From Mobula hypostoma (Eukaryota), in contig NC_086109.1 of the NCBI RefSeq assembly GCF_963921235.1, forward strand, positions 12,152,001 through 12,216,000: a stretch of DNA of 64,000 nucleotides, in the 5' to 3' direction. Shown here piece after piece: positions 1-64,000 of this stretch. Position 1 is the first letter of the stretch, and every line of letters starts with the position of its first letter. The notes under the pieces were generated by a model that was not told the origin of the DNA, made no database searches, and saw nothing but the letters and a program-made list of their open reading frames with translations. The position numbers and the translations under genes are program-made.

Positions 1-648
1 CAGATCTTGGTTTATTTGGATCTTTAAATTTTGAAGTAAAAGCTCTGTGTGTTCTTTCTATAATAAGTGGCTGTGATAATATGGTAGGAAATAAAGTATG
101 AAAAAGCTTACCAAAATAAGCAGTTAAATCTCCATCTTCAGCTCCTTCTTGCAGCCCAACAATTCATACCTTCCTTCAGCAAGACCTAGTTTCCAGGTCT
201 ATAATCTTATTTAGATATCTTTCCAAATGAGTTGTAGCTTCAAACAATTTTTGCTTAGTTATCTTCAGTTCCTCTATGTAATAACTTGAGTTTCCAAGTC
301 TTAAGTGTTCCCAAAAATGACTTCATTTCATTACTGTTCTTTTCCAGTTGGTCCTTAATTGACCTATTCAGATCATTTATTGAATTCAGTGTCCAACCAG
401 CATCTTCAGCCCATGGTGGCATTTCATCAGATCATTCCTTTGGCATCTTTCCTTTCCAATTACCTTTGTCACTAGGTTCAGACAAGTTCTTCCCACTCCT
501 CGTAGACATAAACAGACATATTGTTCCCCCTCAAGAATCAGCAAATAAAAATTTTAAATTCGAAGTTTAAACTAGGAGGAGAGAGCCAAAACTAAGAGCA
601 GCACAAGATTGCTGCTACTCCATTTGCAGACAGGCACGGTCTGTCTCA
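1..648 (-). mobile_element. L1 LINE 5' end with decayed ORF1 (L1-B), runs off the left edge
   Basis: Minus-strand translation gives KIIDLETRSC*RKV*IVGLQEGAEDGDLTAYFGKLF...IIERTHRAF, matching the L1 ORF1 DLENRSRRNNIRIVGLPEG...IERAHR motif; contains stops. Confidence 0.8.
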
Positions 649-1018
649 AAAAGGGAAGAGGAGCTCCCAGTAAAGAGGCCAAAGAGAATCCTTTCACCAA
701 GTTTACCTCTAGATCCAACCATGAAGGACATTTATGTATATCTGAATAGTGAATCCAAAAAGTAATATATCAAATATTAATTGCCTAATAGTACATTCTA
801 AAGTTAGGCAAAGCCATACCACCATCCCTTAATTTCTGCAATAAGTGTTTACTCACTCTAGGATTTTTATAGTTCCCAATACAAGATAAAATTTTAGAAC
901 CTATTCTGCTGAGGAACTTTTTAGGAACAAAAGGAGGAACTGCCTGAAATATATATAAAAATTTAAGTAGAACTATTTTAATAGCATTAATTCAACCTAT
1001 TAATGATAATGTCATAGA
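649..1018 (-). mobile_element. L1-A ORF2 post-RT segment (distal piece of the L1 at 7156..10462)
   Basis: Minus strand reads LSLIG*INAIK...QAVPPFVPKKF...KLRDGGMALPNFRMYY*AINI...SLASLLGAPLP, the region that follows RT in L1 ORF2. Confidence 0.75.
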
Positions 1019-1243
1019 GGAAGGAGGGACCATCGACTCAGACCACGAGGGGCTTGCGTCAGGCATTTTCATGCCTTACAAGGTGTAGCTTGGAAGTCTG
1101 TGTGGGAAACCACTCCTCGCACAGATTAGGGCAATGTGTGATTAAGTGCCTTGCCCAAGAGCACAAACACGCTGCCACAGCCGAGGATCGAACTAGCAAC
1201 CTTGCGTTAACTAGACGGACGCCTTAACCACTTGGCCACGTGC
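1019..1243 (-). mobile_element. tRNA-derived SINE
   Basis: Minus-strand head GCACGTGGCCAAGTGGTTAAGG...AGTTCGATC (A/B boxes), then CTTGGGCAAGGCACTTAA; same head as the SINE at 27776..28090. Confidence 0.75.
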
Positions 1244-1436
1244 ATAAATACCTCCAGACACCAGGGCGTGGCTGCTGGATTGTTCTTGTCCTTGCATCCC
1301 TTCCCCATCTTCTGTTTCCTCGCCGGTAACTCTCGCCTCGCCTGAGGTCTTGTCTTGGAGCCACCCTGTATCTATGTCCTTTCCTGTCCCTTGCCTCCGT
1401 CGGGTAAGTCAGGCCAGATTGCCATTACTCTGTGGG
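1244..1436 (-). mobile_element. Left piece of a solo-LTR-like element that hosts the Gypsy insertion
   Basis: Shares CATAAATACC and the ~55-60 bp GGCCTGACTTACCC..GGAGGCAAGG unit (reverse complement) with elements at 48000..49534 and 53904..55352; continues at 6741. Confidence 0.65.
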
Positions 1437-1831
1437 TGTTGCACGGGGAGACTCAGGAGAACCCAAGTGCAGGACACCGGCACGTCGACTGAGTTGGGGA
1501 TGCTGGCGTAGACATGAACGTAGAACAGCAAACCGGAGGAATCTTGACAAGGAGACGGGATCCACAGGGACTATCTTGAAACGAGAGAAGAACTTGGAAC
1601 TAAACTTAAAACTGACAGTTCCTAGTGGATGAGAGAACGAAGTATCACACAAGAATAGACCAACAAACTGGCGACCTGTGTAGTGACGCCATCGTACTTA
1701 TTTCAGTCTCTGATGCAAACCAGGTGTACTGTAATTAAGTAACTAGCTGCAATTTGAAATCTAATGGCTGTAATTAGGGCATAATCGGAGAAAGGAGCAT
1801 TAAAGGGGAACAACCAAATGCAACCATGACA
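1437..1831 (-). repeat. 3' LTR of the Gypsy element
   Basis: TGTTGCACG...CATGACA termini; direct repeat of 6337..6735 with roughly 10% divergence by eye. Confidence 0.9.
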
Positions 1832-1856
1832 GTACACCCCACCCCCCCCCCCCCTC
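1832..1856 (-). other. Polypurine tract
   Basis: Minus-strand G-run (plus-strand C-run at 1837..1854) then TGTAC, immediately before the 3' LTR start TGTCATG. Confidence 0.85.
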
Positions 1857-4800
1857 AAAGGGAGCCTCCTGGCGATGCCCCAGGCTTGTCTGGATGGTCC
1901 CGATGGAAACCCCGGATGACAGAAGGGTCCAGAATGTAGGAGCGGGGAATCCAGGAATGTTCCTCCGCGCCGTACCCCTCAGTCAACCAGGTACTGGAGA
2001 CCCCTGCCCCGACGGCGGACATCCAATAACCGCCGGACGGTGTACTCCAGATGGTCGTCGATGATCGGGGGGAGGGGGGTGGAGGGGGTTCGGTCGGAGG
2101 GCACAAGGGACTGACAGAAACTGGTTTTAACTGGGAGAGGTGAAATGTAGGATGGATCCGCATAGACGTAGGTAGTTTGAGCCGGACTGCCGTGGGGTTG
2201 ATAATGCTCTCAACCTCGAAAGGTCCCAGAAAGCGGGGAGCGAGCTTCTTGGGCTGGTTCTTCAGAGGAATGTCTCTAGACGACAGGTACACCATCTGCC
2301 CAGGTCGATACTCAGGAGCAGGGTTACATGATGGCGGTCGGCAATTTTCCGGTTCTGGTTGGCTGAGCGAAGCAGGGCCGTGCGTGTCTCTTCCCAGATT
2401 TGTTGGCACCTGTGTATATGGGCCTGGACTGGCGGCAGCGCAATCTCTTCTTCCTGGGCGGGAAACAGCGGGGGTTGATGACCAAGAGAGCATTCAAAAG
2501 GAGATTTTCCGGTCGCGGTGCTGACCAGAGTTGTGGGCTATTCTACCCATGCGAGATGGTTGCTCCAGGTAGACGGGTTGTTGGCTGTTATACAACGTAA
2601 CGCCGCCTCCAACTCCTGATTGACCCGCTCCGTTTGCCCGTTGGTCTGTGGGTGAAACCCGGACGATAGGCTAACTGAGGCACCAAGGGCTAGGCAAAAA
2701 GATCTCCAAACTTGCGAAATGAATTGAGGTCCCCGGTCGGAGACAATATCCGAAGGGATTCCGTGAAGTCGGAAAACGTGGGTGACGAGAAGGTCTGCGG
2801 TCTCCTGCGCGGAAGGGAGTTTAGGGAGGGCTACGAAATGCACCGACTTGGAGAAACGGTCCACCACAGTTAGTACGGCAGTGTTTCCACGTGAAGGGGG
2901 TAGCCCGGTGACGAAATCCACAGCGATGTGTGACCAGGGACAGGCAAGGGACGAAGCAATCCCGCAGGTGGCGGATGGGAAGCTTTTCCACGGGCGCAGA
3001 CGGAACATGCAGAGACATAGGAACGGGTATCAGCGTCCATGGAGGGCCACCAGAAATGTCTCTTCAGAAGAGTCGGAGTCCGATCGATTCAGGGGTGGCA
3101 GGCGAAACGAGAAGTGGCCCCACATGAGAACCTGCGATCGGACAGAATCAGGTACAAAGAGGCGACTGGGAGGCCCGATGCTTGGGTCAGGTTGAATCCG
3201 TTGGGCCTCTGACTCTGGACTTGATCTCCCAGGTGAGGGCAGCCACTACACAGGATGATGGAAGGATGGTCTCGGGGTTGGGAAGGCCCTCCTCGGAAAC
3301 GTATTGACGGGAGAGAGCATCGGGCTTCCCGTTCTTGGACCTCGGACGATAGGTGAGGGTAAACCTGAACCGGCCAAAAACTAATGCCAAACGGGCCTGG
3401 CAAGAATTCAGGCGTTTGGCGGTCTGGATATATTCAAGGTTCTTATGGTCCGTCCAGACGATGAACGGGTGTTCCGCCCCCTCCAACCAGTGTCTCCATT
3501 CTTCCACCGTCAGTTTGACCGCCAGTAGCTCCCGGTTCCCCACGTCGTAATTTCGTTCAGAGGGAGACAGTCGGCAAGAGAAGGCGGCACAGGGATGTAG
3601 TTTCTGATCCGGGTCTGTACGTTGGGACAGTACCGCTCCCACCCCGGAGTCGAAGGCGTCAACCTCCAGAATGAATTGACAGGAGGGGTCGGATTGAATC
3701 AGTACGGGAGCAGACGTGAAACGCTTCTTTAGTTCCACGAATGCTGAGTCCGCCTCGGAGTTCTAAAGGAAAGGTGCGGCAGGTGAGGATAGTCGGGTCA
3801 GGGGAGCCACCACCTGACTGTAGTTTCTGATGAACCGGCGATAGAAGTTCGCAAACCCCAGGAACCGTTGGAGTTGCTTGCGGTCCGTGGGTTTGGGCCA
3901 CTCCGCCACAGCCCGGATCTTCTCGGGATCAGCTCTCACCTGTCCGCTCTCGATGATTATAACCTAGGAAGATGATCGAGGGGACCTGGAATTCGCACTT
4001 CTCCGCCTTTACGGACAATTTATTCTCCCCTAGCCTCTGCAGGACTTAACGGACATGATGAATGTGTTGCTGGGGTCTGCTGGAAAAGATTAGGATGTCA
4101 TCCAGATAGACAAACACAAAGCGGTTAATAAAGTTTCTTAGTACATCGTTAATCAAGGCTTGAAAAACTGCGGGGGCATTGGTGAGGCCAAAAGGCATGA
4201 CCAAGTTCTCGAAGTGGCCTAAAGGGGTATTGAATGCCGTCTTCCAGTCGTCCCACTCACTTATTCGGACGAGATGATAGGCTCTTCGTAGGTCCAACTT
4301 CAAGATGGCGGCTCTGTGAAGTGGTTCGAACGCAGAACTTATCAGAGGCAGTGGGTACTTGTTCTTTATGGTTATATGATTTAGGCCTCGGTAGTCTATG
4401 CAGGGACGTAGTGAACCATCCTTCTTCCCCATGAAGAACCCTGCGCCCACCGGGGAGGATAAGGGTCGGATGATGCCCACCACGAGAGATTCACTGATGT
4501 AATACTCCATTGCTACCCTCTGGCCGGGAGGTCCTGACGAAGGGTCTCGGCCTGAAATGTCGACTGTACCTCTTCCTAGAGATGCTGCCTGGCCTGCTGC
4601 GTTCACCAGCAACTTGCATGTGTTGCTTGAATTTCCAGCATCTGCAGTATTCCTGTTGTTCAAGTTATACAGCCGACTGGTGGGTAGAGGAGCTCCGGGG
4701 AGAAGATCAATAGCACAATCGTATGGTCGGTGTGGAGGCAGGGAAAGGGCGCGTTGTTTACTAAAGACGTGTCCCAGGTCGTGGTACTCCGCTGGAACCC

Positions 4801-5281
4801 TGGACAAGTCAGGGGGTTCAACGGCAGGTGAGATCGAGGTGGTTTTTACAGGGGAAAGGGCCGACTGCAGACAAGTGGCGTGACAAAACGGACTCCAGCT
4901 GGTCATCTTCCCGGGGGAAGGGTTATGGCGGCTTAACCAGGGTTACCCAAGAACTATTGGAGCTTGAGGAGAGGAGATCAAGTTAAATTGTACCTGTTCC
5001 CGATGGTTCCCAGAGAGAATCAAAGGCAGTGGTGGGGTACAGTGAGTGACTCGGGCCAGAAGTCTTCCGTCCAGTGCCCGGGCTTCCAGAGGGGTGCTCA
5101 ACGGCTCCCGAGGAATTCCGGCCTGGGAAGCTCCATCTTCATCCAACAGATTCCCCTCAGCACTGGAGTCTATCAAGACAGACAAGGACAGGGACTGTTG
5201 GTTGTAGCTTAGTGGCTTAGACTTGCATCCGGGATTGGGTGACAGAAGGGAATGTGGTCTGGCTCATCAGGAACCCCCTTT
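1855..5281 (-). pseudogene. Gypsy pol (protease-RT-RNaseH-integrase-chromodomain), fragmented
   Basis: ORF pieces 4943..5185 (protease), 4046..4906 ([13 protein letters not shown]), 3187..3738 (RNaseH), 2538..3008 (integrase core), 1855..2493 (GPF/chromo). Confidence 0.9.
4531..4660 (+). mobile_element. Penelope-like terminal fragment with hammerhead motif, inserted in Gypsy pol
   Basis: GTC-CTGACGA-AGGGTCTCGGCCT-GAAA-TGTC-GACTG followed by AGATGCTGCCTGGCCTGCTG; interrupts the expected LYNL/SRPERVAME of pol. Confidence 0.85.
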
Positions 5282-6320
5282 CTACTGGTGAGCCCTCCCT
5301 TTTGGCCGAAGGGGACAGGTGTCACGAAAATGGCCAGACTGACCGCAATAGAAACAATCCCCTGCTCTTAATCTCCGGAGCCGCTTGGAGAGAGAAAGAC
5401 GGCTCCGTCCCAGCTCTATTGTTTCCTCTCCCGGGGTGGTGGAAACGGCCGGGCCGGATGCTATTTTGGGAGTGGGAGGAGGAGAAGAGAGGTTTGGGCT
5501 GGGAGTAAATGGTAAAGCGTGCCGTGGGGTGGCCAAAGGAGTAGGACAACCGGTTCTTTCTCCCTCCCTCGTTCTCGGAGTTGGTTGTCCAGCCAGGTGG
5601 CTAGGGAGATCAACGAATCCAGGCTGTTAGTGTCATCCCTAGCCACCAACTCGTCCTTTACCTTGTCAGAGTCCTTGCCGGAATACCTCCTGGAGTGCTT
5701 CATCATTCCAGCCCGAGTCGGCCGCTAGCGTCCGGAACTCCACGGACTATTCTCCAACACTACATGAGACTTGATGGAGGGTGAGTAGCCGCTTAGCGGC
5801 ATCTTTACCGCTGCCGGGATCGTCAAAAATCTTCCTTATTTCTGAGATGAAGGTGGGGAAGGAAGAGCAGGTCTCTGGCTGATTATCCCAAATCGCGGTG
5901 ACCCACGCTAAGGCACTTCCTCGTAACAACCCCATAATATAAGCCATTTTAGATCTGTCCGTGGCGTACGTGGATGGCTGCTGCTCGAGCACCAGGGAGC
6001 ATTGTAGCAGAAAAGCCCGGCACTTCCTCAGATCTCCGGCGTAGGGTTCTGGTTCAGGGACGTGTGACTCTCTTAGCGACGTGTTGTTGACACCCTCGGG
6101 CGTCGCCACCAGACTGTCTGGGCTGGTCAGACGGAATTCCGGGAGTCGACGGGGTAAGATGGGTGGATACTCGATCGACCTGTTCACTGACCTTTCTTAC
6201 GTCTACTAACAGGGAACGGAGGTTTTCCATAACTTCCTGAAGCAGCCGATTGTACGAGCCCAGTAGGGAGCCCTGGCTGGCCAGGGCTTGTTGCAGAGGA
6301 TTCGTGTCCGCTGGGTTCAT
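5282..6320 (-). pseudogene. Gypsy gag, fragmented
   Basis: EPEPYAGDLRKCRAFLLQC capsid-like region (5747..6187) and CFYCGQSGHFRDTC zinc knuckle (5282..5536); start ATGAACCCAGCG just after the PBS. Confidence 0.9.
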
Positions 6321-6336
6321 GTTGGCCAGTTTGTTC

Positions 6337-6735
6337 TGTTGCACGGGGCGACTGAGGAGAACCCAAGTGCAGGACACCGGTACGTCAACTGAGTTGGGGA
6401 TGCTGGCGTAGACGTGAACGTAGAACAGCAAACCGGAGGAATCTTGACAAGGAGATGGAATCTACAGGGACTATCTTCAAACTAGAGCAGAACTTGGAAC
6501 TAAACTTAGAACTAACGGTTCTAAGCGGACGAGAAAACCAAGCATCACACAAGAATAGACCAACAAACTGGTGACCTGTGTAGTGACGCCATCATGCTTA
6601 TTTCACAGTCTCTGATGCAAACCAGGTGCACTGTAATTAAGTAACCAGCAGCAATTGGAAATCTAATGGCTGTAATTAGGGCATAATCAGGGAGAAAGGA
6701 GCGTTAAAGGGGAACAACCAAACGGAACAATCATA
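6337..6735 (-). repeat. 5' LTR of the Gypsy element
   Basis: Direct repeat of 1437..1831; adjacent to the PBS region and gag start. Confidence 0.9.
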
Positions 6736-6740
6736 GCGGG

Positions 6741-7155
6741 TGGTTCTGTCCCTTGTCTCCGTCGGGTAACTCAGGTCAGATTGCCACTAGTCTGCGTGGG
6801 TTCTGTCCCTTGCCTCCATCGGGTGGAGTACCGCGCCCTGCCCAGGAGGAGCTGCAAGACCTCAAGTCTCTCGCCTCAAGCCTGAAGACTCCAGCCTCAT
6901 CCTGCCTGCCAGCCAAGTCTCGGCCTTGCCTAGTTCTGGGGTCCGAAACAGAGGCAAGACCCAGGTATTGGGTCCTTGTCCAGCCTCTGGCTCGGAGGCG
7001 AAGCCCGGGCTCCTAGCTCTCTGGTCCAGTCCTGTTCAGGGTTCCCGGTTTTCGTGTCCATGTCCTAGCCCTCACCCTGTATCCTAGTCCTGTCCCTAGT
7101 ACTTCAGTGTCTGTGTCTTGCACTTGGGTCCGTTCCCAGACACCACGGTATGAGA
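6741..7155 (-). mobile_element. Right piece of the host solo-LTR-like element
   Basis: Reverse complement matches GGACCCAA..GCAAGACACAGACACTGAAGTACTA at ~48026..48060; ends TATGAGA (degenerate ATGACA). Confidence 0.7.
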
Positions 7156-10100
7156 AATTGATGATTTGGATCCAAGTAATTATTAATGGGAAATAACTCA
7201 CTTTTATGTAAATTTAATTTCTACCCAGAAAAACTACTGAATTCAGAAAATATAGATAACATAGAAGGAACAGATCTCCTAGGATCCGAAATATAAACTA
7301 ACAGGTCATCTCCATACAACGAGACCTTGTGTACTTTGTCCCCTCTCTTAATACCCTGAACAGTGTTAGAATCTCTAAGAGCAATAGCAAGGGATTCTAA
7401 GGCCAGGTTAAATAATAAAGGGCTAAGACGGCATACCTGTTGAGTACCCCTATGTAATCTAAAATAGGAAGTTTTTTGATTATTAGTTATAACAGCAGTC
7501 ATAGGAGCATGATAAATCAATTTGACCTAGGAACTAAATCCCGGACCAAGATTAAATCTTTCCAAACCTGAAATAAGTAAGACCACTCCACCCTATCAAA
7601 AGCTTTCTCTGCATCAAGAGAAACAACACATTCAGATTCTTTAGCTGGAGAAGAGTGAATAATATTTAATAATCTTCGACTATTAAAATGTGAATATTTA
7701 CTTTTAATAAATCCAGTTTGGTCATTAGAAATAACAATAGGTAAAATATTCTCAAGTCTATTAGCCAAAATCTTAGAGAATTTTGAAAATCACATTCAAT
7801 CGAGAAATTGGTCTCTATAAGAGGCGCATTCTGATAAATCTTTATCTTTTTTAGGAATTAAAGAGATTAAAGCTTCATAGAAAGTTTTCGGGAGAGTCCC
7901 AGAGGATACAGAGTCAGTGAAATTTGACATAAATAAGGTATCAGTGTATCAGTAAAAGTCTTATAAAATTCCAGTGTATATCGATCCGCTCCCGGAGCCT
8001 TAGCTGATTAGATATAGCCTTTGCTATTTCCTCTTGTTTAATAGGTGCATCTAATGTATTCATATCTTGAATAGAGATTTTAGGTATATTCACTTATTAT
8101 TAATATTATCAGAGAATTCCAAAGTTAGTTTCATAGGTGTGATCTGACATCGCAATCACATCATAGGCACACACAACAACAGAGGGCACGAATCGTGTAG
8201 CCAAAAAAAAAAATCAATTCTTGAATATTTATGGTGTACATGCAGGGAAAAAAAGAAAAACCTTTTTCTTTAGAAAATTTAAATCTCCAAATGTCGACCA
8301 TACCGTATTCCAATAAAAAAGAATTAATACAAGTCGCAGCTTTATTAGGAAGTGACAGATTGGTGGATGATCTGTCAATCAACGGGTTAAGACAACATTT
8401 AAGGTCACCGCCCATAATCAACTTATTTTCGTTTAAATTCGGCAATACAGAAAGTAACTTCTTAAAAAAAATCAGGGCTGTCGATATTAGGTACATATAC
8501 ACATACCAGAGCCACCTTTTGACCACACAACAAACCAGTAACAATTAAATATCTTCCAATTAAATCAGTAACAGTATTAAAATGTACAAAAGGGATTTTA
8601 GAATTAATAAAAAATAAATACCCTTCTTATTTTATTTACTGATAAAGAATGAAATAAGTGTCCCTTCCAAAATTTAATAAAGCGATTTTCATCTTGTCTA
8701 CGGATATGTCAACTGCGCAGAAATGGTATCTGCATGAAGTGTTTTAAATTTCTTAAAAATCTTTCTGCACTTAATAGGGTGGTTTATACCATTTAAATTC
8801 CAAGATATTATGTTGATTTTATTAAGATCCATGTTTAGAATTTAATTTAAAAATTTTATAAAGTAATCTAACACGCAGTCGCAGCCTAAATTGGAAGAAA
8901 GGGCGAAGCTTGACTCGATGAGAAAGAAAAGCAAGATGATTGACAAAGAAAAATCCCTCAGGACTGCCCAGTCAAAAAAACCCTAACATATTAAACCCAC
9001 CCACCTCTCCCAAAAGCCCAGAAATCGTCCAATAGGCGAACGACATGCTAACCTATTGACCATTAATCCGTCTCCAGTTGGCAGCTCCATTTACAAAAAG
9101 TTACCACCACCAAAAAGACATAACAAAGAATACATAAAGAGATAAACAAATTCCAAATATTTTCATATTATATCTAACAGTAGTTAAGACCGAATTAACA
9201 ACGGCCATCTTAAATCCATTTAATATTCGCAGCCATGTATTAAAAAAGGATAAATCCGACGACTAATATATACTACAAATAATATTAAAGACTTACAATT
9301 TAAAGAAAAAATAATTAAATATATGTGTGAAATTCAGAACTACATTAACTGTTAAAGCAAACAACAACAGATCTAAGTAAGTTAACCAAGTCTGTATCTG
9401 AATATTGATGAAACGAAGAGCGGATTTCGTTCAACGGCGTTACAAACCACTCCCAGCTGAGGATCAACTTTTCAAATTGCTGACGAAGTGGACTTAAACT
9501 CTCTTATAAATTTCCAACATTTTCTGGAGATTCAATCCATTTTGGACGAGCATTGTGTGGAGTAATCATCAGATGTGCTGGGTCATGCAATGATGGGCGA
9601 CAGCTCATTTTAAATAATTCTGCCATTACTTCCCGATATTTAATTCTTTTGGCAAAAATCTCTGGGGCAAAATCTTCCACTATATGAATCTGAACTTCAT
9701 TATAGATTAGCTTATCCCTTTTCCTTGCATTCCAAAGAATAGCTTCTTTGGTTGCAAAATAATGCAAACAGACAATTACAAGACGTGGTTTAAATCGGCA
9801 GGTGATTTAAAACGCCGAATTCGGTGGGCTCTGTCCAATATCGGACAGGCTGTCGAAAAAACTTTAATGATTCACCGGTGTCCATATTTTTAGGCAAACC
9901 CAATATACGTAGATTCATCCTGCGATTTCTGCTTTCCAAATCAATTGTTTTCTTCTTAATTCTTGATAATTCCGAAGTATTCTCATTAATTTTCTTTTCC
10001 ATAAAAGACATCTTCAAATCCTGTTCCTTGATAAATTGATCCATTAATTCAAATTCCCTTTCAATTCTGTGAGTACTCTGCTTAAGCATCTGATATCGAT

Positions 10101-10462
10101 CTTCCAAATTCTTCAAAAACTCCTAAATAGCGATGATGGTTTTTTCAAACAATTCTTTAGCTTTCACCAATTTATTCATTTTCGTATCCAGCGTACCAAT
10201 CTTCACATTACTAGCTTCGATTAAAGAGAGCATTCTTTCTGAAGTAGAAACTTCCTCTGATTTCTCTGTTTGTTGAGGCTCAGGAAGAGTTTTGCCACCC
10301 CGTTATTCGGTTCCAGTCATTGTAATTAAATCGTAAAATCCTTCAACAAATACAATAAATCTTCAAACTTGAAACGGATCTAGCAGTGGAATGTAAATTG
10401 TGAAAGATGGAGCTGAGACAAAAAAAATCTTACTCCATACACTGCCAAATGGAGACTCTTCC
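7156..10462 (-). mobile_element. L1-A LINE: 5'UTR, ORF1, spacer, ORF2 EN-RT (decayed)
   Basis: ORF1 DLESRNRRMNLRILGLP (9790..10116); ORF2 starts MDLNKINIISWNLNG (ATG 8832); RT motifs SLDAEKAFDRVEW and SLYGDDLL. Confidence 0.9.
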
Positions 10463-10892
10463 CAATGCATTCTTGTCTTTCTGATAATGTAGTGACCACA
10501 AATAACCGCAGTGTTCAAGCCATGGGCATAACCACACTGCCCCTATATCCTTGGAATCTACAAATCAAGGAAGCTGTTTTGTCTGCCTTTCTAGTCACCT
10601 TATCTACATATTAAGTCACACTCAATGATCAGTGATCAAACTCAACATGGTCCCCATGATCCTCACATTCCTCAATATCCTTGTATTTGCTTATCCATTA
10701 ATGCACTGCTGGTGGGATTGAGATACCTCTCCACCAGAGGAAGTGTAAGAAGCTCCTTACCTCTGGTACCCTGTGGAGGTCACCCCTGGGCAAGGTGTAG
10801 CACCTGCTCAGTAACCCTCAGTCAGGGTCACGTGAAGCCATGGGAGAAGGTGGTAGATGGTCATATCAGCAGCTGCTGCATATCATAAATCC

Positions 10893-10935
10893 AGAGAGAG
10901 AGAGAGAGAGAGATTGAGATTGAGATTGAGAGATT
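10893..10935. repeat. (AG)n plus (GAGATT)n microsatellite
   Basis: Directly visible; a second (AG)n at 11108..11132. Confidence 0.9.
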
Positions 10936-11299
10936 ATCTGCCTCATTGCTTCAGTAGCTTCACACAGAAGAGAGTCAATCACCTGTAGCTTGTCCCCTGC
11001 CTGACCAATGAAGCTCAGGGCCAAGATCAGCTGTTTTTACTCTCTGCTGGGTGTCACTTCGGTGGTCTGAGACTTGCTGTCACGATGTTTGGATATGGCC
11101 GAAGTGCAGAGAGAGAGAGAGAGAGAGAGAGACTGAAGCAGGTTGATAGTTCACAGACTTCAACGCAAACAGGATTTGAAGGGAAATGAAAACAATAAAC
11201 ATGAGGCCAAGCAGCGCCATTTACTGAAACTCTCAAATGGAAAACGAGGTGCCAACTCTGCGGCTGAAAGGAATATCTAAATATAAAACGAATATTGCT

Positions 11300-12436
11300 C
11301 GTCTCTAGCATCAGTCAACTGAATACTCCACTTACTCAAGCAAGGCCCACCAAACCCTGGACATGCTTATACGTAGACTGCACAGGTCCATTGGATAGTC
11401 GGATGCTATTGGTAGACGTTGATACACATTCTAAATGGAATGATGCCAAAACGGTGATGACATGGATCAGGCACAACAATAAACATTTTATGCTTACTAT
11501 TAGGTACACATAGAATCCTCGATACTGTGGTCTATGATAATGGTCCCACATTTACAAGTGAGGAATTCAAACCATTTTTTACAGGACAATGGAATTTGAT
11601 TGCAACTTTGTCCCCCCTCCCCCCGTCACCCATCATCAAACGGTATGACTGAGAGAGCTGTTCAGACTGTCAAGCAGGGGATACAAAAGTTGAATGGGGA
11701 CATACACACCAGGATCAACAGTTTTTTTCAGGTGCATGATAACTCCAGAAACCACCAGAGGTTTCATCTGAGCTATTGATGGGCCACAGGTTGCATTCCC
11801 AATTGGATTTACTGCGCCTTCAGCTGGAAAACTGAGTAAGACACAGACAACAGAAAGAAAGTGCGGTACGATTCAAAAACAGAACATTGGAACTTTGAAG
11901 CAGGAGAGCCAGTTTATGCTCACCCAAATCCTGAGAGCTGAATGTGGATGAAAGGAGAAGTCATGGTGAAAGAGGGCCAGTAGGTTACTTCAGCACTTCA
12001 GGATGGTAGTGTATGCCATCGACATCTAGACCACATCAAGAAACAGAAAGTATATCCCTTATTGCCGAACAAGCTGGTGAACAAGATGATTTAGCCCCAA
12101 CAGGTTAACTCCACAACCTATTAAAGTGGAATTTCCATTTAAAAGCACCAAATCCGGACCAACACTCAATCCTGGAGTTTCTGGATTACGTTGATCAGAA
12201 CGGACCAGAAAACCAGTGAAATATTATCAAGCTGGTTTCCCCTAAAAAACTTACAGGTGGGGAGGTGTCCTATCTACTGAGTTACTGTTTATTGGTCTGT
12301 CATGAGAAATCACAGGATTGGTCAATTTCGTCAGCTTGTCCATCTATCAATTAAAGTTTGACCTACTGATTCTGTGCTTGTGAATGTGTTCATTGTTTCT
12401 CGGCGACTATGAATCAAGCAGACTTATTCTGCAACA
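11300..12436 (+). mobile_element. Second Gypsy-family relic: integrase, PPT and short 3' LTR
   Basis: KPWTCLYVDCTGP...DVDTHSKW and DNGPTFTSEEF-type integrase motifs; AGGTGGGGAGG then TGTCC (12266) ... GCAACA (12436). Confidence 0.65.
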
Positions 12437-14492
12437 CTGTGTATGATAAATGTTCTTTCATTGTAAGAGACTGTGGATGATGAGGGAGAGGGTGAGGAAA
12501 GAGAGTGATCAGACTGTAAGAAGCTTGAGACATTTTCTTCCCTGCGCCACTCGGTTACCGGGACATCAACTCAAATGGCCAAATTAATCAGGTTATCCAG
12601 ACTGTTCTGCTTGTCACGATGTTCTGCTGTGGACCCTTGCGTTCAGTCCATGTTGGAAGGCAGTAATGAGAGATCTCTTATTCCATCTCATCTCTTCTGC
12701 AAGCGAGCTAAACATTTACTAAATTATTTCCAATAATACTGGATGCTGATGAGTAAAACAAATGTTCACCGTTCGAGGAATAGAACGGGAAGGAAATGGA
12801 TTCTGAGTGCAAGATTAGCCCTCAACCCACACAGAACCGAAGAACAAGACATTTCAATAACAGGAACAGGTGTCTATCAGAGACAACTTACTTTTCACTT
12901 ATATTTTCTATGCTGATTTTTGTGAGTACAAGGTAGCATGAAAATGATGTTTCATGGATGGAAAGGATGCCTTTGTACTTACATCTGCAAACTTTTGCAA
13001 ATTAATGTTCCCTGGGCAGCAACATTCTATGCCAAGGTTATTCAAAACACTGGTGCCAGAGACCAAGATGTGTCCTCAGCTCCCTTCTCTCCTCCCTGCG
13101 CACTCACAACTGCAGGTTGGGTTTTGTTTCTTTCTTCTCCCACCCGACCGCCCCCCAGCCCCGATACAGGGTCTCCAACTGGAACACCTTTTGCCTCTAT
13201 AGATGCTGCTGGACCCATACAATTCTTCCAGCATTGTGTCTGTGGTTCCACACCCCAATACTGTTGAACTTATTTATGGAGCATTTTCTGTCTCTACATA
13301 TCTGTACATACTTTACCATCTCTGCTACAGAAACAGTGCACTAGACCCAAATTAACACTGATCATTCGAATGAACAAGTAAACTGTAGATGCTGGAAATT
13401 TGAGACAAAAAACAGAACATACTGGAAATACTGCTCATGTCAGGCTGAATCTCTGGGAAGTGAAATAGGGTCAAAAGGTCTTGGGTCTGAAACTTTCACT
13501 GTTTCCTTTTCCACGGGTACAGCCTGACCTTCTGAGTATTTCCTGCATTTACCAGTCAGTGTAACGTCCCGCGCTGGTGGTCACTCACCGGGCAGTGAAC
13601 AGATGAAGAGAACCAGAATCCGCATCGTTCAACCTGTAGTGAGCTTGTTAGCACTAGTCTATCGCTTAGCTGGCAGCTCAAATATCTAAATAGCTGACAA
13701 TGACAAAAAGGACGTGAAAGTTGAATGAGGAAGAAGGCAGCAGAAGACTCAGTTGTGAAATCACAGTGAGCTGGACACTGCAGTCTGCTGCCTTGGAATC
13801 TGAGTCCCTCTCAGTTGAGCTGGCTGGTCAAATCGAAACAGATTTTCATTGTCTGATGGGAATGGTGAAGATTAGTTACTGTCAGCAAAACTATTAATAA
13901 CAGCCTGACTGGGAAGTCAGTGGTGGTTGTGATAAAAGTACTGCTATCACTCCAGTCAAATATGATGCACTCCTTATTCCCTTTATGGAAAAATGCCTGT
14001 GCATAACTTTGTTTAACATGGGGAAGCTGATGGAGAAAGTCCTTGACAGATCAGTGTCAGCGTCCTGTGGCATGGAGTGCAAGCTATCTGTGGACCTTCT
14101 CTGCTGCAGCCTTCCGTCACCTTCACTACCATTCTGATGTATCAGCATGTTCTACTGACCATGTCAATGACATTGCATTATCCTCAAACTGGACGTTACC
14201 CAACCTCAGTATTTTCTTCCCTGCCACTTCTAAATCTATCTCCATTATCCACTGTCGCGACATACAGTATCTTCAGTTATGTTTCAGCAATTATGTCTCC
14301 AAATGATGATCATAGGTCATCTTCCCTCCCTCAGTCCAGCATGAGATTAATCTCCCAGCTGAACTTCCCTGGCCTTGCTGCTTTTATTGCTCCACTTCAC
14401 TAATTTCACAGAGGAACCAGGAGGTAAATATTTCAAATACAAAGCTGTCTCCTCTCCTCCCACTGATTCTGTATCTCTGCCCCTTTGTTCAG

Positions 14493-14583
14493 TTACACGA
14501 TATGGAAAGTGGGACGCTGGCTGTTCTTTGCTTTGCAGGGGATCTGCACTATCGCTGTCACATGGTTCAGGAGAGACAGAAAG
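14493..14583 (+). CDS. Activating-type transmembrane exon of a CD300/pIgR-like (MDIR-like) receptor paralog
   Basis: Acceptor CCCCTTTGTTCAG and donor AAG|GTAAGC; phase 2 to 0; encodes YTIWKVGRWLFFALQGICTIAVTWFRRDRK. Same entry phase as the TM exon at 40292. Confidence 0.75.
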
Positions 14584-14599
14584 GTAAGCCTAGGTCAGT

Positions 14600-15270
14600 A
14601 ACAAACAAAAGAAAATCTGCAGGTACTGGAAATCCAAGCAGCACACACAAACTGCTGGATGAACTCAGCAGGCCAGGCAGCATCTATGGAAGTGAGTACA
14701 TTTAAAACTTCAGGCCGAGACCCTCAGCAGGAGAGGAGAAAAATACACGAGGAGTAGAGTTAAAGGGTGGGGGGAGGGGAGGGAGAAACACAAGGAAACA
14801 CACACACAATGCCGGAGGAACTCAGCAGAGCAGGCCACATCGATGGAAAAAAGTACAGTGATGTTTCGGGCCGAGACCCTTCAAAGTCCTAGCCTGCTGA
14901 TCTCCTCCAGCATTTTATGTGTGTTGCTGGGATTTCCAGCATCTGCAGATACTCTCTTGTTTGAGAAACACAAGGTGATAGGAGAAACTGGGAAAGGAGA
15001 GGTGAAGGAAAGAGCTGGGAGGTTGATTAGTGAAAGATTCAGGTCTGGAGAATGGGGAATCTCCAGCACTGTATCTCTTTCACCAATCAACTTCCCACCC
15101 TTTTTCACATATCACCTGGTGTTTCTCCCTCCCTTCCCCAAACTTTTAATTTTACTCCTCATCTGTTCTTCTCCAGTCTTGGTGAAGGGTCTCAGCCCGA
15201 ACCTTCGACTGTACTCTTTCCCATAGATGCTGCCTAGCCTGCTGAGTTCTTCCAGCATTTTGTGTGTGTA
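14600..15270. mobile_element. Penelope-like terminal repeats in mixed orientation
   Basis: Several copies of CAGCAGGCCAGGCAGCATCT / GGCCGAGACCC on both strands, with purine- or pyrimidine-rich spacer. Confidence 0.75.
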
Positions 15271-15344
15271 GCCTCGGTCAGTAGATGCTTCCGAATGGCT
15301 TCTATGAATCAGAACATCAAACATCCAACTGTACAGCACCGTAC

Positions 15345-15965
15345 CTGTCCTTTGGCCCATGATATTGTGCTGACCTCTTAACCCACTCTAAGATCAATCT
15401 TAAATGCCGAGAATATATCTGCTTTCACCACCCCCCCCGCCAATAGTAGGTAGCATGCACCCACAGCTCTCTGTGTAAAAAACTTACCTCTGACATTCCC
15501 TCCATCCATTTCTGCAACCACCTTAAATTATGACCCTTCATATTAGACATTTCTGCCCCTCAAAAATGTCTCAGGTATAGGGAAACATAGAAAAACTACA
15601 ACACAATACAGGCCCTTCGGCCCACAATGCTGTGCCGAACATGTACTTACTTTAGAAATTACATAGGGATACCCATTGCCCTCTATTTTTCTAAGCTCCA
15701 TGAACTAATCCAAAAGTCTCTTAAAAGACCCTATCATATCCGCCTCCACCACTGTTGCCGGCAGCCCATTCCATGCACTCACCACTTCCTGCGTAAAAAA
15801 CGTAACCCTGACGTCTTCTCTGTACCTACATCCAAGCACCTTAAAACTGTGCCCTCTCATGTTAGCCATTTCAGCCCTGGGAAAAAGCCTCTGACTATCC
15901 ACACGATCAATGTCTCTTATCTTGTGCACTTCTATCAAGGTAAAGTACTTGCCATCCTCCTTCAC
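15345..15965 (-). mobile_element. CR1 LINE 3' ends (two)
   Basis: RGHSFKV...FFTQEVVSAWNGLP...GSFKRLLD C-terminal CR1 signature (15705..15965). Confidence 0.85.
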
Positions 15966-16332
15966 TCCAAATTCATTCCAATATGCTGGCTACTTAAAGG
16001 AAAAAAAAATCACAAATGAACTTTTAACCTTTTGTCCAACCATAGTTGCATGAAGATGATAGACTGCAAGTAGGTTTTCACACTTCCTCCATGTGTAGAA
16101 TGAATTCAAGTGCTCGAAAGAAAATATATTGGAAACTGTGTGCCAGACAGAACTCTGCTGCGAGATGCCTGCATGAAATGTAAATCAAAGTCAACATCCA
16201 CTTTATTGCCCAATGCACAAGTACGTGTATACATCAGTGCATAGAGTTCAACATCACAGGTGTATAGACTCATACAGTATTGCATGGTTCCCTGTGTCAA
16301 TCAATCTGATAATTTCACTTTTGCCTTTACAG

Positions 16333-16386
16333 AGACGTGATCAATCAGATCCTCACAGTTTGGTCCATGAGATAAAAAGAGAATGA
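16333..16386 (+). CDS. Candidate short cytoplasmic terminal exon for the activating-type paralog
   Basis: Strong acceptor TTCACTTTTGCCTTTACAG; phase 0 gives RRDQSDPHSLVHEIKRE*, with no tyrosine motif. Confidence 0.4.
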   Translation, partial: RRDQSDPHSLVHEIKRE

Positions 16387-17379
16387 ACCCAGATTACACC
16401 GACCTTGGGGGAGATTTGCACCAAGATTAGGTGTCATTGTTCATCATCCTTTGTAGAACTTTCATACAGAATTAATATCTTGTCATTAAAACATTGACTT
16501 AATGAAATTGATATCAAACAAAATAATCTTGTCAAACTTCAAGATACTGGCTTTGTTTAATAGAAATCCACTTGCAACCCTTCACCCACACTGATCTTAA
16601 TATTATGACATCTTCTCTCGTTACCTTGCATAAACCCAGCATCAATTTTTAACCTTTTTATAATCATGAACTGCTCAAAATTCTTTTACCATGTTGTCAT
16701 CTCTTTTCGGGCTCCCGTTCAGGTACTGGAATTGATTCTAACCAACGTCTCTGAAGAAGATGACAGATTTTGTCATCAAAGCGTTGGTTATAATCAATAC
16801 GTGTGCCCGCTTGAAGCCCGATTAAAGTTTATTTGTCATATACACCAGGAAAACAGTAGATCCTTTTTCATGTTAAAATCTGTTCAGTTAGATTCAAATT
16901 ATTATCTTCACAGTTGGTTATTTCAATAAACAATTATAAACATATTAATGAAAGTTCTTCTTCATAAAGTTCAGTTTTCAATGAAAAATTCATCCATTCA
17001 TTCTGTTTAGAATATTACTTTATTCATCGGTTCATGGCCTTCGATTCTCCTTAAGGTGTCAATAGCTGGAAATTTTTTGGAGAAGGAATCAAATAATCTC
17101 CAGATCAAGACATCCCAATGGAATGATTTTATTGAAAAATGTTGGCCCAAATTATTAGCTTTGTTATTCTCCTTGTACTGGCTGACCTGTTGAGTATTTC
17201 TATCAATTACGGAATTCATTTCAGATAGATACATATTTTTCCTTTTGTATTCAGGAATATTATTACTTAGAGAAATACCTCAATGTTATTCACTTTGAGC
17301 ACATTTGCTGTCACTGTACAAAGGACACTGACCAATGGAAAGTAATATCAGGTACTGAATAATATCAAATGGACAACAA

Positions 17380-20215
17380 TTCACCAAATGTGCTGAGCGC
17401 AATCTTATCATCACCAACACACAATACTCCAAATTAGGCCTTACCAATTTCTTATACAACTTCAACATAACATCCCATCTCCTGTACTCAATATTTTGAT
17501 TTTTCTTTAACTTATAATGGCCAATGTGCCGAAAGCTTTATTATGACCCTATCAAACTGTGTTGGCATTTTCAATTAATTATAGACCTTTACTCTCAGAT
17601 CATTTTGTTCTACCACACTCCTCAGTGTCCTACCATTCACTGTGTAAGACCTACTCTGGTTGGTCCTACTGAAGCGCAACACCTCTCACTTGTCTGCATT
17701 AAATTCCATCTTCCATTTTTCAACCTATTTATCCAGCTGGTTCACAACCTGCTACAAGCCATGATAGTCTTCCTAGGTATCCACTACCCCCCCAATCTTG
17801 GTGTCATCCGCAAATTTGCTGATCCAGTGAAGCACACTGTCATCCAGATTTTTGACATAAATGACGAACATCAACCACCCAGCACTGATACTATGCCGTT
17901 CCAATAGTCACGGACCTTCAGTCAGAGATGCAACCATCTACTGCCACTCCCTGGCTTCTCCCCCAAAGCCAAGGACTGACACAATTTACTACCTCATCTT
18001 GAATGCTGATGGAATGAACCTTCTTGATGAACTTCCCATGTGGGACCTTGTCAAATGCTTTGCTAAAGTCCATGTAGCAACATCAACTGCCTTGCCTTCA
18101 TCCATTTTCCTGGTAACTTCCTAGCAAAATTCGATAAGATTGGTTAGACATGACCTACCATGCACAAGGCCATGCTAACTAAATCTAATCAGTCCATATC
18201 TATCCAAATACTCATGCTTCCAGCTCTTTAGCATATATTCTAATTACTTTCCCACTATTGATGTCAGGATCATTGACCTATAATTTCTTGGATTATTTTT
18301 AGAGCATTTTTTAAATATCCTAACAACATTGGCTATCCTCAATTCCTCTGGGACCTCACCTATTGCTAAGGACAACTTAATTATCTCTGCAAGGGACCCA
18401 GCAATTTCTGCACTTGCCTCTGGCAGGGTCCATGGGAACACTTTCTCGGACCCTGGGGATCTGTCCACCCTAATTTACTTCAAGACAGCAACCACCTCCT
18501 CCTTTGTAATGTGTACAGAGTCAATGACATTGATGCCAATTTGTGTGACTGCTATAAGCTCTGTCTCCTGAGTAAATGCTGAGGGAAAAAATGCATCTGA
18601 GATCCCCCCCCCCATTTCATCTGGCCCATGCATGGGTTACCATTCTGATCATCCAGAGAACTGATTTTGTCCCTTGCAATTGTTTTGTTCTTATCATATT
18701 GTTACGTAGCCAGCAACAATGAATATCAAATCAAGACAGGTTATATAAAAACAACCAAACATTTATTAAACACGGATAAACAATAGACAAAAACAAACAA
18801 AAACCTTAACCGTAATTTAACCGCACTTGCCACTGGTTCTTAAAGTGTCAAATGTGAAAACAGTTCTTAAAGCGGTAAAGTCAGGTATAGTTCTTAAAAT
18901 GGTAAATTTGAAAGTCCAACAGATTTATACGTTCAATTGGAAGAGACTTCTCTGGAGAAGGATTTCTTCATAGACGCGACTTTCCTGTTGGTTCTGTCCA
19001 AAGGATTCACAATGCAGGAAATAAACAATTTAAAACAACTGACCTTAAATTCTAGAGAGCACCTTGCATGAACTCTTTACTCTTTTGGCAAGAGTTATCT
19101 TCGATGCAGGTCGCTACTCCTTCAACAAAGACTCAATAAGGTCGATCCTTTGTTAAACTGCCGAACGATGCCGACTTCTCTCAATCCTTCGGGACCTGTA
19201 CTTCGATGAAGTCTTCACTCTCCCGTACTACTGCTGGAATAAGGTACATCAACACATCTAGCAAAAATTTCCAGTCCAGCACTGTTGTACTTTGCAACAG
19301 AACGCAACACTCCATTTTAAAAATGAAACTGCATCATAAAAACAAATACGGAACAGAAACAGAGACACATTAACATTCCAGCTGGAAAACTAAAAACTAA
19401 AAAAGTAACTGCGTCATCTGAGGTCTTCCCTTATATACCCGTGGTGCACATGTCATCACGTGACCTCACATCGGCAGGAAAATTACATCAGGTGACCTCC
19501 TAAAGACCATTACATCATTCTCACAAAAAAAAATAAATCACAAGCTCTCGAGGTATGTAACAATATCTGCAGAATACCTTAGGCTTCTCCTTCATCTTGT
19601 CAGTTGTGCCTTTATTTAGCCCTTCTGATTTCTTTCTTAAGTATTCACTTTCATTTCTTATCTTTCCTACCTGCCTCTACCTGCTAAGCACAGCCTTTTT
19701 TTCCTTAACCATGGCTTCAATATCTCTGGAAAACCAAGGTTCTGTAGGCCTGTTATCTATACCTTTTAATCTGACAGTCACATACAATCTTTGTATTCTC
19801 AGAATTTCACTTTTGAAGGCCCCCCACTTACCAAGTCACCTTTCCCAGACAACACTCTGCCCCAATCCACACTTGCCAGATCCTTTCTGATACCAACAAA
19901 AATGGCCTTTCTCTGATTCAGAACCTCAACCAGCATACCAGACCTATTTCTTTGTATATTGACTTTGAAACCAATGGCATTGTTATCACCAGATGCAAAG
20001 TATTCCCCTACATCTATTGTTACCCACTGCCCTGCATCATTCCCTAACAGCAGATCAAATACCACATCATCTCTCATTTGGACTTTGTTAGGACTGCTGT
20101 GACATTTCCCTTGACATGTAATGCCACACCTCCTCCTTTAATCCCTCTTGATCTGAAGGGTCTAAAACAATGGAACTCCAGAATATTGAGTTGACAGTCC
20201 TACCCCAGTCTCACT
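17380..20215 (-). mobile_element. Decayed CR1 LINE ORF2, interrupted by a solo LTR
   Basis: MLKLYKKLVRPNLEYC, SPGSEKVFP..L.EAS.EIAG.L and DLLLGN motifs; sequence is continuous across 18700..19562. Confidence 0.85.
18700..19562 (-). mobile_element. Solo LTR (863 bp) with 4-bp TSD
   Basis: TGTTACGTA...TATGTAACA termini; ATAT duplicated (18696-18699 / 19563-19566); minus-strand TATATAA (~19435) and AATAAA (~18767). Confidence 0.8.
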
Positions 20216-20359
20216 AATGGCTGCAAAAACATTATTCCAGTTGTTGACCAATGTTCTGAGCTCAACTGGTTTTCCTACCATGGTCATCATCAGACTCATG
20301 AAAAATTCTGATGTCCTTCAGACTCATGAAAAAGATTAGGTTTCATAAGAAGTAGATTA

Positions 20360-21050
20360 GGCCAAGACTAAATCTAGCATCCTCAATATCTGCAAAAATA
20401 TCCTTGGGAAAAGTCCAGAAAACATCGGGATTCGGTTGTTGATAACAACATGGAGATAGAGCAACTTATCTCCAAGAAAAGGAAAGCCTTTTGTACCAAG
20501 CAGAATGACATTGGCAGCAAGACAAAAGGAGAAGCTTACTCCAAAGCAAATGTCCAGCACAAGGTGAGGGAGCAAAAGAATTCTTGATGGACTGAGGAAG
20601 CCCTGGAAATACTGAGGCTGTCAGACTCTAGTGAAACGAGAGGCATCTTTATTGCCAACAAAGCAGTCTATAGACTAAGTTACTGCAGATTAAACCCCTG
20701 CGCTCGAAGGATGGATAGAAATTGCTAAAATAATGGAAGGATATCAATGACCAATGGAGAGAGAACTTCTGAACCGCGACAGTACTGCTGAACCAGAAAT
20801 TACTAAGCAAATCCTCCAGAGATCTGAGAAAGCAGACATGGGGGAACCTCCCAGTATGAAAGAGGTGCATGATGCCATCAGAAGCCTGGAAAACAATTAC
20901 GCCATTCGTCTTGATGGGAACCCAGTCTAGATCTTCAAAAAAGGGGAACAGCACTCCTGGACTACATGCCTTGCTCCTGAAGGTCTGCTGAAAGGAACAA
21001 ATGCCCGAGAGCTCAGGGATATTCTAATAGTAACCATATGCAAATTCAAT
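20360..21050 (+). mobile_element. RTE-clade LINE fragment
   Basis: Degenerate RKHRDWFDDNN.EI..L...K.KAF, Q..RW.E....LLN and P.MKEV.DAI motifs. Confidence 0.6.
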
Positions 21051-21904
21051 GTAAAAATATGCATTTATTATCGAGACATATATACGCTATACAACCTTGA
21101 GATTCGTCACCTTACCAGCAGCCACAAAACAAAGAAACCACCAAAAACAAGACCATCAAACACCCAATGCACAGAACATATCTCACAAACAAAAAAAAGC
21201 AAGCAAATAGCATTCAGACCAGAGGCTTATGAACGACACAAAGCCAGACATCAATGCAGCCGGAGCAGGTAACTGCCACAGTTCATCCCAAAGCCGAGTA
21301 AATGGTGCAAGACCCTAATCACAAAGCCAAGCATCACTGCAGACTTGCCCTCGCCTTGCTTCCAGCCCCGACACTCTGACCTCTTCTTCTGACCCAGCCC
21401 TTAAATGGTCCAAACTTTGGGTTGTTTTTCACTCTCGGACCACTCTCAGGTATGAACCCTATCTCCATTACTTGATCTGTATTTGATCTATTGTATTTCT
21501 TTGATCTACTGCAAGAAAATGAATCTCAAGGTAGGATATGGTGACATATACAAACTTCGATAACAAATTTAGCGAATGTACTTTCAAATTTGATAAGGTG
21601 CATGATTGCTGAGTTTTTATGACACATTTTGTAGAAATGGAGGGAGAAAGAGACACATCATGAATATTTCCAGTCACTATACAAAGATCTTAAAGGAGAA
21701 CAAACAATGGGAGTAAACTTGGGTGCTGAATAAAATGAATGAGCTGCAAATATTGCAGTTTGCATTGTTCATCAGGGTGTGAATCTGCAAATGGAAGGTA
21801 TGACTTTTCTCAGAACTGATCTGTGACTGTAACCCATGAATGTACAATAAAGGGTCTTGAAAATGAGAGAAAGTGACCTGTATTATCATCATTATAATGC
21901 ATAA

Positions 21905-22830
21905 AATATAGGTAAAGAATTAGGCCATCTAGCCCATCGAGTCTCCTCCACCATTCAATCATAGCTGATCCTTATTTTTTCTCTTCCTCAACACAGTTTT
22001 CCCTGTAACATTTGATGGCATGTCCAATCAAGAACCTATCAATCTCTTGGTAAGCAGCCTCATGTGTGGCACCTTGTTAAAGGCCTTCTGAAAATCCACT
22101 GCATCCCCTTTATCTATCCTACATGTAATCTCCTCAAAGAATTCCAACAGGTTCGCCAGTCAAGATTTTCCCTGAAGGAAACCATGCTGACTTTGTCCTA
22201 TCTTGTCATGTGTCACCAAGACTCAATCACCTCATCCTTAACAATTCACTCTAACATCTTCCCAAACACTGAGGTCTGGCTAACTGGTCTGTAATTTCCT
22301 TTCTGTTGACTTTCTCCTTTCTTAAAGAGTGGAGTGACATTTGTCATTTTCGAGTCCTCTGGCACTATGCCAGAGTCCAATGATTTTTGAAAGATCATTT
22401 CTAATGCCACTACAATCTCTAACACTACCTCCTTCAGAACCATAGAGTACAGTTCATCTGGTCCGGGAGACTTATGTACCTTTTGGTTTTTCAGCTTTTT
22501 GAGTACATTCTCTCTTGTGATTGTAACTGCACCAACTTCTCTTCCTTCACACACTACAAAATCAGGCATTCTGCCAGTGTTTTCCACAGTGGAGACTGAT
22601 GCTAAATACTTATTTAGTTCATTAGCCATCTCTTTGTCCCCCGTTATTATTTCTCCTGCCTCATTTTCTAGCGGTCCGATATCTAGCTTGCTCTCATATG
22701 TCATCTTTTCCCATCTAATGATTTTTTAGTTGTTCTCTGTAGGTTTTTAAAAGCTTTCCAATCCTCTATCTTCCCATTAATTTTGGTTTGTTGTACGTCC
22801 TTTCTAATCAGGATCATAAACGGTGACAAG
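21905..22830 (-). mobile_element. CR1 LINE fragment
   Basis: IGPLENEAGEIITGDKEMANELNKY...KSPGPDEL...KGNYRPVS (22246..22704) plus a 3' end. Confidence 0.85.
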
Positions 22831-23059
22831 CACATATTTGGTAATAAATTTAATTTGAATTTTGAACTTTGAAATGCCTCACTGACAAAGAGCAATATCA
22901 CATAATATCGTTTACCTACTCTGTGAGGACGTGAAGCAGTAACACCAGAGTCTGTTTGGAGCTCATTCCATCTTCAGCTCGGGGTTATCTGATGGATGTT
23001 CATGAGCTGGAGATAATTCCAGATGCAGTGGTCCCACTTGTGAATCTGGACCTGTTAAA

Positions 23060-23590
23060 CCTGGGTCCATTCAGCCCATTGAGTCTGTTCCTCATTCTAT
23101 AATGGCTGATTTATTATCCCCCTCAACCCTTTTCTCCCCATAACCTTTAACACCTTTACAAATCAAAAACATATCAACCTCCACTTTCAATATATCTAAT
23201 GATTTGTCCTCCACAGCAGTCTGTGATAATGAATTCCAAAGGATCAGCACCTTCTCGTCTGGGACTCACCCACCATAGGAAACATCCTCTCCACACACAC
23301 TCCGTCTAGCTTCTTGGCCCTACACCATACAAGAGATTTGAATGAGAACTCCCCTGCCCCCCCCCACCACACCCACCATTCTTCTAAACTCCAGTGAGTA
23401 CAGGTCCATGGCCATCAAACACTCTTCATACATTAACCCTTTCACTGCTGGGATCATTCTGGGGAACCTCCTCTGGACACCTTTCCAATTACAGCACACC
23501 CTTTTGAAGATAATGGGCCCAATACTGTTCACCATATTCTCAAGTGCAGTCAGACCAATAACTTATAAAGCTGTAGTTCTTGGATAACTT
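23060..23590 (-). mobile_element. CR1 3' fragment
   Basis: GVQRRFPRMIP..KGLMYEE.L..MDLYSLEFRR motif. Confidence 0.75.
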
Positions 23591-24665
23591 TTCAACATCA
23601 GAGTTGTAAATGTTTTACAATCCCACCACTGTATTTAAAAGTGTGCATAAGACTGTGATTAGGTTTAAACACAATTGTAAAATAGCCAAATTGTTATTAT
23701 TGGTCAGTGATCTAGTTGCTCAAACAAAATGCTTTGCTGAAGATGTTTTGTATCCCTGCTTTGTTCTCATCAGCATATTGAACCATGGCTGTTGAGACGT
23801 TTTCCAAGAAGTGATGGGGCAATATCAGAAGAGACCAGAACAAGCTGTCAGTGTGTAGCAAACATTGACACTTCTCTATATTCTATCGGGTAAGACAAAC
23901 AAAGAAGAGAGAAGTTCTGACCACATCCTTCACTGAGGGTGAACATTACACAGATGTCAACAGTGACTGATGTAATGGAGTCAGCACGTATACTGTACAA
24001 CGTACAGACTGTCAGCACACATACTGTACAATGTACATTCTTGGATCACCTTAACCCTCGACTATGATAAAACCAAAAGCAACAACACAAAATGCTGGAG
24101 GAATTCAGAAGGCCTGGCAGAATCTATGGAAGTGAATAGATGTACTGCATGGTTACTTTGCATGAAAAGCCCTTCTGCATGATAGCTATTTCCTACTTTG
24201 CTCCTTTCTCAGCAGCAAGTTCCCCAGAACATGTTTGCTTGAATTATCTCCAAGGCAGATCCAGAATGAGGTCCAAATCATGGAGTGTAAGTCCATCACT
24301 CCCCTGACTGATTTATGTTCTCCCTCAACCCCATTCTCCTGTCTTCAGGAGTCAGGCGGGATCTGCAGAGACAGAGTGGTCAACATTTCAGATTAATCAG
24401 GACACCTCCAGCTGTTTATTTTTACTTCAGATTTGCACGTTTATTGTTGCTTGTGTCCAATATTTTAACACTTTTCACCATTTCATTTAGTCTTTGGGAA
24501 TTGTTTAAATGTTTCTGTCTTGCTAAATATAACTAAAAGCCTTTCAGATGGTCACGTACCACACACCACTTGGGTCACTTGTTTTTTGCTGCCTTCTTCC
24601 TCATTTTAATTTTAGTCATTGATTTCTGAGAACAGACAGGTCCTGGCTGGGTCTCTGTCAATAAA

Positions 24666-24705
24666 ATGTTATGGACATTGATTGTTCTGATTGGTGTCCT
24701 GACCT
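24666..24705 (+). pseudogene. Orphan signal-peptide (leader) exon of a receptor paralog
   Basis: ATG TTA TGG...ACC T|GTGAGT encodes MLWTLIVLIGVLT, phase 1; flanks align with the leader at 29709. Confidence 0.7.
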
Positions 24706-25859
24706 GTGAGTGACAAACAACACTGGACTTCTGTGTAAGCAGTGTTGGTTTGGGGTCATGCATAGTTTACAGAGCAGTGCTTGAGTAAGTGTAGGCAGTG
24801 AAGATGTCGGAATCTGGATTTTAGAGCAAACTTCCGGAGGAAGTCAATGTGCCAAGAAATGTCTGTCAGTGGGGAGGGACTTGACTAAGCTTTGGGTCAA
24901 GAATGTGCATGAAGTCAGAGTGGAGAGTGAGAGAGTGTAAATAGGAGAAAGAGAGGTCTGAGACTGAATTCTCTTGGTGGTTGGAATCTGAGGATGGGTG
25001 AAGCATGGCAAGTAAATGGAATGGGGAGGAAAAGTGTTGGAGCTTGGAGCTTGGTGACTGGTGGAAGAAGACAACACGAAAAGGGTAATAGACTGAAGTC
25101 AGCTGGGGCGGGGGGTGCAGAGAATATGTCCAGCTGGAGAAATCTCCTGGAGGCTGTTAAGCAGAAACATCAGGTCTCCCATTGCTGGAATCTGATCTCA
25201 CACTGCAGGCATCACTGTGATATTCGATGTTATTGTCTTGAAATCAGTGTCTTTCCTGGGCTATTTCAGTGGGCAATTAGGAAACAATATTATAAGATCT
25301 GGAGTCGAAGGTAAACCTTGGTGGGTAGGGATGAGAGATTTCTGTCTCATCCATGTTTCCTCTGTGAAAGGTCCATGCATTCGATGCCCCGGGGAGTGAT
25401 GACCTGCTTGTCTCAGGGTTAAGTTTGTTGAATGCAGAAATGCCCATCTCGTTGATATGCCTGAAGAACATCAAACTCCTTCTCCTCTTACTCAGCCTGA
25501 GTGTGGATTACCAGAAATTTTTCCAAATTCAGTGCCAAATGCATTGGCAAGTCAGTGAAACCAGTCACAATTTCATTTCCTCCTGAAAGCCACCAAACAG
25601 GTGATGGATATCTCACAGGTTTCGGCCTTTAAAAACTCAGTGGCCACTTCATTAGGTTTCAGGTCAGTAACCCTGCTCAGATCTGGGTTAAAAGTGGAAG
25701 CGTGTCAGTTTACAAAGCAGATCTGGTGGGAGGGGTGATGTGCAGGATGATAGACCATGCAGTTCACTCCCGGGTTATGAATTCCTGACCGACGGACACT
25801 TCTACCTATGAACGAGCTTCTGTAATGTTTCTTAAAAACTCCAGTGTATAGATTTAGGC

Positions 25860-26226
25860 ACACAAGAGTTTTTATATGGTTTCGGATGGTATGGCCTCCA
25901 CAGAGCCATGATCTCAACATCACTGCAGCTGTCTGGGATCACCTGGAGAAGCAGAAGCAAGTGTGGCAGCCAAAGTCTGGAGAAGAACTGTGGCAACCTA
26001 CCAGACAATTTTCTTATAAAGTGGCACAACAGTGTATCTAAGAGAATTGATGCAGTTTTAAAGACAAAGGATCATCACATCAAATATTGATTTGATTTAT
26101 TTTTTTACTATTTACTGCTCTTTATAGTAAATATTTGGTATTTCAAAATTTCACAGTTCATTTTCTTTGAAAGCATCTTGGCTTTACAGAATATTTTTAC
26201 ATACGCCTACAACTTCTGCGCAGTTC
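25860..26226 (+). mobile_element. Tc1/mariner transposase C-terminal relic
   Basis: WPPQSHDLNIT.AVWDHL...KRIDAVLK.K..H.KY followed by a degenerate TIR-like end. Confidence 0.8.
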
Positions 26227-26339
26227 CATACGTACATAAGTTTGCATGTGACGCAAATATTATCGATGCTGTGGATGGTACAGAGCCTTGTTGTAAGTGG
26301 CAACAGGGAAAAGACAGGATGACGTGCTGGGTGTAGCAG

Positions 26340-26810
26340 TGATTGATGGAGTTTAGCTCAGAAAAATGTGAAGTCATACAACTTGGAGGATCGAACTTGA
26401 AGGCTGGTTAATCGTAGCAATATGGAGGTATAGAAGGATATTGGGGGAAAGTTTAGGGGAGATGTAAGAGGTAAGTTTTTTTATACAGGTCATTGAGTTC
26501 CTGGGACGCACTGTTGGCATGGAGGTAGAGGCTGATACAATATGGATATTAAGAGGCTCTTAGATAGGCACGTACATTTATGTATGGAAACAGACTCTTA
26601 CGGACTTTGTAGGATGGAAGGATTAGATTCATCATGGAGTATAGATTGGCACAACATTGTGAGCCAAAGGGCCTGAACTGTGCTGTGCTGTTCTATGTTC
26701 TGTGTTCCAGAACAAGAGGGCACAGCCTCAAAATTGAGGGGTGACCCTTTAGAACAGAAGTAAGGAAAATTTTTTTTTCGCCAAAGAGCAGTAAATTTGT
26801 GGAATGCTCT
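26340..26810 (+). mobile_element. CR1 3' fragments
   Basis: AGAGGGCACAGCCTCAAAATTGAGGGG and GGATATTAAGAGGCTCTTAGATAGG CR1 3'-end signatures. Confidence 0.6.
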
Positions 26811-26916
26811 TTTATAGACAGCAATGTTTTATTGCCTGCATGCATTCAGCATAGCCTGAGAGATTGGACTGTGGAGCCAACTGACTCTGAAGACTAGCAG
26901 TATTCATTTTATACAT

Positions 26917-27088
26917 GCAACACACATCAAAGCCGCTGGTGAACGCAGCAGGCCAGGCAGCATCTCTAGGAAGAGGTGCAGTCGATGTTTCGGGCCGAGA
27001 CCCTTCGTCAGGACTGAGCCTGCTGCGTTCAGCAGCAACTTTAATGTGTGTTTCTTGAATTTCCAGCATCTGCAGAATTCCTGTTGTT
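26917..27088. mobile_element. Inverted-structure Penelope-like tail insertion with 14-bp TSD
   Basis: TTCATTTTATACAT at 26903..26916 and 27089..27102; minus-strand hammerhead motif at 26979..27016. Confidence 0.85.
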
Positions 27089-27775
27089 TTCATTTTATAC
27101 ATAGTTATTCCTTTCAGCGTAGTGTTGCCTTCATTTCCTTTTGAGAGTTTTAGTTAACAGCCCTGTTTGGCTTAGCATTTATTGTTTTATTCCTCTATCA
27201 CTGTTCTCATAAAAAGCACTGTGAATTATCTACCCACTTCACTGTCTCTCACTCCTCACATGGGCCATATCTGAACATGGTGACACCAGTGATCTCTCAA
27301 TGTGTAGCATCTATTGGTACTTCTCTATATTCTGTTTGGTAAGACAAGTAAAGACAGAAGTTCTAACCACATCCTTTGCTAGGGGGAACATTATGCAATG
27401 GCAGCAGTGACTGATGAAATAGAGTCAGCACTCATAGTAACAATGTACAGAATTTAAGCAGATACACATTCCAGGCTAATATACTGTACAGTTTACGTCT
27501 CAAACAAACCCAAAGTAACAAAAGCTCTCCGTGTATACAGAATTCTTTTATCATTTATCTACTTATCAATGCGAAATTAAGTATTTATAAACAATTGCAA
27601 AGTCAGTAAGTAAATTCAGGAAAATATATAAATCAGCCACATTCTTGCATCACCATGACCCTCACACTACAATGAAATCAAAAGCAACAGACACAAAATG
27701 CTGGAGAAACTCAGCAGCTCAAGCAGCATCAATGGAAATGAATAGATAGTCAGGGTTTCATACATCTGCAGCTAA

Positions 27776-28090
27776 AAGTAAAGGCATCCGTTAGCCGTGT
27801 GAGACCATGGATCTGTGCCTGGAAAGTCTTCACTCTCCAGGGCGCAGGCTTGGGTAAGGTTGTATGGAAGACCAGCAGTTGCTCATGCTGCAAGTCTCCC
27901 CTCTCCACAACACCAATGTTGTCCAAGGGAAGGGCATTAGGACCCATACAGCTTGGCACCAGTGTTGTCACAGAGCAATGTGTGATTAAGTGCCTTGGTC
28001 AAGGACACAACACGTTGCCTCGGCTGGGGCTCGAACTCACGACCTTCAGGTTGCTAGTCCAATGCCTTAACCACTTCGCCACGTGCCCAC
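27776..28090 (-). mobile_element. tRNA-derived SINE with 14-bp TSD
   Basis: tRNA-like head; ACATCTGCAGCTAA (27762..27775) / ACATCTACAGCTAA (28091..28104). Confidence 0.85.
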
Positions 28091-29574
28091 ACATCTACAG
28101 CTAATTTTGCAGCATACTGTATGCCGGTGATATGAAACCTGATTTTGATCCTGATTCTGTATTACTTCTCCAATATGTGTGACTGGTGAGAATTGTTATC
28201 CCAGATACTGAAGCACTACTCAGACTTCAGCTGCCCCAGGGAATCGCATAGAATGAATCTGGATAGAGTAACATTGAGAGATCTAACAAGGTGAACAAAG
28301 ATGCTGGGAAGCTAGCTACTGAGAAGGTGAGCAAAGGTGTGCAGTTTCAGGTGTCAGGGAGACTATGGGAGTGAGATAGGAAAGATAGAAATGTTCTCTC
28401 CTTTGACAAGTGTGAACTGTCCATTTACAGTGCTCTATTATTCTGTGGGAAATGGAAACTACAGGGGTTGTCTACTCACACAGATCATTTACTGTCAAAT
28501 GGAGTTGATTTGCTTTAAGAATGGATCTGATGTGGAAATCTAACTGAAGCAAAGTGAAATCCCATCAGAGGTCTTGAAATTGCACTGACAGATGGAATAG
28601 AATTGAGAAGAGATGAGCTTTCAAGGCTCAAAAAGAAGAAAGAATGAAGCCAAGTATGTAATCAGAGTTTGCAGGAAAAGCACCTTCTACATCTCACTTA
28701 TTTCCCACTTTGCTCCCTCCTCAGTAGCAAGTTCCCAAAAATTATGGCAACACAGGGAAAAAGCTGGTGGAACTCAGACGACCAGGCAGAGTCTGTAGAA
28801 AAGAGTAAACAATCAACCTTTCAGGCTGAGGCGCTTCATCAGAACTCATGTCATTTCTTCCTCATGTGTTGTGTTTGATTGAATTACCATCAGGGCAGGT
28901 CCAGAAAGATGTACAAATCTTGGAGTGCAAGTCCATAACTCCCCGAGATTTGGAACAGAGGGAGATGGTAAAGTAGTTGTTAAGGAAGGCTTCCGGCATT
29001 GAACGAGCAATGAGCTTTCAAGAATTCATGCTGCAGAAGAGATTCACCAGACTGGTGCCTGTATTAGAAGCCCATAAGCCCCAAAGGCATTGGAGCAGAA
29101 TTTGACCTTCTCAACCCCATTCTCCTGCCTTACCCTGTAACCTTTGATGCATTTACAAATCAAGAACCTATCAACATCATGTACTCTGAGGCTATGCCAT
29201 CTGTTTGTAGACTCACTTACTGCAGGAAATGTTCTCTCCACGTCCACTCACACAAGGCCCTTCAATATTCAATAGGTTTCTATGAGATTCCGTCTCTTTC
29301 TTCTAAACTCCAGTGAGTATTTTAAGTCAAGCAAAAAATAAAACTTCTGGGGGAGCTTTGGGAGTCATGTGAGGTCTGAGAAGGCAGAGTGGTCAATATT
29401 TCAGATTAATCCCCTGTTTCAGGACACCTCCAGCCATTTATTGTTCATTCAGATTAGAACCTCTACTGTTGCTTGTGTCCAATACTTCAACTCTTCTCAA
29501 CATTTCATTCAGTCTTTCAGAATTGTATAAGTACTTCTCTCTTGCTAAACATACCGAAATGCTTTTCAGTTTGT

Positions 29575-29645
29575 CACGTACCACACACCATCTGTGTCAC
29601 CCTTGGTTTTTTGATCCAACTTCCTGCTGCCTTCTTCCTCATTTT
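29575..29645 (+). promoter_or_regulatory. Putative haematopoietic proximal promoter motifs (RUNX, ETS/PU.1-like)
   Basis: ACCACA 29580..29585, ACTTCCTG 29619..29626, TTCCTCATT 29635..29643, all within 130 bp of the ATG. Confidence 0.35.
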
Positions 29646-29708
29646 TATTTCACAATTACTTCTCTCTGAGGACAGACAGGTCCTGGCTGCGTCTCTGTGA
29701 ATAAAACA

Positions 29709-29745
29709 ATGTGGGCTTCAATTCTCCTGATTGTTTCCCTACCTG
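29709..29745 (+). CDS. Exon 1: leader MWASILLIVSLP
   Basis: ATG...CCT G|GTAAGT, phase 1. Confidence 0.8.
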
Positions 29746-32700
29746 GTAAGTGACAAATTGTGCTGGACATTTGCATAAGCAGTGTTGGTTTGGGGGTCAT
29801 ACACCATTCGCGGAACAGTACTTGAATATCTGTAGACACTAAAGATATCAGAAATTGGAGTTCAGAGTGCACTTCTGGGGGAACTCAGCGGGTCAAGCAG
29901 CTTCTTTTAGGGGAGGGGAATCAGCTACAGTTTGGTCTGTGACACTCAAGTGTAAGTGGAGAGGAAGATGGTCGAAATAGGAGAGGGGGAGGTGTGAGAC
30001 TGGGTCTACTAGGTCGTCGGGGACTTAGGAGGGTTGAAGCACAACAGGCAAATGGAAAGGGAAGGAAAAGGGGTGGACTTTGGAGATTGGTGAGAGGTGG
30101 AAGCAGACAAGAAGAAAAGGGGAATAGTGTGGAGTCAGGTGAGGGAAGAATATGTCCAGCTGATGGAATCTAGAGGCTGTTAAACGGGAATATCATGTCA
30201 ACTGGAATCTGATCTCACTCTGTTGGGATCACTATGAAAATTGATGTTATTCTCCTGTTAGCAGTGTCTTTCCTAGGCCATTTTAGTGGGGCATTTAGTA
30301 AAGAACATTTCTAGATGTGCAGTCAAAGATAACCTGGGTGGGGAGGGATGAGAGATTTCTGTCACTAAAGGCCTTTCTGATCCAGATGGGATTTTGACAG
30401 TCTGGTAGTTGATCATTATCATTATGGATATGTGGTTTTTAATTCCAGAAATTAGATATAAACACTTAATAAATCCCTAAAGGAAATGAAATCACACCTG
30501 GATTTCTGGACACCAAAGTGGTAATGACCACTGTTGCAGCACCTTCTAACTACACAGAGAAATACCTGACAGGTACAAAATATAAAATTTCCATCAGAAC
30601 CAGAGGGCTCAGTTTTCAGACAACATGAGGGGTTTCTTTCTGCAGTTTATAAACTTGTCTGTAAGTGCGGAGGAAGTCAGGACATTGTCATCATGGAGAG
30701 AATTGAAACATGATCTCAAATGATCCTACTAACCCCTGACTCAACCCTGGAACACAAGAAACATATGCACACAAATCTCCATGTACAGTAGCTCTATCTA
30801 TCCCAAATAAATTACCTGGGATCTTTGTGGACACTTGGAGGTCCAGCATGATCTGTTGTAATTTATAATTTAATATTGCTGCTCTCCCTCAGTACCAGAC
30901 TCGAAGATCAGCCCTGGGTTTCTGCTCAGGACTCTGGAGTGGGAAGTGAACCCACAATGTACTGACACAGGGGAGAGAGCACTGACACAGCTGACACAGT
31001 AACAGCACTGACTGCACCTCAGACCAAAATCATTGGCTGTGGTGTCATGGGAAATATTAAGTTGTTCCTTTCCTCTGAAATCTGAAAATGCCTCCTTCAG
31101 TTTCAGGTGCATTTTGGGCAGAGAAATATGTAAAAGGAGTTGTGGGAAGAGCGATCACAATCGATTGTCACTATGAAGCAAAGTACTGCTCACACACAAA
31201 GTATTGGTGCCATGGATGGACTCGCCAATGTTCAGTTTTAGTGGAAACAAATGGGCAACACAGACGGCGTGGACGAGTGTCAATCACAGATAACTCAGAA
31301 CGGAGAACATTTACTGTTACTATGAAGAATCTTCGCTCTGGAGATACAGGATGGTACAGCTGTGGAATTTCAACAACTTTTAATGACCCGATGTTTAACG
31401 TACATTTACAAGTATCTGATGGTAGGTTTCTCAGTTATTGATTTTGTGCCTTCAGTAAAATAAATGTGTCATCCCTGTTTCCTCTGGGACGGGTAAGAGC
31501 ATTAGATGTCCTGGGGAGTGACGATGTGCTGATCCCAGGGTGAAGCTTGTTGAATGGAGAAATGCCCATCTCGTGGATGTGTCTGAAGAACAACAATCTC
31601 CTCCTCCTCCTGCTCAGCCTCTGCACAGATTACAAGATCTTTGTCCAGACCCTGTCCATCCCTCAAAATCTCTGCATTAATATCAGTGTCAAAATCTGGC
31701 AACAAACGGGTGAAAATGGAGGGCTAAAATACACTGAGAATAAACAGAGAGGCAGATGATAGGTGGAACACAATGAGACAGAAGTGGCAGCAAAACAGGT
31801 AATAATGAGAAACAGGTCTAAGACAGAGTACTCAGTAATACAGGGGCCAGAGTAGAGCAGGAGCAGGGACAGGAGCATATGGGCATGAACACAAACAAGA
31901 GCACATGGCAATACAAAACCACAGACTGACAGCTAGTGACAAAACACATAAAGAGGCAAAGTTCAACTGGAGGTACTGACAGACATAGTCATACTCATAG
32001 TCATACTTGATTAATCCGGGGGAAAATTGTTTTCGTTACAGTTGCTTCATAAATAATAAATAGTAATGCAACCATAAATAGTTAAATAGAAATATGTAAA
32101 TTATGCCAGTAAATTATGAAATAAGTCCAGGACCAGCCTATTGGCTCAGGGTGTCTGACCCTCCAAGGGAGGAGTTGTAAAGTTTGATGGCCACAGGCAG
32201 GAATGACTTCCTATGATGCTCTGTGTTGCATCTCGGAGGAATGAGTCTCTGGCTGAATGTACTCCTGTGCCCACCCAGTACATTATGTAGTGGATTGGAG
32301 ACATTGACCAAGATGGCATGCAACTTAGACAGCATCTTCTTTTCAGACACCACCGTGAGAGAGTCCAGTTCCATCCCCACAACATCACTGGCCTTACGAA
32401 TGAGTTTGTTGATTCTGTTGGTGTCTGCCACCCTCAGCCTGCTGCCCCAGCACATAACAGCAAACATGATAGCACTGGCCACCACAGACTCGTAGAACAA
32501 ACTCAGCATCGTCCGGCAGATGTTAAAAGACCTCAGTCTCCTCAGGAAATAGAGACAGCTCTGACCCTTCTTGTAGACAGCCTCAGTGTTCTTTGACCAG
32601 TCCAGTTTATTGTCAATTTGTATCCCCAGGTATTTGTAATCCTCCACCATGTCCAAACTGACCCCCTGGATGGAAACAGGGGTCACCGGTACCTTAGCTC

Positions 32701-35700
32701 TCCTCAGGTCTACCACCAGCTCCTTAGTCTTTTTCACATTAAGCTGCAGATAATTCTGCTCACACCATGTGACAAAGTTTCCTACCGTAGCCCTGTACTC
32801 AGCCTCATCTCCCTTGCTGATGCATCCAGCCATGACAGAGTCATCCCAAAACTTCTGAAGATGACAAGACTCTGTGCAGTAGTTGAAGTCCGAGGTGTAA
32901 ATGGTGAAGAGAAAGGGAGACAAGACAGTCCCCTGTGGAGCCCCAGTGCTGCTGATCACTCTGTCGGACACACCGTGTCTCAAGCACACGTACTGTGGTC
33001 TGCCAGTCAGGTAATCAAGAATCCATGATACCAGGGAAGCATCCACCTGCATCTCTGTCAGCTTCTCCCCCAGCAGAGCAGGGCGGATGGTGTTGAACGC
33101 ACTGGAGAAGTCAAAAAACATGACCCTCGCAGTGCTCGCTGGCTTGTCCAGGTGGGAGTAGACACGGTTCAGCAGGAAGACGATGGCATCATCAACTCCT
33201 AGTCGAGGCTGGTAGGTGAACTGCAGGGGATCTAAGTGTGGCCTGAGCATAGGCCAGAGCAGCTCCAGAACAAGTCTCTCCAGGGTCTTCATGATGTGGG
33301 AGGTCAATGCCACGGGTCTGTTGCCATTGAGGCCGCTGGGGCACGGCATCTTCGGCACAGGGACAAGGCACGACGTCTTCCACAATACAGGAACCCTCCG
33401 GAGCCTCAGGCTCAGGTTGAATACATGGCGAAGTACTCCACATAGCTGAGGGGCACAGGCTTTGAGCACCCTGGTACTGACACCTGTAGAGCTGTGAAGC
33501 CCACCGTGGTGGTTTCGTGTGGGGAAGGGGTATAGTCATGAGAGCAGGGTGGGCGACTGTGAGGAGGGGTAGGAGGGGAGAGTGGAATATGTGTTGGTTG
33601 GGGGCCAACAACAGATGTCTCCTGTGCGGGATGGACAGGGGCAACACTGTCAAATCTGTTAAAGAACAGGTTAAGTTCATTGGCCCTGTCCACACTGCCT
33701 TCCTCTCCTCTGTTGCTAGTTTGCCAGAACCCAGTGATAGTCCTCATCCCCCTCCAGACCTCTTTCATGTTGTCCTGCTGGAGTTTCCACTCAAGCTTCC
33801 TCCTGTACCTGTGTTTAGCCTCCCTGATCCTGGCTTTCAGGTTCCTCTGTATTGCCCTCAGCTCCTCCCTACTTCCATCTCTAAACACCCTCTTTTTAGC
33901 GTTCAGGATGTCCTTAGTGCCCTTTATCACCCATGGCTTGTTATTTTAATAACAAGGGACAGTTCTTGTCAGAACATTGCCGTCCACACATCTCTCATTG
34001 ACAAGGCATTTTGCTCACATAATAGCTGATCACTGGATATTTCTTGTTTTTTCACACCATTCTCTGTAAACTCTAGTGACTGTTGTGCATGAAGATCTCA
34101 GGACATCAACAGTTAACAGTTTTTAAGACACTCAAACCTCCCCTTCTGGCACCAACTATCACCCAATGGTCAAAATCACTAAGATCACATTTCCTCCCCA
34201 TTCTGATGTTTGGCCTGAACAACAACTGAACCTCTTGATTATGTCTGCATGCTTTTATGGACAGTGTTGCTGCCAGATAATAGATTAATTAGATATTTGC
34301 ATTAACAAGTAGGTGAACAGGTGTACCTAATAAAGTGACAGAAGAGAGTTTGATTTCATTCAGTGTCTGATTGCTGAATTGTTTTCCACAGAACCCGTGT
34401 CTGCTCCTGTGGTTCGATATCCATCACCAGCAAATGTTTCACGTCTCAGGGGCTTAGTGTTACTTTCCTGTGAGTCTCTCCAGGGATCCTTTCCCATTCA
34501 GTACAAATGGTATGAACAATCTGGACATACACAGATCTCAGATACAAATGAACTGGCTCTCTGTTGTAAATCCTTCAGCCTCCAGCACCAACGATATTAC
34601 TGCAGTGCCTCAAATTGGTATGGAGCAAGATCCAGTGCAGTGGTTAATTTGACAGTCTTCAGCAAAGGAGAGACCTGCAGTTATATGACAGAAATCAACG
34701 GCAACAGTAAGTTCTAATTTCAAGGGGGTATACATTTCAATATTTATTGCTGTTATGGTGTACTGCTGCTCTTATACCTCTAGTGAGGGTAAGGAATTTC
34801 TTTGCATTTGTAGAAGCCACAAATTGCAGCCACCATGGGGTAGAAATAAAGTGTAGTGAACAGTTAAGTCTGTCACTTCCTCCTGGAAGATGCGCAGCAT
34901 CTCAAACATAGTTGGACTTGCACATCCAGACAAATTGAGAGCATTTCATTCATACTTCTCGCTTCAGCTTTGAAAAAGCTAGAAGAGGTGTTGATTTGTG
35001 AGACATTGACACTGTCATAAAAACAAAAGGAAAATATATTAAATATCAGTGGGAATGACAGAAATTCGGCAATGTCAGGGGGCAGAAGTGAGTGTGGTTA
35101 CTTTTACTAAGGAGAAGGTGCTCGAGGTGGTCGATAAGTCACCTGGATCAGATGGACTACACCCATGTTTCTGAAAGAGGTAAGTGAAGAGATTGTGCAG
35201 GCATTAGCGGTTATCTTTGAAAAATAACCAGACTCTGGAAATGCCACTCCACACTTTAAGAAGGGAGGGAGGCAAAGGAAGGGAAATTGTAGACAACACT
35301 CCAGAGTAGATGAGGAAAAGATGTTTCCCATGATGGGACAGTCTAGGACAAGAGGGCACAGCCTCAGGATAGAGGAGTGCCCTTTCAAAACAGAGATGTG
35401 GAGAAATTTCTTTATCCAAAGGGTGGTATACTTGTTGAATTGGTTGCCACATGCAGCTTTGGAGGCCAGGTCATTGGATGTATTTAAGGCAGAGATTGAT
35501 AGGTTCTTGATTGGACATGTCATCAAAGGTTACGGGGAGAAGGCTGGGAACTGGGGTTGAGGAGGAGATTGAAAAAAAGGATCAGCCATGATTGAATGGT
35601 GGAGGAGACCAATGAGCCAGATGGCCTAATTCTGTTCCTTTGTCTTATGGTCTTATATTGTGACATATACAGTATGTTCTTTAATAATAAATTTAATTTT

Positions 35701-38700
35701 CTCTTCTGAGAATGATGCAAAAATTTAATGAACATAAAATAAGAATTAATTGAAATTGAGTATATTTGCAAACAATACTCAAAGAACTTAAAGGTGAGTG
35801 AACAACGGAATTAAAAGTTGGGTGTTGAACAAAATGAGTGATTGCAGCTTGATGCAGTTTGCATTCGTCAGTCGGGTGTGAATCTGCAAATGGAAGTTGC
35901 TGCTTTTCTCAGAGTTGACATGTAACTGTAACCCGTGAATGTACAATTAGCCTCGGAGCTGCGACATGACGTAAGCTATTTGGAAATGGAAGAGTCATCA
36001 CTGCATGATAAGAAAGTTAGAAATATTAGAAGATTCTTTGTAGTCAGATGATGATGTGATATCGTATAAATTTCTTCATACAGTGGATGAGGGAGAGAAG
36101 AAGTAAGACCAAAGGCTAGTATGTTGACAGGCCGATGAGGGGGAATGCCATACTAGATCTAGTATTAGGAAACAAACCGGGTCAGGTGACAGATCTCTCA
36201 TTGGGTGAGCACCTGGGGGAAAAGGGAGAGAAATCCAGTGAAGTGGTCAATGTATCCATCTCCAACAGCGTCAGTATCTGCAGAAATGTGATTGAAGTCA
36301 ACAGCACAGGTAAATGGTGCAAGGTTTGATTCTTTATGATGGTCAATGGAGCACACTGGACTCTGAAGCGAAGGTTCCCGAGTTCGAATCCAGGCCGGGC
36401 CACCCCCAAGCACGCTTTCCATCCGTGCTGGGTTGAGTGTCGAGCTGGCCACTTGGTCTCGTAAAAAATACAAGTGTCAAGTCAGGAACGTCCATAACGT
36501 GACCTGGTTAATCCTGACACCATGTGCCAGACAAGAATGGCTGAATGTCTGGTACGACATGCTTAAAATAAAACTGCATGACTGGTGCATGCTGGATATT
36601 GTGTTGTTGGAACTTCACTCAGGAGCATGGAGTGTATGTTGTCACCACCTTTCAGAGAATGAAAAGCCTTTCAGCACAGCCGTTCAAACAGGAGTCACCC
36701 ACCACAGTGTCTCCTACCTCTGATCTGCTCTCACTGGCTGGGTGTCTCATCTGGTAATATTTCTGGCTGTTAATTAACATAGACTTCTAAGGTAATCCAC
36801 TTCAAAGTTTAAAGTAAATTTTTTATGAAGTTACATATATGTCACCACATACTACCCTGAGATCCATTTTCTTGCAGGCATTCACAGTAGATGCAAATAA
36901 ATAAAACAGAATTAATGCAAAACTCCACACGATCAAAAATGTATAAACAACCAATGTTGCAAAGAAGACAAATTGTGCAAATATAAAAGAAACAAATTAT
37001 TAAATAGTAAAAAAATAATATTGAGAACATAAGTTTTTAGACTCCTTGAAAGTGAGCCTGTTGGTTGTGGAATCGATTTAGTGTTGAAATGAGTGAAGTT
37101 ATCCATGCTGGTTTACGAGCCTGATGGTTGAAGGGTAATAACTGTTTCTGACCCTGCTGGTGTGACACCTCCTTCCCAACGGCAGCAGCTTGAGGAGAGC
37201 ATGGCCTGGATGGTAGCAGTCCTTGATGATGGATGCTGCTTTCTTGTGGCAGAGCTCCTTGGAGAATTTATCCATATTTGTTCTGCCTGAATTTATAAAC
37301 AATTATCTGTTCTGAATTTTACAGAAAATGGGCTGAGTTATCAAATCAAAGCAGTTTTACCTTGATAAAAAGTAAGGAAATCACACGGATTGTCTGTGTC
37401 CTGAAAACCCACATATCTTTTCCTTGTAGATGGAACTGTCAGACGTGACTCAAAAAATTGTGTATCCTAGTTCACTGAGCCTCTAAGCAAAAGTGTAGAA
37501 AGATTGAACTCAAATGAATTCTATGATGAGCAGTTTCAAGCACGGAAAATTTATTGGACAGATTGGGTTAAGTTCAAAGTTCAAAATACATTTATTATCG
37601 AAGGATGTATACCATATACAACTTTGAAATTTGTCTCCTTACACCTAGACACAAAACAAAGAAACCCAATGGAACCTATTGAAAAAAGACCATCAAACAC
37701 CCAATGTGCAGAGAAAATAAAAACAGATCATGCAAACAGGAAGAGTATGCAATTAACATTCAGGACTGAAGTTCATGCACGTGAGTCCACAGCCATGAAG
37801 CCTGTCACAGCCAATCTAGGAGCCCATTAGTTGCAGGCCACAGCCTCAGTTCAGCACAGATCCTTGAGGAGCAGCTAGCCTCACATCAGCCTGTCCCTCT
37901 TACCCAGTCCTGACACCCTGATGTTTTCAATCTGGCCGGGTGCTGAAGTCGGCCAAACAGCAGGTCGTTCCTCGTTCTCGGACCCTTTCCCTGCCTCTCA
38001 ATACACTCTCATGCTTGGGTCCCGCTGCCCCGATTTGGCTCGTACTCGACCTTTCCATTCTAGACCGAAGCTTAAATCGGTAAGACTTTGACTTGTTCCT
38101 TGCTCTTGGGCCAGTGATATTGTATGCAGATTTGGTCTGATGAAAGATTTTATTGTTATGGAAGGAGGCAAGCAAAGGATCAGCAGACTGATTTCTGGAG
38201 ATCACAGGGTTTATTGTAAGGCAGAAAGTAGGTAATCACCAATAATAGAGGAATGGTGATGGAAAATTGATGTGATTGAAAAGCAACAAATCTCCAGGTT
38301 CTGATATTCTACATCCCAGAGAACATCAGGAATTAGCACGAGAAAAATAGAGATGCATTGTTGGCCACTTCTCCCCAGTGGATTGGGGAGAAGCTAACCA
38401 ATCTATTTTAAAAGGGAGGTAGAGAGAAAAGAGGGAATTATAGAGCAATTAGCCTGACATTGGTATCAGGAAATGTGGTGAAGAGGACAAAAGACAAAAC
38501 CAATGTATTGGATTGGCCTTGTGTTTCTTTGTGCCCATTATAAATTCCCCCATTTCTGTCTGTTAGATATCCTATATTATTGATTAATCTTCTCCTCACA
38601 TACCTATTGAAGTTTTCATATGTTCTCTACAAACTTGCTCACGTTCTATGTTTTCAATGTTTTAATCGATTACTTTGTTTTGTTTTGAATTCTAAACTAC

Positions 38701-41700
38701 TTCAAATACTCAGCTTTGCTGCTTTTGCAGAACATGACACATTTCCTTGGATCTAATTGATTCACAGATATGTTTTGAGTGTTGTGTTTGATCATCTAAA
38801 TTAAAGCTTCTGAGGGGATCACTTTAATGCATGAAATATTCCCTGAGGGATGATGGAGTTCATGTCGAAAGGGATGTTTCACAGGCTGCAGGGTCCGGAA
38901 TGGGGACAATTCCAGGAGAATATTGATCATTTTTTTTCTTGTACATAAGTGTATTTCACTGTGCAGTTTGAACAGATCTTTCAAAATGAAGAGCTTTATT
39001 CAAGTATCTGAGTGCTCACTGGAGGGGTAGAAACTCTCCCACCAGCAAGAAAATTAGAGAAATTATATGCGTAGAAAATTGTTGCCAGGATTTTATGGCG
39101 GCTTCTGAGAATGACATATCTGTCACAAGTGCAAACGCAAAATGCCGGACATACATTTTACACACATGTTCTCCCAGTTACTATGTGGGTTCCTCCAGGT
39201 GCTCCGGTTTCCTCCCATGCTCCAAAAACACACGTGTTAGTATTAGTAATGCGTAGGTAAGCTACTTTGGCACCGGAAGCATGGAACATTTGCAGCTGCC
39301 CCCAGAACAAATTCTGCATTGGTCTTTGATGAAATTGATGCATTTCACTGTAAGTTCTGATGTATGTGTGACAAATAAATCTCATCTTTAATCTTTATAT
39401 GTCACATTGGGTAATAGATCACTTTTGGTCCACCATGATCAAGTACCCATTGGTCTAACAATTGTGCTCTCTTGATCTGGCAAGTACAAAGCAAGAAACT
39501 GAATTTTACTTTCTTTCAACAGGGCCGATTCATTTCTGTGAAAATACTGTGAATGAAACGACGACTGCACAAACCAAAGAATCTACAAATAAAATGTAAA
39601 GTACAAGCTTCTCTCTACAGGTGGTTTCAAATAGACCCATCTGGGAGAGAAATTTGTTTCTCTTTAACTGGTGATAAACATGCTTGACATGATTAATTTC
39701 AATGAAATCATGTATTGGAAACTGAGTATTCCTGATTTTTTTGTCAAGATGTCAAATTTTCTTACACTAAATATTTAATAATTTAAGTATAGCAGTAGAA
39801 GCTCATGTTCTGAGTCATAAAGTCATTGCTATATATTAGAAGAGGTTTCTCAGCCTGACTCGACTAAGCTAACCAAGAGTATAGACAGCCACAAAACAAA
39901 GAACACCATGGAAACCGTTCAAAGAACAGGTTCGGCTACATGGTCAGCAATGCTGTCTGTCAGAGAAGAAACCACCAATCAATCCTACTGTGCAGTAGTT
40001 CCAACAAAATGTTTGTAAAAGAACATGGGAAGATTCTCAAATGATCTGGACAGTAGTTATTCTCTTAACCAACATCATGATCATTGGTCATGATCACATT
40101 TCTACTTGTGAGACTTTGGAGTGAACAGATTGGCTGTTGCAATTTCCCAAACTGTCAACAATGTCTAATGTTCATTTTCTGAGCTGCAGACATCCTGAGC
40201 TCATGAAAATTGCTGTGTAAATGCCAGACTTCATAAATAGCCAAGAACAAGTGATGAACCAGGACTGACCCTTTCCTATTCTTTACCACAGATCCATTTA
40301 CACAACTGTGCTCAGTGTCATTGGGATTCTACTCATACTACTTGTCATTTGTCTACTTTGCTACCTGAAGAGAAAAAACAGGGGTAGGTGTCTTTTTTCT
40401 TTAATTATTTCATGATGAATATGATAACTAGCTGCTGAATCTTAATGAGCTTGATTTGGCTGCAGTCAACAAAAAGCCAGGATCAGAGTGTTGATGTGTT
40501 GGGTTGCAACACATCAATGAATGGTATTGCTTCCACCTAGTGACTTCATCATCCCTGAAACATCAGGTGATGGAATCTTACTTCAAGCATGGAATGGTAG
40601 AGAACCAAGAGGTTGGGTAGAAGAAAGATTTCGATAGTTTCACCTGTTCTATTCAATTTTGGGGAATTAGCTCTTGTGATTGAAAGTGTATTCAATAAGC
40701 TGTTCCTCAGTACAACCTCCAAATAAATGCAATAACTTGGGCAATGTATGTATAAAATCATAATCTCGTGTAATTCTCAAAAAAAGGTGCATCTTTTACC
40801 AATCCACCATTCACTGCATACCACTAGCGAAAACTCTCTGCTTTCATTATAGAAAGTTGCTGTCGATTAAGTCATGGGTCTGCTTTATTGAGATGATCCT
40901 GAGATAGGCACCACGGTAGCATTGAGATTAGCACGGCATGATTACTCCTAGGGGCTTTTTGAAGTTCTGAGTTCAATTCCGATGCTGTTCTGTAAGGAGT
41001 CTCTATGTCTTCTCCATTGAATGTGTGGGTTTTCCCTGGGTGCTCCAATTTCCTCTCACAGTCCAAAGACACATCAGGTCTGGTACTTGGTCTTTGTAAA
41101 TTATCCATGTTTAGGTTCAGGTTAGTCAGGTTTGTCGGGATTAATGTGTCAGTGTGGCTCGAAGGTCCGGAAGAGCCTACTCGCAATGCATCGCTAAATA
41201 AATAAATAATCATCTGTCCCTTAAATAGACTTTGTAAACCAGTGAAGAGAACTGTGAGCACAGTGATCTTCTGTGTCTTATTATCAGACGGGGAAATGGA
41301 GTTGATCACTGGAAAATAAAGCCCCTGCAGCCTCCAACTCATCGGCTGATGGAATATAACTCATTGTCTGACAATTATAACAAATAATAATTTAACTGCT
41401 CCCTGTGATGTATTTCCTGGACTCTCTCTCTCCCCAACTGACCAGACAATTACTTTCTGTGTCATATTTCCCTCCAGTTGCTGTTTGTTGCAAAGATCTG
41501 AAGAAAAGGAGTGTATTTTTTTCCAAAGAGAAATTCCCTAAATGATCAAAACCTGAGATAATGGCAGAAAAGTGCTAGGAACGCTCAGCATGTCAGATGG
41601 CAGCTGTGGAAAAAGGAACAGCTGATCCTTCAAGGCAATGACCTTACATCAGAACTGGAAAATGTGAGCCATAACAAATCTTGAGGTGCAGAGGAAGTAC

Positions 41701-44700
41701 GGAAGGAAGCTCAAAAGAGTATGAATCTGATAGAGTACAAAATAGAAAAAAATACATCAGAAAAGATGACATGTGAGGCAAAAGGTGGGTGGTAATATAA
41801 TTCATGAAGATTTAAAGATGGGCGGGGTTTGAAATTTGATATCTTTATTGGTGACATTATCCTCATCGGTAAAAGAGTGTACTGCTCTTGATTTCCCTTG
41901 TCATTTCTCTTTATATAGTTGACGACTATTTATTTAAAAAAATGGGATGGGCTTTGTGAAATAAAATCTGTTCACATTTCAACTTCCATTATTCTGCCCT
42001 CACTCAAGAGTTTTCCGAATTTGCTGAAGATATGCAGATTGGTTAACTCTATTCCAGGTGTAGTTGTAGTTTTAAGGCAGTTTTATTGTTCACCAACACA
42101 TTACAGTAAGCCAGGAGCTGAGTAAAAGGACAGTGCATCGAGGTGTCTCACGAAGGATGGATCCAAATATTGATTAAAATTCCGTCAACTCATAACAAAG
42201 TGCTTTTGAGAAATGAATCAATAAATATACAAGTAACTCTAAAATGGCTGACCTGATGTCAAAGGTCAATTAATTAGAAACACAGTAGTAAGGAAAGAAC
42301 GATGCTGTAAACTTACAAATAAGCAGTGATATCTAGTGGCTAGAAATCAAATAGCAAACCAAATCAGGAGGGACCTAACATCCACTAATAGTCAAAGGCC
42401 ATCAAAACCGTTCACTGAGGATAGGACATTTGGATTCTGTATGAAATTGCTGATCACAGTGTCGAATTGAAAAGGGGCTTTCGTGGCCAGTAGGAAAATG
42501 AGATGATTTTTATTTTGGGCAGTTTGTTCCTTCTTCCTGAGGGACAATCTGCCACAGAGTCCTGGAGAGATCAGTGAGATGTTCATGGGACAGTGTGAAT
42601 ATTGTCAGGTAATCTGCTCCATCATATTGTGAAGGAGAAATATTCTCTAAAAACATGCAGAGACATTGTAAAAAAAAAAGTGCTCGGTAGATCTGACTGA
42701 ATTTTTAGCAATAGAAAACAATTAAAATTTCAAATCCAAAACTCTTATAACAATGTTCTTAGATGGAAAGCATTAGATTTCAATAGCAGAGAAGGTGGGT
42801 GGTGGGGGGTTTTAAAAACTATGGTCCTTTCTGAATATTGTGTAGTAACCAGAGCAGAGGTTTGCTCTGTGTGGAGAATTATCACTGTGTTGCAGCTGGG
42901 GTTCTCATGGTTCTGAGATTCAGTATGGGGACCATGGTAACGTAATGGTTAAGTGCAAAGCTATTACAGCTCGGGGCATTCCGGAGTTTGCAGTTCAATT
43001 CCAGTGCCGTTCTGAAAGGAGTCTCTGTATGTCCTCCCTGTGGGATGCATGGATACACTCCAGGTCCTCCAGTGTCCTCCCACAGTCCAAAGACGTACCA
43101 GGTAGGTGAATTGGTCAATGGAAATTGTCCCATGATTAGGTTAGTGTTAATCTGGTTTGTCGGGGGTCGCTGGGGAAGGCTGAAATTGCCTGCTCTGTGC
43201 TGTATCACTAAATAAACAAATAAATAAATCTTTATGTCTGTTCCTGACATGGAATTTTTATCAGTAATGTTGTATTTTCCAGAATCCAAGTACAACACAT
43301 CTCACGGAGGTGGCAAGAATGAAACCCAGGTATGGACATGAAGTATAAGTTGTCTGAATGCTTCAGAATGTTTAAAAATTCGATTACATGGGAGTTTACA
43401 CGAGATTCATCCCCACTAGTCCAGCCCAGTATTAATATTTTACACAAACCTCTGAACACCCTTCTCACTGAATCCCATCAGCATATCCTTCCAGTTATAT
43501 GTTCCTTTCACTTGCGTTTATCCAGCTTTTCCTTAAGTCTGTCCGTAATATTTTACGTGACTATTCTTCAAAGTGGCTCCAGTCTTTATTATCCTTACTG
43601 AAAGGTGAAAAGTGACATTGGTCCTTTCTCTACTGTTGGAGATGGAGCACCTAATTGTGTAAATCTGTCTTTGGGTTCAATGACTTTTCAGATTACATTT
43701 TGTATATTTACTCTGAGTCTCAAACTCTGATGTGAAATCAGAAAAAAATAGGGCGGGTCTAATCAGAACAATAAATTGGGGATGGCATGGTAGAATAGCG
43801 GTTAGTGTAACGCTATTACGGCGCCAGTGACCTGGGTTCACTTCCGCTACCGTCTGTAAGTAGTTTGTATGTTCTCTCCGTGACTCTGTGAATCTCCTCT
43901 GAGTGCTCTGATTTTCTCCCACATTCCAAAGAAGTTAGTACATTAATTTGGTCATGTGTTTAATTGGGTGATGTGGGCTTGTTGGGCCAGAATGGCCTGT
44001 TACCATGCTGTATCTCTAAATAAGTAAATATCTGTTCTGTGCTGACCTCACCCACCCACTTTCTCACTCTACCCCTCAATCCTGACACCAGTATGAATAT
44101 TCTATTGTCTCTTCAATCTGTTATCAACAATCTTTGTTAGTGATATTTTCCACAGTTTTCAGCTTGTTTGCTATTCTTACCTTCATAATTAATGTCCGAA
44201 TTGATCTAATTTTTTCTTTATTGAAGGATTGGGTTCAATATTATCAAAGAGCTTCAATTGTTTTCTCAATTTTATCATTTGCCTTTCTTATTCCCAAAGG
44301 TAATGCAGGGTGGAGATTGTTGGAGGATTCTGCTCTGCTGTACATTTTCCCTTGTTGGCATCACTTCCCCTCCAAGAACTGTACCCTCAGAGAACTGTGT
44401 GTTCCTTTTGTGCATCCTCCAGTCTCGGAATCCCACCACTAATAGCAGTAGCTTCAGCTGCCCAAATCCCACCCTCTGGACAACTCCATGAACTCCTGCA
44501 ATTCTGTCCTCTTAACTTTTGTTCATTAGAGATACAACAGAGTAACCGGTCCTTCCGACCCACGAGCCACCCAATTACACCCATGTGATCAATTAACCTA
44601 CTACAACAAACCATTTAGACTGTAATCCATAAAAGTATTGTAATTTGCCCAAATAATTGCCAACTTCATTCTCAACCTCTTCTCTTGCTGAATCCCTGTG

Positions 44701-45421
44701 AAACATCTAGGACCAGTTTAGTGTGTTGCTGTTGTAAAGCAACATGCTGTTGTTGTACATTTAGTAGCGGGTCCTCACTAGTGATCACTGTCACTCAGTC
44801 ATAAACTGTTATCAAACATTCTGAAAAATTATATTCTACAAGCTGAATGACGGGATTAGGGTTTATTAAAAAGCAGAAAACTGAGGGTGATCTGGTAGAT
44901 GTCTGCAAAAGTATCCAATTGTTTTATAGAGTAGTGAACATGTTTCTACTTACAGATGAGAGCAGAAGTCAAGCTATAAACATAAGATAAATAATTTAAA
45001 AAATCCACGGACAAGACCATAGACCATAAGGTATAGGAGCAGAATTAGGCCATTTGGCCCATCAAGACTGCTCTGCACTTCAATCATGACTGATTTATAT
45101 TCCTTCTCACCCTATTATCCTGCCTTGTCCCAGTTACCTTTCACACCCTCACCTTCCACATTCATCAGACATAAAATAGATAATGGAATTTCTTTATCAT
45201 TTCAGGAAACGGCCACGTTGGGAGAAAACATCGTTTATGCAGATCTACACCATGTTCGAAACAATGAGGCAGCTGCCCAATCAGCTAACAACGAAAATGA
45301 AACTGTGTATGCAAACATGAAATGTAAAAAGAAGTCACGAGCAGGACACTCTGTTATGGATGAGGACAACACCACCTATGCAGGTGTCAAATTTCAAAGC
45401 CAACCCACAAGGCCCAAATAG
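29709..45421 (+). CDS. Inhibitory CD300/pIgR-like (MDIR-like) receptor gene, 7 exons, ~366 aa
   Basis: join(29709..29745,31101..31421,34392..34706,39523..39595,40292..40383,43283..43329,45206..45421) = 1101 nt. All introns GT-AG, phases 1,1,1,2,1,0, no internal stop. Confidence 0.85.
31101..31421 (+). CDS. Exon 2: V-type Ig domain, CD300/pIgR signature
   Basis: ITIDC...KYWCHGWTRQC (extra Cys pair)...DTGWYSC; donor G|GTAGGT; alternative acceptor at 31107. Confidence 0.92.
31985..34010 (-). mobile_element. Rex1/Babar-type LINE, 5'-truncated, in intron 2
   Basis: RT ORF 32138..33469 preceded by a frameshifted piece 33412..33930; CATAGT/CATACT tail at ~31985..32006. Confidence 0.85.
32138..33469 (-). 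CDS. Reverse transcriptase ORF of the Rex1/Babar LINE (443 aa)
   Basis: RPVALTSHIMKTLER, LDPLQF, MFFDFSSAFNTI, GAPQGTVLSPFLF; catalytic motif reads FWDD. Confidence 0.85.
   Translation of the reverse strand: MLKACAPQLCGVLRHVFNLSLRLRRVPVLWKTSCLVPVPKMPCPSGLNGNRPVALTSHIMKTLERLVLELLWPMLRPHLDPLQFTYQPRLGVDDAIVFLLNRVYSHLDKPASTARVMFFDFSSAFNTIRPALLGEKLTEMQVDASLVSWILDYLTGRPQYVCLRHGVSDRVISSTGAPQGTVLSPFLFTIYTSDFNYCTESCHLQKFWDDSVMAGCISKGDEAEYRATVGNFVTWCEQNYLQLNVKKTKELVVDLRRAKVPVTPVSIQGVSLDMVEDYKYLGIQIDNKLDWSKNTEAVYKKGQSCLYFLRRLRSFNICRTMLSLFYESVVASAIMFAVMCWGSRLRVADTNRINKLIRKASDVVGMELDSLTVVSEKKMLSKLHAILVNVSNPLHNVLGGHRSTFSQRLIPPRCNTEHHRKSFLPVAIKLYNSSLGGSDTLSQ
34165..34340 (-). mobile_element. Tc1-like non-autonomous element end
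   Basis: Reverse complement of the CACTTTATTAGGTACACC...AATGCAAATATCTAAT terminus also seen at ~45512 and 62829. Confidence 0.6.
34392..34706 (+). CDS. Exon 3: C2-type Ig domain
   Basis: LLSCESLQGSFPIQYKWY...RYYCSASN; acceptor TTTTCCACAG, donor A|GTAAGT; phase 1-1. Confidence 0.9.
35060..35645 (+). mobile_element. Internally deleted CR1
   Basis: RGHSLRIEECPFKTEMWRNFF...SLDVFKAEIDRFL and typical CR1 3' UTR. Confidence 0.8.
36349..36470 (+). mobile_element. 5'-truncated tRNA-derived SINE
   Basis: B box GAGTTCGAATCC within GAGCACACTGGACTCTGAAGCG...; no 3' tRNA acceptor stem. Confidence 0.6.
39523..39595 (+). CDS. Exon 4: Thr/Asn-rich stalk
   Basis: TTTTACTTTCTTTCAACAG acceptor; PIHFCENTVNETTTAQTKESTNK; AT|GTAAAG; phase 1 to 2. 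Confidence 0.8.
40292..40383 (+). CDS. Exon 5: uncharged transmembrane segment
   Basis: SIYTTVLSVIGILLILLVICLLCYLKRKNR; phase 2 to 1; donor G|GTAGGT. Confidence 0.88.
40908..41200 (+). mobile_element. V-SINE/HE1-like SINE
   Basis: tRNA-like head plus GGGTGCTCCAATTTCCTCTCACAGTCCAAAGAC core and AAATAAATAAAT tail. Related copies at ~39160..39390 (+), 42920..43230 (+), 43780..44030 (+), 47600..47770 (-). Confidence 0.7.
43283..43329 (+). CDS. Exon 6: proximal cytoplasmic exon
   Basis: TGTATTTTCCAG acceptor; (E)SKYNTSHGGGKNETQ; CAG|GTATGG; phase 1 to 0 bridges exons 5 and 7. Confidence 0.75.
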
Positions 45422-46358
45422 AAAGCTTTCTCTCCTGGTACTCCACAGGACTCAGAATAAGCTTGATAAAGTCATTATGTGGATTAATTTAAGGCAGAAA
45501 AGTTACACTCAGAGGCCACTTTATTAAGTGCAGTTGTACACCTGTTTGTTAATGCAAATATCTAATCAGCCATTCTTCTGGCAGCAACTTGATGCATAAA
45601 ACAATGCGTGTTGGCATGTCGTGCATTGAAAGGTATTCCTCTGCACACCACTGTCGTAATGTATGTTTATTTGAGTCACTATCACCTTTCTGTCAGCTCG
45701 AACCAGTCTGGCCATTGTCCTCTATTGAACCTCAATTTATTTACGATCCTTCGGGTTCTTCCAGGAATCAGGAATGTTGAACAGTCGTAATTCTAATGAT
45801 GATTTATTTTAAAGTACAAATAAACATACAAACACTAAGCACGCTAAATAAAGAGCTAAGAAGTAAATGAACAGCAGCGAATGTGAAGACAAAAAGATGG
45901 CACATCTAAAAATATATTACTTTTAAAGTTAAGATTAGGAAAGTTCCTTCAAAAGAAATAAAGTATTTAATGGGCTACATAATCAAAATAATTACATCAC
46001 GTGGGTAATGGGCTAATACTTAGCCAATGAAAAATGAGGAAGGTGATAAATGATTAGTTTAACTGCAATACCGCTTTCTGCCAGTGAGTGGGGACAAACC
46101 AGCACATACTATGAAAAATGAGTCTGTTAAAAAGCACAAATCTTATAAAATGTATTGTTTAAAAAAAGTAGTAGTTTGCAACACCTTTGACCTCTCTCAT
46201 TAACAAGCATTTGCACGCACAGAACTGACGCTCACCGGATTTTTTTTGTTTATCGCTGATGTCACATTTCTTCTCAATTCGTCGAAACAACACTGAACCT
46301 CTTAATCGTATGTTTTTATGCATTGAATTCCTGCCACATGATGGGCTGATTAGTTATG
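45150..46358 (+). repeat. Arm of a >=1.1-kb inverted duplication (partner 62871..64000)
   Basis: Reverse-complement alignment; 14 differences in the 255-nt exon portion; ~80-bp indel near 46110..46190. Confidence 0.95.
45206..45421 (+). CDS. Exon 7: ITIM/ITSM tail
   Basis: IVYADL (ITIM), TVYANM, TTYAGV (ITSM); stop TAG 45419..45421; AATAAA at 45819 and 45847. Confidence 0.88.
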   Translation, partial: ETATLGENIVYADLHHVRNNEAAAQSANNENETVYANMKCKKKSRAGHSVMDEDNTTYAGVKFQSQPTRPK

Positions 46359-46366
46359 CTGCCAGC

Positions 46367-46603
46367 TTTGGGGTTCAGTTCAGGGCTAACAACTGTGACA
46401 GGTAAAACAACTCTGTTGTGGAAACAGCAATGAAGAATCATTCTACATCTGAGTGCGATGGTATTCCTGAGTCTCAACCCAGGATTTGCATGACTAACAG
46501 TTGTGAAAACTGAGAGGAAGCTACTGACGTGATGAAAGAGGCACCGAACACCACCAGAGATGGAGGACCCTCATTGCTGCCCCAGACGCCAGTGGCGTAG
46601 CAG
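46367..46603 (+). repeat. 237-bp direct repeat (partner 62445..62681)
   Basis: 7 mismatches in 237 bp, no indels. Confidence 0.95.
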
Positions 46604-47999
46604 TGGGCTGAGTCTCCAGACTGAATTGATATCTGCAACATTGACTGTGGGACCAGAAGCACTGGAGGCTGTCAGCGCAAGTGATGCCATTCCAAACCCT
46701 TTCTGTACAAAACATGCTCAAAATGCATAAACTTCATTGGGAAGGGATGTAGTGTGGCCAAACATACTGCTTTGTTTGTAGCCTATTATAGCATTTAAGC
46801 CATTCCACATCTGACAGTCATTTGGGATTCAGTTTTGGGCTGGTATTGTCTCTTGGCATTGCTGATTACTCTGTAAAGGTGTTGAATACGTTTTTTGTAT
46901 AGCTCAGGGCCACCTAGAATAAACACCACAGTCTGGAACTTGGTTCATCTGTCAATCAGCTCTTACTACTCATTATCTAAATAGTGGTCTGAAATGAAAC
47001 TTTTCCTTAGAATATAAATGAGGAATTATGCAGGAGAAGACTCATTAGAAATCACAGTGAGCCAGCTGATGATATCTGACATCCAAACAATTGAGTTTCG
47101 TGGAGTGTCCACAACAAAAACAGTACATTAATTTCATCAAGTGATAAAAATTTGTGAAGAGTGTTGAAATGTTAGTAGGACTGAATGATAACACTCAGAT
47201 AAGGGGATTCTGGTGAATTGTGGGCTGAGCCAGAAATGACGACATGTTGAGAATCACAGGAAATATCTTCCTTTATTCCCAGAATCAAAAGGGATGTACA
47301 TGAGAGCCACCAATTAAGCAGTTAGCACTGTGCTTAGTTGCAACAGTGTTCTTCAAAGTCCTTCGCACTCTATTGAGTCTGCTCGCCCAGCGGGACATCC
47401 CACTTGCCCAGTCTGAGAATTCCTCCTTTTTCCCGACCCTGCCCACAACAAGAACAACACAGAAACTGTTGCAGTAAATCAGTGGGCCAGGCAGTATCTG
47501 TAGAGAAAAATGCTCAGTTGATATGAGAGTGTTCAAAACCACCAGTGTCTCAGGGGATGTTGTCCATTGACACCTGTATATTTTTTATTTTTAAATTTAA
47601 TTTAGAGATATAGCACAGTGACGAGCTCATCAGGCCCAACAAGAATCCACCACCTAATTAACCTGCTGACCCATGTGTCTTTGGAATGTGGGAGGAAACA
47701 GGAGCACCCAGAGGACACTCTCACAGTCATGGGGAGAATGTACAAAGTTCTTACAGGCAGTGGTGGGAATTACACTAAGTGCTACACTCTAAAGATACCA
47801 TCAGTAGGGTGGCAGGACAAAGACTGTCACCCCCATCAGGTATCTTGCTGAAGGTGACCATTCCTGAAGCTGGCTCTGCCACGTGCATGCTGCACAGCCA
47901 CACATCCACCCCTGTGATAGCCTGTGGACAGGGGACAGATCATAGGCTGGGCTTATGATGGGTGAAAACTGGAGGCCATCGATGGGGCAACTCCTCATG

Positions 48000-49534
48000 T
48001 GTCATAAGGGAGGGCGCTGAGAGCGGACCCAAAAGCAAGACACAGACACTGAAGTACTATGAACAGGATGAGGTTTATCGAGGTAACAAGGTGAGTAAGG
48101 AAGAAACAATGCTGGACATTGACACAGGCCCTGGACGAGACTAGGATTCAGGGCCTGGGCTAGGACTTGGACTAGAAACACGGGACCCAGATGGGAACGA
48201 GGAATGAGGAGCCTGGACTAGGAACATGGAACTCCGTAACCAGAGCCTGGACAAGGACCCGGAACCTGGGTCTTGGCTGGGGCTCGGAACCTGGGTCTTG
48301 ACTCAGAACTGGAACCCTGGTCTAGGTTAGGACTCAGAACTAGGATCTTGGCAAGGACAGGACATGGCTCAGGACAGGATGAAGTACCACAGCACAGGAT
48401 GAGAAATCCCCAGCACTGGGCTGGGTGAGGAACTCCTGGGCTGGGTGAGGAACCGGAACTAGATGAGGATATGAAGTTGAGATTTGGACAGAGCTGGAAC
48501 ATGATGCCGGGACTTGGTCTTGGAACACAAGAACTCAGAGCCTTGGACGTGGACTGGATGCTCAGAGCCTTGGATGTGGATTGGACACTCAGAGCCTTGG
48601 ACATGAACTGGACGAGGTACACCAGGGCAGGACGTGGTTCTAGGACTAGGTTTGGCTTGGTCCTTGGACTTGGCTTGGTTAGGATCCTAGGTATGGAGCT
48701 GGAGCTCCTCCTTGGAGCGCGGGGCTGGGACCCTTTCTTGGACGCAGGGCCGGGATGACTACCGAGGACACTTGCCAAGGTAAACTGCTGAGGGATTCCT
48801 GGACTGGACGAGAACATGAAGCAAACAACAGGAATTCTGCAGATGCTGGAAATTCAAGCAACACACATCAAAGTTGCTGGTGAACGCAGCAGGCCAGGCA
48901 GCATCTGTAGGAAGAGGTACAGTCGACGTTTCAGGCCGAGACCCTTCATCCTGACAAAGGGTCTCAGCCTGAAACGTCGACTGTACCTCTTCCTACAGAT
49001 GCTGCCTGGCCTGCTGCGTTCACCAGCAACTCTGATGTGTGTTGTGCGAACATGAAGCCTTGTCTTGGACAGGACTGGATCACGGCACCTGGAACTTGGA
49101 TCACAGGAATACAGAACACGGAGCCGGAACCCCTCTTTGGGAACAGAGCTTAGGGCCAGGGCTTTACACAGAGTCAGGACCTCTTCTTGGGAACAGGACC
49201 TAGGGCCGGGACTTGTTTTTGACATGAACCCGGAACACAGGGACACAAAGAGATAGTTCCAATCTCAATGATAGATAGTTCCTGAACTTGGCGTGGCAAG
49301 GCTCCGGTCTCACTCCGGCAGTTGAACTTGACGGGGCTTCAGGCAGAAGGGGGAGGGAACAGTTCGGCAGGGAATCCTTGGTTTGAGAGGTATTTATGTG
49401 CCAGCCCAAAATGAGAATCAGGTGCCTCAATTAAGGTGTCCAATGGAACAAGGGAAAACAAGAAAACCTGGAATAAGGAATGAACAGACCGGACCATGAA
49501 CTGGAATGCAGAAATAACGGACCGGACCATGACA
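48000..49534 (+). mobile_element. Solo-LTR-like element with internal tandem repeats
   Basis: TGTCAT...ATGACA termini; TSD TCATG/TCAGG; 27-bp CTCAGAGCCTTGGA repeats; contains a Penelope insertion. Confidence 0.8.
48823..49047. mobile_element. Palindromic Penelope-like tail insertion with 11-bp TSD
   Basis: GAACATGAAGC at 48812..48822 and 49048..49058; two ~90-bp arms in inverted orientation. Confidence 0.85.
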
Positions 49535-50319
49535 TCAGGAGTGGGGCTTGCTCTCATGGTCCAGTTTTGTTCTCAGGGGTGGGGTTCCAGAAATGAACCT
49601 AGATAATTACCAAGAACTCAGGCACTCTGTACAGAATGTTGAAGAAATGAAATCACTCACATTACACAGAGAACTCTGGGTTTCATCAGATAAGGATCTA
49701 CAATGACTAAGCAAAGAGACTAAGCATGATCCTTTAAAATACACCCTGGAACCTACAGGAATTCAGTGTCAATCAGGTAACAGAGGTGTCCACACGAAAC
49801 AATAATCCACAAAGACAATAACTCCAATGCAAAACATTGCAAATACCATGCTAATTATCCCAAATCAAAGTGATAAATACAAAGAGAGCTTAAAAATCCC
49901 CATGATCCCAAATGAGACACCTAAAAAACAAAGTGAAAAACCCAGATAGTCCAAAGACAAACAATCAGACATAACAGGTAAACAATCCAAAGAACACCGC
50001 ATACCCAGGAGGTGACACTGAAAAAAATTTAGTCCACATACTAACTGCAATAAATCCCTTCTTCCTCTTTAAAACCAATCTCTCCTTGACACACATTCAG
50101 AGTAAATACAAAGAAACACCACAGACTCAATGAAAAACCGCACACAAGATGGACAAACTAACCCATGCACAAAAGACAACAAAATGCGTGAATGCAAAAA
50201 AAAACAGTAATAACAATGAATCAGCAATAAACATCAAGAACATGAGATGAAGAGACCTTGAAATTGAGTCCTTACGTTGCAGGAACAGTTCAGTTTTGCG
50301 GTAAGGTTGAGTGACAACC

Positions 50320-52456
50320 CCCCCCCCCCACTCAACATGCCCCCCGCAACTTTACTTTTCTCACTCATTTTGAGTTAGTACCTGTTTCCCTCTTTGAAAA
50401 GCAAAATCCTTTGCCCGTTCCCAATGCCACCTCGTACCTTTCTTAAATTGAGCGTTAAGCGGAGCCAGCAGCACGGCTGTGCGAGGTGAAACTCTGGCAT
50501 GAATGAATATATCCCCAAGGGTGCGGAGTTCATGGATACTATTTAGAGCTGGAGCTTTAAGAAAGGGGATAAGCTTTAGCGAAAACCCAGGTATTCTACA
50601 TGATCTGCCAGAATGGTGCATTTCTTGCGCACCATTTCATCGTAGACCAAGTTGTACCAGTCTGGAGAAGGTTTATCAAGATTATTCACGGGCCGACCCG
50701 GTAATGAGAATGTCATCCACGTAAGCTATTGCAGTGCGCAGGTCTTTAATGTACGAGTACGCTGCAATATTGCTGAAGATGAATTTATTCCGAACAGGAG
50801 CCTAGTGTACTGGAGCCTTTGTGCCTTGCAACAGGAGTGAGGCTCTGAAGCTGTTCTTCCAGCTCGAGCTGGAAGTACGAGGTCAAGTTTAGTGAAGATA
50901 TTTCCGCCTCCTGGTTTTGCACAGGTGTCTTCTATTTTTTGGAATCGGGTACGTCTCAGTCGGTGACCTTGTACTCTCGACATATTCACGCATCAGCGGT
51001 TGCTATTGTGAAAATCTCACAAGATCAATGGTCCCGTTTACTTGCAATCGCGTCTGCTTCGCCTCGGCTATGGGGCGAAGCATGGATGGCAAGGAACGTG
51101 CCTTGAAGAACGTTGGTTTGGCTGTACCTGATCTGGAACACGTACTTTGGTACCCTTAAGCTTACCTTAATCAGGATTGCTGAAAAATATTTTTTCCGCT
51201 TAACCAATATGCCGGTTTTCATCTGATACAGACCTGGGACAGGCACTTGTTCTAGCCAATCGCACACGAGTAAATTCACTCCTTCTCGCTTACTGATATG
51301 CACTAGTAGTTGGTGCCATTGATTTTCACACTCAAGAACCCTGCCACAACCAAACTGCTGTAACTGCTCCCCAGTGTAAATCTTAAGTGTAATGCGGTGT
51401 CTTCAGAGTCAGACCCAAACATGTCTACCTATATCTTCTCACTGCATATAGTAATATCACAGTCAGTGCCGAGCTCCAAGGGAATGGGTCTGACATTAAT
51501 ACTATCCCTGAAGGGAGAACTGGCCCTAGAACATCTGAGTACATTACGGAAGTTTCTGGCTCCGTAATCGCGTACTGTGCAGCTGTGGAAGGTTCTGATT
51601 TAGGTGGAGGCAGAGATCGGCAAACTTTTGTCCGTTCTTTTGGCAGATATAACAAATGGAATCTCAGTGTCGACAGTCTGTAGGCTTCAGGTGATATTCA
51701 CCGTAACGGTAACATCGGAAACCCGGAATATGATTCCCTTTTTTTCCTGAGCTAGAAGACTTTGTTAATGTCAGTATAATCTGCGGCACTTGTAGGTGAT
51801 GTACTTTGCACCGTTGCAACAAAAACTGCATTATTAACTGCTGCCTGCATACCATTTGCCAGGTCAAAAGGTGACTTAAGTTCGAGCTCTGATTCTGCCA
51901 TTAGGCGACATGCGATGCGAACATCATGCACGCCGACGACCATGCAATCCCATATCATATCTTCTGGAACAGCTCCAAAAATCACAAAATTCAGTCAGTT
52001 TTCTTAATTCAGCAACAAACTTTGCTACTGATTCATTTTCTAACTGAATACGATTGTTGAATCTAAAGCGATCCACAACACTGATGATTCAGGATTGTAA
52101 TGAGGCCCACTTGATCGCACAAGTTCCTCGTCAGACTTTGAAGGTCCAAAAGTTCCACGTCAACAATTCAGAGGTATTGCAAATCACAGTATTCCTCAAC
52201 TTTTCCAATTAAACCCCTTGTTCAAATGCGAACATGTATTCTAGAACAGGGAGTGTCACATATTTAGTCCTTGTCGCCACTGTTACAACTATAGAACGCT
52301 TAGCGTGTCCGGTGCAGCCGAATTGATCTGCCTGACTTGTCAACACCTGGAAACAATGAACATGTTCACACGCACAGAATTAGTAGGTCAAACATGACTC
52401 GATAGATGAACAAGACCGGGATATCGACCAATTACGTGATGTCCATCTTCAACACA
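50320..52456 (-). mobile_element. Decayed Gypsy element (5' LTR, PBS, gag, protease, RT; integrase and 3' LTR lost)
   Basis: LTR TGTTAC(52281)..AACACA(52456); PBS TGGCGACAAGG on minus; gag-like DCMVVGVHDVRIACRLMAE; RT-like KPGGGNIFTKLDL and YTRLLFGI; G-run PPT at ~50320..50330. Confidence 0.7.
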
Positions 52457-52459
52457 ATA

Positions 52460-53830
52460 ATTTGAAGTACACCCATCTCCAAACTCCTAGATATGGGGGA
52501 CATCACCTCCATTTGCAATTGGATCCTTCACTTAATGGCCAACAAACCACAATCTGTAATGACAGGCAGCAACACTGCCACCAAGATTATTCTCTAAACT
52601 GGTTCCCCGAAAGGTTATGTCCTCAGCCCCTTATTCTACTCCCAACACACTTATGACTGTGGTGGCAGATTCAAACCTAACTCCAACCATACCTTTTCCT
52701 AGTGGGTACTAACTCAATAAACAATGAGGTGGAGTAGTGGAAGCACAGTGACATTGTGACAATAAACTTTCCCTCAGAATTAGGAAAAAGGAGCTGGTTA
52801 TTGACTTCAGGAAGGGGCTGGTGCACTTGCGCTTGTTTACATCAGTAGTCCTGAGATTGAGTGAGTTGAGGGCTGCAAGAAATACAGAGGAAGTTTGACA
52901 CAAAAGCAGAGCAGAGGGAATGATTTACAGTGAACAATAAGTTCATTAATGGACCACAAAATAACAATTGGTTAGGGGGCAAAAACAAAAGAGAACAGAA
53001 AATAAACACAACAGGAAACAAAGAAAACTTCATGCTGGGAGAGTGAAGGCCAGGAACAATTGGTTAAGGCCAGCTGGATTGATGAATGAACAAGGACTGT
53101 GGATGCAACTGGGTTCAATAGGCTGCAGGTGATTAGTCTGGAGTGAGCAACAGATGAAAACTATTAGCTGGCTGGAGACTGGGAGGTGTCTGCGTGTGCA
53201 TGCTGAGAGTGGTCTGAGGGAACAGTCCTGACACCTAGGTGTGAATATCACCAACAGTCTGTCCTTGTCCAACCACATTGATGCCACTGCCAAATAATAT
53301 GACCCATGCATGTACTTCCTCAGGAAGCAAAGAAATTTGGCATGTCAGCTTTAACCATCCCCAATTCTTATCAATGCATCGTGGTTGTCATTGCAAATGC
53401 TCTGCCCTTGACCACAGATAATGCTGAGAATTGTGAACGTACCTCAGTACATCATGAAGAATGACCAACCCTCCAAGGACTCTGTCTGTGCTTTTTGCTG
53501 CCTCAAAAAAGCAGCCAGCAGAATCAAAGACCCCACACACCCTAGGCATTCTCTCTTCTCCCCACCCCCATCAGGCAGAAGATCTAAGAGACTGAAAACA
53601 CACAATACCCTCTCAGGGCTTCTATCCTCCTTTTATAGTACTATTGAATAATCATCTATTACAAAAAGATGGGCAATTGACTTCACAAATTACTTCATAA
53701 ATTTCATCTTACTGTCTCCCTGTTCTGTACCTTCTCTGAAACTGTAACACTTTATTTTGCATTTGTTATTGTTTTCCCTTGTATTACCTCAATGCACTGT
53801 TGTAATGAATTGATGTCTATGGCTGGCATG
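52460..53830 (+). mobile_element. Rex1/L2-like RT relic
   Basis: Degenerate SKL.D.G....CNWIL, TG.P.GYVLSPLF, KELVIDFRK and LGVNITN.LS.S.HID motifs; interrupted at ~52874..53234. Confidence 0.65.
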
Positions 53831-53903
53831 CAAGACTATCTTCTTTTTACTGTACTTCAGTAGATATAATAATTCTATTTGCTAATTTACTGGTTCACAA
53901 GGC

Positions 53904-55352
53904 TGTCACAAAGGTGGGGGCTTTAGGAGCAAGGGTGGACCGAAATGCAAGACACATCTTGTGAGGTTAATTAAATTTAGTTTATCGTTTGATATCAGGA
54001 GAGCTAGACAGGAGCAGGAGTAGCGAACTGGACAAGGACTGAGGACTACGACTAGGCTGGGACCAAGGGTCTAGGCGAGGACTCGGAATCGGCTCCCAGA
54101 CTAGGGGAGACATGAAGAGGCTAGGGTATGGACTCCGAGCCCGAGACTGGGCAAGGACCCAGTACCTGGGTCTTGCCTCGGGCTCGGACGCCAGAACCAG
54201 GCATGGACACGACATGGGCTAAGGAGAGAAGGAACATGGAAACACAGAGCCTCGGTCTCGGGGAGCAGGTACATGGAACCATGGACACATACAAAGAAAA
54301 CAGAGTCGGGACCCCTCCTTGGGTACAGGACATAGGGCCGGGACTCACACACAGAACAGAGAGCCGGGACCCCTCCTTGGGTACAGGACATAGGGCCAGG
54401 ACTCGCACACAGATCAGAGAGCCGGGACCCTTCCTTGGGTACAGGACATAGGGCCAAGACTCATGACCCTTCGCGGGGCAACGGCAAGACGGCCTGACTT
54501 ACCCCACGGAGGCAAGGACAGGACAAAACAAGACATGACTCCCCGTGGGGCAACGGCAAGACAGCCAGACTTACCCCAGGGAGGCAAGGACCAGACAAGA
54601 CAAGACATGACTCCCCGCGGGGCAACGGCAAGACAGCCAGACTCACCCCCACGGAGGCGAGGACCAGACAAGACAAGACATGACCCCCCGTGGGGCAACG
54701 GCAAGATGGCCTGACTTACCCCATGGAGGCGAGGAAAAGACAAGACAAGACCAACACGAATGAACACCAGACAGTACCTATCTAGCTCTGGCAATGGAAC
54801 TAGACCGAAGTGCAGGCAGGGGCTGCAGACGAGGGCTAGAGGCAAGAGGGGCAGAGAAGGGATTCAGACAAGGGGGTAGGCCAGGAATCACAGACCGCCA
54901 GGGCCAGGGCTTGACTCAGAACCGGGAAGCCGCCCAGAGCCAGGACTTGACATGGAGCCTCCGGGTAGTGGCGAGCTCTCGACTCGGCCCGGGAACAGAT
55001 GACAGTGGTTCTTGATTCGCTCTGGCGGGTTAACTGACGGACCCACTTTGATGAGGAAACTTTGCAGGGTCATTTCAGCGAGGTAACTGGACTGGGTTGC
55101 TCCGGTGAGGAAGGGCGAATTACCGGCACTCGCTTCGGCAGAGACTAGGCTTGCTCCGGCCAGATAACATTGGCACACCGTGACTTTGCAGTCGCTCCCA
55201 CACCGAGCTGGAGACTACAAACTACCAGTTCAGCCAAGTGTTAATTGCCTCTAATCACCAAAGTCGAGGGACATGGGAAAACAGGGAATCAACAGTTCGG
55301 ATTGTAACATAAACAAGCTAAATTTAAAGGGACCCCGATCCGGACCATGACA
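53904..55352 (+). mobile_element. Solo-LTR-like element with ~60-bp tandem arrays
   Basis: TGTCACA...ATGACA termini; TSD AAGGC/AAGAC; arrays at ~54300..54450 and ~54460..54750. Confidence 0.8.
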
Positions 55353-55369
55353 AAGACATGATTGTGGTT

Positions 55370-56760
55370 ACATAAGAACATAAGAAATGGGAGCAGGAGT
55401 CGGCCATCTGGCCAATCGAGCCTGTTCTGCCATTCAATAAGATCATGGCTGATCTGGCCATGGACTCATCTCCACCTACCTGCCTTTTCCCAATAACCCT
55501 CTAATCCGCTGCTTTGCAAAAATCTATCCAACCTTGCCTTAAATATATTTTCTGGTTAAACCTCTTGAAATAATGTATGTGTTGTGTTGGTCTTCATTAT
55601 TTAGGAGATTGAGTTTAAAAGCCATTAGATATTGTAGCAATTCTATAAAACCCTGGTTAGACCAGGCTTGGAGTACTGCATTCCATTCTGCTCATCTCAT
55701 TATAAGAGGGATGTGAAAACTTTAGAGAGGTTCCAGAGGAGACTCTCTTGTTCAACCAAAGACCAATATTTGTACAGCTGGAGCAAATTGATAATCATTG
55801 GATAAACAGCTCAAAGGTCAATTAACAATTGAAGAGAAAGATGGATTTTGAGTAAAATGAGAGAGTTGGACCTTACAATCGTCAATGTGGTGTGACATTC
55901 TCAAAAGGAGAGAATCTTGATGCTGTTTGTGAGCCCTGCCCCAAACTCAGGTTTTCACCTGCTGTGGATTCAGGTGAGATATTCTTTGCTTCAATGACCA
56001 TCGAGAGGTTTACTGATCGTATAGACAGATATAGAATCATGAAAGGCATAGAAATAATAAATCACACAATCATTTTATCAAGGATTGTCATGCCTAATGA
56101 ACCTTTTAGAGTCTTGAATGCTGTCTACTTGGACCTTAACAAGGCTTTCAACAAGGCTCCATAAAGGAACCCGATCAGGAAAGCTGGGCCTCTTGGAATC
56201 CAGAGAGAGATAGCAAGGAGGAATCAAACTGGGCTTGAAGTGACTCGTGTCATGCCACAGGGATCAGTGTCAGGGCCATTGTTATTCCTTGTTTATAGCA
56301 ATTATTTGGATGCAAATGTGCAAGTAAGTCTGTGAAGAGCAGAAAATTAGGAGATGTTATTGACAGTGGAGAAGGTAAGTGTAGATTATAGGAGTATCTT
56401 GGTCAGTTAGGGAAGTTGAATAAGTAGTTGCAAATGGATTTCAATACACTGATTGTGTTTGATAATGAATTTTGGAAAGGTAAGCCACCATTGGACTTAT
56501 ACTATGAATGATATGGTGCATGGGTGCTTAATGCAACAGAGTGACCTTGGACCACAAGTGCACAGTTCTTTTAAAACAATGACAGAGATGGTGAAACAAA
56601 TGTCCAGCGCACCGGCCTTCATCTGTCAGAAGATTAGGGGACATTGAGTTAGAGGGACAGGTTGGCCAGGTTAGATCATTATTCCTCAGAATGCAAGAAA
56701 ATGAGGAGTGACCTTATAGAAGGACTTAAAATTATGGGAGGCATAGAAAAGGTGTACACC
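55370..56760. mobile_element. CR1 fragments (3' end on -, RT pieces on +)
   Basis: CATAAGAACATAAGAAAT tail; AVYLDLNKAF.K and PQGSVSGPLLF motifs. Confidence 0.7.
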
Positions 56761-56817
56761 ATACCTTACAATGAATAGAGGCTTAATTCACTTTTAGAGT
56801 CAGAGCCCCACAAATTA

Positions 56818-57808
56818 CACTGGAAAACATTTTTTTTCATAAGTGTTACTTCCTCAGAATTTTTTTTGTTTATGATAGACTGCTTGAAGATGAACACAAA
56901 TATAATTTCAGACTACTTGTATCACGTAGGAATTTGGAGAAACAACAAATTACTTTTATTGAATATAATGTGTTTAATTGCATAATGGTGCTGATGCTTT
57001 GCAATAGTTCAACTAAGTTAAAAGTATTTTGTTAATGATTTTCATTTGTACTTAGTGTCTGAGGCTTCTTGCTTAAGTATCCAACAATAATTTACCAGCA
57101 TTGATGGATTCCAGTTGCCCTGGTATCTTTTCTCCATGACCACAATGTCCTGGTGAAACCTTTCACCATGCTCGTCACTAACAGCACCAGGATTTGCAGG
57201 GAAGACATCTAAATGGGAATGCAGAAAATGAATCTTTAGTGACATGTTGCATTTCATGGTTTTATATGCTTGAAGCATGCTTTCGACCTGCTACATGTAG
57301 TTTGGTACTCTGTAGTTGCTGAGAAAAATTTCAACAACTTCCTTGAATGCCTTCCATGTGATTTTCTCCGGTCCCACTAGAAATTCTTCAAATTGCCTGT
57401 CTGATTTGTGGACCAACAAAAATACTTCCCTTAATCTTGGCACCAGTTATTCTGCGAAGCATCTGTCTCAAATATCAAAAACCTTCATAGAAATTGTTGT
57501 GTCTGGTGACAGCAAATTCCATTCTTACAGTCCTGAACCCAATAATTATTACTAAAACGTGTCCTGCCATGCAGCTGCCGTGCTGCCTAAGCATGCCCAA
57601 GCGTGCCTGGACAAGATAGGAAATTCTCTAGCTTACATTGTAGGCAACATTTTAATTGACTCGAATTATGAATTGAAATAATAAACATGAGTTTATTAAA
57701 AAATGGTGCGTGATAGGGAAATTTCATTGTGATTTTCATGATCAGTAGCTCAAAGTTCATAAGATACATCAAAAGGTATTCAGGAAGCAAAATCTTTGGT
57801 GTCCATTG
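56818..57808 (-). mobile_element. Internally deleted DNA transposon, Chapaev3-like
   Basis: SLKIHFLHSHLD.FP.N.GAVSDEHGERFHQDI...RYQG.W...ML..YCW and KIK..IFVGPQIR motifs; termini CACTGGAAAACA / TGGTGTCCATTG. Confidence 0.65.
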
Positions 57809-58754
57809 GATTATGACCAATCCGTTACTACAGGCCGGATAATCCATAATAACCATCCGGTAATAATAATACAGGATAAACAAGCAACATCATCTTATTT
57901 AATAGATATAGCCATTTCAAACACACATAACATACAGAAATCAAGTGAAAAATGCCAGAAATATGCTGAACTAAAAGAAGAAATTGAATAACTTTGGAAC
58001 ATTAACCTGTATACATTGTCCCCATAGTAATATCCAGATCTGGTTCCATCCCAAAGACATCCCAATAGCATTAAACAATTAGGGCTACTCACCAGTATCT
58101 ATGTAAATCTTCAGAAAGTCACAATACTCAACACCAGTAGAATAGTTTGAAAGTTCCTAGCAATTGAGAAATGAGTACGTTTGGCTATTCCTGTACCTTA
58201 GGTTTTACCAGCTTGAGCCAAGAAAAAAATAATTAATAATAATAATAATGGATCCTGCAGCAATTTAACTCAATCTGATTACTTACATGGGCACAATCAA
58301 CTGGCAAACATCATTCGCCAAAACTTTGCTTTAAAACACAAACTCATAAAATACATCATAACTTACTCTCCATTCAAACCTTATCCAGTTTTGGTGTCAA
58401 AGTCCAATAAATTATATTACAACCGATCCATTATTACAGATTGGATAATCCGTAATAACTGTCCAGATATAATATTACAGTATAAGTGAAAAGCACAAAT
58501 AAACAGATAGAGCCACCTAAAACACAGACAACATACAGAAATAAGTTGGTGAAAAATAAGAGAAATATACTGAATTAAGAGAGCAAATTGAAGGACTATG
58601 GAACAGGAACAGGATTTTCATTGGCCAAGAGCTAATATCTGCACCACTAAAATAGTCTGAAAGCTCCTAACAATTGAGAAATAAATGTGTTTGGCTCTGG
58701 CCGAGCCTCAGCTTTTACCAGCTTGAGCTGCGAAAAAAAATTAAAAGATAATAA
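57809..58754 (+). mobile_element. Two tandem 3' fragments of an RLE-type non-LTR retrotransposon (R4/Dong-like)
   Basis: IHNN.P.IIIQDKQ...YLIDIA...KCQKYAEL restriction-like endonuclease motif twice; both end TTTTACCAGCTTGAGC plus A/(AAT)n tail. Confidence 0.7.
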
Positions 58755-59179
58755 GAGGAACTCTGCTGGTTAGCGTTGACCATGAAGGTTATGTCCCAGC
58801 TGTCTACGTGATAAGCAAGCTAGTACAATATGAAAAGCAAACTGTTGCCCCTGTACCAGGCTCCCACTCTCCACGCGGCTGATGATTCCAAAGGAACGGC
58901 AGGGACAGATGCAGTTTGGCACCAGTGACATCACAGGAGTTGCCATTCAGCATTGAACTCGATGTAGGACTGGAATAGGGACTCCAGCTCCAGATACTCC
59001 CCAAGCCTTACAGATGAGCAGGTGTAGCTGCAGGGCAGCAGAGGTTTGAGCAGTGGAGTCTTCCAGAGGAAGTGATTGAGACAGGTACAAAAGTGCTATT
59101 TAAAAAACACTTGGATAGATACATGAAGGGGCAGAGCTCAGAGAGATGTGGGCTGAATGTAGGAAACCAGAATCAGAAT

Positions 59180-60000
59180 CAGGTTTAATATCACTGCCCT
59201 ATGTTGTGAAATTTGTTTTGCTTCAGAGGTACATTGATATACATAATAATAAAAAGGTAAATGACAATAAGTACATATATGAAAAATTAAATTAAATAAG
59301 TAATGCAGAAAGAGAGGAATAAATAGTGAGGTGGTGTTCATGGGTTCACTGTCAATTCACCAATCTGCTGGTGGAGGGGTTGAAGCTGCTTCTGAAACAT
59401 TGAGTGTGTGTCTTCAGGCTTCTGTATCTCCTCCTCCTCCTCCTTGGTAGCAATGAGGAGAGGACCTGTCCTGGGTAAGGGGAGGTCTTCAATGCCTTTC
59501 TGAGGCATTGCCTTTTGAAAGAGTCCTCAATGCTGGGCAGACTAGTGCCCATGATGGAGCTGGCTGAGTTACAACTTTCTACAGATTTTTCTGATCCTGT
59601 GCAGTGGCCCCTCTGTACCAGACAGTGCTGCAACCAGTTAGAATGCTCTCCACAGTACATCTGCAGAAATCTGTGTGACATTGACGATATATCAAGTCCC
59701 CTCAAACTTTTAATGAAATATAGCCACTGTCGTGCCTCCTTTGTAATTGCATCAGTATGTTAGGCCCAGGATAGATCTTCAGAAATGTTGGCACTGAGGA
59801 ACTTGAAACTGCTCACCCTTTCCCCTGCCGATCCCTCGCTGTGCACTGGTGTGCGTTCACTAGACTTTCCCTTCCTGAATTGGGACCAGCTGGGGGGCCC
59901 TGTGGTCGGCATGGAGAGACTGGGCCGAAAGGCCTTTATCTGCGCTGTATTGCTCTGTAACTCTACGAGATCATTGTGAGTGCTGAACTGAGCCACATGG
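59180..60000 (-). mobile_element. Rex1/L2-like LINE 3' fragments
   Basis: RFLQMYCGEHSNWL...PSIED.FKRQCLRKA...RRYRSLKTHTQ.FRSSF and VSSFKFL..NISEDLSW. Confidence 0.7.
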
Positions 60001-60479
60001 ACACCGAACATGTGAGATACGAAAGAACTTTATTCAGCACAGCAGATCGAGAGAATCGGTTTCTGCTCACTCCACACACAACAATACAGGGATGTTTTAT
60101 ACTTTGTAAATAAAAAGACAACAATCAGTGATTAAATGCATTCAAATAGTTATTGTTACTTAATCCTTAACTTTAACTGTTGAAAATAGACAGGCAACAT
60201 TTGAAGAATTGCATATTTACAGCGGGAGAACATGCCAAATGATCAGCACATCTGAATTTTAATATACTTGTGGCTGGTCCAGGAGTTTCTGACCATAAAC
60301 ACCCGGCAGCCAAAATATGTATCTTTTGTTGCAGAGTTGAGCGATGACCCCCAACTACACAAATACAAGTATATACCTTTAAAACTGTGTTAATACAGGA
60401 TATGGCCACTTAATGGCTCCTCTGATCTTATCCTGAAGGCTTCATTAAACACAAGATAACATCACCGTTCATCTATTGT

Positions 60480-60932
60480 CTCACCCTAGGGTGGTATAGA
60501 ATCAGATGAGGCCAACACCTTATATTCCATCTGGGTAGCCTCCAACCTAATGGCATGAAGATCGGTTTCTTCTTATGGTTAATAAAATTCACTCCCCCCC
60601 CTTCTTGTTCTATTCCCCACCCTGGCCCCTTACTTCTTCTGACCTGCCTATCACCTCTCTCTGGGTCCCCTCCCTCTTCCCTTTCTCCTATGGTCCACTC
60701 TCCTCTCCCATCAAATTCCTTCTTCTCCAGCTCCTTATTTTTCCAACCCATCTGGTTTCCACTCTCACCTTCCAGCTATCCCCTTTCCCTCCCTGCTCCT
60801 TGTTATTCTGGCTTCTTCTCCCTTCCTTTCCAGCCCTGATGAGGGGTCTCAGGCCCAAACATCGACTGTTCATTCACTCCCATGGATGCTGCCTGACCTG
60901 CTGAGTTCCTCCTCCATTTTGTGTGTGTTGCT
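60480..60932 (+). mobile_element. Penelope-like element 3' end (endonuclease C-terminus, pyrimidine-rich UTR, terminal repeat)
   Basis: HLIFHLGSLQPNGMKIGF motif, CT-rich tract, degenerate CTGATGAGGGGTCTCAGGCCC hammerhead repeat. Confidence 0.8.
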
Positions 60933-61049
60933 TTAGAATCAGAATATCCCACACTCATGATTGGTTTCAATAGCCTTAGACTATTAGCGGATTACATTGT
61001 ATTTCAGGAAGCCTTGTTCTCATTTTTAATTAATACCAATTATCCCTAT

Positions 61050-62030
61050 GATCTCATAGGTCCTGGAACATACATGGCAGTGAAGAAAATGATTGATAAA
61101 TGGAGAGCAGTTGATGTTGTAGACATGAACTTTTGTAAACCATTTGACATGGTCCCTCATATTATGCTGGTCCTGAAAATTAATTTACACAGGATCCATA
61201 GTGAGTTTGTAAGTTAGAAACAAAATTGGCATGTTGATAGACAACTGAGGCCAATGGCGGAGGAGTGATTATGTGACACGAGGCCCATGACCAGTGGAGC
61301 TCTGCAAGGTTCAGTGCCTGGACTTCGGTTAGTTGTAATAGATATAAATGATTTGCATAAAAATATAAGTACTTTTGTAGACAAAACAAAATTGTAGGAG
61401 CTGTGGATAGTGAGGAATGTGGTCAAAGGATACAGCAGGATATAGATTAGCTGGGTGTTTGGTCAGAGAAAGACAGGTAGACTTCAAATCACACAAGCAT
61501 GAGGTATTGCATTTTGGGAGGTCAAATGCGAGATAACATTATGTAGTTACTGGCAGGACAATTTGGAGCACTGATCCACAATGGGATCATGACATGCAAG
61601 TCCACAGCTCCTGAGAGTAACAGTGCAGGTGAATGGGACAGTAAAGGCAATGTATGGCATGCTTGCCAGCATTGAGTATGAAAGTTGGCAGTTATGTTGC
61701 AACTGTATAAAACTTTGGCAACATTTGGAGTAATTGTGTGTAGTTTTCATCTCTACTCTATAATGTGGAGGCTTCAGAGATGGTGCAGTAAAGGTTAACC
61801 ATGATTTGGATTGGATTAGAGTATAATAGCTATATGGAGACCTTGAACAAATTTGGAGTATCAGAGTATGAGGGTGACATATTGGAAGGGTATAAAATTA
61901 TGAAAAGCATAGACGGGGGAGTTATTCATAGTTCCCTGGGTAAAAGTATAAAAACCAAAGGACTTGCATCTAAGGTGATCAGGGGAAATACTTGAAGGAG
62001 ATTTAAGAGGCAATTTTTATACAGGAAGTG
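61050..62030 (+). mobile_element. Decayed CR1 RT
   Basis: RAVDVVDMNFCKPFDMVPH motif and downstream RT/3' signatures. Confidence 0.75.
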
Positions 62031-63689
62031 CATTATTATTATTACAAACTTTATTATTAGTTAAATCTGCTCACTGCTAAGTGTATTTTTCAATGTTGGT
62101 CTGGATGCAATCTCACCACAGCTCTATGTAGTTGGAACATGATAACCACTCTGTTAATATTTAAATATATGAAAGAAATTGTGATTGAGGAAGGGGTGGT
62201 GGGAGTGGAGTGTCAGGGTGGATATTGTACCCTGAGGGGAAAGAGCTTTTTGACATTTGCAGAGATGATCTAGCCTCCAAGAGGACCAAAAACTTGTTAT
62301 AGTTTGGAGGCTTGGGTGCCTCAGTGACCCAGAGAGCTATTTTGGCTGGCTTCAAGCATTATGCTTCAGTTCTTGGTCTGGTCACCTTGCCAAACAGGTT
62401 AAAGGGTAGAGGCCAGGCCAAGTGTGGTTCACAGATCCTCTAATTTTGGGGTTCAGTTCAGGGCTAAGAACTGTGACAGGTAAAACAACTCTGTTGTGGA
62501 AACAGCAGTGAAGAATCATTCTGCATCTGAGTGTGATGGTATTCCTGAGTCTCAACCCAGGATTTGCATGACTAACAGTTGTGAAAACTGAGAGGAAGCT
62601 ACTGACGTGATGAAGGAGGCACCGAACACCACCAGAGATGGAGGACCCTCATTGTTGCCCCAGACGCCAGTGGCGTAACAGAGATGATCTAGAGTCAGGC
62701 CCTCATTTCCAATTGGTCATACTTACTGATGAAGGGGAGCTGGAAAGTGGGGCGTATGGAAGAAACAGTTCAGAAAAAAAGCTTGACAAAGTAATTAAGT
62801 GGATTGATTAAGGCAGAAGAATTATGCTCAGTGGCCACTTTATTAGGTACACCTCAGCTCATAAATGCAAATAACCAATCAGCCGATCATATGGCAACAT
62901 CTCAATGCATAAAAACATGCAGATATGATTAAGAGGTTCAGTGTTGTTCAGACGAATTGAGAAGAAATGTGACATCAGTGATAAACCAAAAAAAATCTAG
63001 TGAACGTCAGTTCTGTGCGCGCAAATGCTTGATAATGAGAGATAATGTGCTGGTTTGACGCCACTCACTGGCAGAAAGCGGTATTGCAGTTAAAAGATTA
63101 TATCACCTTCCTGATTTTTCATTGGCTAAGTATCAGCCCATTACCCACGAGATGTAATTATTTTAATTATGTAGCCTATTAACTGATTTATTGCTGTGGA
63201 AGGAACTTTCCTAATCTTAACTTTAAAAGTAATATATTTTCAGATGTGCCATCTTTTTGTCTTCACATTCGCTGCTGTTCATTTACTTCTTAGGTCTTTA
63301 TTTAGCTTGCTTAGTATTTGTGTGCTTGTTTGTACTTTAAAATAAATGATCATTAGAATTAAGACTGTCCAACATTCCCGATTCCTGGAAGAACCGGAAG
63401 GATCAGTAAATAAATAAAGGCTCAATCGAGGACAATGGCCGGTTTGGTTCGAGCTGACAGAAAGGTGATAGTGACTCAAATAAACATACGTTACGACAGT
63501 GGTGTGCAGAAGAATACCTTTCAATGCACGACATGCCAACACGCATTGTTTTATGCATCAAGTTGCTGTCAGAAGAATGGCTGATTAGATATTTGCATTA
63601 ACAAACAGGTGTACAACTGTACTTAATAAAGTGGCCTCTGAGTGTAACTGTTTTGCCTTAAATCGATCCACATAATGACTTTACCAAGC

Positions 63690-63944
63690 TTATTCTGAAT
63701 CCTGGGGAGTGCCAGGAGAGAAAGCTTTCTGTCTGGGCTTTGCAGGTTGGCTTTGAAATTTGATATCTGCATAGGTGGTGTTGTCCTCATCCATAACAGA
63801 GTGTCCTGCTCGTGACTTCCTTTTAAATTTCATGCTTGCATACACAGTTTCATTTTCATTGTTAGCTGATTGGGCAGCTGCCTCATTGTTTCGAACATGG
63901 TGTAGATCTGCATAAACGATGTTTTCTCCCAACGTGGCCGTTTC
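63690..63944 (-). CDS. Terminal ITIM/ITSM exon of a convergent inhibitory paralog (rest lies beyond the window)
   Basis: Acceptor TTTATCATTTCAG; ETATLGENIVYADL...TVYASM...TTYADI...QKAFSPGTPQDSE*; ~94.5% identical to 45206..45460. Confidence 0.88.
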   Translation of the reverse strand, partial: ETATLGENIVYADLHHVRNNEAAAQSANNENETVYASMKFKRKSRAGHSVMDEDNTTYADIKFQSQPAKPRQKAFSPGTPQDSE

Positions 63945-64000
63945 CTGAAATGATAAAGAAATTCCATTATCTATTTTATTTCTGATGAATGTGGAAGGTG

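Follow-up and report, generated by a model that had tools for sequence, protein, structure and literature searches.

We found that the window, the whole 64,000-nucleotide stretch of Mobula hypostoma DNA analysed here, is very probably a slice of a large devil-ray MDIR cluster, as judged from its exons. It would hold an intact MDIR2-type inhibitory gene (gene 1), the final exon of an inhibitory paralogue in inverted orientation (gene 2), a two-exon MDIR5-type 3' module of the activating type, and turnover debris. MDIRs (modular domain immune-type receptors), in which a CD300/pIgR-type V domain is paired with an FCRL-type C2 domain, were reportedly first described in skates in 2006. Gene 1, the gene 2 tail and the Arg-bearing transmembrane (TM) module are all, by predicted product, members of the MDIR family, so the locus is taken as real and of an already known kind; no receptor of a new kind is revealed by it. 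According to PMC3031540, MDIRs form multigene families that include both activating and inhibitory receptors.

Gene 1 (29709-45421, plus strand) was mapped as seven exons with an intact open frame of 366 codons, free of frameshifts and internal stops. Exon 1 (29709..29745) supplies the start codon and signal-peptide leader and exits in phase 1, exon 2 (31101..31421, phase 1-1) encodes the CD300/pIgR-type V domain, and exon 3 (34392..34706, phase 1-1) encodes an FCRL-like C2/Ig_2 domain. These are followed on the same strand by exon 4 (39523..39595, phase 1 to 2), a stalk reading PIHFCENTVNETTTAQTKESTNK; exon 5 (40292..40383, phase 2 to 1), an uncharged TM with a KRKNR stop-transfer; exon 6 (43283..43329, phase 1 to 0), a small cytoplasmic exon reading ESKYNTSHGGGKNETQ; and exon 7 (45206..45421), a tail carrying the ITIM IVYADL, the near-consensus TVYANM and the ITSM TTYAGV before the stop. 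The predicted junctions are AG/GT throughout, and every phase is compatible. The most likely start of the V exon is 31101, a position preferred because the resulting LPVSG matches homologues. The 3' fragment of a second C2 exon (36219..36311, plus strand), which is joined to LINE-like sequence and lies outside the open frame, was excluded from the gene 1 exon set: it has no usable acceptor, its sole phase-compatible AG lacking a pyrimidine tract, and leaving it out yields the annotated Hemitrygon architecture.

Domain searches were performed on both Ig exons. The V exon matched the Pfam V-set (E 2.3e-13), and its best solved-structure relatives in the PDB were pIgR D1 and CD300LF/CD300A (CD300LF, E 7e-19), with TREM2 also matched; an extra cysteine pair, YWC...QC, was found in this domain. 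The second Ig exon matched Ig_2 and Ig_C17orf99 in Pfam at about E 1e-5, both slightly below the gathering score, as well as FCRL5 repeats in the PDB. Over its full length, gene 1 was 75-76% identical to Hemitrygon P0187 and P0182. It shared 48% identity and the same layout with skate MDIR2 (393 aligned positions, E 3e-124), and 59% identity with skate MDIR5 over V and C2. Family queries retrieved both MDIR5 (E 3e-83) and MDIR2 (E 7e-106), homologues showed V-C2 and V-C2-V-C2 arrays, and the close matches of the locus came from rays, skates and sharks only. Gene 1 combines similarity to named MDIRs with an N-terminal CD300/pIgR/TREM-type V domain and an added C2/I-type Ig domain, and is, from its predicted product, an intact inhibitory receptor gene of the MDIR2 type. 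An earlier sequence-only reading had proposed here a full gene with V, C2, stalk, neutral TM and ITIM/ITSM tail belonging to a CD300/pIgR-like (MDIR-like) family. Both proposals were borne out by the seven phase-matched exons, the Pfam and PDB matches and the nearest named relatives, and each element it listed was located at, or a few bases from, the position given.

Gene 2 is represented by its last exon (63690..63944, minus strand), with the motifs IVYADL, TVYASM and TTYADI; the remainder of the gene is past the window end. This exon, already noticed as a second ITIM exon, proved to be an inverted copy of the last exon of gene 1 (89% protein identity) and lies within a 960-bp inverted duplication (93.4% identity). 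An orphan leader exon (24666..24705, plus strand) was located in a remnant (24348-25498) of a paralogue without a V exon; within it, 24348-25346 is 74% identical to 29361-30363, and 25343-25498 is 81% identical to the sequence directly 3' of the gene 1 V exon. A decayed tail-exon relic with its tyrosine replaced (41820..41894, minus strand) lies in an intron of gene 1. LINE reverse-transcriptase ORFs (32138..33930, minus strand) were found inside intron 2 of gene 1, and a Ty3/gypsy LTR retrotransposon (1437..6722, minus strand; rve, RNase H, RVT_1 and Ty3 capsid; LTRs 91.5% identical) upstream of the Arg-TM exon. The duplications, remnants and pseudo-exon debris support birth-and-death turnover, as had been supposed. 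The host had also been taken for a cartilaginous fish, and the taxonomic range of the close matches agrees with this.

The activating-type module begins with the Arg-bearing TM exon of an MDIR5-type receptor (14493..14583, plus strand; 91 nt), which translates as YTIWKVGRWLFFALQGICTIAVTWFRRDRK and has entry phase 2 and exit phase 0. Its splice sites are canonical: the acceptor is rich in pyrimidines and ends in ttgttcag, and the donor is AAG/gtaagc. In blastp, the exon matched 11 proteins at E 1e-14 to 1e-5, mostly just before the C-terminus, the targets being family proteins retrieved solely via the V domain. Identity to the TM of annotated ray proteins was 67-83% (Hemitrygon P0005: 82% over 33 aa). 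By these alignments the exon is a true family exon, far beyond chance. The sequence-only reading had described it as a TM exon carrying Lys/Arg, with an entry phase equal to that of gene 1's inhibitory TM exon. The exon, the shared phase 2 and the Arg, which was aligned in all blastp matches, stood up, whereas the Lys varied. The exon also conserves a W-x-V-G-R-W motif that was found in skates, rays, sharks and one sturgeon pIgR-like protein.

The terminal exon of the Arg-TM gene (16333..16386, plus strand), an addition to the elements listed earlier, encodes RRDQSDPHSLVHEIKRE and a stop, enters in phase 0, the exit phase of the TM exon, and is followed by AATAAA 99 nt 3'. At 17 aa, it resembles the 15-16-aa tail exons of homologues, e.g. 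RHDQSDPHSLVHEIK. A frameshift in this exon, suspected from the longer tail of Mobula birostris P0151, was rejected, as most homologues stop at the window's position. Together, the two exons shared 87% identity with Hypanus P0227 across 45 aa and 76-87% with ray RefSeq models. The Arg-TM sequence VGRWLFFALQGICTIAVTWF is followed by a 22-residue tail without Tyr, giving the basic TM residue and short, signalling-motif-free tail predicted for an adaptor-coupled receptor. Arg-TM was present in 43 of the 242 fetched proteins and multi-ITIM tails in 51; in 36 fetched proteins, at most about 40 residues came after a TM of the Arg type. Many annotated family members have an Arg-TM, MDIR5 among them; their chains stop some 20 residues beyond it and carry no tyrosine motif there. 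An ITIM-tailed module (gene 1) and a charged-TM, short-tailed one (Arg-TM with its 17-aa terminal exon), the two forms that characterise MDIRs, thus lie in one locus among retrotransposons, which is how it had first been read.

To place these genes among annotated proteins, we searched protein collections. No protein encoding gene 1 (best match 75% identical) and none using the 14493 exon (best match 82% identical) was found in the collections searched, and word-index protein searches returned none that was the window's own product and no match above 82% identity to any exon. This agrees with the earlier suggestion that automated annotation could miss the activating member. Automatic gene models mishandled the Arg-TM exon, some placing it in the wrong frame and one fusing neighbouring genes. 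In Hemitrygon gene model P0033, such a TM exon is read in the wrong frame and joined to the leader of the V gene closest to gene 1. The RefSeq names "polymeric immunoglobulin receptor-like", "Fc receptor-like protein 5" and "CMRF35-like molecule" are automatic and taken from mammalian families.

The sequence-only reading had also suggested tblastn of the exons. Run within the window, first with the V, C2 and tail exons located there and next with the full set of 242 fetched family proteins, the search recovered family exons and relics but no V, C2 or stalk exon in 1-14492, an interval occupied by the LTR element and LINE pieces. Weak matches at 6815-7042 and 13082-13273 had E above 0.004 and lay inside transposon or non-coding sequence, and a minus-strand 12-aa leader-like match at 13590-13625 (E 0.24) was taken as chance. 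Because these 14.4 kb hold no V, C2 or stalk exon, the activating-type gene either extends past the window start or is a 3' remnant; its Ig exons would accordingly lie beyond the 5' edge or have been lost. There is a sizeable chance, somewhat below even, that the Arg-TM and tail exons are all that a dead activating gene has left behind, an orphan 3' remnant, so that only inhibitory genes and debris would be present in the window. The retrotransposon-filled upstream interval, the other exon remnants (the leader without a V exon, the truncated C2 exon and the tail relic) and the absence of the 14493 exon from the annotated proteins found in the searched collections all fit such a loss. So do three atypical substitutions in that exon, T2, R26 and Q15, which were unseen at those positions in 40 homologous segments; Q15 sits in the helix core, where 38 of the 40 segments have Leu. 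These substitutions could reflect relaxed constraint on the exon. However, the frames of both exons are still open, their splice sites canonical and their phases matched, the W-x-V-G-R-W motif is retained and a poly-A signal lies close by, and the module is closer to its Hypanus relative (87%) than gene 1 is to its best stingray relative (75%). Family genes elsewhere span 14-23 kb, and the arrangement in P0033 hints that an Arg-TM exon beside a gene-1-like V gene may be conserved. A bolder reading takes the two exons as part of a complete, expressed activating MDIR gene absent from the devil-ray annotation and the W-x-V-G-R-W helix as an ancient adaptor-docking module predating the cartilaginous/bony fish split, and we consider it unlikely. 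If the complete-gene reading were true, the copy-specific Leu-to-Gln change, which shares a helix face with the Arg at a distance of seven residues, could change adaptor pairing.

For the mixed cluster of inhibitory and activating-type elements that we favour, the exon anatomy and family membership are observed, and we infer expression, splicing, adaptor identity and ligand. In the inhibitory forms, phosphorylated ITIM/ITSM tyrosines would recruit SH2 phosphatases. In the activating-type form, the Arg near the outer end of the TM helix would pair with an acidic residue of an ITAM adaptor of the FcR-gamma/DAP12 kind, a step proposed because no signalling motif is present in the 22-residue tail itself. 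PMC4016189 describes the involvement of a positively charged TM residue in interaction with FcR-gamma or DAP12. That Arg-TM forms are not activating, the Arg serving instead for assembly with a non-ITAM partner, retention or a decoy function, seems improbable. The Arg does lie close to the membrane edge, and some proteins with a pIgR-like annotation, one of them from sturgeon, share the motif. Nevertheless, a conserved basic TM residue with a motif-free short tail beside ITIM paralogues is what typifies paired receptors coupled to adaptors (PMC4016189, PMC3031540), and none of the 36 short tails contained an ITAM or ITIM. It is just as improbable that gene 1, although its frame is open, is silent or in decay: it has no counterpart among the annotated proteins searched, an additional unpaired Cys in its V domain, a nonsense change that removes 12 C-terminal residues relative to gene 2, and a truncated C2 exon and tail relic in its introns, yet its seven-exon frame and splice sites are faultless and it retains every domain hallmark and all three Tyr motifs.

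These results map, exon by exon, an inhibitory MDIR gene and an activating-type 3' module from a ray of the manta lineage, and they present the Arg-bearing TM exon as a conserved, recognisable unit across cartilaginous fishes. The map is useful for curating the innate immune receptor clusters of sharks and rays, and the Arg offers a concrete residue to mutate in an adaptor search.

Compared with known systems, mammalian CD300 (CMRF35-like) molecules have a closely similar V domain and are likewise divided between ITIM-bearing members and members with a charged TM and a short tail. CD300 proteins are not known to have more than one V domain or any C2, and the activating ones generally place Lys or Glu in the middle of the helix, not Arg near the outer edge; gene 1, with its second, FCRL-like C2 domain, was therefore not assigned to CD300 proper. 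The D1 domain of pIgR is the best solved-structure match to the gene 1 V domain, and pIgR aligned with the V-exon query at three to five distinct places along its chain, its repeated V-like domains. Unlike the window's locus, pIgR has a long transcytosis tail and is without an FCRL-type C2, an ITIM tail or an Arg-TM short-tail form. Gene 1 was rejected as pIgR proper (tandem V-like domains only, long non-ITIM tail), as it has one V, one C2 and an ITIM/ITSM tail. The nearest sequences are stingray and manta RefSeq models, e.g. Hemitrygon P0187/P0182, Hypanus P0227 and Mobula birostris P0151, none identical to the window exons. Clearnose skate MDIR2 (UniRef P0238) and gene 1 have in common the order V-C2-stalk-uncharged TM-multi-Tyr tail, the tail of gene 1 being shorter. 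Clearnose skate MDIR5 (UniRef P0166) has a W-K-V-G-R-W TM and a KRDESEP... short tail, as do the 14493 and 16333 exons; the Ig domains of MDIR5 number four, and the window's activating-type gene is represented by its TM and tail exons. MDIR2 and MDIR5 have the same CD300/pIgR V type followed by the same C2 type as gene 1, and differ from it in species and gene copy.

The inhibitory-type MDIR (modular domain immune-type receptor) gene, hereafter gene 1, was reconstructed from two long Ig ORFs and then by tblastn of annotated relatives onto the window, which gave seven forward-strand exons: leader (29709-29745), V domain (31101-31421), C2 domain (34392-34706), stalk (39523-39595), TM (40292-40383), a small cytoplasmic exon (43283-43329) and tail (45206-45421). 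All junctions were AG/GT with a pyrimidine tract, and the exons (phases 0, 1, 1, 1, 2, 1 and 0) formed an open 366-aa frame. The V exon encoded a V-set domain (Pfam, E 2.3e-13) whose top solved-structure relatives were pIgR domain 1, CD300LF and CD300A, with TREM2 and NKp44 more distant. The second Ig domain matched Ig_2 and Ig_C17orf99 (about E 1e-5, both slightly below the Pfam gathering score) and also the repeated domains of FCRL5. The TM was free of charged residues, and the tail contained IVYADL (ITIM consensus), TVYANM (near consensus) and TTYAGV (ITSM consensus). Full-length identity to gene 1 was 75-76% for two annotated Hemitrygon akajei proteins of the same architecture and 48% for clearnose-skate MDIR2. 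At residue 41, the V domain has an additional cysteine (KYC; KYR or KYH in relatives) beside the conserved YWC...QC pair, and this cysteine would lack a partner.

A second inhibitory tail exon was located at 63690-63944 (-). It is of the same type as the gene 1 tail, with motifs IVYADL, TVYASM and TTYADI, and is held in a 960-bp inverted duplication with 93.4% identity to the last exon and 3' flank of gene 1; the remainder of this paralogue (gene 2) is outside the window. The sequence-only reading had proposed a full V, C2, stalk, neutral-TM and ITIM/ITSM gene together with a second ITIM exon, and both were borne out, the former by its seven exons, open frame and domain and motif matches, the latter by its tail and its place in the duplicated gene 1 end. 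The two arms of the tail-to-tail duplication each have at their outer end a 237-bp repeat (46367-46603 and 62445-62681; 97% identity, same orientation), and this repeat is probably a transposon copy of young age.

The charged TM exon (14493-14583, +) reads YTIWKVGRWLFFALQGICTIAVTWFRRDRK, with an acceptor ending ttgttcag and a donor AAG|gtaagc. Its entry in phase 2, as claimed earlier, was confirmed, and a phase 0 exit and canonical splice sites were found. We fetched 150 family proteins with the V exon as sole query, and the 30-residue Arg-TM exon was then compared with them. The results showed matches in 11 of these V-retrieved proteins (E 1e-14 to 1e-5), with the Arg aligned in all 11 and the matching segment about 20 residues before the C-terminus in most; skate MDIR5 ends in ...YISWKVGRWLLFLLLVIWSISTAVFTRGSKKRDESEPRHSAHELQ. 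These homologues led to the detection of a tail exon at 16333-16386 (+), which has a tttacag acceptor and reads RRDQSDPHSLVHEIKRE before a stop. It enters in phase 0 and therefore joins cleanly to the Arg-TM exon. Over 45 aligned residues, the joined 47-residue sequence shared 87% identity with the C-terminal end of a Hypanus sabinus protein, and AATAAA lies 99 nt past the stop.

A regex census assigned 43 of 242 fetched proteins to the Arg-TM type, although the pattern presupposes Arg and Trp and is therefore uninformative on their constancy. At most about 40 residues followed the TM in 36 of the 43, none of these 36 with an ITAM, and another 51 of the 242 carried multi-ITIM tails. Among the similarity-based matches, the Arg and the following Trp were the sole constant residues. 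The earlier emphasis on a Lys/Arg TM holds for the Arg, whereas the Lys that it stressed is variable.

The window DNA is vertebrate and retrotransposon-rich, including a Ty3/gypsy element at 1437-6722 (LTRs 91.5% identical; integrase, RNase H, RT and capsid matches) and LINE reverse-transcriptase pieces at 7221-10116 and 32138-33930. Short interspersed repeat copies occur at 14642-15268 and 26920-27089; copies sit immediately 3' to the Arg-TM exon, including two in inverted orientation, and the same element also breaks the gypsy RT ORF near 4560-4630. GC-rich blocks at 48200-49250 and 54100-54850 carry palindromic and tandem repeats within them, and both of their strands show long ORFs that are spurious.

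Searches of 1-14492 with the window's own exons and all 242 relatives revealed no exon for a V domain, C2 domain or stalk. The Ig portion of the activating-type gene has therefore either been lost or lies over 14.4 kb further upstream. In the latter case the LTR element and LINE pieces would have enlarged the intervening intron, and an intron of such length is possible given that genes of the family elsewhere extend over 14-23 kb. That the module is an orphan remnant is a serious possibility to which we give somewhat less than even credence. Compared with 40 homologous segments, the Arg-TM exon has three positions with a residue never found there. One is residue 15 (14535-14537) in the helix core, which is Gln here but Leu in 38 of the 40 and shares a helix face with the Arg seven residues away. 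These differences are compatible with some relaxation of constraint, yet relative to stingray proteins the module shows higher conservation than intact gene 1.

Dozens of relatives are already predicted in RefSeq under borrowed names; among the proteins found in database searches, none corresponds to gene 1 or contains the 14493 exon. The models P0033 (Hemitrygon) and P0049 (another ray) read the Arg-TM exon in the wrong frame, and P0012, also from another ray, fuses neighbouring genes, which supports the earlier remark that annotation could easily miss the activating member. In P0033, an Arg-TM-type exon is connected to the leader of the V gene that most resembles gene 1, a hint that gene order is conserved in Hemitrygon.

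Remnants of further copies were also identified. The region 24348-25498 preserves the 5' end of a paralogue, in which an intact leader (24666-24705; phase 1, donor GTGAGT) accompanies a promoter-like region, the two being 74% similar to their gene 1 counterparts. This leader runs directly into the homologue of the intron after the gene 1 V exon, so the V exon of this copy has been lost by deletion; the remnant could serve as an alternative first exon of gene 1. A second C2 exon is represented at 36219-36311 by its final 31 codons, which lack a usable acceptor, and the fragment (36100-36311 region) is fused, with the reading frame kept, to sequence resembling a LINE endonuclease (…ILDLVLGNKPGQVTDLSLGEHLG). 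P0008, a Mobula birostris model, includes a C2 piece truncated in a similar way but at another breakpoint. A tail-exon relic at 41820-41894 (-) has its tyrosine replaced. In gene 1 itself, the stop TAG (45419-45421), which is CAG (Gln) in gene 2 (63728-63726, -) and in stingray homologues, shortens the tail by 12 residues C-terminal to the last Tyr motif. The 12 codons beyond it are still conserved, which points to a nonsense change that is recent and lies past that motif. We read this change and the remnants as signs of gene turnover.

The sequence shows the domain composition and motifs, the Arg conservation and the membership of the family; signalling is inferred by analogy with the established behaviour of paired Ig-type receptors. 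ITIM and ITSM, once phosphorylated, would recruit SH2 phosphatases. An Arg near the outer helix end is the placement in FcR-gamma partners such as Fc-alpha-RI. The basic TM residue with a short motif-free tail would pair with an acidic residue in an ITAM adaptor, for example FcR-gamma or DAP12, an interaction in which a positively charged TM residue is described as taking part (PMC4016189).

Judged by sequence similarity, the locus belongs to the MDIR family, and the close protein relatives found were all from rays, skates and sharks. The interpretation of an MDIR-like locus with inhibitory and activating-type modules is supported by family matches, motifs and the conserved Arg. MDIRs are described, in one published account (PMC3031540), as skate and zebrafish multigene families, activating and inhibitory, related to CD300, TREM, FCAR and pIgR. 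Gene 1 and the module are a known kind of receptor in new copies. The locus is not CD300 proper, because a second, C2 domain is present, nor pIgR proper, because it combines one V domain with an ITIM tail.
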